A stretch of 64,000 nt of DNA from Botryllus schlosseri (lineage: Eukaryota). The stretch lies in assembly GCA_051294905.1 (NCBI GenBank), contig CM119373.1, positions 18,600,001-18,664,000 of the forward strand. The letters are read 5' to 3'. Made by a program: the position numbers and the translations under genes. Numbering within the stretch: position 1 is the first letter of the stretch; each line of letters opens with the position of its first letter. Below are positions 1-64,000 of this stretch, piece after piece. The notes beneath the pieces were generated by a model. It made no database searches. It was not told the origin of the DNA and was given only the letters and a program-made list of their open reading frames with translations.

Positions 1-19
1 ACACACTTACGAATTTCAG

Positions 20-220
20 TATTACGGTAATGAGTATTGGGTGTCGATTGATTGGTGGGGGACGGTCAGCTTTGCATACGCCCAAACGCAATGTGCAAGT
101 CAATCCGCCGAACTTGTAAGCATTTCCGACGAGGCTCAAGAGACCGAAATAGAGAGACAAGTGGATTACAGGATTCCGACCGATTGGAATGAGGTGATGC
201 TGTGGACTAACGACAGTCAG
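20..220 (+). CDS. Exon: C-type lectin domain, N-terminal half (YYGNEYWVS...SFAYAQTQCASQSAELVSISDEAQ...MLWTNDSQ)
   Basis: ttcag| acceptor and |gtatta donor, phase 0-0; CTLD motif 'AQxxCxxxxAxLVSI'. Confidence 0.8.
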
Positions 221-3200
221 GTATTATAATAATGTAGCCTGGAGTTATGGCATTATTGGACCCACACGATGTATAGCCTGCCATGTACGCTGCAATAACC
301 TATAATTCGAAACAATGAATGGTTCCCCGTACGCAACTTTCAATGCTTATCACAGAGTCCAGGAACGAATGTCATGCTTATTGTATGGAGAGAAGGATCC
401 GGTGGCCCGAATAGCAAGGGGAATTACTCGGCTAGTTACGAAGGTCACGGATACGTGTGTATGAAAGGGAATAACGAACGTAAGAAAACTAACTTTCGAA
501 AACATATGACTCGCAAGCCATATAAGACCCTTTTGATAATATGGCTTTCTAGTAAATCTTCGTTATCTATATAGCTTTAAGTCTATTCAATTTGAAGTGA
601 ACCCGAATATTTTCGGCTGCAACTCGTCAGGGGTAATCGTCCGCAACTAGTACAGACAGGCTAATTTCCAATCCTCTCTAGTTCTCGACTACCCCTAACG
701 GATGTCCAATCGAATATATTGTAATTTGTTTGTTATATTCACATACACTGTGTCGCTTATCGCCTATACAGTCATTTGAGCCACATCTTTGGTTTCAGCA
801 TAGTGCAGTGTTGGGATCAAGTCACTACCTTCGACTCACGAGTCATTTCGAGTCATTGCACATTTTGACTCGAGTCAAGTCAAGTCAAGTCAAGTCACGA
901 GTCAAGTCAAAATTCAAGTCAAGTTGCCTTTTAGAAGTATGAAGCATGATTACGTCATTGCATTTCTGAACCGATGAACGAATATAGAGTTGAATATACA
1001 TGCAATAAGGGGCTGTATCGCTCACATAAACGTAGAACTGTTGAACTACGTAAGTAATTGCATGGCCTCATTTTATAGTTACTAACCAAGACAGAGAATC
1101 GAGAAACGAATTGAGAAGATGCAATACAGTACCCATTTATACATATTGATATGATACAAATCGAGTCTGCGCCAATGGTTGAGGAGTATATAAACTACAT
1201 TCGATTACAATTTCAATCAAACAAGAGGTTCGGTTAAGGTAAGAACAGAGAACACAAATATATATTTTGCTTTCAAATTACTTTACTACTAGTTTACGAC
1301 AACGTAAGCTGTAGCTTCGATCACTTCGTTTGTGGTCAATATCTTAGTGAGAGAATATTGGAGGCTCAGTAAAACGCACGATCATTAAATGATCGGTCGC
1401 TCTCATGGGTTACACAAAAGTTTGGCGAACAATCCGAACAAGATGCAAGATGCAAGAGAAGGTGATTTTTACTTGATGACTTGAAATTGACTTGTGAATT
1501 TTGCTCCGAGTCACGAGTCAATCCACATTTCTGATACGCCGAGTCAAGTCAAGTCAAGTCATTTTAGCAAAGTGACTCGAGTCAAGTCAAGTCATACGAA
1601 AAGGTGACTCGAGTCTGATTCGAGTCAAGTCATGACTCGAGTCATCCAAACACTGGCATAGTGTCATATATGGTGTCGACACAAGCAAATCTCACGGCTC
1701 AGTGAAATTGTATCACGTCACAATTTTCATTTGGCTACAGGCAATTTGACGGTCATTTTGACCGGCTTGCCAAGCATTAAATTTAGTGAAAGGGGTATCA
1801 ATCGAAAGCTGACTCTGCACTGATTACGAAAATATATATTTTATACCGCTCGCGGCCCTGGAACCCCCACAATCAGCCTCGAATTTTTCATTGTTATGGG
1901 GATTGGCATTGAGACGCAACAATGCTGTCTGGCGAAACGAGAGAGTAACGAGAGACTTACTCTCTCGTTTCACCAGACAGCATTGTAACCCGGGCGATGA
2001 GGCGCCTCTCCGACACATGGAAGTTGGTACGAGCAGGGATTCGAACCAATGAGAATGGTGTCGTGACGCCGGGTTTTGACCGTCTGCGCCACTCGCTTCC
2101 CCCGATTTATGTGAATATGCTTTTCAATGATATTTTGAATCTCTGTACCGCCAAGAAGCTCTTTGTAAATTTTCTTTACTTTGTCGTAAATATTAGATAT
2201 GGAATCGGCATTTCAAAAGGATCTGTTTTTAAGTTTGACATTGTACCGGTTTCGACCATATAAACGGAACCATTGGGTACGCCACCGTTAGTAGCGATGA
2301 TTCTGCGCTAGCAATTGCTGCTAGAACATCATGCCACAGAACACATGTGTCACGATTCACGGTTTGATTTGCAAAAACGAAAATGAAGAAGCCTGGATTT
2401 GTCTCGACTACAAAGTTAGGTTTTGTTGTCCGATCGAGGGTAAGAGACAACTTTTTTGATGGCGGATATAACTTCAATTGAATTGCCGACACTTTCCATT
2501 GATATCAGTTATATTAATATTTTAAACCCAAGATCATATCCGTACTGCAGAATTGATGAGTTTCTTTGATTTAGAGTCTCGTTGTAGCGGAGACTCTGAG
2601 TGGACCATCTGGTTTGATGAAGATGATCCGGATGACGAAGGGGATTACGAGGAATTGAGCGATTTAAGGTACTTTTCTCCCAAGCGATTTCCTATTGCAG
2701 TATGCGGAACTGCCCATTCGTTGTAATGTGATACAATTTACAATTTCGAACCGACTATGATTGAAAATTGGGTATCTCGCGGAATATTGGACATTGAGGA
2801 TTGCTGGTTTTATATTTAGAGAAGGGTTCACCAACTTGTAGGCCATGGGCACCTCGAACCATGAGCCTATTTTCAGGGGGCATGACAACATTAATTATCT
2901 TAAAGTCTCACGATAACAACATAAATAAATAAAAACTGAAGAAAAATACTAGCATAGCTATGTGTTACTTTGTAATCTTGAGTTTACTTTCTTTGTTTTT
3001 CATTTAGATTTATTTAGAGTTATATTTGCACTGAACTTCAAAGTCGATGGTGCTTACGCCTTACGCCTTAGAAACTATTGGGAATAATTCGTCTATAGCC
3101 CTATAACCTACGACCCTTGATGCTCTCAGCAAATTAAATTAGCAAAGTATGGGGCCCCACATACATAAATATCTGAACATCATCACGTGAATCCGTGCAA

Positions 3201-6200
3201 ATTTAATATTATCCCGTCGATAAAGGCTCAAATGGCGGATTCAAGATATGGGTCTTGTTAGTTAGGGAGAACGTAGTTCATTGAAATCTAATTTCCGTTC
3301 ATTCGTGGGATTGGTAATATGTTTGGTAAACTTTATTCCGTGATTAGTGATGAGAAAAAACCACTTATGTGAAATATGCATACATCAATGATACGTGTTT
3401 GATGATCTGTGACCATACGTACATATTTCAGAAAGGAGCATAAGGATAAAATATGTAAAGAGCCTTCTGCAGTGCAAGGTCAACTTCTTGACGGTCGGCC
3501 ATGGCATGCGGGGGGCCAGGACGTGGAAATTTCCGAGACGGTGGGGTTGAAATGCAAAAACAAGGATCAAGAAGACGAGATGTGTCTCGACTACAAAGTC
3601 AGGTTTTGTTGTCCGAGCGACGGTGAGAGACTAATTTTTCGATGGCGAATGCAACTTGAATTGAGTTACCTATACTTTAAATTGATATCAGCTGACGTCA
3701 TATTTCGAGATGCGATTGTTGATATACTATGTTCTTTCCAATTCTCTACTGGTTGCTGATGATTACCCCTGACGAGTGCCAGCCGATAACATTCGGGTTC
3801 ATTTCAATATGAATATACTATTCAATTGTATAATGAAGTTCTGTACCTCCAAGAAGCTCTTTAAATATCAGCTAACAATATTTTAAAACCCAAGATAACA
3901 TCCGTATTGCGGAATTGGCGAGTGTATTCGCTTTAGAGGCTCGTTGTAGCGGAGACTCCAAGTGGACCATGTGGTTTGATGAAGATAATCCAGATGGAAA
4001 AGGAGATTACGAGGAATTAAGTGATTTAAGGTAGGTTTTTCTGATCGATTTCATTTGCACCTTGTGCAACTCCAAATTAGTTGTAATGTGATACAATTTG
4101 CTCTTTCAGGCTGACTATAACTGAAAAGCTTTTATCCATGGACATTGAGAATGTTCAGATTTTATATTTAGGACAACCTGCAGGCCGTGGACACCTCGGG
4201 GGCCACGAGCCATTTTCAGGGGGCATGAGACAATGTGTCATCTTAAAGTCTAAAAACCCACGTTAACGAAAGAAGGAAATTAAAATTGAATAAAAATACT
4301 AGTATCTACCTCTGATGCTCACAGCGCACTAAATTAGGAAAACATGGCGCTGGTCCTACAACCTTACATACATAAATATTTGAACATCATTACGTGAAGC
4401 CATGCAAGTTATATACATAGGCGCCGAGTTACGGGTGGCGGGGTGGCGCAGCCACCCCATGACACATTTATGGGGTGGCGGCCACCCCATACAATTAGAA
4501 TAAACGCCCGCCGTCTGCGATTTCAAATCATCAGCGCTGTCAATTAGCGAGTCCGTGATAGCGCGCAAATGCCAACTATTTAGCATTAACAGTCACGCGC
4601 GCGAATATTTGAACACGCAACTTCGTCGGCGACGACGAACTAGTGCTTTAAAACGGCCCAATAAGTTGTGATCCGTGATTAGTAATCATGCAGACAATCG
4701 AAGCAACCTCGTTTACGACGTCGATTTCGACACGCTGGCGCTGAGAAACACCATCTTCTATCTCGACCAGAGGAGCGAATTCACGTTCTCATCTCTTAAT
4801 TAAATTGTATTTGCGCCCATATTCGTTTACAAAATAATTCTCGTAGTTCCGTGATAGTCTCTTTAATTGGAGGCTTGGAGCGCGAAATAGGACATTGTGT
4901 TTGTGTATGCCTGCGAATTGAAAGTCATTCCGGCGCAAAGTGCGCATAATCATCACTTTAACAAAGCTTTGCCAAGCCAAGTTTTATCGGAAAATGCAAC
5001 AATGCAGCTCAAACCTCGTTATAATGAGCAAACAATCGTCGCGATGTCAGACTAGGACAGTGGTTCCCAACCTTTTTGTCTTCATTCCCCACTTCAGATT
5101 TACTCCGAGCCTTCATTCCCCACCAGGACCGTAACAGCTCTTTGTCAGCCCTCCCAATAAAAATCGTTGGTCTTGGGCCCCCAGGACCCCCTCAACCCCG
5201 CTGAGCCCTACGCTTTTCCCTGCTACTTATCAGCTGCATCGGGTCTACTGTTTAGCGCGTCGCCTTACTACGACTAAACGCGCGAGGCGCGAAAAATTTA
5301 TCTAATTCGTGTTTGAATCGGACAATATGATCGGGAATTTCATATATTTAGCTATCAATTTTTCATCCCCCCTCAGCTCACGTAATCAGATTTACTGGTA
5401 GAGCTGAGGGAGGTGTGTTGGAAAACGTAGGACCCCTAAATAAGAATTGAACATCTTCGGGCGGACCAGTTGGTATATTGACTTCGTTACATTATGCTAT
5501 TTCGTGACCTCCTATATCTGTTATGTCAGGAGATATGGAATCGCCAAAACTAAAAGGCACACACGATTTCAAATTGGTATTGCTTTACTGGCAAATCATT
5601 TTTCCTGCGGGATGGCATTTGTCCTGTGTGGTTCAGATCGCATTGACAGGAGCATTCGGCGTCAGCCATTTAAAGCCAGCCAATTAAACATATATATTGT
5701 ATATATATATCGAAGTTTTGGGTCACCACAAGGGCATCCCTTCTCGGCCAAGGTCTTCTCGTTGCTGATCGTTCTGGTACACTTCTCGGAGATGCATGTC
5801 ACATGGCCTATAACTTCATATGCCATGGTGCGTCGTAGCGCAGCAATGGCCGACACCGAGGTCTCCATTTCTATCAATTCTACGTAGTTTCGTGGGGGAA
5901 GGGTAACCAATAATCAGATATTTGGCAATATTAAATCGCGCACCCAGCGCGAAATTTTTTCGAAAAAGTGGCATAAATTTTTAAAAAATACTTTAATTTA
6001 TGTTAATTCACGTAAGAATTTCGGGCCCCTTCGAGCTCGCCCCCTCCCCAATTGGGGGATTTGGGGTGCGGAAGTTACGGTCCTTTTCCCCACTACCCAG
6101 CACTTTTGTCGTCACAGAGCAGCTATTTGCTGGTTTGACTACACAAGACACACAACCACACCAGTACGCAAGACAATCGCCTATAACTGCAACATAAAAC

Positions 6201-9200
6201 GAATTGTGAACCGATACCAGTAACGCTCATAATTTCGCGAAATCGTTATTTCACGTCCAATTAGTCGTGCTGGATGCGTTTGTGACGCCATCATTGGCCA
6301 TCCAGAGTCAAAAATGAGGTATTGTGAACAACACGCAATATAATTTTCGATACATACATTCCAGAGCAGTTAACTGGTAGCGGTAATTGCGCATGTGTCT
6401 CCGTGAATATGTCGACTGACCTGTATATAATTTTGAACAAATGCGTCTATTCCCCACCAGAAAGCATTGAATTCCCCACCAGTGGGGAATTCCCCACCGT
6501 TTGGGAACCACTGGACTAGGAAGATCCAAGTTGGAACCCCATTGTGCTGTACGCAAGTTGAATAATTACTGATTAGATGCGCGCTTTCTCGTTTGCTATC
6601 ATCTGTAGGCTACTAATACTTGTCTGTATGATTTGTTATTAATACCGCGCATTGTGCAGTGCACGGCGTTGAATTACGTTGTCAAATATTGATGCAACAC
6701 GAGCTTCTCGGCGGCGCAAATTCTGAATTTATTCGATTAGTTTTAATGGGAACCTTCTATGTTCCAATAAACTTCAATGCTGGACGGACCCTGTTGAGCT
6801 AGCGCAGGGGTGGGCAAACTTTTGAGCTCGCGGGCCGCATTCAACATCTAAATTCATTCGCGGGCCGCATTATATAAAATTGAGATTAATAGTGAGGACA
6901 TGGAGATTATATATGTTCCTATTTGAAACAAAACAAACATTGCTTTGATGATATCGTACACACGTCAGAAACATGGAGAGATTTCATTGGCTGGTCGACT
7001 TCAATAACCAATTTGTCAAAACTATATAGATGAAAATCGGTTGTCCCGATTCTTAGAACAGGATTGGAATTTAAATCTATGAGCAGCGATCTGTTCATAG
7101 ATTTACTAATTCCACTTTTGGTTCAGTTCCAGGACACACAATACTCACAGCATCATAACCATGTTAGCATCAAACACCCATCTACGATGTGTGGATAAAA
7201 TATAAATACCCCAATTCTACACATACAGAGAACGAATCTACCTAAGACACGCGTAAATCGTTTGTATAAGCACATCACTGAAATAATTAGAACTGAAGTT
7301 ATCCGAGTTATCCGAGTTACATCAATCTCGTTTAGGATTTCTGTGATGTTTAGTATATAGTTGAAACCTTTCAAACCGCGTGGGCCTTGAGATCGGGCTG
7401 TCGCGCCAGAAATTAAACATAAAGTAAGGAAGTATTTACCTTAAAATAGTGGCTCTCAAACTTTTTGAGACACGCCCCCCTTATGATGGTGAAAAATTTC
7501 GCGCCACCCTTATCTTCATATCACAAAACGCAACTATAGGGTGCTAGCAAACCTAACAGATAGTTAGATGGCACGGAAGGTTACGAATGTGGATCAGGAA
7601 TTTTTCAATATGAAATTTAGACTAAATACACAGCAACAATCATGACGTGAACGAGAATCGCGCGAAGCGCGAAAAATTTTTCAGTGGAGGGGGCGCACCC
7701 CAGTTTTAGAACCACTGTCTTCAAATTATCATGGTGAAATAAACTAAGAAAAAGTTTATTGAAGTCCCCGCATTTATTCGATTTTTAGTACGGATTTTAT
7801 CAATATTTTGAAAAAGTTTCTTTAGACTCTCGCGGGCCGCACAGAACGGTGTGGCGGGCCGCATGCGGCCCGCGGGCCGTAGTTTGCCCACCCCTGAGCT
7901 AGCGCAATCATATCGCGGATCGAATTCCAAACCTTTGGGATACGGTATGTATTTCTATTGATAAGGTCGCGGCATGCGCCCATATTGCTCTTACTGTATA
8001 ACACGTGGATAATTAAAAGCGCACCATTTTACGATCAAAGTCGACTGGCTGACCGGAGCCTACGTAGGCCGTAGGTCCCGGGCTGAAATTAACTAGCGCG
8101 TTGTCGGCATTAAGACCCCAGGTGCGTAGCCACTAGCCAGGTAGTTTCTCATTCATAACTAGAAATCCCGTCCTTTTGAAATGCCAATTCACAAATTCGT
8201 ATTATCGATGCTGCGTACTGCAAATCAGCGAGAATCATTTGTATGCGAAATTGGTCATCGATATCTCATGTGCTATTGTGCGTGCGACGTGCGTGCACTA
8301 TCGGCGGTGGTTTGATTTAACGCGTCTGCATGTAGGCTCGCTACCGTCCGCAGATACACTTTCTCCAAACGGTAACAATTTCTGACTGTAATATTGTTTG
8401 TGTTTACGTATCTTTTTGATTAAAACTTATGCCCGCGTCTGCACAAATTGTGCTCGTTGCCATTGCCGAATCTGGGTATTCAGGTATGATTAGCCCACTC
8501 TGTAATTGTAATTATTGCAGGTTTGCGGCATGTCTGCAATTTCGTTATCAGCGCAATCTTGCCGGCCGATTTTACAGTCCAATAAAATTGATCACTACTA
8601 TGTATTTCGCACAGCGTAGGCCTACCGAGGCTGATTTCAGCAATCTAACGATCCTTATTTGATGCACAAATTCGACATCATCTTTAGAAACGTAGATTCG
8701 GAACATTATCGCGATTTGACGACCAATATACGTTTACCTTCTACAAATTAAGGTGCATTATTTGCATCGAGGCGGGCCGCAAGCTGCGTTTGAAGTATTT
8801 TGTGAACCATTTTTGTGATAAATATTCTCGGAGCGAAAAGTTGAACAGTGTTTAATTTTGTGTGCCTGCTAGTTGGAGTTTATTCCAGTGCCCTTGATAT
8901 TAATCCAATTATGCTTTGCGAACGTAAATCGGGACATGCAACAATGCAGTCGAAATCGATGTTTTGAATAGCAACCAATTGCCGCGATGCGAGCTACTCA
9001 ATACTAAGTAAAAACCCACTGTGTTGGCGGTAAGGGAAAATTACTGATTGACCACGCGTGTTTGTATCATAATTCTTGTCTATCTCTCGTGTTCTAGGAT
9101 TGTCGCGTCGCGTTACTGCTCAGTCCAGCGACGAATGCCGAGTGCGCGGCAATTAATGACACAATTTCGCAATCGTCGTGATGCGAATCTCGCTAATTGG

Positions 9201-12200
9201 TCGCGGCCCACGTAACACTAATAATACGACTTGTGGAATTGAAACTGAATATTAGCGTCATAATGGTCATTTCAAAAGGACGGGGTTTTGTGTTTCAAAA
9301 GGAGGGGGTCTCGACACCCCCTGGCTACGCGCCTGCCGCCACCCCATGCAAAAATAAAAGCCGGCGCCTATGTATATATATTTACGTCGATAAAGGCTCA
9401 AATTTCGAAAAAAATGAATTCAGGATTTTGGGTTTTATTAGGGGTCTGTAGTTCATTGAAATCTAATTTCCATTCATTCGTAGGCCTGTTAATATTCTTG
9501 GTGTCCTTCATTCCGTGGTTAGTGATGGGAATGAACCTATTATGAAAAATACGCTCTCACCAATGATACATGGCTGGTGGTCGGTGACCATACCTACTTA
9601 TTTCAGAAAGGAACATAAGGATAAAATATGTAAAGAACCTTCCGCTGTGCAAGGTCAACTTCTTGACGGTCGGCCATGGCATGTGGCAGGTCAAGACGTG
9701 GAAATTTCCGAGACGATGGGGTTGAAATGCAAAAACAAGGATCAAGAAGACGAGACGTGTCTCGACTACAAAGTCAGGTTTTGTTGTCCGATTAAAGGTA
9801 TGGCAGAAGCATCGCAAAGACTATTATACGTTGAATTGGATAATTAAATGATTTAAGTTGCATCAGCTTTCAATATTTGGATTCCAAGATCACTATATCG
9901 TATAGTAATGCGTCATTAGTTTATATTGTGTATATTTGCTTCAGAGCCTTCCTGTAGCGGAGATTCCGAATGGACCATGTGGTTTGATGAAGATAATCCA
10001 GATGACAAAGGAGATTATGAGGAATTGAGCGATTTAAGGTATGTTTTCAAACGATTTCATATTGCAGTAGGCGGCACTACACATTTATTGTAATGAGATA
10101 CAATCTGCAATTCCGTACTGGTTACGATTGAAAAGAGGGCAATTCATGTACATTGAGATATTTCAGATTTTCTATTTAGAGCGAGGTTTACCAACCTTTT
10201 GGCCGTAGACCCCTCGGGGGCCATGACGTTTTTTCAGGGGCATGAGAAAATTTATCATCAGAACATCAGCCTCGAATTTTCGTTGTGACCGATGTGGCTT
10301 ATTGACGCAACGTCGCAGTCTGGCTCCTTATACTCAGCTGGAATCTCGTATTGCCAGACAGAATCGTTGCGATCACTATTCAAAATTTGTGGCTGATTTT
10401 TGGGGTTCCAGGGCTATGAGAAGAATAAAATTCATATTTTCGTAATCAGCAAAGCAGCAGCTTTCCATTGATGCCCACTTCATCAATTTTAGCACTTGGC
10501 AAGCCGGTCAAAAATAGTTGTAAAATTGCCTTTGGTCAAATGAAAAGTATGACGTAACACAATTGCAGTGAATCGTTCAGTCTCGCTGTGTCCACACCAT
10601 TTAGGACACTATTGCCCGAGCGGCTCGGAAGGATTTGATTGACATCTCCGAGAGCCAGGGTCGACAGATTTTATTGTGCCAAATAGCAGCAATGAATACT
10701 GACAGTCAGAGACGTGGTACTGAACAATCTGTATCAAAATGTATAATACGCAATAGGTATAAAGAAATTGAAAATCTGCTAATGTTTCTCGGCTATCTGC
10801 TACCTAATAGTAATTTTGTTTGCTTCTTTGGCATTGTCCTAGACATCTACTTACCATCACCGAACCCCAGCTATTTCAAGAAAAGCGTGGATGGCATTAC
10901 GTCATGCCGCAGTCTGTCGAGTCTGAGCTTAGGCTTATAACCAAAGTATCATTTGTGGTGTGGACACCAGCAAATCTCACGGTTCAGTGAAATTGGGCTA
11001 CGTCACACTTTCCATTTGGCTGAAGGCAATTAGATAGTAATTTTTGACCGGCTTGCCGAGCATTAAATTTGATAAAACGGGTATCAATCGAAAGCTACCG
11101 CGGTATTGATTGCGACAATATGAATTTTATTCTGCGGCTCGTCCTGGAACCCCACAAAATCAGCCTCGAATGTTAGATTGTAACGGAGTTTGGTAGTGTG
11201 ACGCAACTATGCCGTCTGAGCACTGAGCAGCTCAGGAGCAATTACGCACGAGAGTAATACTGTGAATGCTCAATCGGTTCGGCAACGATGACGAATACGC
11301 TTTCTGTTCCCAGATGGAATTGTTGTGTCACAATACTGTATGCGTGTGATTGAAATTCATTGTTTCCTCCAAAGCAGTGCATGGTTCCTGACCTTTTCCC
11401 ATCCACGTATCATTTCGAGGTAGTATGTAGTTTTCGCGTACCGCCTACATAGGTTACGCGCATCGAAGGCGGTCAAAAAACGCTTCCACCGTGTTGAGCT
11501 GCCGACGGCAGCGAAACAGAAAATAAACTGCCCATTTTAAGGCGTGGTATATGATTTCTGTAGTGGATCCATTTGGAACTCTTGTGGTCAAATATATTAC
11601 ACGGAATTTGGTTAAGTAAGAATCCCAGTGCTTTACGACTAGATCTTTTCCTCGTAGGCCGTCATTGGTAGCATTGCCCCTACGCACGACGACGACCTTA
11701 CCACGACGACGACGGCTTCAAAACCTCAAAATCAACCCCACCTGAACTAATTACTCCCTTCGGTCGAAAAAAAACAGAATTTACTTGCGTACCACCTGGA
11801 AGAACTTCGCGTACCACAGGTTGGAAACCCCTGCTCCAAAGTCCTTGCGAATATTTATCACAAATGCAACAATTCAGCGCAATTTGTTGTTATAATTAGC
11901 AAACAATTGCCGCCATGCTAGCTACTCAGAACCTCGTTGTGTTCGACGTAATTGACGGATTGCTGATTGGATGCGCACTTTCACGTTTGTTGTTATTTGT
12001 GGTATTCATGGTTGTTGTTGTTGGTATGGAATTTTGGTGCTCGTCAGCAATGGCCTTGTGCACCAGGTCAATTAGTTATATATGCATTATTCCATTAAAT
12101 CTCTCTTCCGGACAACAAAACAAATTCTATTGCCGAGGATATCGTGGCGGGATGGGTCAGTATGTTATCTATGCAGAAACGCACACCGTGTTCGGTATTC

Positions 12201-15200
12201 ATGGTGTAATTCTACTACAATAGTTTTTTACATCTGGCTGATGTTCTTTATTATGATTCAGCATCTGTCGATTTGGAGCACGGTCCACTTACAGACTTTT
12301 TTTAAAAACACCGCTTAGGCAGATCGGATAGCGAGGAGCCTATAAAAGCCTTCCACGTCTGTAATCATCTGTTACATGCAGGACCTAACTGCCGCACCCC
12401 GACCCCCTAATTGGTGCATCGAGCGCGAAGTAGGTTCAAAGCTACCTCATGAATCAACGTACCTTATGGAGTATTTGTTTTTTGTAACTTCATTCAAGTA
12501 TTCTTCGCGCCGTCCGCGATTTGACATCGTCCGATGTCTTGTTTTTAATACGGGTAACCACCTCCCTAATAAAACAATACGCATAATTTATAGGAATAGG
12601 CCTTTCGGTGTCGGCCATTGCCGTGCCACGACATACCAATTCATATGAAGTTTAGACCAACATGCGGCTACATGAAATGTCCTGTCAAAGATATCGACAG
12701 TGAGAAAACCTCTATCGAAAAGGATCGAAACCTTCGGTATATACATGCCGAATTGCCCATTGACCTTAATGGCTGCCTCCAATCAAGTATTGTTGTCGCC
12801 AAATATTTATAGAATCATATGTAATCGCTATGCCATCGACTGAATGCCATCAGTCAATGGTATTGGCAATTTCATATACTACTATATGAATAATCGCGAA
12901 AATATTCACGCTAGGCGCGACCAGACAACTGTAGCGCACCGAAAACACGAAAACTGGCGCCCACGAGCAGTGGTTAAAGGATAGTCGCGAAAGGGAATCT
13001 GGTGGGTCGCGCAATGAAATTTAGATGAAAAGTGGGTCGCGAACTGAAAAAGGTTGGGAAGCACTGCACTAGATATAAAAAAATCCACATCATTGTGACT
13101 TATTGGTTCAATAAGACCGTGTGATAGGCCTACATGGAATGCACAGGTCTTATTTCAGCAGATCAATCATTACTGCACAAGTGCATAAGGATGTATATAC
13201 CAAATGAACATATATTTTGTGCGTAATGGGATTCTATATGGACGTGGAAAAGCGCTTCTCTCTTTGCTCTGGATCTTATATCGGCGCTGGCGTTGGTGCT
13301 AAATTAATTGACATTACCAATTAAAATCGCTGGCGTTTCCAGACTTGATAAAACAAAGAAAACTGGTACGCCGACAACGCTACGTCTAATGCGGGCTTAA
13401 AAAAGAGATACGTTGCCATTAGATTGTTCAACTACTACTACGACAACATAAGCTGTGATCGTTTGGTTTGCGGTCAATTTATTTGTGATGGAACAAGAGG
13501 ATCAGTGAAACGTACGATTAGTGAATGACTGGTTGCTTTCACAAGTGCCACCGGCGTATCGCAAGCAATCCAAACATATCAAGATACAGTGATTTAATCG
13601 ACACCGTTTACTTAAACTGACTTGTAAATTTTGCTCCGAGTCACGAGTCAATCCGCATTTGTGATGCGCCGAGTCATGTCAAGTCATACGAAAAAGTTGA
13701 CTCGAGTCTGATTCGAAATTAACAAACAAAAGGGGAACGTAGTACAGTGAAATCAAATTTCCACTCATTATAGCCCTGTTCATATTTTTGGTGACGTTCA
13801 TTCCGTGTTTGTACGACTGTACGTGCAATGTGGTTAGTGATGGGGCAAAACCTCCCATGCGAAATATGCATACATCAATGGCCGGTGACCATCCCCACAT
13901 ATTTCAGAAAGGAGCATAAGGATAAAATATGTAAAGATCCTTCCGCAGTGCAAGGTCAACTTCTTGACGGTCGGCCATGGCATGCGGCAGGTCAGGACGT
14001 AGAGGTTTCCGATACGGTAGGGCTGAGATGCAAAAACGAGGATCAGGAAGACGAAATGTGTCACGACTACAAAGTCAGATTTTGTTGTCCGATTAAAGGT
14101 ATGAGACAAGGTTTTCGACGGTTAATATTGAATGAGGTCAATGTATGTAACCACCTCGTTTTGTTATCAGATTTTATCATTTCAAATGCAATCTTCCTTC
14201 CATGTACTACGAAATAGCTGTATTAAACATATTTCTTTAGAGCCATTCTGTAGAAGAGGTTTCGAATGGACTCGGTGGTTTGATAGAGATAATTCTGGTG
14301 GCAAAGGGGACTTCGAACTATTGAGTGATTTAAGGTAAGTTTCCCGAAAAAAGAACACATAACGTAATAGGCTATAGGTAGGGAAAATTCTAAAATGAAT
14401 GGTCGCCAGCGATTAATGTGACATGTTGAATTCGGAACCTTGTGAAATATGCGTTAGAAGTGTATTACCTATTAATAATATTATTATCAAGGCAATACAT
14501 CAATATTTTTTTAAAGAAATTCGAAAAAAGATGTTTTGCTAAATATGAGCGTTGATTGTGATGGACGACATCATCTGGTGAATTCGACAATCGGTGCTTA
14601 GTAGGATATTAATGTATTCAGGTTCGAGTTTAGGGTTATAAGTTAGGGTTAGGTTAAAGTTATGGATTCGAGGTTGCAGAATGGTTCGGGTCAGGATGTG
14701 AGGTAGGGTTAGGGTTTGGATTTGCGAAATGCCGACTTCATCAAATGCCGAATTTACTGGTCACCCAATGTACATGTAATTAATGTAATGTAGGCCTACG
14801 GTGACACAGATTGAATGAGCAGCTGATCAAATCATGGCCACTTTTTTCTAAGTTTAAATGACGAAGGCAGGCACCAAACTCTCTAGAGTGTATTTAACTG
14901 AGACTTAACCTTGAAAGAATGTTGCTACAGATCTGGTATGTGTGGTGCGACCATTCGATTCGCGTTCCTGTTTGATATGCCGACTTTAGCAATTCCAAGG
15001 TTCTCCGTGTACTTATTTGCATACTAAAAATATTTTCTATCCATATTTAGGCCTATACCTATTTAAACAAACTTCGAAAACTACAACTTCCTATCACATG
15101 CTGCATCACGGTGGAAACAGGAAAACCAAACGATAATAGAATCAACATTTATTTCGATATACTGTGTTACGGATGTCAGATTGTCGATATGGCACGTGGT

Positions 15201-18200
15201 CACGATCAGTAAACTATGAAACTAGGCTACATCCACGCCCAGTGTACTGTCTCCATTTGTAACATCCCAACTGGAAGCAGACCACTTGAGTATAAAGGTC
15301 ACTGGTCTAGTATTTAGACGATTTATGTAGGTATTTACTCCTTTAACATCATTACCCGCAACCATATACAAACTATATATTATATCATCGATAAAGGCTC
15401 ATGAACCGTAGAAAAATCAGGGATATGTATAGTGAGATAAATGAAAAAAACATATACTTCAAGTTTCGTATATTGTTAGGCGCGTGTAGTATAACTTCAA
15501 TTCAAATTTACATTCATAGGCCTGCTAGAAATCTTGGCGAATTTCACTCCTTGTATGCACCACTGTAACATATTGGTTAAACAAGCGAAAGAACTTCTTT
15601 AGCACAATAGAGAGGGTAAAAGAATCTGTATTTGTCAGCAACAGTCCAAATCCAAAATAGCAATAACAAAAATGCAATTGGGTGAAATGTGGGAGGAAAG
15701 AAAGGCACATGTGAGTGGCTCGATATAACAGAGTCAACAATGCTGGACAACATCAATTGTATATACATCAATGACACTGGTCAACAAAATGAATTTTTTT
15801 TAGGCAGAACATCTGAGAGCCGTTTCTGGGGTTTTCGAGGTTGCTGATTACGAATATCACATTAGTTTTGTCAGATTGGCTCTTTTGTCAGAAGATATTT
15901 ACACCCCTAAAAAGTCCAAAATTACTGTATTTACCCTTAAATATTTCACTTGGTAGGAAGAAAATCGTACTTTTTTCTAATTTTATAGTGCCCATAAATA
16001 ACTAATTGGCTATAAGAGCCCTCATGTCATTCTCAGTCATTCTATCAATATTAACATGGCATGATGCGAAATATTTGTTTGTCAAAAAGCAGTTTGTCAA
16101 GCATGAAAATCGTACTTTTGCACAACGGAAATTCATATTCTCCTGTATCATTTGGTCATTCCACCTAGATTAAAGAGGATAATAAAACTATAACATTTGT
16201 CCTTGGAAGGCTTAACTACAATACTCATATGTGTCTCCTTTTTTGACTGGTAAATGGATAATTTTCCGCTGAGTCAACAAAGTGGATATACCTAGTAACC
16301 ATATCAAACGAGAAGCTTAAATCTGGTATCTGATATATTCGAATACCGATGAAAGATTCCAGTTTTACATTATGAAGGAGTTCACTGCCTGTAATTTCCC
16401 CTAAGATGCAGTAAATAAAACTTTTTAGATGATCATAATGCACCCAACCACAAACAGTTGGGCCGAAAATTCGTATCTGCGTATCGAACACTTGAGCACA
16501 AACATGAGAACAAAAGTTCACTTCCTGTTCAGAAATCTTGGTATATTTTCCGATCATCTTGTTGATTATCAAGGGGAGAGGCTCTACCAAGACATCAGAA
16601 CAACAAAAGAGAGATATCAGAGCAGATGAGATGAACAATTGAACATAATATGCCAGACCATTGCCGGAACCTTTCGAGAAACTGCACTAAATAGCTTACA
16701 GGCGAAAATCTTACTAAAAAAAAAACAATTTTGATTCAAAATGTATCAATAATATTATATTCCAACTGATTATTTCAAATTCACAATAGGTGGTTGACGT
16801 GAAACTGATTGAATTAATGCCACGTTATTTTAGTAGGCTATCTAGGTAAGTACTTATGTACATGACTGGAGTTTATTTACGTACATGATAATACCCCCAT
16901 GGGCTATCTCCACAACAAGAGCCAATTTGAAAAAACTAAGGTCTTATTCGAAATCAGTGCCCTTCAGAACCCCCAAAACCACTCTTACTTTGTCTGCCTA
17001 AAAATATGTGTTGACCAGTGTAATATATGTTTGATTTCCGGTGACCTTATATTCTACAGAAAAGAGAATAAAGACAAAATATGTAAAATGCCCTCCGCAG
17101 TGCAAGGTCAACTTCTTAACGGCCTTCCGTGGCAAGCTGCACGTCAGAATGTGGATGTTTCCAAGAAGTTGGGGTTGAGATGCAAAAACAGAGATCAGGA
17201 AGAGGGGAGATGTCTCGACTACAAAGTTCGGTTTTGCTGTCCGATCAAAGGTATGGAGCAAGTATTGAGGTTTTTGAAGTAGGGTTACCATATTTCTCGA
17301 TATATCTAGGGTTAACATATGTCCTCCTTTAGAAGGATTTGTCCTCCTTTTAAGGAAATTGGAAATGTCCTCCGAGGACACCTAAAAGTCCTCCTTTTGG
17401 ACAATTCGTCCTCCTTTACAGCTGATAATGGACAGAGTCAACTGAAAATAGTCATAAATGACGTAAATAGGTGATGCGGACGTTCGATCGGGTCATTCGG
17501 GAGTCGAATGAAAGTGATGACCTTTCTTTAGTCAACACAACAAGAATTCCATTAAATATTACAAAATTCGTAAACTGACTTTTACAATTTGGTAGAAGTG
17601 TCTTCCTTTCCGATTCCAAAATATGATAAACCGTGACCCTAGTTAAAGGGGCTCTGCCTTCAAAATATGATGCGGTCACGAATGAAAGTTCAGGGCGTGA
17701 AAAGCATTTCAACAGCAATCGTTCTCCTCGGAAAACCATCGTCTTCAAATACAGGTATACGATTTTCACGAAAAGTATCATTCAGGTACATTTCTGATGC
17801 ACTTGTCTCTAATGTTGCACTTTTGGATGCGATAAACGCTGGAAAAACAAATTTAGAATAGATGGTTGTCAGCCGATATTATGAAGGAAGTGTGTCTTAC
17901 AAGCACGACGGCTGAGTTACGACACGTATAGGTGCGTTCAACGGAAGATGGTTTCGGTCAGAGGTATATCTCGGATATCGCATAATTATACCGTATTACC
18001 ATAGTGTCCTACAATAGTGTGGACACAAGCATCTCTCACAGCTCACTGCGATTGGTTCACATCACGCTTTCCATTAGGCCAAAGGCAATTTCACGGTATT
18101 TTTTTTTGACCGGCTTGCCGAACGCGAACATTGATAAAATTAGTATCAATTGAAAGCTACAGCGGCACTGATTGCGACAATATACATCTTATTCTGCTCG

Positions 18201-21200
18201 TGGTCCTGGAGCTCCCCAAAATCAGCCTCAAATTTTGCATTGTAACGGAGTTTGGTATTGTGACGCAACCATGCCGTCTGAAAGAAGGTGAGAAGTAGCG
18301 CAAACCGCAAGCGTATTGGTCATTGTTGCGCAAGCGATTGCGCATTCACACTCTCACTCTCACTGAGCACTTGCTCCTGAGCTGCGTTATATTATTCCAG
18401 GCGGCATTTTTGCGTCACAATACGTAGCTCCCTTTCAATGAAAAACTCGACACTGATTTTGACGGGTTGCTTGTGTCCACACCATTGTAGGACACTACGG
18501 TATTACATTTGTATGAATATAAATAATTTCATGAGAGTTATAACGGACATCAGATCTAAACTTGTGTGACTGGGCCTTTGCTAACCTAAAGCTAGTTGTG
18601 CATCCATGATCACGTCGAGAAAATACAACAGTGAAAAACGCGACAGGAATTTCACATAGGGTCAGGAAGCCATGACGAATGACCTCGACACCAAATAGAT
18701 ATATGATTTGCAACGGTGCATGCCACGAAAATCACTGAGCTGCAGTCTGAATGCGGTGACTAGCCGAGGAAAATGGCTGTTGCCAAAATGTTTTCAGACC
18801 TTCAACTTCATTTTGGGACCATATCATATTCAGAACGCAGTGCCCCTTTAACATTGAAGGGGAGATCTAACGCTTACGATCATACATATCTGGATATTAG
18901 CTTTTACAATGTTGTATCCAGGTTCCCTTCCCTGTACAATATGTAATGTACTATATATTTATTTTAGAACCTACCTGTAAGGGAGATTCGAAATGGACAA
19001 TGTGGTTTGATCGCGATAATCCTGGCGGCAAAGGTGACTTCGAACTATTGAGCGATTTAAGGTACACGGTTGTAAGTAAAAATTACATAATGACTAATTA
19101 CCAGTTACCAGCGCTGCTACACAAGTAGAAGCAGAAATAAAGCTACAAATTTATCTTCAATTCCAAGTAGAAGCAGATATTTCCGAAGCTAATTCAAGTG
19201 TTAGTAGAAAATGAAAGTTCTCAAGACAACTGAAGTGGGGTATTGTAATTTTAGACTGGTCATAAGACAGGTGCCTAAAAACTGTGTATGTGGAAGTAGC
19301 ATAAACAAGAACACTTGAGTAAGTATTGCAAGTACCTAGAAACTACTTGAGTAACACAAAAATGTTGATGTGCTTCGATACTGACCTCCTCTGAAAAAAA
19401 AGGTGAGCCAAATGACACTTTTAGAATAAGCTAATAGTAAATATGTAGTGTGCAATCAAAATTATTGGTGGACTTCATTCGGTACGCGAGATAAACACTC
19501 ACATTAGAATCTTATTTTCACAATATCTGCCCATCGATTACGCAATTATGATGACCGGTGGCCATAATTTAGAAAGGAGCATCCGAAGAAAATATGCAAG
19601 AGGCCATCTGCGGCTCAGGGCCGACTTCTAAACGGCAAACCATGGCATGCGGCGGGACAGGATGTTGCAGTGTCGAAGACATTAGGGTTGGTATGCAAAA
19701 CCAAGAATCAAGATGACGAGAGGTGTCGCGATTACAAAGTCAGGTTCTGTTGTCCGCTTAGAGGTAAGCAGTTGTTGTTGTTGTTTGACGACTACAATGG
19801 CCATTTACACTATGCCGTTTTTCTTAATTTTGATTCCGTAGTTGCCGAATTGTAGCATGGCCCACTTCTAGGCTTTTTTGACAACGCTTACGCGGATGAT
19901 ATGGCGATGAGGAGCCTAGATAAACCTCTAACACTTAGGTAGGTAAGTGGAGTCGACCTCGACCTCGGCCGGACTTGTACCCGCAATCCATTGGAGCCGG
20001 AGCTGTGCTTTATATACCACTACTCTATCTGACTATACTGGTGTAAGCAATCCCTATAGAAAATTCTACATCTAACTGCATTACCAAAGGTGGTCAAAGC
20101 AGTAAGCATTGCTACTTGAGTAGAAGTAATGCCGTTAACTTCCACTCAATTCAGATTTGAAGTAGCGCATTCGCATATATACAATACGTACTACAAACAG
20201 AGGTAAAAACCGGACGGCCAGAATAGTATACAAGTCTATATATGAAGTAAATTTGTTCGAGGTGTCACATACTTTGTATTGTAAATCCGAGGATGGTTGA
20301 TGTCGAAATTCCAAGATGCACCTCAGCGGCAACGGAAAATGGCTGATGACATTACAAATAGGTCGCATTTTGAAAATATATTCAGTTACCATGATACATG
20401 GGCTAATTCGCCCGATTGGTATGAGATTCACAAATAAACGGGGTACCTTACTAAAGCCCAAGTGTAAAACGTAATCGAATTTCCGCAACAACTGTTAAGG
20501 AGATGTTGAAATAATCCGAAATCGTCACCCAAAACCAGTAGAAGTAGCCTACTTTAATACAAACCATTTCTGCATTACAGAACTAGTAAGTTCATGATGA
20601 TTAACATATCACTGCGATTTTACATAACCAAATCTGATTTCTCTAGGTTCTCCATGCGAGGATGGCACTTTTTGCGGACCCAATGCGGAATGCCTTGACG
20701 GCAAGTGTACGTGCGTGGACCGCAAATTCGGTGAAAACGTACACGAAAATCTCGAAAGTATACTTGCTCCGGAAATAACATGCGGGGCGGATTTCATTCA
20801 ATTGACGTAATACTGTAGCTTATATAGTTTCATAACTAAACATCAATACCTTCCATATGCTCTTTCATACGTGTTGATATAATAGCGGATATAACATAAT
20901 GACTCCACCGATCACTATTAAAGCGTGTGGTGCAAATCAAGTCAGTGGCATTTTTCCAGTAGCAATTTCACACACCCAGTCCACTTGGTGTAAACGAGCC
21001 AAACACACCCGAATGGCTTATATATAGGGTCGTATACATTGGGCCAAAACTATTTCAAGCGGAAGTAGAATATGAACAGTCTGAAGACTGCTCAAGTAAT
21101 TAGTTTGAAATAAGTGCATTAGGTCGATGGGTCGGTTACTTTTCGTAGTTAAAGGAAGAGGCTATTTTGCTAATGCAATATGTATCTTCACGTCTAATGT

Positions 21201-24200
21201 CAAATGACCAAGGTCACTACGAATAGGCACAGAGTTCGAACCTATTTCCAGTTACGCTGATACAAGGGAAAGTTTCACGCAGGACTTATGACAATTTCTC
21301 TTCTAAAAATGATGCAAACAAATCACAATAGAAAATTCATACTGTTTTAATTCCAAACACGTGATTGCAGGCGACTAAATTTGTATGTAATTAGTTTTGC
21401 CAAAAACCATCGCGTGGTATAGTGGAATTAGTGTTACAGCATTACTCCTGGATTAGGTAGTGCTCGCACTAGGGTTGGATTATCCGGATAACGGTTAACC
21501 GGTTAACCGCAGGTATTTATACTATCTGATATCCGGATATAATTCTGCCGGTTAACCGGATAAAAAAGAATCGTTGCTAATGCGTTTTACACTTTTTAGT
21601 AAGCTTCAATAAGTCGTATTCAGTGTTGTGCGCGGCCGATTAGCGAGAAGCGTGTTGCCAATTAGCGTCTCGGACCTAGCATGCGTTGGCTCATATCTCC
21701 CGATGGCTTGGTGATGATATGCTGTTAAAGGGGCACTGCGCTCTAAAAATGATGTGGTCTCAAATTGAAGGTAAAAACGAACACAAATTTTTGGCCGCGG
21801 CCATTTCCTTCAGAGCGCCACCGTAATGGAGCTGCAATTAATTGAAATTTCTACAAGACCAGCTGCCGCCGCTGCTTAACCCGTTACATGGCACGATACC
21901 TTCACCGTCGCACTTGCTCGACGCGATTAGGCAGTCACGCAGAGAACGAATTTTAGATAGTTGTCAGCCGATGTTATGAAGGAATTGTGTCTAAGTTTCG
22001 TTATCTGCGTGACTGCCTTATCGCGTCGAACAAGTGCGAAGATGAAGACATCTTGCCATGTAACGGGTTAACCAGCCGCGGCAGCTGGTCTTGTAGAAAT
22101 TTCAATAAATTGCAGCTCCATTAAGGTGGCGTTCTGAAGGAAATGGCTGCGGCCAAAAATTTTTGTTCGATTTTACCTTCAATTTGAGACCACATCATTT
22201 TTAGAGCGCAGTGCCCCTTTAAGTGTATTCTGAGAGTGACACCGCGAAACTGAATGACATCTAATATTCGCAAACATGTGCGTGAGTGCAAGCGTAATTG
22301 ATTTCCGCTATTAATTAATTCGAAAAAAAGTCGAAACCCCATCATTTTATTTCAAACCCCCCTAAATTTTAGGCTGGTTGTGTGCCTGATCACGTGAATT
22401 AGAGCGAGGTATCATTTCGGCATCAATTCCAGTATCAGCTAGTCGTCCTTCTAGTACTCCAAATCTAAACATAAGAATGGTCAAAAGGAATGTAAAGTCG
22501 TCGAAGTTTCCAGGAAACCACCTGCCAACCTTAAGACTATATACGAAGCGCTGCTTACTATTCAGCCCACTTCTGTGGAAGCTGAAAGAGCATTCAATAC
22601 ACGTGGACTCTTTGTTACAAAATTCCTGTCTCGGCTACAGGATGCCACAATTGATGCATTGTGCTTTATAAGAAGGGCGTTGCAGAAGCAGTGAACATTA
22701 AATTGGCGTGGTTTTTCTCGTATTCGCTCGTACTGCGCCTGCGCGTGTAGGTATAGGTACCTCATGAAATCGATTGTCTCACTTAGCAGTTATTATCCGG
22801 TTAACCGGTTAGATAAATTCCAAATATCCGGATATATCCGTTATCCGGATAGTGAATATTATTGATATCCGAACTAACCCTAGCTCGTTCGCAAAATCTA
22901 CTTGAATACTCCTGCAAAAGTAGAAGTAGTCCGTTACTGATCATCGCCGACTAGACGTTCTGGAACGGTGACTGTATTTATTGGAATTTTGTCACGTTCA
23001 GAATCGACAGATGTGGGGCCAATGCTATTGGTTTCGATTTGGAGAAGCTGCGATTACTCGGAAAGGGGCCGAATCCCCCTAAACGCCGCCCAATAATGGA
23101 TCGTGCACGTCATTGCACCGGAAAATTAATCAATACCGAAGAGGGTTCTAAATACAGCTTCGTTCTGCGAGGCGACATGAAGCGATGCAATCCTATCGTC
23201 AATGTGAGTGTGCCCTGTTTGCTAGCATGTGCTGCATTGGTTGTTGGAGATCATTTCGTTTCATCTCAACTTTCCACACCTTATTTTGCAGGACAACGGA
23301 ACTCATATAACGTACGAGCACACGATGCGGGGCTCGCAATATCAAAGAATTGGTCACATAGTGCGCGATCGTCCAATTGAAGTCGATTTCGTTTGCGTGT
23401 ACGAAAGTGGTTCGGTCGGAAGCTTGCCGTCACCTGCACACCCACACATAAGGTAAAAGGATAGCTTCACATAATGCAACGCCAACCTCGGTCAGCAACG
23501 AAGTAGCCTGCTTCTCTCTTCTTTTTTAAACCAACAATTCCCTAGCTATCTGTTCTTGAAAAGTTGTTATTGGTCGGAAATATATTGCCACCAGGCCTTT
23601 CATGGTTTAGTAATACAATTCGCAACTCTGGCATCAGTATGAAATCGTTTATACGAAAATCATGCAATGCAGTACTGTTTCAGTGAAATGTTATTCTAAT
23701 ACTCTATATTCAGTATTGTCTCTGTCGGAATTAATTCTTCCGGAGAATACGACATCAGCATGCACCTGTGGAGCGACAGTGACTTCAGCGTGCCGATGAC
23801 ACCATATACATCCTTGCGGGTATGTGTCAAGTGCTAAGAAAAGATGTTATTCTTACTCACGATCAGTTATTTTATTTCATAATCAGCTCTCTGAAGACAA
23901 CACTGTATTCACAAAGTTTGATTTCCAGATTCCTTCTGATATCACGTAATATTGATTAGGATGTGACTCTCATGTTAAATTGTCGAAAGTTTAGTAATTC
24001 AATGTAGATTCAATCCATCGAGCCATGTAGGCTGATAAGCTTTGAGCATGCACACATTTGGACTTGAAACAAATCATTCAAAGATTCTGATCGGATTTCG
24101 ATTCACAGACTTATGCGAAACTGAATCCAGTGTGGATTTTGATATGATATTTTTGATAATATTGGATATGGGCTTGGATTTAAAGGATTACAGAAGTTGG

Positions 24201-26738
24201 ATATTTTGAATTTAATAAATCCGCACATCTCTATTCGCCTCATATATTCGTGCTGATCCCTCGGAGTAAACACAACTTCAAAGCTTTCCGCGTAACTATA
24301 ATCAGATAGGCTGTGATTATCTATTATCAAGATAATAAAAATCGAGATTAAGCAAATAGCGAACTCATATCACAGTTAAGCCAGTGTCAAGTCATGGGTT
24401 TTACAGCTTGACCCATGTATCCCTCTCTAAAGCAAGCAGATATCAGCAAAGCTTTTAGGACGATGCGAAATGAGTGTAAGATGCGAATCGAGTTGTATGC
24501 TCTATTAAATAACAGATTTTGGAATTTGAAATAAACTAGTTATCTCACACGCAAAAGGTGCACATTCCGATTCCGCTTGGTATGAACTCATCTTTCCAGG
24601 CTATCTCGATGACGATCGCGCAGCTCTTGGAAAATAATTGATATTGTATTTTGAAACTTAAGGTACCGGATCCCGTATATGTGTCACTGGAAGCAACAGG
24701 TATTGATGATCTTGTGTTGTCCATTGAAGCCTTCACAGCATATTCGTCTAGTAACCGATCTACTGCTTTGTCAGCAACGCTGATTAGGGACGGGTAAGAC
24801 CTACCTTGTATACGTCACACAATGCATTCATTCCCTATATGCTGAATTCTAATTCTAGTTTTCATGTTGCTTCGGGCACGTTAATATATATTTAAACTGA
24901 GCTTTGACGCTTCATCGCACCTGCATGAAAGCTTTAGAACACATGACTTTGTTATCAGTGGGCACACTGAAGAATAACACCACTAGATACTATTACTATA
25001 ATGATTCCACGTAGATGTAAGGCGACAACTTCTAGGCACTAAAGCAGTGGTTCTCAACCTTTTTATCTTCGTGGGCCCATTTTAAACCGTCATGTACCCA
25101 TACGGTTGTGTCTTGAATATCGATTTGATAGTGTTGTTGTTCTGTATTTAACAAAAAACATTGCTGCTTATCGTCTGACGGATGCCGATAATAATCCATT
25201 TCGACACAAATAGGTGGTGGCGAATGTAATATTGACGCATAAAGCTCCCGGCGACACCATTATTACAGAACATATCACTTCCAGTCATTTTTATCTACGA
25301 GCTCCTCTTGAAGTGATTCTGGAATACTATTGCGATGTATATCACGGGGGAAATGGATTACACGGCGGGGTTTCAATCCCGGTTGAGAACTACTGCACTT
25401 AAGCATTGTCGAGTCGTCTACTAATGTTCCTCTGTATGGCCAAAGGTTGTTAATAAATAACTTCAGAAGACTTATTTCACTTGCCTCACACTACTGATCA
25501 TTTTATTACTGCGTCTTAGGTTCTCGTCATAACACTAAAACAAGAAAATCATTTGGAGATTTTTGCATAGTATAGGCCTATGTGTGTAGCTTTACCGAAA
25601 TCAAATTAACACAGTATCTGTAATACTGATAGCATGCTTCTCCTCAAATTTGTTTCAGGGTTTTATCATGGCCAATGTATGCAATAAATTGGTAGTTGAT
25701 ACAGGTATTTGACTATGCTTGCTCTTGTATGTAAGATTGTCTCTTTCGGCATTTGTTTGAATATAAGTAAAGTTAATTAAACTCAACTTTTCAAAGGTAA
25801 TGAAATACCGAGTAGTAAGTGGCTTGGGAACATGCGTCCCGTATATGTTTTGCAGGGTGCACAAGTGCAATGGGTAAGCTGGATTAGGAAATTATAGTTC
25901 GTGGCGAAATGTTGCACGCTACAGTTCAGTATACTAAGGTGCACAGTGAACACTTCACTCACTGTGGCTGTAACATGATTGAGAGACAATATCGTAGATG
26001 ACTCATTCTTATATATTCCTAGTTGTCCAGACAGAGCCACTGGGTTGGAGATACTTGAGATCGGCCAATCTAACGAAGTGAAATTCTGGTTTCCATCCTT
26101 TCTCCTCACTGATGGTGCCCCGGAAGACGAAATGGAAGGGACCATTTATCTCGAAAGCTTCGTTACTGTCTGCGAAGCGAATTCGGAGGAGTGCATTCCG
26201 GTAATAACCGTGATTTATACATGTATTGTAGGCTGTGGTCTGTAGTAGTTTGATTGGTTCTGAACAAATTTTATGTAATCTCACACCAATTGCACGCTAT
26301 GCTATATAGCATCGATCGACTGGAGTAGTCATGTAATTACCAAAGGCTTAAGATGTCCCTGAAATCAGTCGTAAAGTTTTTCTTTCAAAATTAGAAGAAT
26401 CCAAGAGGCATTATAATGTCTCCAGTGAACACTAGACAATGGATACTAGAACGGAACGAAAATATTCACTAGTGCAATATGTTCAAGTTCACTATAGTCA
26501 AATCATTCGATATGACAACCATGATTTGTAAATTACCAATAAACGGCCTGTGAAATTTGAATCTTAATTTTCGACCTTGGTCACTTGAGTAGATGTGCAA
26601 AACCAGCACCATCGTAATAGAATTCACCTGCTATCGAAGTATTCAGCGAAGACGTGTTGCGTGCTGACGTGAATGATATCATATTTAATCCAGGACTGCG
26701 ATGTAAGGCCGTTGGTTGTGAATCCAGCATTACCGTGA
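20..26738 (+). CDS. Spliced gene, 5'-incomplete: C-type lectin + 5x WxxW + EGF + ZP domain extracellular protein (about 910 aa in window, 19 exons listed below)
   Basis: The 19 exons have AG/GT ends and matching phases and sum to 2733 nt (911 codons including TGA). Domain motifs are recognised in the joined translation. The link from the lectin exons to the WxxW exons is inferred from phase compatibility (1 to 1). Confidence 0.85.
356..479 (+). CDS. Exon: C-type lectin domain, C-terminal part (SPGTNVMLIVW...GHGYVCMKGNNE)
   Basis: cacag| acceptor in phase with the previous exon; the 'YVCMK' end resembles CTLD 'YICEK'; |gtaaga donor, phase 1. Confidence 0.6.
601..634 (-). ncRNA. Minimal type I hammerhead ribozyme (Penelope-like-element type)
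   Basis: Minus strand reads ACCC-CUGACGA-G(UUGCAGC)C-GAA-AAUAUU-C-GGGU: complete core, 4-bp stem I, 1-bp stem II, palindromic stem III, UUC cleavage triplet. Confidence 0.8.
806..1655. mobile_element. hAT-type MITE with AGTCA-rich ends
   Basis: TIR CAGTGTTGGGAT/ATCCAAACACTG, perfect TSD GCATAGTG; related copies at about 13430-13715 and 60585-61490. Confidence 0.9.
1990..2103 (-). mobile_element. tRNA-derived SINE fragment
   Basis: Minus strand GGGGAAGCGAGTGGCGCAGACGGT (A box)...GGTTCGAATCCC (B box); homologous to 46054-46277. Confidence 0.7.
2263..2439 (+). pseudogene. Degenerate WxxW second-half exon (B0), frameshifted
   Basis: 3' part reads GLICKNENEEAWICLDYKVRFCCPIE with an intact |gtaaga donor; in-frame TAG at 2322; an upstream 'LAIAART..HVS' motif lies in a different frame; no preceding A exon found. 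Start is approximate. Confidence 0.55.
2575..2668 (+). CDS. WxxW repeat 1, exon A (SRCSGDSEWTIWFDEDDPDDEGDYEELSDL)
   Basis: ttag|...|gtac, 94 nt, phase 1-2, WxxWF motif. Confidence 0.92.
3432..3622 (+). CDS. WxxW repeat 1, exon B (KEHKDKICKEPSAVQG...CLDYKVRFCCPSD)
   Basis: ttcag|...|gtgag, 191 nt, phase 2-1. Confidence 0.92.
3715..3845 (+). repeat. Second copy of the hammerhead-bearing short repeat; core mutated (GAA to GAT) at 3765-3798
   Basis: acccctgacgagtgccagccgataacattcgggttca; flanks align with the reverse complement of about 578-655 and with 37070-37205. Confidence 0.7.
3937..4030 (+). CDS. WxxW repeat 2, exon A
   Basis: tttag|...|gtagg, 94 nt, WTMWFDEDNPDGKGDYEELSDL. Confidence 0.92.
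5058..6513. mobile_element. hAT-type MITE hosting a nested element
   Basis: TIR CAGTGGTTCCCAAC/GTTTGGGAACCACTG, perfect TSD GACTAGGA. Confidence 0.9.
5124..6085. mobile_element. hAT-type non-autonomous element (CAGGACCGTAAC family), nested
   Basis: TIR CAGGACCGTAAC/GTTACGGTCCTT, TSD TTCCCCAC; family copies at about 31023-31982, 47065-48481 and 59080-59562. Confidence 0.88.
6805..7896. mobile_element. hAT-type MITE containing a nested MITE at 7447-7717
   Basis: TIR CAGGGGTGGGCAAACT/AGTTTGCCCACCCCTG, perfect TSD AGCTAGCG. Confidence 0.9.
9607..9797 (+). CDS. WxxW repeat 2, exon B
   Basis: ttcag|...|gtatg, 191 nt, ends CLDYKVRFCCPIK. Confidence 0.92.
9945..10038 (+). CDS. WxxW repeat 3, exon A
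   Basis: ttcag|...|gtatg, 94 nt, WTMWFDEDNPDDKGDYEELSDL. Confidence 0.92.
10255..11300. repeat. Two oppositely oriented copies (about 10255-10620 and 10945-11300) of the MITE family of 17999-18500
   Basis: Shared 'tttgaccggcttgcc..gcattaaattt..atcaatcgaaagct' block, also at 1656-1945. Confidence 0.7.
13908..14098 (+). CDS. WxxW repeat 3, exon B
   Basis: ttcag|...|gtatg, 191 nt, ends CHDYKVRFCCPIK. Confidence 0.92.
14241..14334 (+). CDS. WxxW repeat 4, exon A
   Basis: tttag|...|gtaag, 94 nt, WTRWFDRDNSGGKGDFELLSDL. Confidence 0.92.
15775..17020 (+). mobile_element. Decayed Chapaev3-like (CMC) DNA transposon with a transposase remnant at about 16430-16630
   Basis: TIR CACTGGTCAACA/TGTTGACCAGTG; flanks TGA/TAA; remnant NMRTKVHFLFRNLGIF..QGERLYQDI..KERYQ matches the 'KxHFL..HL..F..GERFHQD..MExRYQG' motif recalled for this family. 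Confidence 0.7.
17060..17250 (+). CDS. WxxW repeat 4, exon B
   Basis: tacag|...|gtatg, 191 nt, ends CLDYKVRFCCPIK. Confidence 0.92.
17999..18500. mobile_element. TA-flanked MITE (Tc1/mariner-pogo type)
   Basis: About 32-bp TIR CCATAGTGTCCTACAATAGTGTGGACACAAGC (2 mismatches between ends), TA on both sides. Confidence 0.8.
18968..19061 (+). CDS. WxxW repeat 5, exon A
   Basis: tttag|...|gtaca, 94 nt, WTMWFDRDNPGGKGDFELLSDL. Confidence 0.92.
19573..19763 (+). CDS. WxxW repeat 5, exon B
   Basis: tttag|...|gtaag, 191 nt, ends CRDYKVRFCCPLR. Confidence 0.92.
20647..20806 (+). CDS. Exon: 5-Cys EGF-like module and start of ZP-N (SPCEDGTFCGPNAECLDGKCTC...APEITCGADFIQL)
   Basis: tctag|...|gtaata, phase 1-2; EGF Cys spacing; ZP-N first strand 'ITCGADFIQL'. 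Confidence 0.85.
21729..22218. mobile_element. Foldback (near fully palindromic) TTAA-flanked MITE, Kolobok-like
   Basis: TTAA|AGGGGCACTGCG...CGCAGTGCCCCT|TTAA, arms about 235 bp; partial copies near 18700-18850, 54780-55035 and 57260-60350. Confidence 0.8.
22512..22694 (+). pseudogene. hAT transposase dimerization-domain remnant (RKPPANLKTIYEALLTIQPTSVEAERAFNTRGLFVTKFLSRLQDATIDALCFIRR)
   Basis: Matches the hAT C-terminal 'P.TSVxxERxFS.G..T..RxRL.D.TI' motif. Confidence 0.85.
23002..23203 (+). CDS. Exon: ZP-N (IDRCGANAIGFDLEKLRL...RHCTG...KRCNPIVN)
   Basis: ttcag|...|gtgagt, phase 2-0. Confidence 0.85.
23292..23452 (+). CDS. Exon: ZP-N end (DNGTHITYEHTM...IVRDRPIEVDFVCVY)
   Basis: ttgcag|...|gtaaaa, phase 0-2; canonical ZP-N 'NGTHIxY..N/T' and 'FxCxY'. 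Confidence 0.9.
23714..23819 (+). CDS. Exon: ZP-C start (IVSVGINSSGEYDISMHLWSDSDFSVPMTPYTSLR)
   Basis: ttcag|...|gtatgt, phase 2-0; ZP-C 'GxFxxxMxLYxDxxF' pattern. Confidence 0.85.
24663..24793 (+). CDS. Exon: ZP-C (VPDPVYVSLEATGIDDLVLSIEAFTAYSSS...LIRDG)
   Basis: ttaag|...|gtaag, phase 0-2; 'VYVxL' and 'LIxDG(C)' motifs. Confidence 0.85.
26023..26200 (+). CDS. Exon: ZP-C (CPDRATGLEILEIGQSNEVKFWFPSF...IYLESFVTVCEANSEECIP)
   Basis: cctag|...|gtaata, phase 2-0; 'GC', 'RFxFxxF' and 'YLxxxVxVC..C.P' motifs. Confidence 0.9.
26694..26738 (+). CDS. Probable last coding exon (DCDVRPLVVNPALP*)
   Basis: atccag| acceptor, phase 0; supplies the last ZP-C Cys (CxPxC); TGA at 26736-26738. Confidence 0.6.
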   Translation, partial: DCDVRPLVVNPALP

Positions 26739-27206
26739 CAGGAATCCGCAAAGCCGGGGGATTTGGAAGGTAATTTCTTATTTTAACACAGTTCGTAACG
26801 ATGAATTTGCCTTGACCATCTAGTGTCGTATTTCAGACGACATTATCAATTACGATTTCTGGATGCTTTTGCGATGAATTCAGTCGTATGATCACATGAT
26901 TTTGCTTATGCTAGCAGTGCATATCAGATTGTTTAGTCAGTGCGATAGCATGGGTCCGTGTACTTGGCCGCGAAAAGCCGGATTTTCATGAGATTAAAAT
27001 ATGCGTCCGTAAATTTTAACCCTGAGAATGGTACAGCGTTAACACAGAATCAATGGACCTATATTTTGAGTTTTGACACGCATTGCCTTGACCAACAGGC
27101 GAAATTCCTCACAACTATCTAGCAGTCAAACAATATCATTGTAGCCAAATAGCCGAATATTCAACCACTTTCGGCGTACAACGCCATACAATTTACACAA
27201 GCATAG

Positions 27207-27460
27207 CGGGGGACATAGCGTAATGGTGATGATAAGCGGCTGCCAATGTGGTGGACTTGGTTGGATTCCCGTCGGGGGTTTATCTGGGCTCCTCTTCCCT
27301 CGCCGTCGCCTTTCTTACCGCGATAAAAAAAAAGCCCAGAGAAAGACCCGACGGAAGAAATCACTCAAAAGGAATGGAAAGAACTATAGTAGAAAGAGTC
27401 GCGGCTTAAAAAAAAGATCAACATCGAAAAGAACTGTGACATCGGGCACTCTTGGCTGAG
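27207..27460 (+). mobile_element. tRNA-derived SINE
   Basis: A box TAGCGTAATGGT, B-like GGTTGGATTCCC; body 'gtcgggggtttatctgggctc...aaagcccagagaaaga' shared with 46054-46277. Confidence 0.6.
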
Positions 27461-30400
27461 GTGGATGTTAGATTAAAAAGGATCGCAACTGCGTGTTGTT
27501 GACATCCTCCTATCCGATCATTACATCGCATTATGTCTTATCGCATTGCACATTGCGTGTAACTTGCGCAAATGAAAAATATAACTCAACGATTATTACG
27601 CGATAATTAAGCATATTAGACACCGTTAACCCCATTCGGCGCTGTAGCATGATTCTCCCTGCGCTACTCCTTATATTGACAATCGAACATATTGGTATTT
27701 TATATGATGAATATTATATCCTTTACCTATCTCACGTTATATTGGCGGCAACGACGCTGTATAGTAGAATTATTGAATCAGACGAGGAAAATGATCATCT
27801 CGCGTGCTCAACAAAATGTTGATTACAAGTGCTTTGTGGCTTCTATCCAGGGATATCTAGATGTCCATGCTTCTATCCAGCTGTAACTGTCTAGTGCAGA
27901 GTTTCAAGCAAATTTTCTAGCCTAAAATACGCATTATAATAGTGCTCTTCCATGATTAATATGTTCATGTCCAGCCACGAAATCTGATTGACAGGGAGCC
28001 GACCATATATCTTGACGCTCCGCAAACTTGATGAAAATATACCGAAGTCGCCTATGCTGCTGCGCTGAATCGCGCAGTGCGCGAGAAGAAATAATTTGAC
28101 TACAATTGTTGTTGTAGTTAAAAGAGCATCAGCACGATTTGAGAAAAATATGATACATAGATGTCATGCGTAAATGGATTCTTTTATGATAAAGGCTGCA
28201 CGTATGCATATCATTTTCCGGCTACTTCAATCGACATGTTTGACATACAGCTATACAGAGGTAGACTATGTTTTAATCTAATAAATATTAAACTGATAGC
28301 GTGCATTTTAAACAATGTACTCCATATTTTGGTTTTAGACCTACTCCTGACGAATACTACTGTGGCAGGTTACTGAATCAGTAGTACTGATCATTTCATT
28401 GCCCAAGCGCAAATAACTACCGTTCGAGTTGCGTTAGAACAAATAATAATTAGCCTAGCGACTGTAAACGTGACTGCTTCAATGACGACTTAGGTAACTT
28501 ACTGCAGCGAAATGAAAGAACATAGCCACTACATACTACATGACAGTGGTTGATGCCGCATAACGATGTTACATCTAAAATGCCATAAATACACAGGGCC
28601 CCGTAGCCTACGTTGAGTGCATAATATGCTGCATGCTGCAGTGTCCAATGGCGAGATGATTCTCTCGTAAACGGGTAAAACAGCCCATAAAAACTGCGAG
28701 GTGAATGTGAACATATGTAAAGATATTAAATAAACAAGTACAAGTTCAAGACTTGATGAAATAATAACGTTATGTCGGCGTTTGAAATCCCATTAAAACG
28801 TATTGTCGCGCTGTGTTGCAAAACCCTGCCGCGGGCAGCGTGCTTGAGACCCCTGCATAAATCCAAACATTAGATTTCAAAGGACTGTCTGATGGTGCAG
28901 CTATTGCCCTGAGTAACGTTGCAATATTGACGACATCGTGACATTGAAATCGAAGTGCGCGATTCTGCTAATAATGATCTTATCTATTCTCAGGGGCACC
29001 GGATACGAGTGTTACTATTCTTTTGATATGGAGTTTTGTACGTTGAATATACCTACAAATGAACATTTATAATGATTTTTCTTCGCACCATATTCGGAAT
29101 CTGTTTGACACCATGCACTTTGCAGGTTATTTGTATGTGTGTGCCTATCATTTAATATTATATCGATATGCTTGTGAGTCGATTGTGAGACTGTTAATAT
29201 AACTAAATATATAATATAGATTCTATGTGCACGTCATTACGGATTCATAACAGAAGCAGAGAGCAGATTGTATATGAAGTAGATTGCGTTAGGGGTTAAC
29301 GTTTTCTGTTTCGTGCAATATTTGTTGAGTGGTTGATCGAGAATGCACTCCACGCGCAGTAATCATTAGGCATGCGACCTGTCAACTCAGGAACGATAGG
29401 GAAAAGATAATCGACAGCGAATACGGTGAGTCTGGCAGTGGATAAGAAAACCTCACAAAATTATAATCAGCGAAACACTATGAAAGGAACAACATCGTTT
29501 CAGCGACATCACGTCAGCAACTCAATGTTCCGAGGGTCTCTGCGGCATTTTTGAATGTTTTTCAGCCAATACACTGGGACTGAACGAAGGTTTGGATATG
29601 ACATCAAACCATGCATGTAAAGGCCTCATGTCATAAGGAATTTGTTTCGTCTTCGATTGCATCAGGAATATTGTTTAGATTTGGAAATATAAAATTCGCT
29701 TATGTCTGCCACGTAGTTTAGGCGAGGTATTGTATGTTATCTTATAAGACGATATATTCAATATTTTTATGAAATCCAAAGCGTCATCGGTAGATGCCCG
29801 AATGTCCTTTTTTCGGAACTTGTCCCCTTTTCGTAGAAAAAGTGTACAAATACTTGCCAAAATTGAACTCGGTCGTACTGAACGGCAGAGTAGGCTGTTA
29901 GAAAAAACGTAAAATAAGGCCCGACGGGTATTTCGGGAAAGAGAACCGAAAAATCACCTTTTTTTAGTCAACTCATGTATTATAGGAAGAAACGGTGAAA
30001 TGCCCTTTTTTAGTCTGCACAATATTATTACTCGAAAAAGTTTTAAAATCCCTTATTTTATGCCCCGGTAATGTAGCTTTTCAGACTTTTAAAAACGTCC
30101 TCTTTTTCCGATGTTAAAATATGGTAACCCTAAGTTAAGAGACGAAAAATGAACCATTACCGTCCTTGCCTATGTTGAGTTTTTGGCAGCCAATGCCTTG
30201 GCCGATATCCTTCTCATTCAAAATCAAGATGGTGCGTCATTCGTAACAATGTTCAAGTCACAGGGGGTTATGTTATACTGTGTATCATTGCATGGTTCGA
30301 AATATGTGGTGCGCGTAGCGCTATCGTGGTAGCATACTCACGTCAGCTTTTCAGGTAGTAGGTGGGGTCTATCCTACTGCATTCGTCGAATTTATATTTA

Positions 30401-32255
30401 TTACCGTAGTGTTGTTGGTATACTGAAGTCCTGAATGGCAGTTATTTTTCCCTAGCTCGCGTATTAGCAAAACGATGGCATCATATCACTATTGAATATT
30501 TGTAAGCGACAAGATTGATGCACATGCTATACAGTATACATCCCCCAATTTGATTCTCTAAAACTCTCCCTATTTTGAATGCGCCAAAACATTTGCCCAC
30601 TTGAAAACTCAACACCATCTTCAACTGGTGGTCGATGACAGTATAGCGTAGATGCCACAGGCTGTGTTGGAGAGTATGAAAGGGAGTTATTTTCGGCACG
30701 ATGTTTCAGCACGACTAATGTAATTGTCGAATCATCGGGAGGGGCCGCTCACACTTTCATCTGTGTGCCTCGGAGTCAGTGATTTCCAACCGCGGCCCCC
30801 AGCTAGCCTTTTTGCGGCCCTCAGAAAAATATTGAGATATCGATTTATGAACAAAATATATAGATATTTATAAAATACTCTTGCTTGGCTTGGAGTCCGG
30901 ACTTTTCAATTAGGATTGCAGGAAAGTTGTGAGTAGACTGCTAAGATTACGTCACTGTTGTTTCAATGCAATGTGCCCTAACTTTCCACTTGAACGAGCA
31001 GTACCTATAGATATAGTATTGACAGGACCGTAACTGCCGCACCCCAAGCCCCCTAATTGGGGGAGCGAGCTCGAAAGAGGGCCAAAATTATTTAGTTAAT
31101 TAGCATAAATTATAGAGTATTTTACGAAATGTTTTGCAACTTTTTGAAAAATTTTTCGCGCTAGGCGCGATTTCAAGTTTCCACGTGCCTTAATTATTGG
31201 GTACTCTTCCACCAAGATAAAATACGCAAGATTAATAGAAGTGGGCATATCGGCGTTGGTCATTACCGCGCCACGACGCAGGAAGGCCATGTAACATGCC
31301 ATGGAACATCCGACTCCAGGAAGTGTGCCAGAACGATCGGCAGCGAGAAAACCTTGGCCGAAAAGGACTGCCCTTACGCTGACCGAAAACTTCGTTATGT
31401 AGCCTATATACAAAATACGTATAGGTATAATTTGCCATAGGCGCCTAAATGACTGGCGCCGGATGTTCCTGTCTTGGCAATCTGAACCTCACGAAACAAA
31501 TAGGCTACCATCCCGCAGGGAAGAATTATATGCCAGTGAAGAACTACCAATTTGAAATCGTGTGCATCTTTTAGTTTAGTACGTTTGGGCGATTCTACAT
31601 TTTTTGATATAGCAGACTGGAGGTCACGAAATAACATCATGTAACGAAGTCGTACCGACGGGTCCGCCCGTCCGAATATGCTTTATTATTATTTACGAGG
31701 CCCTACAGTTTCCAAAACACCTCACTCAGCTCTACAGGTAGATCTGATTACGTGAGCAGAGAGGACAAGTAATTGATAGCAATATATATGTAATTCCCGA
31801 TCTTATTGATCTATTATATTTTGAATTATAGAAAATTTGCGCGCTCCACGCTGGCTCAGTAAACGGTGATTCTGATTTCGTGTCAGAAGCGAACAATGGC
31901 GCGGGGGGGGTCGGTTTATCACCCTATGGGAGCTCAAGACCTAAGTGTTTTGGGGGCCTGACGAAGTGCTGTTTCGTTCCTGCCAACGAGTATACGCCCG
32001 AAGATGTTTAATTATTATTGAGTGGTCCTACCTTTTCAAACACAACTCACTCGGCTCAACCGGTCAATCTGAGTACGTGAGCAGAGACAGGATAAAAATT
32101 GATACCAATATGTATGCAATTCCCGATTATATTGACCGATTCAATCATGAATTATAAAACATTTTCGCGCTTCGCGCGAATAGTCGATGAAAGCTGCCTA
32201 AAACGGACACCCGATTTAGATGATAAATAGCGGTGAACAGCCATCTACCCTGGTT

Positions 32256-32472
32256 GCCAGAAAAGTCACTCGATGAAACAGCAGTGGATTGAAGGTATAT
32301 TTTAGGGATGCGCGTTACTTTACTCATTGGGTATCATCAAGGGATACTGGGAATCCATTTATTTCACATTTCCATGATTGTTCATTCGATGTCAGAAGTA
32401 CCGATATGTAAAAATGAGAATTGAGATGGCAAGTGAACTTTCAAAACATTAGGTACATTATTACGTATAAAA
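32256..32472 (+). repeat. Direct repeat (about 220 bp) with 36692-36924, flanking the FReD gene
   Basis: Shared 'ctcgatgaaaca..cattgggtatca.caagggatact..ccgatatgtaaaaatgagaattgaga..aacattaggtacattattacgtataaaa'. Confidence 0.85.
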
Positions 32473-32723
32473 CAGGGTTTTACCATATTTTAAAATCGGT
32501 AAAAGAGGACACGCTTTTCAAAATTTTCGAACCCAGAATTTCGGAGAGAAATCTTGAGAAAATGGTAACTTTTTCTCATTTCGTGGTCGGTTGACTAAAA
32601 AAAGGTCAACTTTCTCGCTCAGCGCTCGAAATACAGTTCTTTCCTTCATGTGTAGGCTACAGGTAGTTGACTATAGAAAAATAGGTCATTTTACCGGCGG
32701 CTGAGCAGTGTTGGGTTTTCTGT

Positions 32724-33230
32724 CGAGATGCGTGAATGTGGTTTATTATCGGACAATCATGTGCATTTTATATAAACCAGATATAGCATTTCGTGTATAG
32801 TGCACCTATTTGACAGACAGAGCAAAGACCGGTAGTCATTCAATATGTTAGTGCTCTTGCTGCGGAAAGTTGGTTATTGTCTGCGACATGCTGCTGCTAT
32901 TTCCGAAGCGCAATCCGGAGTCTCTATCGAAAGATTCCGTCATCTCTGTTGACTAAGCGTTGCAAAACTATTATGGATGGTCAGTAATGATTCTGCCGGC
33001 CCATCATTACCACATATGTTAAACATTTTTAGCTGTGTGGTTGATGATTCACAGCCCTACATTATTAAAGTTTAAGCGTCATCCTTCGTCACCTTGATTG
33101 ACATGGTCGTCAATCATCCCATTTTCTTTTGTTCGTGTTGCTGTTGTTTATGACTGAAAAAAATCTGAAAAATATCATGACTTGAATTATTTATTCGATT
33201 AAAATCTAGTTTAATCGGGGGCAAAATGAT
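32724..33230. repeat. Inverted repeat with about 34400-34678 plus 35520-35878
   Basis: 'cgagatgcgtgaatgtggtttattatcggacaatcatgtgcatttta' and 'caccttgattgacatggtcg' occur reverse-complemented in FReD intron 3. Confidence 0.8.
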
Positions 33231-33399
33231 TTTAACCGTTACCCACCGTCACCCAGCAAAATGTAATGTCTTTGAAAAGTCACTTTGATTCGAGTCACCT
33301 CTCAAAAACGACCAACACTACTTCACAGCCAATGTCTCTTTCAAATCCGTTAGTGGGCACTGAAGAGTCACAAGTTTCCGGAACCCTCACCAGTCACAG

Positions 33400-36320
33400 T
33401 CACTGTTGACGTCTTTTCCGAATCTTCATCTCCGAGAAGCGAAGGAGGTTGGAGGAACCAAACCACCAAATTCCCTTCGTGCCTGTTTTGTTGAAGTTTC
33501 CGTTCAGATTGCTGTGGGCGCAGCCGCTATACCACCAGGCTCCTTCGTAGATATAAGCGCAATTCAATGACGGATGGGCATCGTGATCCGCGTCCTTCGT
33601 CGAGAATTGTTGACTGTTGTGATTTGAGAGAGAATCGGTTGCATTTCCGGAGTATCCGGACACGTACAGTCTGTAGTTGCCGGATCCGGGGCCGATGCGG
33701 AAGTTGCTGAATAATGAAGAAAAAAGTTTGTCCGAAACAGCAGACTCCTTTATGACGTGTCAAATTGTGACATAGACAAGGATTGATGTTCACCTGTATT
33801 TAGCAACCCAGGAAATTCCAGTTTTCTTGATCATTTTTATTTTCAGCTCCATGTTTCCTCCCTTTGTAAGTTGATGCATTCTTTCCAGACCTGAAATAAA
33901 CGGGGTTGTCACAAATTCAGTGGTTCTCAAGCGCCGGTCCGTGGCAAGGTTCATGCCGGTCCGCCAGTTATATGAAAGCTTTCCAAACCAATTAAAAAAT
34001 GCAACAAGTTCGATGCTTTTCCCATGAAATAGAGAAATAAATCATCAAATTTTATATTGATGCATTTGGAACGTATTTACTGTACGGTCCATGCAAATGT
34101 GTTCTATGGACAAATTGTCAGTGATAAGCTGGAAATCGACAAAACCTTAAAACTTGGAGGAATCGAATTCAATTCAAATCCTATACCGAGCCAGAAATCT
34201 CCTTCACGATCACCGAATCCTTTCACGTAATCATCCCCGTTCCGATAGAAATCAACGTTTCCGTATTTTCTTCTCTGGAAAACCTACAACGGAATAATGC
34301 GAACCATTCGTTTCCGAACTCAAGTTTTGTTATCAGTCAATGTCCGTAAAATTTGTGATTGCTTCAAAATTGGGTTCTGATTAAACTCATTTTGTCCTTG
34401 ATTAAAATCGATTTTAATCATTTAAATAATTCATATCATGATTATTTTGATTTTTTGGTTTTTTACTCACAACAACAACAAACCAACAAAACAAAATGGG
34501 ATGAGTTGCGACCATGTCAATCAAGGTGATCAAGGATACCGCTTAAACTTTAGTAATGCGGGGCTGTGAATCATTATCCAGATAGTTGAAAACGTTCAAC
34601 CTATGTGATAATGATTGCTGAAAAGGTTTACCCTATGTGATAACGATGGGTCGCCAGAATCATTACTGATCTGTTCTAGTAGCGAGTAGGGATGGTGTGA
34701 ACCTCTGAAAGGTTCAGGTTCGTGTGAACGCGAACCTTTTTAAAAGGTTCTGTGTGAACGCGAACGTGAACCTCATGACGTCATGTGACGTCATATTGCT
34801 AATTCCAACCCTATCTTTCAATGAAGTGATAGCCTATATATTAATGTACGCGATACCTAGTGACGGCTCGGGTCACATAATGTCACAATGCTGAAGTACA
34901 TATTGGCGTTTTAAATGTCGCTAAATGTATCAAATGAGGCAATCAAAGAATATAATATGCTCCCATAAAATCAATATCCTCCATCACTTTGCCAACAATT
35001 TCGACGAAGACTTACAAGGCAATATAAGCTTACGCCTTAACGGTCGAGGCCAGACCGGACCCCGTACGCCTGCTACATTTTAACATCAGAAAACGATATC
35101 AATCTCATTGATTGGTTGAATAAGCATCATCCGCTGACTACGTATTTCACTCGTGATGTTGTGTGATTGCGGGTCAAGCTCGCAGCAGAGAGTTACTAAA
35201 TATTCACAAACGGAAAGCTGTATATTTCGAGCAAACTTTTGTAACAAAGCAAGTAAAACTTTTGAGATTGTGAAGGTGCACGCTCGTTTAGTGTTGATTT
35301 TTAATGCTGCCAGCGCCATGCATATAGAGTGGCCAGCAGTTGAAATGCAATAGATTCGAACCAAAGATGTTATAATGAAGTGAAAATTGTAACATATGAA
35401 AAAGGTTTACAGTGCAGAACCCACCAAGGTTCTGTTGTGAACGCGAACCTCTAAATTGCCGAGGTTCACACACAGAACGCGAACGTGAACCTCACGTTCA
35501 CACCATCCCTAGTAGCGAGGAAACATGTTGAGTCAAATCGGGACCATCCATGATAGTTGCATCTTCATCTTGATGGATGGAGTGGTTTCTGCCATCAAAC
35601 TGGATCAGAGATGAGGGAATCTTTCGAATTCGATAGAGACTCCGGATTGCGCTTTGTTTGCGGTGTCACACCAGTGCCTCGGAAATAGCAGCAGCATGTC
35701 GCAGACTAGTACCCTATCCACAGCAAAACGCTACCATATTATTAGCTATCGCTCTTTGCTCTTTTCCTGTCTGTCTGTCAAATAGCTGCACTATACCGTT
35801 GAGAGTGACGAGATGCTATCTCCGGTTTAAATAAAATGCACATGATTGTCCGATAATAAACCACATTCACGCATCTCGTTTGAAAATTAGAAAAAAAAAT
35901 CAATAAAATCAAAATGGTACAATTAAAATCAAATATCAGCGAACAAAATCCTGATTTAAACCAGAACCCGATTCAAAAGTACATGTTAGGACAACAATAA
36001 ACAATCCAAACTCACAGTCCATCCCTTGTTTTCTGTTTCCAGTTTAACGCCACTCGAGATTTTCGACACCCTTTCTGAGCCCTTGGTAAGAAGCACGCAA
36101 AATAAAACGTTCGCAGCCGAAGTCAAACTACTGGCATACCAACCTCACAATCTCCCGTTGAGATCCATTTACCGTTCACGTATCTTCTCATGCAGAATTT
36201 TCCTGAAGAAAAGAGAAATTTCAAACCGATTCGAATTGTTGAACACGAATGCTCCATACTTGACGAACGCGAGCAGATCACGAGTCCGAACATGAAATGA
36301 ATCCAAATCTTGTTCGACAT
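33400..36320 (-). CDS. Complete 6-exon gene: secreted fibrinogen-related (FReD) protein, 227 aa. Exons 36320-36260, 36202-36140, 36074-36016, 34283-34187, 33890-33794, 33706-33400
   Basis: Exons sum to 684 nt with consistent phases. Signal-like [20 protein letters not shown], then GWT|VFQRR..VDFYR..YVKGFG..GDFWLG|LERMHQLT..|[45 protein letters not shown]. The three short 5' exons are less certain than the three 3' exons. Confidence 0.88.
34687..35511. mobile_element. hAT-type MITE in FReD intron 3
   Basis: TIR TAGGGATGGTGTGAAC/GTTCACACCATCCCTA, perfect TSD GTAGCGAG. Confidence 0.9.
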
Positions 36321-37069
36321 TTTCGGAAGCAATATTCAATAGCAGCTCCCGGAACTTTGTGTATCCTACTTCAGATCTTAATAACGCAGATTTCAAAGTA
36401 AAAGTGACCATTCTACGCCTAGTTTTGCCTAAAACCTGACACGAAGTAGTCTATAATCAAAACTACTTGAGTAATCAGCGCAAGTATAAGTCAATACATA
36501 CTTGGATTAATTGAAAATTACAAGTAGGCCTACTTCGCCGCCTCAGGCGCAGAATACAATGCGACCAACTTCAATTGAGCGAAACACTAAAAGGCGTTTG
36601 ATATAGTTTAGTATGATTCATCATTCTTCAGTAACTGCAATTTTGCTAGACAAGTTTCGGGAAAGGGAGTCGTGCGCGTCATTGGACGGTGGCCAGAAAA
36701 GTCGTGACAGGAAACTTACTCGATGAAACAACTCAGAACGGTGGATGGAGGTTATTTTTAGTGGTGCGCGTCATTGGGTATCACCAAGGGATACTATAGG
36801 CATCGATTTACTTCACATCTCCTTGAATGTTCATTCGATGTCAAAACAGATGCCGATATGTAAAAATGAGAATTGAGAGGCCAAGTTAACTTTCATAACA
36901 TTAGGTACATTATTACGTATAAAATCATATTCCATCGCCATATGAGGAGCCAAGTATGGTTGAATGTGAATCAATGTAAAACAAACATGTTTAAGAACAA
37001 CCATGGTTGTGTATTGATCTGATGAAAATTTTACCAAAATGAATGAGATGTAATGAACATATTGTTGGT

Positions 37070-37205
37070 ACCGTTGTTGATATTGTTCTTTCTAATTCTC
37101 TACTACTAGCTGCTGACGATTAGGCCTACCCCTGACGAGCCACATCGGACAATGTTCATGTTTGATTCAATATCAATATATTAATTGTAGAGATGATGTT
37201 TGTAT
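37070..37205 (+). repeat. Third, more decayed copy of the hammerhead-bearing repeat
   Basis: acccctgacgagccacatcggacaatgttc at 37128; flanks match 3715-3845. Confidence 0.6.
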
Positions 37206-37980
37206 TCAGGACATATTTTCACGCGTTAAAATCGCGAAAATAGTTCACAACAGTCAGTGTTGCGATCAAATATCGAATTAATTGATGAATTAGTGGAATC
37301 TGTGATAGTCAGGACGCGGCACGCTAACCTATTAAAGTCTAATATAATTTCTGGTTCGCTTGAAAACGCTACAGTTTCGTGAGAAACGAGCCAAGCTCGC
37401 TGTACATATAGGCCTATTTGCCATACTCGTCCTTGTGTGAATGAACTTGATTTTTGTCGTATTTCATTCCCTGCAATGCGGAAGTAAATTTAATGTCCAA
37501 GTCTCTGCAAATTCAGTAATTATATTTCTAATCTGATTGCGAAAAAAAACTGTAAACAACTGTGTGGCTACCATTCTGATTCTAAATTTGAGCTGAAAAT
37601 TATCCAGTTGTCAAACTCTGCTTGAACGAATCCTAAAAAATCGTATATTCTCAAACTTCTCAATAAGAACCTGCCAACTATATTCAGACATCCGACGTAT
37701 ATTATACCATATCATATTATTCAGCGGTTTAATAAAATGCACAAGTGGGAAACTAGTTTCATTGAAATCATCACAATAGGAAGATGAGATTTGATCCATG
37801 AGAAAAACACTTTTCGACAGCAGACAGACTGACGTCATAGCAGATTGGGTTCTACTAGGTCTTGTGCTGACTTGTAGCCCGGCACACTTCTACGCTCCTT
37901 CAAGACACCGCTTGTAAAGATCGAGTGGGGGGAAGGAGCTTAGATAAACCTCTAACACTTAGGAACTCCACAGCTGAATG

Positions 37981-38775
37981 CAGGGTTGCCAGATTGGCCC
38001 TTTTGGGGCCAAATTCCAACAATTTGGTCCTTTTTAGAGGCAGTTGGCCCCAAACAAGTCAATTTGGCCCCTTGGCCCTATATTTTCAATATTTTGCCCT
38101 TTATGGAAGCAGTTGAGAAATCGCATTCAAATAAATGTATCTCGCAAATTGAGCTGACAATGTGTATGCCAATGTCAAAGATTCAGTGGAAACACTGTAG
38201 AAGATTTGGATTTGTTTTTGTAGAATGTAGACTGTGTTTGATTTGTAAATACCTACAGATTTGTGAACAGGTCTATGGACGAAAAAGCATCGGACATGGC
38301 TGGAAGCTAAGTAGCAGAGAAAGTCTGAAGAAGAGTACCCTTATAGTAGGCCTACTTAATGATTGAAAGAAATTTCAAAGAAAAAATCCTCAACATAACC
38401 GGAGAGTTTTCGGTGAAAAACCTAAAACTTAAGTTGGATAAATTTCAAATGTAAAGAAACTATTCTCTCAATTTTTATTTAAAATTAATAAAATTTATTC
38501 ACTCTTATATTATTGCACTAAAACTTTTATTTTATGATCAGTTGGAAAAGGCTTGAAATAATAGTAGGTATTGTAGTTGGATCGAGTGTAGTTGTATGTA
38601 GTTGATTTGATGCCCTAGAGTCCTACAACAGTATGAACAATATAAGACTGGAATTCCAGGTGATTGACGAAAGGTCTGTGGGTAATGTTGCAACGTTATT
38701 GAACAATTTGGCCCTTTTTGGCCCCTTTTCCGGCGCTGTTTGGCGCTTTTTCTCAAAAGATGTCTGGTAACCCTG
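37981..38775. mobile_element. hAT-type MITE between the FReD and integrin starts
   Basis: TIR CAGGGTTGCCAGA/TCTGGTAACCCTG, perfect TSD GCTGAATG. Confidence 0.9.
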
Positions 38776-39398
38776 GCTGAATGGTGAAACACATTCTGAT
38801 TATCTACTGTTGATCGCTTCGTAATTCTCTCGGCTCCATGTTGCATAAATTTATTGAAGTCCATATTTTGTAGCGTGTTAGTCGGAGTCGACAAAAAGTC
38901 GGCAACATTGATTGTATCACGGCGCTAAAAACACAATTTTGTAGACTTGCAGAATACAACTGATTAGTTAGCAATATGTAAAAGAGATGAGAGTTTCTGG
39001 TCCGTGACGACAGGTTATTATTAATTGTGAAAATGAGACACTGTGGCGCTTATCACCTTATTGGCCTGGCAGACGACAGGTATCTTGCACGAGGACATCG
39101 CATGAGTGAGAAATGGCTTGGCCGAGATGGTTAAATGCTTGTTACAGATACACGGATTGTTATATTTATACTATACAGGCGCTCACTGGGTCGATTGCTA
39201 TATTTGTACAAAATATACATTAACCGGTTGGAAGAACATTGTCATCGCCATCTGTCATCTGCGAATAGGTATATATATCCTACCTGTAGCGCACTCTTTG
39301 TCGAGGAAGTGATGATTTCATTTGGGATGATTGTACGCAAGTTACTTACAAGCCTGCTGTTGTGTGCATGACCAGAAGTATATTGCGGACGCACTGAG

Positions 39399-42300
39399 AT
39401 GGGCGCGATTTATCGGTCTATTGAATATTTCGTCTCGCTTACATTGCTGGCGCTGTATTTTCCGTACGCAAAACTTCATAATATTGAACAAGATTCAGCG
39501 ATTTTCAAATATTCTCCTGTGATTCGCTATCATGAAGCGAACGCGTTGCCAGCTGACGTGAAGGCTTCTTACTATGGATACAAAATATCGATGAGCGAAT
39601 CTGGGTAAGTTAGTAGCATTTGATCAGTTCAGACTTTCCCGAACCAGACTTTTTCCGATCTTGTGATTTTTAACCGCTGGCAAAGACAAACCTTGCACAC
39701 CTTCATTTCTTTATTCTCACTAACGTTTAATTTAGAGTGGATCATATGCTCCATGGTTATAGATTGGATATAGTTCAATTGAGGCCGGCGTCCAGTCGGC
39801 TCCAAGAATGTCAGCGTCGGTAACTTACCAATAATAACGTTAAATCCCAACTCTATCACTGGGCAGACGAGATAGTCCTTAGGACAGGAGTCGGCAACTC
39901 TTTTTTTCTCCGCGAACCGGTTTTTAAGATGAATGTTTGTCACGCACTGGCGATCAAAAACACCAATGTTCAACATCGAGACTTTAGTGCAGCTGATATA
40001 CTTAGAACGTATGACGTCGACAACAATCGACCTAGGATCATAATAAAACGCAGTATTGGATCTCGTCAGATCGCATTCAAACAAATACGTGACCGTCATA
40101 GTTCTCGTATTACGAGGTATCATAAATGCATTCACGAATCACAATGTATTGAGGCGGGATCTGTTATGCAATGATACAATTTGCTATGATATGGTATTTT
40201 TGTCTGAAATAGTGTGGGTAACGATTGCCCGAAATGCTCGCCGATACCGACCCGTTGACCACAGGCTATAGACCACAGCCTCGAAAGCCTGTCGGCGGAC
40301 TGCTCATATAGTCATAACATCTTTTTAATATGATAATTCGTTATGAGTCATTCAAATTAGAGAATATAATACCTTAAATTGTCCGAATGTCAAGATAACC
40401 TGAAGACCAGTGACGTGAAGGACGATATCGGGAGTATCGGGCCAAGAACTGACTAGGCAAGGCCTACTGTGCATTCCATGATTACTAACCACAAACGTTT
40501 CCTGGATATGTCAGCGGTTTGAACCGAGTGTTCTGTATCGCGGAATTTGCAGCACGATTTAAAATGGGAGCTGTACTAGCTTATATTACAGTTTCATTTC
40601 CTATGCATTTCTTAAAATAATTACCCTTCCATCTCTAGACTTTTGGTATCCGCGCCGAAGATGTCAGATTCTGACAGGCCTCAGTCGCAAAGCCTCAATT
40701 CTGTCAGCGATCCAAACTTTGGTAATCGTACCGTCATAGTCAATAGTTTAAATGATTCACCTAAACTTTTAACCTTTTTCAGCTGAAGGCGCGGTTGAAA
40801 CATGCCCGAAAGTCGGTTCGGAAATAGGCAGATGTACCAATATTCCGCACTCTTCCGTGATGGGTGGAGATCATTTCGCAATGTCGCTACTAGAGGATGA
40901 AGATGAGATGCTGGTAATTTTAAACCCTTTGCCCAACACATTACCAGGCTACCATTAAATCGCGGCACCCCGATTACTGGTGTGTCACATTTATATTAAG
41001 AACATCAGCACAGCGACAAGAGTGTGTATTTCTACCCGTGTACCACCCCTGCTATATGGGTTTGAATATACACCCATGGCACACGAAACGAGAACCTACC
41101 TCAGACTTATACCGCTGTATAAATCGAGTACGAAATTCTAATTCAAAATAGGCATGCACGTAGGAAGATAGGAAGGTATGCACGTTTAGGCATGTAGGAT
41201 TTATGACCGCAATATAATTTTGAGTAACTTCTGTTTTCGTGTACCACCTTTATTGACCCTTTTGTGTGAGTACACACCCTTTTCGCTAAGTGTGCGTGGG
41301 CAACTAGTGGGCAATAATTACCCAGTGGCGAACCTGTGTGTTCACTTCCCTGTGTAGACTTGAATATCGGCGAATAAGCAATAATTTGACTATTAAACAG
41401 GGCTGTGGAGTCGACTCACTTTACCTCCGACTCAAACTCCTACTGTAGGAAATCGAAATATATCGACCTCAACTCCGACTTATTGTTATGATACACACAA
41501 CAACAGTGGCGCTTATCGCCTGTTGCGCGCCACGACAATGCATTTGGTACAGTTCAGAATCTTTTGCACGTTGGTCTTGAGGCTTGTCATTCTCGCGCCC
41601 TCTCACTCTCTATACCAGTGGTCGGGAACCTTTTCCTTACGAAGAGCCATTTTGGCTCAATTTTTTCCATTTTAACTCCCAAAAAGCCATACATGTCAAT
41701 CAACTTTTATGTCACAATTGAAAAGTTGTGACGTCATCGTAGCACTTATACAAGCTCACTACAGGGGATTCATCGTGTTGCGCCTCACTTTCTCTGAAAA
41801 AACTCGTACTAATCATGCTGGTATAACCTTATTCAAGCGTGCGAACCTTGCGTTACGAGAACGTAGCTTCGTAGTGATGCTCCTTTTAACCCTTTTAATA
41901 GGGGGGGGGGAGGTCACTGGTGACCCAAGTTCAAGTTCATCTCTCAATTTCTCCAAAGATATATGTCGTAGCAGACTGCTTTTGGTTTCTATGGAAAGCC
42001 TGCTATTTTCTGATTTATATGATACCTAATTTGAAGGTATAGGGCATGAAAATTTTCGAATACCGACGATCTTACATGTAGAGTTCGGCTGAAAATACCC
42101 ATGCCTAAAATTTAAGATATTTTCCGAGTGGGAAATGTAGTCCGAAATTCAGCCAGAACATAAGAAGTCGACTTGTACGGTATTCTGTGTGATTTATCAC
42201 CGTTTGGAACATCAACCCTTGTTCTGGGGAGTTTTCTGAGGGGGTTTGTTAATTGTGGTCACGCTTCGGTGATTTTCAAGAACATAGCCAAGTCCAAGTT

Positions 42301-45300
42301 CAAGACGGAAAATGAGTCATAAACTGGTTTACTATGCCTGCAAATAGTGGGATATGACAAGAGAAAGTATACCACGTTGTTTCATGCCATTAACTGGGTG
42401 GTAGGGGTCCGATTCGGTATTGATCTTGAACCTGACCATTATGACAACTCGCTGACCACGCCCATATGTAAATTTTTCAAGTATTAGTGATTTTTCGATA
42501 TCTGGCGAGCTGCGTGGTTTACGGTCATGGTTGAAGGCTTGTTTGAAACCAGGCAACAGTGGCTACGCACTTGGGCATCATTTTTGACTCTCTGAAGCTA
42601 TCCTGGGGGTCAATCGGGGGAAAATGAGATAGAGAAAGAGATTTTTCAGAAAAAAAGTTTGTATATTTAGTTGTATAAAGAACCCTAGACATGGCATGGG
42701 GCGTCGATCGAGGGTGGAAACGGTAGATGGCTATACTCCGGCCACTTTTAAACTAGAACAACTCAGATTAAGGTCTTGGTGAGGTCACGGTATGAATTTG
42801 AAAAGTGATGGTCAGTTCTGCAAAATCTGACCCCCCATTAAAAGGGTTAAATGCGAGAACCCATGATCACATGCGTAAGTGGAGCCAAACATGGTCACTA
42901 CAGCAGTGTATACCTAATGTAAGGTGCGTTACATCAGTGACGTGGGGTCAGGAGAGCCAAGCAGTGACGTGCGGTCCAATGAGGCAGGTGAGGCAGTGCC
43001 TCACCTGATGTCGGGGTGAGCAAGTGAATATTGTGAAAACCCTTGATGAGTCGATGATTATTAGTGTTTTACATCGATGTTCATAAATATTTAAATTTGA
43101 AAATATTTTTCACCCAACATCATCCATTTACATAATTATTATTCTAAAATACAGCGCGAACGGAAAGGTGAGGCACAGGTGAGGCACGGGCGGGTCGTGC
43201 CTCACCTGCGACAATGCAATTCATCATAAATAACTCGTAATTCATAATAACTGGTATCAATCGATTGCTATCGTCACACTGGTTCCGAAAATTCAAATAT
43301 TAACAGTGTCAGAGCACCAGAACCCCCTCAAAATCGCCGATGAAGGTGATATTCGGCTTTATTACAGACAATGCCATCGCAGAGAAACAATGGCCAGGTG
43401 AGGCACAAACGAATTTGCCTCATGCACTATTCGCTTACAATTGGACAATCGAAGCGCAGTGAAACGCGCTATCGATTTCGGAATACAACATTCTTGTAGG
43501 AATTGCATAGTAGCGACGACCAATACGTAGTGCAGAGCCAATACATTCCCTTACTTATGTAGCTGTTATGTATTTTCCATCCATAGCTACGTTAAATTGT
43601 GGTATGTGATAGCTACTTCCATAGGCTGCATTGTCGTTGTTTGTGTCCTTTATGCTGTGTTCGGCTGCAATACCTAGAACCCCTAATTGTGGTATGTGAT
43701 AAGGACGTAGTTTATTTTTGTCCTTGATGTTTTTGCGGCATATACACCGACTCATGATACACATACACACGATCTGTGCATATGCATACCATGAGTGCAT
43801 GATGTGCATATGCCGCAGGTCAAGGAAGTGCAGATATAGCCTTTACGGCTTTCTAAGTCATGCACCACCTCTCCATGCTATCCCAGTAATGCATGAGCGC
43901 TAAGCAGGGAAGTCATGGATACCAGCGTTACTAATCAGGTCTTTGGTCTGACCCGGCCGGGGATCGAACCCACGACCTACCGATCAAGAAGCCGGACGCT
44001 TCACCATTACGCTATCTTGTCGATAGCTATACCTACATAGGCTGCGTTGTCGTTGTTTGTGATCACTAGTGTATTTTGACTTGACCTGGTGTCCTTAGTG
44101 CATTTTCTTTCGAAAATCGGCAAATATAGTGTTTTTTACTAAAAAAATTGTAACAGGGTGCTATTTTCGTGTACTTCGAGTAATTTTACTAATTTATACC
44201 GGTACTTGAAGAGATAGTAATTACTATCCGTCTAAACTTGTCCATTTAGCACAGGGCCGGCCAAACCGTGGCCTGCGAGAAGGTTTTGAGTAGCCCGCGA
44301 GGTAATTTCCGAAATTAGTAATATTATCAAAAACGGATTGTGCGCAGATTGTGAACTTGCAAGGCCAACCAAAAATTTGATTAGTCTGGCCGCCACACTT
44401 GAGATGTGATGACTAAAATATCAGTTCCGACGCATTGACAGGTCCATGAGCCAGTCACATTTTGGTAGATCTTTGTACACCACAATATAGCAGAATAATT
44501 TGTGATCAGGAGTAAAAAAAACTTCTACACGCTCCGCGTAACATGTTGTCAGTGTTGTCACTCGATTTCTTGCTTTTAATATTGTTACCCCTTTGTAAAA
44601 ATGAAAGAACGCCTGATGCATCAGATTGAGTCTAACTATAATCGCGATTACGACACAAAGTGTCGTTCAACATATGCGACCTTGCGTTTGCGCTCGTAGA
44701 AAAACCGTCGACTATGAAACCTAGGCACAAAATGATTGACGCATGTTTGGTCGAAGCTTTCGATATCGATATATCCGGGCGCCGAATAGCCCATTCCTTG
44801 CAAACTGAGCCCAGCGATATAGCCTACAGCAGGCCCGCAGTATAGTCAAGTGACAATATTATTGTACTATGAGCTTCGAAAAATTTTCGCGCTTGGCGCG
44901 GCCAGTGGCCCGCACAATAGTTCGTCAATCGAATGTGGCCCTTTGGCTGAAAAGGTTGGCCAGCCGTGATTTAGCACAATAGCGACCAATCCTACATGTA
45001 TTGTAGAATATGGAATTGCAATGGCTATCAGCGTGCAAAGAAAATGCTCTCTATACCCGCTGCTATTGTTACGTGCGTGCGTGCGTGTTTGTGTGTGTGT
45101 TTATGTGTGGATGGGGGGGGGGGGGGCGTGCCTCACCAGCCATGAACCTCACCGCACGTCACTGGAGCCAAGTGAGGCAGTCACCTGTCGCCAGGATGAT
45201 TGAACGAAAATTGTGAAACCGTCAATTACTATTGGTATTTTCTATCGATGTTCATGAACGACTAAATTTTAAATTTTCCTCCCTATATTAGGAAATTTGC

Positions 45301-48300
45301 ATATCTCCTATTCGAAAATAAAGCCTGAAACGATAGGCTATGCACAGACGGGCCAAGCTTTACCATTGATACCGCAATTCATCGTAAATAGCTTAAAATT
45401 TATAATAACAGATTTTAATTGAATGTAAGATGGTCGCACTGGTTCCGAATATCTGAATACTGCCGACTTCTCAATTCTCAAAGTATAAGGCGGGAACATA
45501 TAATGTTGCGCCACACGCCTACATTTTATCGTCGGTACTACAAAGCGACTTACCAATCAGGAACGTGGATAGCTATGGCGTTGTTTCTAATTCGAGATTG
45601 TAATTGTGAATGTCACTTCCAAGGCATTTCATTTCGCGCCGTACATCAGGATGACAGTGCGAATTTTTTGATAACTGCATTCTCATATGGGCATCGCCAT
45701 TTCTGCTATTCTCTTTCGTCAATCAAATTATCGTGCAATCCAAGATTTCGAGTCGGGTACATCGAATTCGCGAGTGATATTGGCCGCCGCGAGACAGTAA
45801 CTTAAATTTGGGGATTTAGGAAAAGCGAGCTCCGAGCCTCTAACCCGGAAGATGGCATTGTCTTTACCTCTCAAAAGACATGTGTATACGGTCACGAGAA
45901 TAATTATTATGGTCGTAATGAAAACTTACTTACAAGTAGCTGCAATATTGATCAATTCTGTTAAAATGAAATATTTAGCAAAGAGCCATACCTTCTACCC
46001 AAAAAAGCCATATATGGCTCGCGAGCCATAGGTTCCCGACCGCTGCTCTATACACTCTCGCTTTCTTGCGTACGTTTTCTGTTCTTTGCTCCCGACTTTC
46101 TTGAGTTCGGCTCACTCTTTCTCTGGGCTTTTGAAGGCGCTGTATTTACAGCAGGATCGGCGATGAAGAGCCCAGACAAACCTCCGACACATAGAAACAC
46201 GGCAGAGCCGAGACTCGAACCAGCAAACGTTGGTGTCGTGACAGTGTCGCTTAGCACACCGCGCCACTCGCTTCCCCAAACTCCGACTAAAGACATTCGA
46301 ACTGCCAGTGTCTCCTATTTGCCACAGATGGAGCCACCAAACCACAGACGCGGGGCTGTCATTAGTATCGCGATTCGCCCATTGGTGCAGACATAGATCG
46401 ATCATTGTTGATGTGTTAGTATTCATAATGCTTGGGTTACATAGGTCATTTTATTCCAGACCGGTGTTCTTCATAGTGAATCCTGATAGGCCAACTTTTA
46501 GCACGCCCCGCTTTCATTGTGGGCCTTTTTAAGTCATCCTATACGCCGATCCGAAGACGAGGAGGAGCCTACATAAACTTCGAACGCTTAAATAGGAATT
46601 CTTGGGTCGACCTCGGTCAGCTCCAGCGCGTATTCGTGTTGCAGTTGTGCCTGTATAGAATGTATCGCTGTACCCGGTTCTGAATTTACCTATCCATACA
46701 ATGTGGACCTATGCGAGAAAGGGCTCTTTATAACCGAAAATGCCACGTCTTACCGGACCCGAACTTACTGACAGTTAGAATAATAGTGACATTTCGGGGC
46801 AAGCAGCGTAGAATGTTGCTATTCAATTATTTAGGGGAGTGGTTCCCAACCTTTTTCGACCCATCGCCCCCTTTTGAAGCTTCACACCGATCATCGCCCC
46901 CCAAATATTGTGAACCGAAAAATGGGCACAGAAACTGGGATCACCGGCGAGTGACTGATATAAAAAGGTCAACTTTTCGGCTCGACCTCGAAATTAAACT
47001 TTTACAGCTAAAATTTCGTGAGTTGACTATAAATAAAAGGTCATTTCTCCGACTTGACTCCAATCAGGACCGTAACAGCACTTCGTCACCCCCCCCCCCA
47101 AACGTTGGTCTTGGGCTTCCTTAGGGTGATAAACCAAACCCCAGACCCCCTTCAGCCAGTGGGCATTTTGTCGCTACATATCAGCTATACCCTATTTCAT
47201 GTGCTGTTCGGTGAGTCACCGTATTTCGCCTAAACGCGTAAAGCGCGGCAAATTTATATAATTCATGTTTGAATCGGTCAATATGGTCGGGAATTGCATA
47301 TATATTTAGGGCTGGGCACAATGATTCGAGTACTCGAATCTGAATCGAGTAATTATTTTAATGATTCGAGTCGAGTAGTAAAAGACGATTTTTTCGAGTA
47401 CTGAAATTATACGCTCCTCGCTACTGAAAGTTATTTTATCAACGAGAATTATGGTTTCGATACTATTTTCCACTGCGGAAGCCTTGAAACCTTGATTTGC
47501 CGTATCGCAGCATACGAAACATATAGTACAAAGCTAATATGGTTACTGGTAAAAACATTTCCGAAGTCATGATCCTCCCACGACATTGTCACAAAGTACA
47601 ATGAAAGCGGTAGGGTCGGAGAAATACCGAATTATCTTCAATGTGACGGATAACAGGCATTATATTCTTTGCGGTGGCATAAAAGGTACATATTTGAACT
47701 TTGACGTACAACATTTTGCTGTGACGTCATAATGAGTGATACTCGAATACTCGACTCGACTCGAAGCATAATACGTGATTCAGAATCGAATCACTCAGGT
47801 ACTCGATTTTGCCCAGCCCTATATATATTGCTATCAATTTTTTATCCTCTCTCTGCTCACGTAATCAGATTTACCGGTAGAGCTGATATAGTGGTATGTT
47901 GGAAAAGGTAAGACTCCTAAATAATAATTGAACATCTTCGGGCGGACCCCTTGTCATATCGACTTCGTTACATGATGCTTTTTGGTGACCTCCTATATCT
48001 GCTATGTCAAAATATCTGGAAATCGCCAAAACGTAACAAACTAAAAGACGCACATGATTTCAAATTGATATTTCTTAACTGGCAAATAATTTTTGCCTGC
48101 GGGATGGCATTTGTCCTGCAGGGTTCTGATCGCCAGGAAAGGAACATTCGACGCCAGCCTATGGACAATTAAACATAGCGCAAGGGCATTCCTTTTCGGC
48201 CAGGGTCTTCTCGCTGCTGATCGTTCTGCATGGCACACTTCTTGGAGTCGCATGTTACATGGCCTATAACTTCAAAAGTCTCCATTTCCATAAATCATGC

Positions 48301-51300
48301 GTATTTTTGTTGGGGGAAGGGTACCACAAAAGCAAAATATACGACAACATTGAAAAAGTAGCATGAATTTCTAAAAAGTTACTCTATAATTTATGTTAAT
48401 TCACGAAATAATTTTGGGCCCTCTTCGAGTTCGCCCCCTCCCCCTAATTGCAGGGTTTGGGGTGCCGCAGTTACGGTCCTGACTCCAATATAGCCGTTTT
48501 AACGCGCCATCGCCCCCTATCGCTCCTTTCGTTGTTTTCGCTCCCTATCGCCCCCTTCGTTATTTTCGCCCCCTAGACCGTCAAATCGCCCCTTAGGGGG
48601 CGATATCGCCCACGTTGGGAACCACTGATTTAGGGCATATTGCTGCATCGTTTGCCTCGTTTACTTATCATCTCGTTTGTTGCTTTCCTATACCTGGCAA
48701 GACGATGCTTGTCCGAACGCAATTATTCAATGATGGCTCCTTTTCATCGTTTCAGGCTTGCTCGCCCATGAAAGCGCATGTGTGTCCAGACACGATGGAA
48801 TTCCCGGGGTATTGCTACCACCGCAGTGAATCTGATAGCGTTTGGACGCAACTGGGTGGTCAAACTGCTGCGGGTACGTGGATTCCATACCTACCGCTAC
48901 ATCGGCTATTATTCATACACATTTTACCAAAGATAGCTATGTATTTAGTAACCGAGAAGGACTAGATACGATATATTACGATGATTGCAACAGCTACCAG
49001 TCTTAACGCTATATGACTATGCCTATGTTACAGTGATTTTTACGTGACTTGATGTTCAGTGCGAGAAATCCAAAATGAAAATGCTAAATAATGACCCAAT
49101 AATGTCGTAATATTTCCGCACGTTTCTCTTCTTCGTAATAGTTTCTATCAGGGTTTCTTCAACATTCTTGATCGCGGACCCCTTCAAGTTTTATCTGCGG
49201 CTGCACTTGCCTCCAAAAAATTCTGGATGCCGATGACTGGAAAGTCATTACGTCAAGCTGAACTCTACTTAGGATATTCCATGGCAAAAATAAATAACCA
49301 ACGACTGGGCAAGGTAGTCGCAGTCCCGCTCCCGACGTCATTGTCAAAAGTTTTCCGGTTTTGTAGTTTATTGGCGACGTATTGCCCTTTCGCGGTCCGC
49401 TAAATCTAGTTTGTGGACACCAGTTCAAGAACCCCCAATCATATTAAAGAAACTAACCAGGTCCTTTTGCCGACGGTATTGTCTAATTGATAAAGTTCGA
49501 ACACCGTAGGCCTACACCCTACATGAACCTGTAATTCAGTTTCTCGCAATCCCACTTTGAATATGCTGTAGTCGCTATTAGGTTGCATTATTACGAATAC
49601 TATTATAGAGTGTCCGTCATCAAAGATTGACATGATATTTCTTCTGGACGGTTCGGGTTCAATCGGCAGCAATTGGAATAGTGTACAATCTTGGACGATC
49701 AGCATGGCTAGAAATTTTGATATATCGGACGGGGAGATACGAATCGGAGTAATCCAGTATTCTCTGTATCAGGAGGGCAAACCGTAAGCATGAGCAATGC
49801 AAATAAATACCCATTCAGTAGCCTATACTTGCATGGTAATTGTATTTCAGTGCATTCGATATTTGGCGAGATCGCGTGCGGTTGTATTCCCCATGAAGTA
49901 GTGATTCGAACTTCTAACGTAGTGGTAGCCTACTTTGCCTTATTTGCAGCGCCCTTGTCATCAATATATATTGTCTGGCGCCATCTTATTATAATGACTT
50001 TGCTAAAGACCAAGGGGGCAGAAGAAAATAGGTGGGGTTGGGGCGTGGAGGCCTCAAGCCTAAATCTTTGTCCAAATCATTGTTCTGATGGGCTGTGGAA
50101 ACCCAACACTCTGGAGAACCCTAAAGAAGCTACCCCAATTATTGTGACGTCCTTGGCATCATGCTGCATGCTCACGTCACGATATATCCACGAGTCCGTA
50201 GAGTTGCGTCACTACCGGATATATTACTCGAATTTTCATTTCGATGTGTTCCTGGGAGTTATATAAAACAATCCGTGGATTGTTGTGAAGCAAGTTGAGA
50301 AATTAGTGAATATGGTTTACCACCCGATCTTACCACCGACCGACTACGGCTTTCGGACAGATAGAGGTTGCATTATATCTCGTGCCATGATACTTTATCA
50401 GGAGCTGACTGAGCGATAACTTTAATCGAACGAAAGGCACACGCATGTCGCTATAGCCGTCAAATGCGGGGTATTTTTCAGGTGGTCGCAACAATCGCAT
50501 ATGCATACGGAAATACCGCTGGGATCAATAACAAATCAGGATAATTTTGCGGTATGGTGCGGTATCAAATATTCCAAGCATGACAATCGCGATTACACTT
50601 ATTCTCAGGGATCACATACTGTAGTTAGTGAAGTAGATACTTTGGTGGTGTACCGTTCGGTCATTCAATGGTATTAATCGTAAATTATTTTCGTCGGAAT
50701 GAACACAATGTAACTGCTCAGTTATATATTCTTGGATCACAGTTGAAAGCTTTGGAAGTGGATGATATAGATCTCTAGTCCAGTGGTTCTCAACCGCCGG
50801 TCCGTGGAGCGGTGTGCCAGTCCGTGACAAGATTCCAGCTGGTCGGTCAGATTTACTAGAATCTTATATCCCGATTCTTGAATGCACGAAGTCGGCTGCT
50901 TGTTCATTAATTAGAGAAATATACATCAAATTTTAAATTTATATAAAAGTTTGGAACGTATAGTTTGCATGGTTTTGCAATAGAGAGTTCATTGTCTACT
51001 TTAGACATTCGTCACAATGGCAAGAATGTTATAGTAAACTGGCAAAATGTAGCCTACAACTCGTTTCGAATAAGTCATATATGTAATCTACCGGGAGACT
51101 TTTAAACAAACTTCAATAAATCAACTCATGGCAGTTTAATGGAGCCTACAGCAAATAGTGAAGTAAGATTTCTTTCGAAGGACACCGAATAATCACAATC
51201 AAGTTATTGGTATTTTGCAAGACTTCGCCAACTGTGCGTTCAACTTCAATAGAACCAGATATAAATATATAGTATCAAAAAGTCGTCAATAAATGGAGTT

Positions 51301-53411
51301 TCAGATATTACACTCAAGTTGTCGTAATTAAATTCAGGGTGAACTTCAGTTTTTGAAGGTTCACCGGCTCGCAAGATTTGTTTTGGAGGTTCACCCGTCC
51401 GCGAGGTCAATGAGGTTGAGAACTACTATTATAGTCCTCCAATGATTCTCCTCAACTCTAGTATTGAATCCATACCAGGTTTGTTATTGAACGCATTTTA
51501 GTTTGTAAAGTATAAAGTAGTTTTGGGATATGTTTGGATCACTTCTATGATAGTGAAATGCTTTAATGAAATCCGTCATATTGCGTTAGTCACAAAGATG
51601 CACCCAGCGAATTCGAAAGTAACCACCTTCGATTAGATGATGAGGGCAAGTTTTTGTTGCAGTTAAATCCGTGGAAAGTTGCATTTATTTTTGAAAAAAG
51701 TTGCAGAAGTTGCATTTTGACCCCATTTTGTTCGGTTGACTAAAAAAAAGGTCAACTTCCCAGATTGACTAAAAAAAAAAGGTCAATTTTCCGGCTAAGC
51801 TCCCGAAATACCCGTAAAAGCCTTACTTCGGTGCTGATTTACGGTGTTTCAGTCGAATTTGGCCGTGTATTTCACCAGAATCGAAAATACTTTCATGAAA
51901 AATCGAGAAAGTTGCAAAATATTGCTAAAAGTTGCATGAAAAAAATGGACAAAAGTTGCAAAAAGTTGCACTATAAGATTCCTTCAAACAGCTTGAAACA
52001 GCATTCTATATATCTTACGAGTATTTAGGAAGCTGCCGGAAGCTGTAAAAAAAAAGTTGCAAAAGTTGCAAAAACTTGCCCAAGTGATGACCCTTCGACC
52101 GAATCTATTTTTTGAAGATACCTACGTAACCACATCTAAGACCTTCATTTTCTGCGACCACTTGATGGAGTTTCCCCGTGACTTTGAAGTCACCATTTGC
52201 ACTTGCAATTCATTAGGAATTTACGGCGCCACTTCTACGTCTACATGAGTACCACAACTCAACAAGCCTGCAAATTTCGCTGATTTCGTAGTTTTGTTCT
52301 GTCAAACTCGCGCGATCAGCGGTTTCCATAATTTGCTAATTTAGTGAAATTTTCGTAGTGCCATGTCTGATTTCGTCACATGATTTCCAGGCCGCAGTTG
52401 GCGCGATATCGTTGGATGAACTGAGTACAGACACGAGTCGGGGCTTACAGAAAGCTTTGTTGGACTTTAAAGCATCCGATAGATGGAGCTCTTCGGATAC
52501 AAGGAAGGTGTTGATACTACTTACCGACGGACAGTAAGATGTGAATGAGTTTTTTTACATTGTTGCAGGATTAGGGATTAGGGATTATATTCAAGTGGCC
52601 ATGGATGATCCAACTGGACAATGATTTTAGGAGGAAATAATAGCATTACGGATAATTTCTGCTCCTTACAAAAGGCAAATATTGATAAAAAAAACAAGTC
52701 TGTGGAATATTGTACTCTATGACTGATACCACTGTAGAAGCGGCTCTGAACTTTTGTCAACCACAGAGCTTCATTTCAGATAACGTCATGGAATTGTGTC
52801 CCCAGCCGTATTATAAGGCCCGTTAGTGATGCCAAAAGCAATACAGAGTTGTATCAGAAACGACATTACCGATTTGCGCGATGATTGGTACGTGAAACAA
52901 CAATATGGTAGCTCGTAAAATGCCATTTACTTTTAATTTTACTTCGTAATTATAAACTTATACGTGTATGTGCTCAGGACAAAAAAACTCAGATTAACTA
53001 GAACTCTCTGTAACGATACCGTGCATAAAAAGAAATGCAACTACAATAGTTACAAAGGGCGAATATATTTCATGTATTTTGTCCATACAGTTTCAACGGT
53101 AGTTGATGCTCAACTGTCTAACGCTAAAAAGTCAAGAACCACTTTTTCCTATTTGAACACTCGCTGTGAGGCTGGAATGCTAGATTACGATTAGATAGTT
53201 CCAATTATTTTTTGAGCCATATTTACTGTGATGAAACATGGCGCATGGCGACAATACGGTATGAAAGGAACCTGCTACCTATATGATACCGCATGACCAA
53301 CACTTTCGTGAAAACATACTTTTCACTCAATATTTATTTTGCGCGAAAATTCTGAAAGTAAATTATTGTTGGTACTCCTCGAAAAAAAGTCCCTAAATTG
53401 CTCCGTCTCGT

Positions 53412-53452
<41 letters not shown>

Positions 53453-56400
53453 GGAAGAATATAATACTTCTACGTCACAAACTGTAAATAGCGAAAAGTA
53501 GGTAAGTAAATCACAAAATATTATGAGGTAGAAGTAGAAGTAGCGAAAAATTAGTTCAACTTGAGTAAGTACTAGAAGTACAGGAAAGCTACTTGAGTAC
53601 TTCAAAAAAGTAGAAGTACTTGGTTGCTGACCACATTTGTCGACTTATAGATATTTCAATCTTTAGGGCCACGGATCCGGATTTACTTCCATCAGCTTCA
53701 AGTGCTGCTCGGTCTGAAGGAATCATAATTTTCAGCGTGGGAGTGGGACGATATAATGTAAACGAACTCAAGGTAAATGACTTTTTTTATACAGAATATG
53801 TAAAATTATTCCGACGTTATCATTCCATCCGCACAAATCATGCAATAACACGTTTGGTTAATTTTCATGCACCCAGCACTCCGGTAACAAAATTCCCGGG
53901 TCGTTTGAAGTTCAAGGGCGTTGAGGAAATAATTTTAATCTCAAATACTGTGTTTCTACTCGCGTTATTTAAAGGTTGCATTAGTAGTTTTAGCAGCAGA
54001 AATCGTGTAATCACTAGAACTCCAGATATCAATAATTGTATCGTGGCAGTATAAGGTAATTATGTGAAACGTTGCAACTCCTCTGGATGTTTTCTCATAC
54101 TCACGAGTAGTAGGAAATTTAGAATAACGTTCGGATGTGGGGCCCTCCTCGATTCAAGTCCTGGTCCTCACTCACCCAGTGCACGAACCATCGGGACAAC
54201 ACGTCCCTCTATAATATTTGTCAGTTGACTGATACTTAGATGCAATGTTTCTTCAAAGCTGCGCGCGCAATGATGATCATCAGGAAAAATTGACGACCAT
54301 TTCAGGTGTACAAATGTTCATCACTAATTTGTAATCAGTAATTCGTAATCAGACGAAGTGACATTATCTTTTTTGTAGAAAATGTTTTAAAATGCGATAA
54401 AAAAAACCGAGTCCGACGCAGCGAACGTCAGAGTCTCGTAAAATTCGGGGAAACCGGGAGTCGAGTCAAAGTGGTAACCCTATGTCCATGTCCAGGGGAC
54501 CGCGCAATGACTTGCTGAGTTTGTGCAGACTCGTGAAAAATTAGAGGAAACATTGCTGAGATGCCATTATAGTAGTATATCGATGCAAAGCTCTTTATAC
54601 AGATGTGATATATTTCTGTCCTGGAGAATTACACTAGGCCCGATTTGCTTCAGACACAAATCCTCCTGACTGAACTTCGTCCGTTGAGCGCCTGTACCGT
54701 ATACGCCTATACTTTACGTAACTGAACCGCCGTGGTGTGCAAGACACCATCTTCATAATATATATAAAATATCCAAAGTTTGTTCACTGCGTGACTGCCT
54801 AATCTGGTCGAGGAGCAAGTGCGACAGTAAAGATATTGTGCCAGAAATCTCGTAACGGGCTAGGAAGCGATGACGCGCAACCGCGTCAGCTGGAGTGGCC
54901 GGGGCGCTTCAAAAAAAATCATTTAGTTGCAGTTCCATTACGGTGGCTTGCTGAAGACAAGGGCTGCAGTCAACAAAGAATTTCGATCTGTTCTTCAACT
55001 TGAAACCACATCATTTTTAGAGCGCAGTTCCACTTTAAAGTATACGACCCATTATTCAAACTATTGAGTACTTTCCATGCAGATCATCATTTTTCTACTT
55101 GCATTTGCAGTAGTTTTGACATATCCTGAAAATTGCTCATTTCTATTCATATTAAATATACATAGGGTCGTATTTAAAACAAAAATCAATTTAAAACAAA
55201 CAAGGCTCTTGTTTAAAACATGTTTTGTAATGTTTTTTTTAAAACCATGACGTCACGAATATTCAATTGTGACGTCATAGTGGATTGACATTGACAATTG
55301 AAAATATAGGGTAAATATAGCTCATTTGACGAGATATATAAGTACTATAGCTGTTGAACCAACTATTTTGAGGGTTCCAACCATCTCATATCGCATACGT
55401 CGGCTTTATCTGGTGGTAATCGTCCGTAGGCTCATACAACATGTTTTTGGAAAGTATTTACACAATTATGGCATAATTATACAACTTAAAAAAACAATTT
55501 TTTTTGTAAAATGCCTTTGCTTAAAACACTGTTTAAAACATGTTTTAAACAATGCGTTTTGAACAACCATTTGTTTTAAATGCAACCCAAAATATACATA
55601 TACGGCGTACTTCTATTTGTACCTGAGCAGAAAGGCTGACTTCTTTGACCACCTCTGGTTACATAGAGATGGGCACAACTTTTCGAGTAATCGAGTCTGA
55701 ATCGAGTATTAATTCTGATGATTCGAGACAGGTATAGTAATAGACGATTTTTCAGAGTACTGAAATTATACTCTCCGTGCCACAAAGAGTTAATTTATAA
55801 ACGGGAATTATGGTTTTAATATTATGTTCTGCCGTGGAAGGCTGTAAGCCTCGATTAGTCGTATCGCGGATTACGACATATGTTATACAAAGGTACGCAC
55901 GTTTGTACAAATAAAATAAATGTGAGAGCATGATCCACACACCACAATGTCACAAAGTGAAATGAAATAGGCGTAGTCGAAAAATAGTAAATGATCTTTA
56001 ATGTGATGTTGTACTGGTATCATACTCTTTGTAGTCGTGTGAAAGGTACATATTCGAACTTTCCACACCATTCACACTGCTGTGGCGTCATAATGAGTGA
56101 TAGGCTACTCGAAGACTAGACTAGACTCGAAGCCTAATTCTCGATTCAGAATCGAATCCCTCAGGTACTCGATTTTTCTTATCCCGAGTTATACATAATT
56201 TTTCAAGTTAATAGCAACCGGCGACCTTGCCTCGGTGGAAAGGGTGTATGGAGTGGATAACTTTGATGGACTCAGCTCTATCATTTCCGACCTTACAACT
56301 AGCATTAACAATATTGTACTTGAAGGTGAGTTAGCGCTTTCTGCCACGTGTAAATTCACACTATTGATACTATTTTCGACTATTTTCAGCTGGCGGGTCA

Positions 56401-56469
56401 ACCTCGAACGCAAGTTCCATAGAGATGCAGTTTGCTCAAGCCGGTTTCTCTATTTCGAGCTCGCGACAG
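39399..56469 (+). CDS. Integrin alpha chain with inserted I (VWA) domain, first 10 exons, 3'-incomplete (410 aa). Exons 39399-39604, 40639-40721, 40783-40913, 48756-48873, 49609-49783, 50482-50551, 52391-52533, 53667-53772, 56208-56325, 56390-56469
   Basis: Signal peptide + HNIEQ; FG-GAP motifs SYYGYKIS/LLVSAP, GAVETC..C, HFAMSL, ACSP..HVC..PGYCY; I domain ECP..DMIFLLDGSGS..IGVIQYS..TDT..KVLILLTDG..IFSVGVG..VLE; then MQFAQAGFS. All junctions are GT-AG and in phase (1230 nt). Confidence 0.92.
43650..44016 (-). mobile_element. tRNA-derived SINE with a conserved-core-like body (Meta-SINE-like)
   Basis: Minus strand GATAGCGTAATGGT (A box)...GGTTCGATCCCC (B box), then ACCAAAGACC..CTGGTATCC..CTTCCCTGCTTAGCGCTCA..GCATTA. 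3' end approximate. Confidence 0.7.
44252..44968. mobile_element. hAT-type MITE nested in the 4.4-kb element
   Basis: Ends CAGGGCCGGCCAAAC/GGTTGGCCAGCCGTG, perfect TSD ATTTAGCA. Confidence 0.85.
46054..46277 (-). mobile_element. tRNA-derived SINE; tail interrupted by the 41616-46045 element
   Basis: A box TGGCGCGGTGTG, B box GGTTCGAGTCTC; homologous to 1990-2103 and 27207-27460. Confidence 0.7.
46837..48627. mobile_element. hAT-type MITE hosting 47065-48481, which hosts 47307-47821
   Basis: Perfect TSDs at all three levels: ATTTAGGG, ACTCCAAT, TATATATT; TIRs (G)AGTGGTTCCCAAC, CAGGACCGTAAC, TAGGGCTGGGCA. Confidence 0.9.
53417..53448. repeat. (CT)16 microsatellite
   Basis: Directly visible. 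Confidence 0.95.
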
Positions 56470-56534
56470 GTGAGATTTATTTTGGTCTTGATGGAAGTCA
56501 GAATGGTGTGCTGCGTGCTTTTTGACGATATGTC

Positions 56535-56540
<6 letters not shown>

Positions 56541-56624
<84 letters not shown>
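56541..56624. repeat. (TG)42 microsatellite
   Basis: Directly visible. Confidence 0.97.
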
Positions 56625-56630
<6 letters not shown>

Positions 56631-57369
56631 ACCGGATAGCGCATCGCGATATATATAGTGGGCCAATAGCGAACCTTTGTCTGAAATGAACCGACGGACA
56701 TACGTTATCGGTAAGCATTACCGCGAAGAGACACTGTTCTGTTCTTACTGGGCCACACTTACTTACTTTAAATTGCATTTCGAATTCTCGTGAGAAGCTG
56801 TCGGGGACACTTTCCACGGATTTTCGGATCACACAAATACGGGTTAAGATATTTATTAGGACTCAACATCAGGAATGCGGAATTTGGTATGTGTACATTA
56901 CGTTCGTTATGACCTTGGCTTTTCCGCGTCATTTGCACGTATTGGCGTCATTATTGGATATCCATAACATGAAATCACGATTTGTACTTTCATAATATTT
57001 GACGGTAACATGATAAGGACTGTCGAATTCGCCCATTTTTCGATCAACCCAAACTCTTTTAATGTATAGGGCATAGAAAAAAATGTTTCATACGCATTTT
57101 CTTGACGAGTAAATAACTGATGGATAACATTTTGGTTTATGGTCGCAGCATCATGCATGATGCGTGAACTTGATTTTTCCTTCCTCATTATAGGAAATCA
57201 GGGGATCTAAGATCGCTGATCAGGGATGCATCAACAATATAGTAGAGAGGGTTGACAGACGCTATTTTCTTCAGAACGCCACCGTAATGGATCTGGAATT
57301 TATTGAAATTTCAACAGCAACTTCACGCACCAGTAGTCACACAGAGATCGAACTTTATATAGTTGTTAG

Positions 57370-59991
57370 CAGAGATGAGCATGGATTAGGATTAGGTTTT
57401 GAAAAAACAGGATTTGTGAAATTTTGTCGGATTGGGATTGGATTAGGATTAGAGATTTTTTCTGAACGGATTAGGATTTGGATTGGATTTACCGATTTTC
57501 TGGGAGATGAATATGTGGTGTGGCGAATGGCGACAAACTTTATTCAGATCAGTTATTGATGTACTTATAGTACACTACACTATGGTTCATTTGGTGCAAA
57601 TGAACATGAGAGGTACAGCTCCATGCTAAGTTATCTTAAATCAAGAGAATCGTTGGTTGTGAAAGTAAATTTTCCGAACCCTCCCTTGCATAAATTAGCA
57701 TTTAATCTGAATTTCAAGTTGGAATCGGATTTAGATTGGACATGGACTTTAATATGAAAAAGTTATGGATTAGGTTTTGGATTTGGATTTGAAGTTTCGG
57801 ATTTGGATTGGATTAGGACAGTGTTTCTCAACCCCGAGTCCGCGGACTCATTTGAGTCCGCGGAAGGTCCTTGGTGAGTCCGCGAACACAGGAATTTTCA
57901 GTAACTTAATCGGCTCGGCCCACTTTTTCTTCCACTTCCGATATGATTTCGGAACATGTAATTGACAGACCTACGGGGCTCGTTCACTTTCGGACCAAAG
58001 TCATTGCAGCCTTACGGAGAAAATAGCTTTTTGGTCCGAAAGTGAATGAGCCCCGTCCTGATCCGGTTTCGTCAAATTCCGATTTGAGAATTAGGCCGAG
58101 TGATTGGCAAAATACCTATTTTGAAACGTTAGTAACCTTAATAGCTGTCATAAAAAATGCTTAGATACCTCAAATATGTGACTGGCGGCACTCAACTTCA
58201 ATAGTGCTCTCAGAACTACATTCATTGCAGTAGAATTTATTACCTTGGTGACTATTCGGGTTTCCCTTATCAAGAATTAACGGCACCATAAAAAGGATAA
58301 AGAGTTTGTATACAATCTTTCAATATTCCATTAATATATTCCGCTGATTGTCTGTGTAACGTCTTCTGAGTATTGTATAATTTGATTCTCTATTATCCCT
58401 TTATTATGACTACCGGAGTACCGGTACAGCTGACTTCGGCCAGCTACCGTTCCTTTTTATCATTGCATTGTTACGTCATATTTTGCCAATTTGGATTTTG
58501 TTTGAATCTCTTTCTATATGCTTCTTATTGTGCCGTTACCTCTTGTTGATAAGGGACATACGAAATTCCTGCAAGTTAATAAATTATACTGCAGTGAATG
58601 TAGTTTTGAAAGCAATATTAGAGATACCTCAATAAGCGATGTTTGGCCACGTATATTTCAAACGCAAGAACAACGAAACAGCACCACTACAAATTTATCA
58701 GCATTCCAAGCATTATTGGTTCTCCTGAGATTTTCTGTCTTGGGCAAACCAGTTGGTTGCAAGTATCACAGGCAAAACGGGTATGCTTTGCACATCTGTC
58801 GCATCATCCTGGTTTGATACCAATCACGCCAGGTATAAAACCCCTATTATCGCCAACTGGAATTTTTCAAAATGCCCTACATTTATGTTCGAGGTAGCCT
58901 ATTGCTAAAATTGTCATAAGCAATTCTATCACGGTCATAAACTCTACAATTTTGGTCGGATTGACTTGAATTTAGTACGAGTGGACTCGGAATTTAATGC
59001 TGCGTGTTCACTATTAACAATTCACTTACAGAATATGCCAGGTATAAACCCCTGGGACAGCTCTTTATACACACGTATTCGGGACCGTAACTGCCGTACA
59101 CCAAACCCCCATAATTGAGGGGGGGACCTCAAAGGGGGGCCAAAACTATTCGTGAATTAACATAAATTATAGAGTTTTTTTTGGAAAATTTATGCAACTT
59201 TTTAGAAAAATTATATCATTATATCATATTCCGAAACGTCTCACTCAGCTCGACCGATAAATCTGAATGCATGAGCAGAGAGAGCATAAAAAATTTACAG
59301 CTATATATATATAGATGCAATCCCCGATCACGTTGACCAATTCAATCATGAATTATGGAATATTTTCGCGCCTCGCGCGGTTTATTCGAAACAGAACGAC
59401 TGAATGAACGGTACAGAAATTTCACTGAGAAGTAGCGGTAAAAAGGTATCGGAAGGGGGAGTCTGGGGGTAAAGCCCACCAGAAGTCAGGTTTATGGCCT
59501 GTGTGGACCAAGACCAACGTTTTGTTATTGAGGGGGGCTGACGAAGTGCTGTTACGGTCCTGCACGTAGGCACATTGCACAGGTTTCCGGCGCGATATAC
59601 GCTGAGTGCTGGTAATTATTTAGGCGACTTGTTCACTTACAGACTATTTGGAAAATTACAAATCGTAGGGACATGTGCTAATCACAGAAACAATCTATAG
59701 TTGTCTAATATAAGTGGTACTCGAGATATGGACTGCATTACTGAATAGTTGCTTGAATTGCAAAGCCGACAGATGTGGAAAGACAGATTTAAGAAAGCTT
59801 CTTTGACTCAATTTTAGCTCATTTTTTGTTGATACCGTATTACACTCTCTTGGATAGAAAAAAATAAATTTTTCAGTAATATATAGCTTGAGTCCGCGGG
59901 TATACTGGCGAGCTTGAGATGAGTCCGCGGGTAAAAAAAGGTTGAGAACCACTGGATTAGGACATAGAAATTTCAAATCCGCACATCTCTG
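57370..59991. mobile_element. hAT-type element with GGATT-rich interior, hosting 57819-59954 and 59080-59562
   Basis: TIR CAGAGATG/CATCTCTG with TSD GTTGTTAG; inner TIR CAGTGTTTCTCAAC/GTTGAGAACCACTG with TSD GATTAGGA. Confidence 0.88.
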
Positions 59992-62772
59992 GTTGTTAGC
60001 CGATCTTATGAACGAAATACGTCGAACACGCCAAGGTGGTTTAGATACCGCGTTCAACGGAAGATGTTCAGTCAGGATATTTATGTCAAAATCGGGCCTC
60101 CTGCATTATATTTCTTTAGGACATGGGCCGTGTACGACATATTTGCTTCACAACATCGGCTGACAACGTGACAACTATATAAAGTTCGATCTCTGCGTGA
60201 CTGCTGGAGAGTGAAGTTGCTATGGAAATTTCAACAAATTGCAGCTCCATTACGGTGGCGTTCGAAGAAAACAGTTGCGACCAATTTTTTTCAAAGTTTC
60301 GCTCTTCAATTTGAGACCACATCATTTTTAGAGTGCAGTGCTTCTTTAAATGTCGCATGCATGATCCAGTGATGTGCGGTCAAGGGAACAAAATGAGGCA
60401 GTGCCTCGCCTGTCGTCAGGATGAGTAAAGGAAAATTGTATATAGCTTCAATGATTTATTGGTATTTTCTATCGATGTTCATGAATGACTAATTTTCAAC
60501 AAATTGCGAAAAACCGCGCAATTTGCGTATTAATTGTTCGAAAAGATAGCGCGAAAAGAGAGATGAGGCACATATATGAGGTAGCAGTGTTGGGATGACC
60601 CGAGTCAGACTCGAGTCAACTTTTTCTTATGACTTGACTTGACTCGAGTCACTTCGGAAAAATGAATTGACTTGACTTGACTCGAATCTTCAAAAATGTG
60701 CATTGACTCGTGACTCGGTGCAAAATTTACGAGTCAATTTCAAGTCATCAAGTAAATGGTGTCGATTAAATCACTGTATCTTGTGTATGTTCGGATTGTT
60801 CGGGATACGCCGGTGTCACTTGTGAGAGCAACCAGTCATTCACTATCTCTCATTGTTAGACCGCAAATTAAACTATCACAGCTTACGTTGTCGAAGTAGT
60901 AGAGTAGAAGATTGATCTAAATAGCAATGTGTCTCTGTTTCTTAGACGGCTCAATGCTTACTTTGCGCAGTGCTCACATTTACCAACCCTCTTGTATGAT
61001 TTAAATCGAATAAATATAGTTTGTGCGTTTATATTCTCACGAATGTGCACTGTGCAGATGGGTAGTGTAAGCTATATTGTACCACATCAATTTGTTTCAA
61101 CTTCTCGAAACTTCGTATTAGGCCCTATATTGTGGCTGATAATAAGTGACTGTAGGATGTAGCTGTACACGTACAGTGTACAGTTACTCACGTATTTTAT
61201 TAGCAGTTCAACGTGTGCGTGAGGGATACAACATCTTTTTGCGTGTATATTTACCTGGATATTGGTTATTTGATACAAGATAAACGATCAATAAATCAGT
61301 CTTTCACACAGCTAGAAAAATGTAATGACTTTGAATCATCACTCATACTTCGAAAATTCAATTTGACTTGAATGGTGACTTGACTCGTGACTTGACTGGA
61401 CTTGACTCGAGTCACCTCCAAAAAACGAGTAACTTGACTTGACTCTAGTCACCTTTGAAAATCGATAGACTTGACTTGACTCGAGTCAGCTCAGAATTTG
61501 TAACTTCTGGTATTAATCGAATGCTATTGCCGCACTGATTCCAAAAATACAATTATCAATAATGTCAGAGCACCGGAACCCACTCAAAATCAACAATAAA
61601 TTTTGAATAAGACATTGTTACCTACAATGAAGACGCGGAGAAACAATAACCAGGTGAGGCACAGATGAATATTCAACGCAGTCAAACATTGCGTTATCGA
61701 CTTTGCCAACACACTGTGTAGTACGAATCGTAGTGGTGCTGTGACGACCAACAATATATCCATCCTCTTACTCGTGTATAGCTGTTATATTTTTTCCATC
61801 CATTCATACCTTCAGCTGCTTACGTGGTGTGCGTGTGAACAGTTCGATTGTGATCATAAAAAAATCGCTATAGCTTAATTAGCTAAACTTTTGGGTTCAT
61901 TTATTTGTAAATCTAAACTCTGAGTGGGTCACTGCCTCACCAATCATGACTTCACCGTCCGTCCCTGCCATGATCGCATGTCCAGGGACCAGTAGAATGG
62001 GGATTGTTTTTCCGGGTATCTCAGACAAAACTCGGTGGATAGTTCGAAGCATTTTCGGATATTGCCTCATGCAAGCCAAAGTCGTGAGTCGTGACCCCGC
62101 ACGTACCGTTTTGCGATTACGGCAGCGAGATCCACATAATTTGTCGGTTTGAACACAACGATCCATCTCTACCATCACTTCGTTCTCGTGAAAGAAACCG
62201 AAGAGCACTCCACATCTCAAACGTTACATCCTTGAATCCGGTGAGTATCTCGTTTTGTCAGTGCATGGTTTCGCAAAAGGATTTCGAATTGTTTCTTCCA
62301 GCCTCCTCCCGACAGCGCACAACATCTTGCCTAATGCAATGGGTGGCATGCTGGAGAATCTTCCGCCTGTGCAATGTTCATGTGTGATATACTACAAATC
62401 TGCCAGATTGTGAAAACTACCAGCAAATACGTCTGAATACTACCGTTCAAACTTGTAATTTATATTATATTTTAGGAATACACACCGATAACACTGCTAT
62501 TTAATTTTATGCGCCGTTGAATCAATGTTTTTCAAGCAAGTTCGTCAGTATTTGCGCTATGCTAATTCAATCATACATCATAAAACCATGCCTCGTGTTG
62601 CAATTGTGACCATTTTGTAGGCATGATCGTAACTAGAATGAACATTTAAGAGGAGCAGTTGAAAATTTAGGGGATTTAGGGATTTATCGTTTTGAAGTGA
62701 GCCTTCGCACTTCCTGATATCATATTTGGGTATCTCGCCCAGACCTCGCTTTCTACTGCAGTTCATTTGATT

Positions 62773-62776
<4 letters not shown>

Positions 62777-62810
<34 letters not shown>

Positions 62811-63430
62811 TTTATTTTCATCCAACCAAAATACATAGCACACGGCAGTGATGGTGGTACAGAAAATATGCATGCACAGTATTCGGTATTAGATGCGAAG
62901 GATCGATAAGACCGTGAAGGTCATCAAGTCTGATCACACCAGCATCAAACAGGTACACTTGACTCTAAACAGTCTGGCTGTGAAAAATGTTAGTTAAAAA
63001 AGCAAAATAGAAGAAAAATTAAACGATCGTAGCAAATCATCAATGAAGCAACGTCTGGGCGAGGTAGGGCAACAGTGTTAGTATAACGACAAGAGGTGAT
63101 CAAGTAGGGCTTTTTTGAATCTATTATAAGGCAATTCACGGATATGTGGTGGTAATGCATTCCAGATGATAGGTCCCGAGTAGTCGATAGATATCTTAGT
63201 TAGGTTGCTATTGGGTGGGGGTAAGTAGATATTTCCTTTAGACGAGGATCTCGTGTAATGGGAGTGGGCATTTTTAGCAGGCATGAAAAAGCCATCAAAC
63301 ACAGGAGGCAAGCTATTGGAAAAATATTTGTGAATAACTTTTAATACTTCGAAGCGATGTAGTTCGTCAACTTCCAAAATTCGATGCTTACAGTAGTAAG
63401 GCGATAATTTGGCATGTAAATGTACAAACA
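62777..63430 (-). mobile_element. 5'-truncated non-LTR retrotransposon (CR1/L2/Crack-Daphne group): ORF2 C-terminus, 3' UTR, AATAAA and (TC)n tail
   Basis: ORF 63449-63078: 'HSHYTRSS..IYLP..SIDYSGPIIWNALPPHIR..FKKALLDHLL'; tail is plus-strand (AG)16 at 62777-62808. Confidence 0.85.
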
Positions 63431-64000
63431 CAAACACTACTTCCACCACTAGTCACATTGAAATAAAAAATCTAGAGACACCAAATCGCGAGGAAACTTT
63501 TCTATAAGTTGAATAAATTTGCCAAAAATATTATACTTTATTGGAGGGGTTTGGACTTTGGCGGTTACGGCCCTGATACTAATGGGTGAGTCGAGAGCGG
63601 GTTGCGACAGTGACACATCCCTAATTGCTGGATTTCCGTGATTGGAGGCCAACAACGTTCTTTCAGCTGCTGATTGTGACCAGTTGTTCAATTTAAAAAG
63701 CAGATTCATGTCTCCTGTATACGAAGGGCACACCCATACTGCCAACGATCTTCCTAATATTCGTTGAGTTATATTTTTCCTAACGTAACGATTCGCATTC
63801 GCAGTTGTATACAAAGCGCAGTGGTATTCACAGTATACGATTATGATTATTCTGAAGTTATTCGCAAATGTTCTGTGGTCACATTTCCTTAATTTGTAAT
63901 TAAGTTCACATACCCCTTTCGGCCATGCGTATAGCAGTAAAACGAATCAGTAACGAAGTTTTACCGTTCCAATATACCCGAATCCATACCCACTGCGTTT

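What the first reader, a model, noticed from the sequence alone, without database searches (positions are those of the whole stretch)
20..26738. Unusual architecture: C-type lectin + five WxxW repeats + EGF + uromodulin/tectorin-type ZP module
Seen: 19 in-phase exons give CTLD-(WxxW)5-EGF-ZP with no transmembrane segment. Established: ZP modules polymerise into filaments (uromodulin, tectorins, egg coats); WxxW repeats occur in MUC2/MUC5, CILP and larvacean oikosin-1; ascidian vitelline-coat proteins such as HrVC70 combine EGF and ZP. I do not recall this four-domain combination. Inference: a filament-forming protein with a lectin tip on a WxxW arm, a candidate component of the mucus feeding net, tunic or egg coat, or a microbe decoy.
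Basis: partly seen in the sequence, partly recalled or inferred. Interest (0 to 1): 0.78.

Follow-up and report, generated by a model that had tools for sequence, protein, structure and literature searches.

The report
Lectin-like, WxxW, ZP mosaic matrix gene
This is one real, transcribed animal gene (other scan notes call the genome a sea squirt's) that strings two lectin-like heads, five mucin-type WxxW domains, a small EGF-like module and a zona-pellucida module into one extracellular protein, an apparently undescribed mix of ordinary parts whose function is still unknown.

Summary
RNA-derived contigs from public runs show the key joints. An upstream lectin-like module is spliced to the window's lectin-like module (3 runs). 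The second lectin-like module is spliced directly to the first WxxW exon (1 run, 100% identical).

Corrections:
- The gene starts upstream of the window. The "first exon" begins 6 bases before window position 1, not at 20.
- There are two lectin-like modules, not one.
- The 5' end (signal peptide) was not found.
The ZP-C exon more likely reads on to a stop at 26243-26245, giving a 14-residue hydrophobic tail.

Domains:
- The "C-type lectin" has a CTLD-like fold but lacks the sugar/Ca2+ motifs and one disulfide.
- Five WxxW (CysD) domains are confirmed.
- The "EGF" is a 5-cysteine EGF/EB-like module.
- ZP-C is firmly confirmed but has lost two conserved cysteines; ZP-N is probable.

Ka/Ks of 0.11-0.27 argues for a working gene. 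Filament formation and lectin activity are not shown. I found no paper describing this architecture, and database architecture queries were not possible. The scan has another note on the same WxxW array. Verdict: a new variant of a known kind, of moderate interest.

The parts
1..220 (+). Exon Lec2a: first exon of the second CTLD-like module. The exon really begins 6 bases upstream of the window (window -6), in phase 1.
   Evidence: Acceptor ctcag|CC just before the window, homologous to the upstream copy's acceptor. Contig pieces start at L013:3294 = window -6, and the joint 1139->3294 is seen in 3 runs.
356..479 (+). Exon Lec2b: second exon of the second CTLD-like module. It ends in phase 1.
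   Evidence: Contigs join 217/220->353/356 (the 3-base CAG is ambiguous) and 479->2575. The translation ...GGPN...GYVCMK is collinear with the end of canonical CTLDs.
2340..2435 (+). Relic half WxxW exon ('B0'). It is frameshifted, out of phase, and skipped by the transcript.
   Evidence: Pfam Mucin2_WxxW 59-88/88, E 1.1e-5. Its upstream half lies in another frame. The contig joint 479->2575 skips it. The apparent joint at its end is cross-mapping of the W2B-W3A junction (table 5c).
2575..2668 (+). W1A: WxxW unit 1, exon A
   Evidence: Pfam 1-33/88. Joined to Lec2b in X1 record 6.
3432..3622 (+). W1B: WxxW unit 1, exon B
   Evidence: Pfam Mucin2_WxxW 25-88/88, E 2.4e-14.
3937..4030 (+). W2A
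9607..9797 (+). W2B
9945..10038 (+). W3A
13908..14098 (+). W3B
14241..14334 (+). W4A
17060..17250 (+). W4B
18968..19061 (+). W5A
19573..19763 (+). W5B
20647..20806 (+). Exon holding the 5-Cys EGF/EB-like module and the first strand of ZP-N (…EITCGADFIQL)
   Evidence: Pfam EB, E 1.5e-5, 25.4 bits against a cut-off of 24.3. 52% identical to the C9 paralog's exon.
23002..23203 (+). ZP1: ZP-N, first part
   Evidence: The only paralog is at C9:20627592, 47% identical.
23292..23452 (+). ZP2: ZP-N, last part, plus linker
   Evidence: Pfam ZP-N 63-101/101, E 0.054. The paralog's exon matches in the same register, E 0.13.
23714..23819 (+). ZP3: interdomain linker and start of ZP-C
   Evidence: 41% identical to the paralog.
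24663..24793 (+). ZP4: ZP-C, first half. The conserved Cys C5 is replaced by Phe.
   Evidence: Pfam ZP-C 27-75/133, E 0.071. hhalign against this genome's canonical ZP-C. The exon break at profile position ~76 is shared with many ZP genes of this genome.
26023..26245 (+). ZP5: ZP-C, second half (conserved Cys C7 replaced by Ser). The preferred model reads on through the possible donor at 26200/26201 into the tail VITVIYTCIVGCGL and a stop at 26243-26245.
   Evidence: The paralog reads through at the same point into a 22-residue hydrophobic segment.
26539..26544 (+). AATAAA, a candidate polyadenylation signal about 295 bases after the stop
   Evidence: Sequence read directly. Inference only.
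26621..26773 (+). Doubtful alternative 3' exon.
   Evidence: Weak acceptor (cgtaatag|), no counterpart in the paralog, and it lies beyond the AATAAA. Not tested with RNA.

Best explanation
This is one intact, transcribed, lineage-specific gene. It spans at least window -2616 to about 26560 on the + strand, with 20 known coding exons and an unfound 5' exon. It encodes an extracellular mosaic protein of at least 1,032 residues with these parts in order:
- two compact CTLD-like modules;
- five directly abutting CysD/WxxW domains, each 95 residues with 6 Cys and no mucin (PTS) spacers;
- one 5-Cys EGF/EB-like module;
- a ZP module (ZP-N plus ZP-C);
- most likely a short hydrophobic C-terminus.

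Every module is bounded by phase-1 introns, so the gene was built by exon shuffling. The steps are inferred from sequence similarity:
- An EGF-ZP core is shared with a paralog on C9.
- A WxxW unit was amplified locally to five copies.
- A lectin-like pair was duplicated to or from a multi-lectin gene on C2. A broken WxxW half-exon lies in the junction intron.

Most likely mode of action (inferred, not shown): the ZP module ties the protein into a ZP-type apical extracellular matrix, or onto other ZP proteins. The CysD array supplies non-covalent cross-links, as described for MUC2 CysD and proposed for Oikopleura oikosin 1. The CTLD-like heads bind an unknown ligand by a mode other than canonical Ca2+-dependent sugar binding.
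For: Gene model:
- 20 exons, all GT..AG, one open frame.

RNA:
- Spliced joints at exactly the predicted boundaries in Logan contigs.
- Lec1a->Lec1b and Lec2a->Lec2b are seen.
- Lec1b->Lec2a appears in X4, X14 and X11.
- Lec2b->W1A appears in X1 record 6 with 0 mismatches.
- X4 record 26 carries 379 further bases, which equals 94+191+94.
- No second near-identical copy of the lectin exon exists in the genome (next best 84%), so the joints are not from a retrocopy.
- Runs holding words from the lectin exons also hold words from the ZP exons.

Selection:
- Ka/Ks is 0.11-0.23 among the five WxxW units.
- Ka/Ks is 0.23-0.27 between the lectin modules and their C2 paralogs.

Domains:
- Pfam Mucin2_WxxW and EB.
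- ZP-C hhalign probability 97-98.6%, P 7.5e-11 and 4.9e-16.
- ZP-N partial match.

CTLD-like fold:
- Pfam Lectin_C E 0.068 on exon a.
- A PDB profile search puts CTLDs on top, E 0.04.
- In the Atlas, 85 of 100 hits fall in Lectin_C-labelled sets.
- hhalign against 10 canonical CTLDs of the same genome gives P 1.4e-4. The best of 20 column shuffles gives 0.016.
- An AF2 model of exon a, searched against 48,161 PDB representatives, has its top 17 hits all CTLDs, Z 4.3-5.2.

Origin:
-.

CysD function:
- PMC3195396.
Against: - The 5' end and signal peptide were not found, so secretion is inferred from the domain types only.
- The 3' end was not tested with RNA.
- The ZP-C has lost two conserved cysteines. 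The canonical ZP-C exons of this genome and the C9 paralog keep them.
- I saw no furin-type site between ZP-C and the tail.
- The hydrophobic tail (14 residues) is too short for a normal membrane span. Polymerisation competence is therefore uncertain.
- No tissue or expression level is known.
- No ortholog with the same architecture was found in another species. Only three short lectin-exon fragments were found among 1.84 billion proteins.
- CTLD evidence rests on the N-terminal half. Each line is individually weak.
Confidence: 0.6

Rival explanations
1. The gene is the same, but its ZP module no longer polymerises. The protein would be a soluble secreted binder, adaptor or decoy, comparable in principle to the non-polymerising ZP modules of endoglin and betaglycan (recalled from knowledge, not tested here). 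It would not be a filament subunit.
For: - C5 is replaced by Phe and C7 by Ser in ZP-C.
- The C-terminal hydrophobic segment is 19 residues shorter than in the paralog.
- No basic cleavage motif is seen after ZP-C.
Against: - Both missing cysteines may be partners of one disulfide. That connectivity is from memory and was not tested. A paired loss can be tolerated without losing the fold.
- The rest of ZP-C aligns well with canonical copies, probability 97%.
- Whether the tail acts as a GPI signal or an EHP-like strand was not tested.
Confidence: 0.25
2. It is a vitelline-coat (egg-coat) ZP protein, like the EGF-ZP proteins of ascidian eggs. The variable N-terminal arm would serve in gamete recognition.
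For: - Ascidian egg coats are built of ZP proteins, many with EGF repeats. Ciona has 11 ZP proteins in its vitelline coat; CiVC57 is VWF + 24 EGF + ZP + TM (PMC8849226, PMC3543715).
- One contig allele differs at 4 amino acids and 1 silent site within 73 codons of the lectin-like exon.
Against: - No tissue information is available.
- There is only one EGF-like module.
- Ascidians are highly polymorphic in general.
- The polymorphism sample is a single contig.
Confidence: 0.15
3. It is a recently assembled chimeric gene on its way to decay, transcribed but without a useful product.
For: - A relic exon lies in the junction intron.
- Conserved cysteines are lost.
- The C-terminal hydrophobic segment is shortened.
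- No ortholog was found.
Against: - The frame is open across 20 exons and more than 1,030 codons.
- Ka/Ks is 0.11-0.27 in both the WxxW array and the lectin modules.
- Spliced RNA is present in runs of 4 studies.
Confidence: 0.07
4. There are two separate genes, a lectin-like gene and a WxxW-EGF-ZP gene, merged only on paper.
For: - A 2.1-kb intron with a transposon and a dead exon separates them.
- The C2 paralog of the lectin pair has no WxxW exons behind it.
Against: - A contig joins window 479 to 2575 exactly at GT..AG with 100% identity.
- The phases match, 1-1.
- A 738-base contig extends 379 bases beyond the lectin exons.
Confidence: 0.03

Closest known systems
Ascidian vitelline-coat ZP proteins (CiVC57, HrVC70)
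   Same: A C-terminal ZP module preceded by an EGF-type module, in a genome that other scan notes call ascidian. ZP proteins with swapped N-terminal arms are the rule in this group (PMC8849226, PMC3543715).
   Different: - CiVC57 has a VWF domain, 24 EGF repeats and a transmembrane domain.
- Here there is a single 5-Cys EGF/EB-like module, five CysD domains and two CTLD-like modules.
- There is no full membrane span.
- Expression in eggs is not known.
Oikosin 1 of Oikopleura dioica (larvacean house protein)
   Same: Tandem, directly adjacent CysD/WxxW domains in a tunicate extracellular structural protein (13 CysD, 11 with WxxW; PMC3195396).
   Different: That paper describes oikosin 1 only as 13 tandem CysD domains and mentions no ZP or lectin-like module. 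Here the array has only five units and is an arm on a ZP protein. Homology beyond the domain family was not tested.
[quoted passage not shown]
   Same: Pfam family Mucin2_WxxW, with a WxxW motif in each unit. MUC2 CysD forms non-covalent dimers (PMC3195396).
   Different: - Mucin CysD domains are about 110 residues with ten invariant cysteines and sit inside PTS regions (PMC3195396, PMC4948705).
- Here the units have 95 residues and 6 cysteines.
- No PTS, VWD, C8 or TIL was found in the 20 known exons.
Uromodulin and tectorins (polymerising ZP proteins with other N-terminal modules)
   Same: The general plan: N-terminal interaction modules, then EGF-type module(s), then a C-terminal ZP module with a hydrophobic C-terminus.
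   Different: - No D8C, NIDO or VWD domains.
- Two conserved ZP-C cysteines are missing.
- No cleavage site or GPI signal is shown.
- The exon-wise PDB sequence-profile searches returned no ZP chain.
In-genome paralog at C9:20.626-20.631 Mb
   Same: The EGF/EB-like exon and ZP exons 1-5 have the same intron positions and are 41-55% identical.
   Different: - The paralog keeps both ZP-C cysteines.
- It ends in a 22-residue hydrophobic segment.
- It has other, unidentified exons upstream instead of the WxxW and lectin modules.
Canonical C-type lectin CRDs (e.g. langerin, ASGPR, CLEC5A, SPL-2)
   Same: The fold of the N-terminal half. The top 17 of 48,161 PDB representatives are CTLDs (Z 4.3-5.2). 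The profile alignment is collinear to the terminal ...YVC.K.
   Different: - About 24 residues shorter.
- Only 2 cysteines; the C2-C3 pair is absent.
- GPN in place of EPN/QPD, and no WND.
- Below the Pfam threshold.

Membership tests
C-type lectin-like domain (CTLD; Pfam Lectin_C) | Sequence match to the family profile above the curated threshold | tested here: not met
   Exon a alone scores 14.3 bits, E 0.068, against a cut-off of 22.6. Exon b has no hit. The spliced domain could not be submitted because it has no reference. It is not among the 98 genome-wide Lectin_C matches at E <= 1e-5.
C-type lectin-like domain (CTLD; Pfam Lectin_C) | CTLD fold (beta0-beta1-alpha1-alpha2-beta2 ... beta5) | tested here: met
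   This holds for the N-terminal 73 residues only.
- AF2 model with pLDDT 69, secondary structure E-E-H-(E)-H-E.
- VIA-align against 48,161 PDB representatives: ranks 1-17 are all CTLDs, Z 4.3-5.2, 61-68 residues aligned.
- Foldseek: about 37 of the top 50 are CTLDs, but E > 1.
- hhalign against the same genome's CTLDs: P 1.4e-4, controls >= 0.016.
C-type lectin-like domain (CTLD; Pfam Lectin_C) | Two conserved disulfides (C1-C4 and C2-C3) | tested here: not met
   There are only two cysteines per module, in the alpha1 position and in the terminal YVC. The region that holds C2 and C3 is deleted in the alignment to canonical CTLDs.
Ca2+-dependent carbohydrate-recognition domain (true C-type lectin) | EPN or QPD motif plus WND motif of the primary Ca2+/sugar site | tested here: not met
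   GPN (GGPN or DGPN) is conserved across 10 of the 15 paralogous modules assembled here. The stretch where WND would lie is absent.
Mucin2_WxxW / CysD domain | Profile match over the threshold and a WxxW motif | tested here: met
   B exon 54.2 bits (cut-off 22.4), positions 25-88/88. A exon 22.4 bits, positions 1-33/88. WT[IMR]W is present in all five units. Atlas neighbours are all Mucin2_WxxW.
Mucin2_WxxW / CysD domain | Ten invariant cysteines of mucin-type CysD (PMC3195396) | tested here: not met
   Six cysteines per 95-residue unit.
Gel-forming mucin | VWD-C8-TIL units and PTS (mucin) regions (PMC4948705) | tested here: not met
   The CysD units abut directly with no Ser/Thr/Pro-rich spacer. 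No such exons are in the 20-exon model. The part upstream of the known exons is unknown.
EGF-like domain | Six-cysteine EGF pattern or a profile match | tested here: inconclusive
   Five cysteines (C-x6-C-x5-C-x4-C-x-C). The Pfam hit is to the EB module, 25.4 bits against 24.3, positions 16-45/52. PF00008 gives no hit; only weak EGF_integrin, E 0.034. The pattern is the same in the C9 paralog.
ZP module | ZP-C domain | tested here: met
   - The spliced ZP4+ZP5 was compared with ZP-C exons of this genome, most of which pass Pfam's cut-off.
- Probability is 97.1%, P 7.5e-11 alone, and 98.6%, P 4.9e-16 with the paralog.
- Paralog exons hit Pfam ZP-C at 30-75 (E 2.5e-4) and 76-132 (E 1.5e-3).
- The intron position is shared.
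ZP module | ZP-N domain with four conserved cysteines | tested here: inconclusive
   Partial Pfam ZP-N match at 63-101/101, E 0.054 (paralog 0.13). Five cysteines lie in the expected stretch. PDB profile searches of single exons found nothing.
ZP module | Full set of conserved ZP-C cysteines | tested here: not met
   The cysteine of ...hCyA... is Phe and that of ...yihC... is Ser in this gene. The C9 paralog and every canonical exon used that spans those columns keep both.
Polymerising ZP precursor (uromodulin/ZP3 type) | Consensus furin-type cleavage site, external hydrophobic patch, and a membrane anchor (TM or GPI) after ZP-C | tested here: inconclusive
   - By eye, no R-x-K/R-R after ZP-C in either 3' model.
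- The read-through tail is 14 hydrophobic residues. The paralog has 22.
- GPI or EHP function is not testable here.

The most novel reading that the evidence does not exclude
A young, lineage-specific ZP protein whose ZP-C has lost one disulfide, its cleavage site and its membrane anchor. It would not build filaments itself. Instead it would cap or decorate the ZP filaments of other proteins (for example in the egg coat or another apical matrix) with a charge-bipolar CysD cross-linking arm and two polymorphic, sugar-site-less CTLD-like heads. That would make it a ready-made adaptor for recognition, such as gamete or microbe binding.
Probability: 0.12. Interest if true: 0.65.

Novelty: new variant of a known kind. 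Interest (0 to 1): 0.4.

Why it matters
ZP-module proteins build egg coats, the uromodulin network of urine, the tectorial membrane and many invertebrate apical matrices. What differs between them is the N-terminal arm.

This gene shows an arm I found described nowhere: two CTLD-like heads on five CysD domains. It was assembled recently by phase-1 exon shuffling, and the traces are still visible. These are a dead half-exon, a donor-like locus on another chromosome, and a paralog that keeps the ancestral ZP end.

It offers a compact natural test of two questions:
- Do CysD domains work as non-covalent cross-links outside mucins?
- Does a ZP-C that has lost two conserved cysteines and its anchor still polymerise?

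It also exposes a lineage-restricted family of compact CTLD-like modules, with at least 35 copies in this genome, that standard profiles miss.

Tried and rejected
- **Exon B0 (2340-2435) as a coding exon:** rejected. It is frameshifted and out of phase, and the contig skips it. The apparent joint 5734->5883 (L013) carries the inserted letters of the W2B|W3A junction, so it is cross-mapping.
rejected.
- **ORF 20963-21100 as an exon:** rejected. It lies in the EGF->ZP1 intron.
- **P0001, P0003, P0004 (2,192-4,119 aa) as relatives of the lectin exon:** rejected. They look like bacterial repeat proteins (one carries a Listeria-Bacteroides repeat). Each repeat scores about 3 bits, summed over 11-22 copies.
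- **Signal-peptide exon:**
  - A scan of 17 kb upstream for ATG + hydrophobic core + phase-1 donor gave only weak candidates. The best is window -4263..-4176, MHFLQHILLLSSSSTVLY....
  - No 5' exon is conserved between the C3, C2 and C16 loci. The one shared upstream piece, window -2812..-2637, looks like a repeat.
- **An intron-less or in-frame paralog of the lectin module, to fold the whole domain by reference:** none found. The spliced domain was therefore not folded or scanned, because a spliced protein has no reference.
- **The search for homologous proteins with the Lec1a ORF and the ZP5 ORF:** blanks. These are uninformative because of the length window and the word filter.
- **The look-up of encoding contigs for P0002:** a 1-kb contig with no DNA.
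- **PDB profile searches with single ZP exons:** no ZP hit.
- **Foldseek on the half-domain model:** no E <= 0.001.
- **Related exons in the rest of the window (26.8-64 kb) or in the 20 kb upstream:** none beyond Lec1.
- **Rfam at gathering threshold on 1-28000:** nothing.
- **Complex prediction:** not used. I make no binding claim.
Full report
**Place and organism**

The window is G000:C3:18600001-18664000 (+) of a 495.5-Mb assembly. Notes by other agents of this scan call the genome an ascidian's. I did not test that.

**Gene model**

I fixed every boundary by hand from the DNA and by homology between repeats. All introns are GT..AG and the frame stays open.

Each WxxW unit is two exons:
- Exon A is 94 bases, entering in phase 1 and leaving in phase 2.
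- Exon B is 191 bases, entering in phase 2 and leaving in phase 1.

Each unit is therefore a phase 1-1 cassette. So are the lectin-like module (227 + 124 bases) and the entry into the EGF exon.

**The start lies outside the window**

The frame of the first lectin exon stays open beyond window position 1. The sequence before position 20 (HTYEFQ) is homologous to the same part of a second copy 2.6 kb upstream. A good acceptor (ttctcag|CC) lies 7-8 bases before the window. The exon therefore starts at window -6 in phase 1.

The upstream copy (Lec1: window -2616..-2390 and -2275..-2161) is also a phase 1-1 cassette.

**RNA evidence**

The two run searches found public runs of the same organism holding words from the lectin exons and from the ZP exons. 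Several runs hold both: X1, X2, X4, X5, X7 and X14.

I laid the contigs of four runs from four studies on a 6-kb stretch, L013 = window -3299..2700. The joints fall exactly on my boundaries:
- L013 910->1025 joins Lec1a to Lec1b (X4 record 22).
- L013 1139->3294 joins Lec1b to Lec2a, GT..AG, in X4, X14 and X11.
- L013 3517->3653 joins Lec2a to Lec2b. This equals 3520->3656, because CAG repeats at both ends.
- L013 3779->5875 is window 479->2575 and joins Lec2b to W1A. It appears in X1 record 6 with no mismatch.

X4 record 26 (738 bases) covers Lec2a and Lec2b and has 379 further bases. That is exactly W1A+W1B+W2A (94+191+94). The pieces themselves were not listed, so I count this only as consistent.

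The lectin exon has a single 100% copy in the genome and the next best is 84%. The spliced forms therefore come from RNA, not from a retrocopy.

The lectin exons are not a separate gene.

**The skipped relic**

Between Lec2b and W1A lie a dispersed repeat (window ~800-1500, scored matches at about 40 places, 79-92% identical) and a broken WxxW B exon (2340-2435). The 3' half of that exon matches Pfam positions 59-88, but its 5' half is in another frame. The transcript skips it.

A joint seen at its end carries the extra letters TAAAGAGCCTTCC. That is the W2B|W3A junction, so it is cross-mapping between repeats.

**The lectin-like module**

By Pfam alone it is not a Lectin_C member: exon a scores E 0.068 and exon b nothing. 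Several other lines, partly overlapping in input, point to a CTLD fold:
- A profile of 22 paralogous exon-a sequences puts CTLDs on top of the PDB list: Endo180 at E 0.04, then LOX-1, CD93, CLEC4F and Ly49.
- In the Atlas feature search, 85 of 100 hits fall in Lectin_C-labelled sets.
- A profile of 15 spliced modules aligns with 10 canonical single-exon CTLDs of the same genome at P 1.4e-4.
  - The best of 20 column-shuffled controls is 0.016, the reversed template 0.67 and an unrelated template 0.79.
  - With relaxed alignment settings it is collinear to the end: W.EG ~ W.DG, GPN ~ the EPN position, GYVC.K ~ FICE.
- An AF2 model of exon a (pLDDT 69) was searched without prefilter against 48,161 PDB representatives. 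CTLDs hold ranks 1-17, with Z 4.3-5.2 and 61-68 of 73 residues aligned.

The module is about 24 residues shorter than canonical CTLDs. It has two cysteines only, GPN instead of EPN/QPD, and no WND region. I therefore call it a compact CTLD-like module and do not call it a lectin.

The family has at least 35 copies in this genome (C16:16.03-16.18 Mb, C2, C3). Among 1.84 billion representative proteins it found only three short ORF fragments at 36-56% identity. The three large 'hits' are spurious.

**The WxxW array**

There are five units of 95 residues, each with six cysteines and a W-T-x-W motif. They abut directly with no Ser/Thr/Pro-rich spacer.

- The units are 62-86% identical to each other.
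- Their B exons are 70-93% identical to one another and at most 48% identical to WxxW exons elsewhere in the genome (C11, C2, C4). The array therefore grew in place.
- Units 1-3 are acidic (net -7 to -14) and units 4-5 basic (+6, +7). This agrees with the scan's other note on this stretch.
- Pairwise Ka/Ks is 0.11-0.23.

In the literature this domain is the CysD domain of MUC2/MUC5, about 110 residues with ten cysteines, and it forms non-covalent dimers. Oikosin 1 of Oikopleura carries 13 of them in tandem (PMC3195396, PMC4948705).

**EGF-like module and ZP module**

The exon 20647-20806 holds a 5-cysteine module that reaches Pfam's EB cut-off (25.4 against 24.3 bits) and only weakly matches an EGF model. 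It then runs into the first ZP-N strand.

Single ZP exons give only partial Pfam matches, but in the right order and register:
- ZP-N 63-101, E 0.054.
- ZP-C 27-75, E 0.071.
- For the paralog, ZP-C 30-75 at E 2.5e-4 and 76-132 at E 1.5e-3.

I then spliced ZP4+ZP5 locally and compared them with ZP-C exons of the same genome, most of which pass Pfam's cut-off. The probability is 97.1%, P 7.5e-11 alone, and 98.6%, P 4.9e-16 with the paralog. The exon break at profile position ~76 is shared with many ZP genes here.

The alignment shows that two conserved cysteines are Phe and Ser in this gene. The C9 paralog, and every canonical exon I used that spans those columns, keep both. From memory, not tested, these two are partners of one disulfide (C5-C7). 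If so, this would be a paired loss.

Exon-wise sequence-profile searches of the PDB returned no ZP chain. 'Uromodulin/tectorin-type' is therefore unsupported.

**The 3' end**

In the C9 paralog the frame runs on past the equivalent of the 26200 donor into 22 consecutive hydrophobic residues and a stop. That is very unlikely for intron sequence.

In this gene the same read-through gives VITVIYTCIVGCGL and a stop at 26243-26245, with AATAAA 295 bases later.

However, the CCG|GTAA donor is present in both paralogs.

I prefer the read-through end, at about 60:40. It needs RNA, which I could no longer lay.

**Origin**

- The EGF-ZP core has one paralog, at C9. It is 41-55% identical per exon, has the same intron positions, and has other upstream exons.
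- The Lec1-Lec2 pair, introns included, is about 80% identical in DNA to the first two of three modules at C2:25.389-25.393 Mb. No WxxW exons follow there within about 5 kb.
- Ks against C2 is about 0.39, similar to Ks among W1-W3 (0.32-0.47).
- Together with the uniform phase-1 boundaries and the dead half-exon at the seam, this reads as recent exon shuffling. The direction of the copy is an inference.

**What it does**

Nothing here shows function. The most economical reading is a matrix protein. The ZP module would anchor it in, or onto, a ZP-type matrix. The CysD array would add non-covalent cross-links. The CTLD-like heads would bind something by a non-canonical mode.

Against simple filament formation stand the lost cysteines, the missing cleavage motif and the stunted hydrophobic end. 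A non-polymerising, soluble or filament-decorating role is a serious rival.

Decay is unlikely, given the open frame, Ka/Ks well below 1 and spliced RNA in runs of four studies.

**Novelty**

- No paper in the library couples CysD/WxxW with a ZP module.
- Ascidian ZP proteins described so far carry EGF repeats and VWF-type domains.
- I could not run an architecture query, and the protein searches were blind to full-length relatives. Commonness in databases therefore remains open.
- Mosaic extracellular genes are common in this genome according to the scan's other notes.

I rate the finding as a new variant of a known kind, of moderate interest.

Noticed in passing
G000:C16:16.03-16.18 Mb, C2:25.389-25.393 Mb, C2:23.05 Mb, C2:2.34-2.36 Mb, C3:30.498 Mb: A family of compact, two-exon CTLD-like modules: at least 35 exon-a and 30 exon-b matches, mostly in one 150-kb cluster on C16. 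Pfam's Lectin_C misses it. Among 1.84 billion representative proteins it finds only three short fragments.
   Followed up: partly
L011/L012 (G000:C9:20626652-20630755): Paralogous EGF/EB-like + ZP gene. It keeps both ZP-C cysteines and ends in a 22-residue hydrophobic segment. Its upstream exons (e.g. L011:3549-5347) look like other, unidentified beta-rich modules.
   Followed up: partly
window -17999..-12578 and -9999..-4567 (L005:2001-7422 vs L004:5433-1): A 5.4-kb inverted duplication at 99.65% identity, with arms about 2.6 kb apart, just upstream of the gene. It is either a real palindrome or mobile element, or an assembly artefact.
   Followed up: no
window 800-1500: Dispersed repeat of about 680-700 bases in the lectin-to-WxxW intron, with scored matches at about 40 genomic places, 79-92% identical.
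   Followed up: partly
window 21686-21826 (+) and 22121-22345 (-): Inverted copies of the same ORF-like sequence (…LLKGHCALKMMWSQIEGK…) in the EGF-to-ZP1 intron. Probably the ends of a transposon.
   Followed up: no
window 75, 77, 82, 102, 114 (exon Lec2a): One contig of run X4 differs from the assembly at five listed places in 73 codons. Four of them change the amino acid (A>E, Y>D, Q>R, L>P). This hints at high protein polymorphism in the lectin-like head, from a single contig only.
   Followed up: partly
window 27145-27460: A basic, low-complexity ORF pair. The opposite strand resembles a sequence in the C9 paralog's locus (L011:4578-4771). It is likely a short interspersed element, not an exon.
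   Followed up: no
P0001, P0003, P0004: Giant repeat proteins, seemingly bacterial, reach E 1e-12 to 1e-26 against a 67-residue query. They do so only by summing 11-22 near-identical weak repeats (about 3 bits each). This is a trap for phmmer whole-sequence E-values.
   Followed up: yes

What the first reader, a model, noticed from the sequence alone, without database searches (positions are those of the whole stretch)
601..634. Intact minimal hammerhead ribozyme in a short dispersed repeat; only the antisense copy is intact
Seen: the minus strand of 601-634 reads ACCC-CUGACGA-G(UUGCAGC)C-GAA-AAUAUU-C-GGGU, with every catalytic-core nucleotide, a 4-bp stem I, a 1-bp stem II, a palindromic stem III and a UUC cleavage site. 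Two more copies of the same 80-130 bp repeat lie at 3765 and 37128. Established: minimal type I hammerheads with 1-bp helix II and palindromic helix III are the hallmark of Penelope-like retroelements and cleave best as dimers. Inference: this is a non-autonomous Penelope/retrozyme-like family. The intact copy is antisense to the host pre-mRNA, while the sense intronic copy (3765) has a core mutation (GAA to GAT), as expected if sense copies that cut the transcript are purged. Three copies are too few to establish this.
Basis: partly seen in the sequence, partly recalled or inferred. Interest (0 to 1): 0.8.

Follow-up and report, generated by a model that had tools for sequence, protein, structure and literature searches.

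The report
Hammerhead motif in dead Penelope fragment
The 34-base hammerhead ribozyme motif is real, but it sits in the leftover tail of a dead Penelope-like retrotransposon that has over 13,000 such tails in this genome, which is a well-known association, and nothing supports the idea that gene-sense copies are selectively purged.

Summary
The motif is confirmed. The minus strand of 634..601 carries every hammerhead core nucleotide, a 4-bp helix I, a single G-C helix II pair, a palindromic AAUAUU helix III and a UUC site. A strict descriptor finds only this hit in the window and none in 300 shuffles.

It is not a small non-autonomous family. It is the 3' tail of a 5'-truncated copy of an autonomous 2.69-kb Penelope-like element with an RT plus GIY-YIG-like ORF. 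That element occurs as tandem and head-to-head copies elsewhere in the genome. The genome holds 4,275 exact copies of this hammerhead and 13,655 within three mismatches, so two to three per 64 kb, one of them intact, is the average.

Four diverged sub-families co-vary in helix I, in helix III and in a 6-bp pseudoknot between loop 2 and a box upstream of helix I. The window's "intact" copy has that pseudoknot broken (3 of 6 pairs).

The strand-purging idea is unsupported. It rests on three copies against a roughly 31% intact base rate, and RNA-seq shows no pile of ends at the cut site. Published work finds such minimal motifs inactive as monomers.

Other first-stage readers noted the same Penelope-hammerhead link on at least five other pieces of this genome. 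The association itself has been known since 2014.

The parts
601..634 (-). Minimal type I hammerhead motif of copy A. Helix I is 634-631/604-601, the core CUGACGA is 630-624, G10.1 is 623, loop 2 is 622-616, C11.1 is 615, GAA is 614-612, the helix III palindrome is 611-606 and C17 is 605. The predicted cut lies between 605 and 604.
   Evidence: only hit in the window; 0 in 300 shuffles; 4,275 exact genome copies against 0 for the control.
639..644 (-). Upstream box (GCGGAC here, GCUGAC in the main family). In the family it pairs with loop 2 as a 6-bp pseudoknot; in this copy only 3 of 6 pairs remain.
   Evidence: pseudoknot 100% paired in 6 representative copies, 2 pairs with compensatory changes; the sequence is.
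580..656 (-). Copy A: a 5'-truncated tail fragment of the Penelope-like element, 89.6% identical over 77 bp to a full-length unit. Weaker similarity continues further 3'.
3693..3868 (+). Copy B: a 176-bp tail fragment, 93% identical to a full-length unit. Its hammerhead at 3765-3798 carries A14->U (3787) and U15.3->C (3790). It lies in sense orientation in the intron between WxxW exons ~3409-3640 and 3915-4073.
37058..37189 (+). Copy C: an old tail fragment, 74% identical. Its hammerhead remnant at 37128-37161 has C11.1->G, A14->C, 16.3 A->G, a helix I 3' strand changed from GGGU to AUGU, and a 6-nt insertion before helix I.
2109..2163 (+). Copy D: an extreme 5'-truncation that keeps only the last ~55 bp of the tail, downstream of the hammerhead.

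Best explanation
Window 601-634(-) is the hammerhead ribozyme motif carried in the 3'-terminal (pseudo-LTR) segment of a Penelope-like retrotransposon. Here it is preserved in an old, severely 5'-truncated and non-functional insertion of about 80-115 bp. The source element is a 2.69-kb canonical Penelope-like element with a C-terminal endonuclease. Its ORF opens inside the hammerhead, and its first ATG lies 15 nt after the cut site, inside the tail. The complete ORF therefore exists only where two copies lie in tandem. In the source copies the motif is under purifying selection. All core nucleotides are invariant, and helix I, the helix III palindrome and a 6-bp pseudoknot between loop 2 and an upstream box all co-vary. 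By analogy with published Penelope hammerheads, I infer that two motifs pair through the palindromic helix III into a double hammerhead that cuts tandem transcripts after C17. This would release a unit-length RNA that starts 9-15 nt before the start codon. The dispersed fragments, including the three in this window, are by-products of abortive reverse transcription and decay neutrally. That this copy keeps its core is survival by chance. Identity, family, layout, copy number and covariation are shown here. Self-cleavage, dimer dependence and any role in translation are inferred.
For: The motif is present and not a chance match. There are 4,275 exact and 13,655 near copies, with a control of 0, which predicts 1.8 near and 0.55 exact copies per 64 kb against 2 and 1 observed. 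Walking upstream from the repeat reaches tandem 2,692-bp units with 860-codon open frames. These carry RVT_1 at E=7.8e-9, YVDD and the motif VVYEYRCHCDCGYVGRT, a weak GIY-YIG hit, and 840 homologues of which a few carry PF01541. Copies show 5' truncation and head-to-head pairs. Word depth in run X1, which is probably DNA, rises about 1000-fold from the ORF 5' end to the tail. The hammerhead plus stems is 93% conserved against 76% for the flanks over 30 copies. Seven pairs change on both sides, with 0 of 500 shuffles reaching the observed score. The peptide after the ATG is conserved between sub-families although the upstream frame differs. The same organisation is published in PMC4209133, PMC8557442 and PMC11167929.
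Against: No self-cleavage is shown. RNA-seq gives no pile of ends at 6842/6843 of L043, as also reported for the Anolis element (PMC11167929). Nearest-neighbour folding puts the double hammerhead near 0 kcal/mol, against -10.5 kcal/mol for a competing two-hairpin fold that sequesters the core. No Rfam model matches. Helix II is a single base pair, unlike the 6-8 bp reported for Penelope hammerheads. The covariation set is six hand-picked representatives of four sub-families.
Confidence: 0.88

Rival explanations
1. The repeat is a non-autonomous Penelope- or retrozyme-like family, and copies in the sense orientation of host genes are purged or inactivated because they cut the pre-mRNA. Intact copies would then survive mainly in antisense.
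For: In this window the core-intact copy is on the minus strand and the mutated copy B lies in sense orientation inside an intron of a + strand gene. A preprint reports depletion of vertebrate retrozymes from introns (10.64898/2026.07.22.740005).
Against: The pattern rests on three copies. About 31% of copies are exact regardless of strand, with 2,158 forward and 2,117 reverse. The copies are truncations of an autonomous element, not a family of their own. Copy A has not been shown to lie inside a transcript, and its pseudoknot is broken. Tails are abundantly read through in RNA with no ends at the cut site. Monomeric minimal hammerheads were inactive in vitro (PMC4209133).
Confidence: 0.06
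2. The motif is a hammerhead by descent but no longer works as a self-cleaving ribozyme in this family. It would be conserved as an RNA structure for another purpose, such as a protein-binding site for the RT or a translation-start element. The stable two-hairpin fold or the pseudoknot would then be the functional form.
For: The two-hairpin fold is about 10 kcal/mol more stable than the double hammerhead and is 95% paired in all sub-families. No RNA ends are seen at the cut site. In the Anolis element, hammerhead catalytic mutants did not affect insertion in vitro and no RNA-seq ends were found (PMC11167929). Naiad Penelope-like elements thrive without hammerheads (PMC8557442).
Against: All catalytic nucleotides are invariant across four sub-families, while helix I and helix III change only by compensatory pairs. 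That pattern is what a working hammerhead predicts and what the two-hairpin fold does not require, since that fold shows no change on both sides of any pair. The Anolis hammerhead does cleave in vitro (PMC11167929).
Confidence: 0.2
3. The copy at 601-634 has been co-opted by the host as a regulatory ribozyme, antisense or upstream of the WxxW-repeat gene.
For: Its core is intact although its flanks are about 10% diverged.
Against: With about 10% divergence, 23 constrained positions stay unchanged by chance about 9% of the time, and thousands of copies exist. The family's pseudoknot is broken here. The copy's predicted fold is no better than shuffled sequence, z +0.74. There is no partner motif nearby for dimerisation.
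Confidence: 0.02

Closest known systems
Minimal hammerheads of Penelope-like elements (Cervera & de la Pena 2014, PMC4209133; Lunse, Weinberg & Breaker 2017, cited in PMC6765202)
   Same: [quoted passage not shown] Helix III is reduced to a palindrome that implies dimers. Both lie in the pseudo-LTR of an RT/GIY-YIG element, occur in thousands of mostly solitary copies from truncated elements, and show pairs on opposite strands 100-700 bp apart and tandem motifs ~3 kb apart.
   Different: Published metazoan families have a 6-8 bp helix II hairpin. Here helix II is a single pair, and its loop pairs with a box 4 nt upstream of helix I. I could not read Lunse et al., so I cannot exclude that this form is already among their ~150,000 variants.
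Poseidon element PAc of Anolis carolinensis (Frangieh et al. 2024, PMC11167929)
   Same: Both are tandem units with the hammerhead in the pseudo-LTR at the very start of the ORF. In both, the inserted 3' end lies inside the beginning of the ORF, and RNA-seq shows no ends at the cut site.
   Different: In PAc the start codon is at stem II and the cut site lies 26 nt downstream of it. Here the first ATG is 9-15 nt downstream of the cut site.
Animal non-LTR retrozymes (Cervera & de la Pena 2020, cited in PMC13725137; Li et al. 2026 preprint, 10.64898/2026.07.22.740005)
   Same: Both carry a type I hammerhead, derive from Penelope pseudo-LTR sequence and have no ORF in the fragment itself.
   Different: Retrozymes are short tandem arrays that give circular RNAs. 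The window copies are solitary, and closely spaced motifs elsewhere (L057) are parts of complex Penelope insertions.
Hammerheads with a stem I/loop II tertiary helix, and type I hammerheads with a short helix II just upstream of a start codon in RNA viruses (PMC10085705; PMC13725137)
   Same: All use a Watson-Crick helix between loop 2 and sequence beside stem I. In the viral examples the cut site lies a few nucleotides before an ORF start.
   Different: Those are viral or bacterial motifs with a normal helix III that act as monomers. Here helix III is a loopless palindrome, and the setting is a retrotransposon.

Membership tests
Hammerhead ribozyme, minimal type I (Penelope type) | Conserved core C3U4G5A6N7G8A9, G12A13A14, A15.1-U16.1 and H17 | tested here: met
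   One search shows all positions present in 601-634(-). One search finds a single descriptor hit and 0 in 300 shuffles.
Hammerhead ribozyme, minimal type I (Penelope type) | Open-ended helix I flanking the motif, supported by covariation | tested here: met
   ACCC/GGGU forms 4 bp. Across sub-families, four helix I pairs change on both sides, including GCUA/UAGC in L018.
Hammerhead ribozyme, minimal type I (Penelope type) | Helix II closed by G10.1-C11.1 | tested here: inconclusive
   The G-C pair is present but is the only pair. In the family, loop 2 forms a 6-bp pseudoknot with an upstream box. In the window copy only 3 of 6 of those pairs remain.
Hammerhead ribozyme, minimal type I (Penelope type) | Diminished, palindromic helix III that implies dimers | tested here: met
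   AAUAUU occurs in 4,275 copies and AAGCUU in 314. The central UA<->GC change keeps the palindrome.
Hammerhead ribozyme, minimal type I (Penelope type) | Mg2+-dependent self-cleavage 3' of position 17 | not testable with these tools
   RNA-seq of three runs shows no pile of ends at the site. This is weak negative evidence from libraries not designed to capture such ends.
Hammerhead ribozyme, minimal type I (Penelope type) | Match to a curated Rfam hammerhead model | tested here: not met
   There is no hit at the gathering score or at E<=10. I did not check whether any Rfam hammerhead model covers motifs that lack helix III.
Penelope-like element, canonical with C-terminal endonuclease | Reverse transcriptase domain in a single ORF | tested here: met
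   L043:4132-6708 matches RVT_1 at E=7.8e-9 and has YVDD. The window copies keep only the non-coding tail.
Penelope-like element, canonical with C-terminal endonuclease | C-terminal GIY-YIG endonuclease | tested here: inconclusive
   Pfam GIY-YIG scores E=0.027, 15.2 bits, below the cut-off of 22.6. The motif VVYEYRCHCDCGYVGRT...R..QH is visible. Two homologues carry a precomputed PF01541.
Penelope-like element, canonical with C-terminal endonuclease | Pseudo-LTRs from partial tandems, frequent 5' truncation, and an inverted 5'-truncated partner | tested here: met
   Tandem periods are 2,692 bp (L043) and 2,722 bp (L054). Head-to-head pairs have variable spacing. Depth shows a truncation gradient.
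Penelope-like element, canonical with C-terminal endonuclease | Hammerhead motif within the pseudo-LTR near the 3' end | tested here: met
   The motif lies ~100 nt after the stop codon, and its cut site is ~72 nt before the insertion 3' end.
Animal non-LTR retrozyme | Short tandem repeats, each with a hammerhead, forming a family distinct from the autonomous element | tested here: not met
   The window copies are solitary. An apparent 650-bp unit extended into the full element. The closely spaced motifs in L057 are a head-to-head Penelope pair with short extra tails.

The most novel reading that the evidence does not exclude
This family's hammerhead may be an undescribed architectural variant. 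Helix II is cut down to one base pair and is functionally replaced by a 6-bp pseudoknot with a box upstream of helix I. A single-nucleotide linker crosses that helix, and helix III is a loopless palindrome. The cut site lies 9-15 nt before the element's start codon, which is itself encoded in the tail. Dimer-dependent cleavage of tandem transcripts would then both release a unit-length RNA and create the 5' end of a translatable message, as recently shown for hammerheads in RNA viruses. A competing core-sequestering hairpin (CUGAC/GUCAG) would act as an off-state in monomers.
Probability: 0.3. Interest if true: 0.55.

Novelty: new member of a known kind. Interest (0 to 1): 0.25.

Why it matters
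For this window it matters little. The motif is one average, decaying fragment among more than 13,000, and it illustrates a textbook link between hammerheads and Penelope-like elements. The value of the follow-up is corrective: a core-intact ribozyme motif in an intron-like setting is no evidence of function or of selection on host transcripts. At the level of the family, the co-varying pseudoknot, the one-pair helix II and the start codon just after the cut site give a compact system in which two open questions could be tested. Those questions are why Penelope-like elements keep hammerheads, and whether the motifs cleave in vivo.

Tried and rejected
- **Rfam:** a scan of the window at gathering score and of 500-760 at E<=10 found nothing.
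- **Loose pattern:** CTGANGA..GAAA..TH gave 7 matches in the window against 2.8 expected, so it is uninformative. The hit at 62519-62548 fails the strict descriptor.
- **A ~650-bp non-autonomous unit:** many copies seemed to end at the same 5' point, but the flanks continued to match and led to the full 2.69-kb element.
- **Short retrozyme-like arrays:** same-strand motifs 135 and 212 bp apart on C1 proved to be a head-to-head pair of 1.07- and 1.24-kb truncated copies, each with a short extra tail.
- **Alternative parse:** using the upstream CUGACGA as the core fails, because there is then no helix I and no G10.1-C11.1 pair. That stretch is instead the pseudoknot box.
- **Thermodynamic folding:** neither the monomer nor the dimer favours the hammerhead, and z-scores run from -1.6 to +0.7.
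- **In vivo cleavage from RNA-seq:** no position qualified as a place where molecules begin or end. Six adapter-joined reads in X23 end exactly at C17, but similar clusters occur at unrelated positions, so they count for nothing.
- **Literature:** a full-text search for the motif sequence found nothing, and Lunse et al. 2017 (PMC5785218) is not held.
- **Organism:** not identified. Run names are coded, and the closest protein hits are 64% identical or less and unnamed.
- **Genome-wide strand bias relative to genes:** not attempted, for lack of an annotation.

Full report
**Observation.** The minus strand of window 634..601 reads ACCC CUGACGA G UUGCAGC C GAA AAUAUU C GGGU. This gives a complete hammerhead core, a 4-bp helix I, one G10.1-C11.1 pair closing a 7-nt loop, a six-base palindrome in place of helix III, and C17 in a UUC context. 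A loose pattern is not informative, with 7 hits against 2.8 expected. A strict descriptor that demands the pairs finds only this site and none in 300 dinucleotide-preserving shuffles. Rfam has no match at the gathering score or at E<=10. The copies at 3765 and 37128 are real and align over about 100-180 bp.

**What the repeat is.** A search of the window's own 495-Mb genome with the 131-bp repeat gave hundreds of candidates, about 91% identical over 77 bp. In the fetched loci the motif often occurs twice on opposite strands. The minus copy is always on the left, and the spacing varies from 176 to 1,095 bp. One locus is a 98%-identical 1,023-bp palindrome. Homology always ends at a fixed point about 70 bp after the motif and reaches a variable distance upstream. 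That is the signature of 5'-truncated retroelement copies.

Walking upstream went from a 650-bp piece through flanks that still matched to a further 517-bp piece. It ended in tandem units of 2,692 bp on contig 16, with an inverted partial copy beside them. Each unit holds an open frame of about 860 codons with RVT_1 (E=7.8e-9), YVDD and a C-terminal VVYEYRCHCDCGYVGRT...QH motif. Pfam GIY-YIG scores only E=0.027. The protein has 840 homologues at E<=1e-20, the best 64% identical. I saw no extra zinc-finger linker before the endonuclease. By that one published criterion (PMC8557442) the element resembles the Penelope/Poseidon group; this was judged by eye from the translation.

Tandem pseudo-LTRs, frequent 5' truncation, an inverted truncated partner and a hammerhead in the pseudo-LTR are the published hallmarks of these elements (PMC4209133, PMC8557442, PMC6765202). 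The window holds no ORF. It holds only tail pieces: A at 580-656(-), 89.6% identical; B at 3693-3868(+), 93%; C at 37058-37189(+), 74%; a tip without a hammerhead at 2109-2163(+); and a 52-bp scrap at 30727-30778.

**Abundance.** The exact motif (loop 2 and N7 left free) occurs 4,275 times, 2,158 forward and 2,117 reverse, against 0 for the reversed control. With up to three mismatches there are 13,655. That predicts 1.8 recognisable and 0.55 exact copies per 64 kb, and the window has 2 and 1, plus one more decayed copy. The window is therefore average, and about one copy in three is exact whatever its strand.

**Structure and selection in the family.** Over 30 tail copies from several sub-families, hammerhead stems and core are 93% identical to a reference copy, against 76% for the flanks. 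A second helix III type, AAGCUU, has 314 copies. Variants with A or C at 15.3 number only 139 and are mostly single AACAUU mutants, the change also seen in copy B.

Four sub-families were found in fetched loci: L002, L048/L054, L049/L056 and L018. They differ by compensatory changes:
- Helix I 1.4/2.4 switches between A-U and U-A, and in L018 helix I is entirely different (UCGCUA/UAGCGA).
- The centre of helix III switches between UA and GC.

An earlier agent's note on another piece of this genome (s1-231978) proposed that loop 2 pairs with a box just upstream, and I tested that here. The box GCUGAC lies 4 nt before helix I and is complementary to GUCAGC in loop 2. In other sub-families the pair becomes GCCGAC/GUUGGC and ACUGAC/GUCAGU. 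On six representatives the full structure has 7 pairs with changes on both sides, the pseudoknot is 100% paired, 0 of 500 shuffles reach the observed score, and sliding the partners drops pairing to 45% or less.

The set is small and hand-picked from loci fetched for other reasons, so this is supportive rather than conclusive. Helix II is thus one pair stacked on a 6-bp helix formed in pseudoknot fashion. A one-nucleotide linker would have to cross that helix; from general knowledge of H-type pseudoknots this seems geometrically feasible.

A competing fold sequesters the core in two hairpins, CUGAC/GUCAG and CCGAA/UUCGG. It is about 10 kcal/mol more stable than the double hammerhead. It is also 95% paired in all sub-families, but only through one-sided wobble changes. 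It may be an off-state.

**Layout relative to the ORF.** The insertion 3' end is ...AAGCTCTTCAAAT, about 72 nt after the cut site. The open frame starts inside the motif and the first ATG is 15 nt after the cut (L043 6857). In the second sub-family the ATG lies 9 nt after the cut. The peptide MNILF.C..KFCT... is conserved, while the frame upstream of the ATG differs. Translation therefore starts in the tail, and the full ORF exists only across a tail-to-head junction. A very similar layout is published for the Anolis Poseidon element (PMC11167929). Hammerheads placed just before a start codon promote translation in some RNA viruses (PMC13725137). This part is inference.

**RNA evidence.** Three bulk RNA-seq runs of the same species were laid on one unit. 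Depth was 200-300 over the tail against 0-5 over the ORF. In addition, 96-100% of reads ran on into unrelated sequence. The signal is therefore read-through of dispersed tails inside other transcripts, not element expression. No position qualified as a place where molecules begin or end. No variant reached 10% within 6787-6847, although several flanking sites did. A fourth run (contigs, probably DNA) shows about a 1000-fold depth gradient from the ORF 5' end to the tail, which is the truncation profile.

Copy B lies in sense orientation in the 275-bp intron between WxxW-repeat exons of a + strand gene, and it carries A14U. Copy A lies upstream of the first detectable exon of that gene. A weak Lectin_C-like ORF at 41-226(+) (E=0.047) makes an intronic position possible but unproven.

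Against purging:
- The pattern rests on three copies against a roughly 31% intact base rate.
- The mutated copy is the younger one.
- Copy A's pseudoknot keeps only 3 of 6 pairs (box U->G and two loop changes), so it is not intact by the family's standard.
- Single minimal motifs were inactive in vitro (PMC4209133).
- Transcripts read through the site.

The genome-wide strand test could not be run without an annotation.

**Verdict.** This is a genuine hammerhead motif in an ordinary dead fragment of a known kind of retrotransposon. The association is already known, and other first-stage readers noted it on at least five other pieces of this genome. The only less ordinary aspects belong to the family rather than to this copy: the one-pair helix II with its pseudoknot, and the start codon just after the cut site.

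Noticed in passing
window 2361-19786 (+): A + strand gene built of repeated Mucin2_WxxW modules. Exons lie at about 2361-2456, 2553-2723, 3409-3640, 3915-4073, 9515-9844, 9923-10090, 13828-14353, 16899-17279, 18955-19065 and 19568-19786. The intron 3640-3915 consists mostly of Penelope tail copy B, whereas the matching gap after exon 9515-9844 is ~80 bp and modules 13828-14214 and 14222-14353 are nearly contiguous.
   Followed up: partly
window 41-226 (+): A short ORF with a weak C-type lectin match (Lectin_C, E=0.047, below the cut-off). It may be an upstream exon of the same or a neighbouring + strand gene.
   Followed up: partly
L043:6817-6916 and L054 (minus strand, tandem units of 2,722 bp): The element's ORF starts at an ATG 9-15 nt after the hammerhead cut site, inside the 3' tail, and runs across the tail-to-head junction. 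A complete ORF therefore exists only in tandem copies. The N-terminal peptide MNILF.C..KFCT is conserved between sub-families.
   Followed up: partly
L002:1940-1991 and the family in general: The core CUGAC can pair with GUCAG of loop 2, and CCGAA with UUCGG. This gives a two-hairpin fold at -10.5 kcal/mol that hides the catalytic core. It is compatible with all sub-families and may be an off-state.
   Followed up: partly
L018:940-991 (-): A fourth, more divergent hammerhead sub-family has a 6-bp helix I (UCGCUA/UAGCGA), U at position 17 and the box/loop pair ACUGAC/GUCAGU. Its copy number and parent element were not examined.
   Followed up: no
window 1990-2110 (+): Just upstream of tail tip D lies GGGATTCGAACC, the reverse complement of a tRNA T-arm-like box. 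It may be a remnant of a tRNA-derived SINE in the opposite orientation.
   Followed up: no
G000:C2:32077529, 32082941 and 32088354: Three same-strand AAGCUU-type hammerheads are spaced 5,412 bp apart, twice the usual unit. This may be a composite or interrupted tandem array.
   Followed up: no
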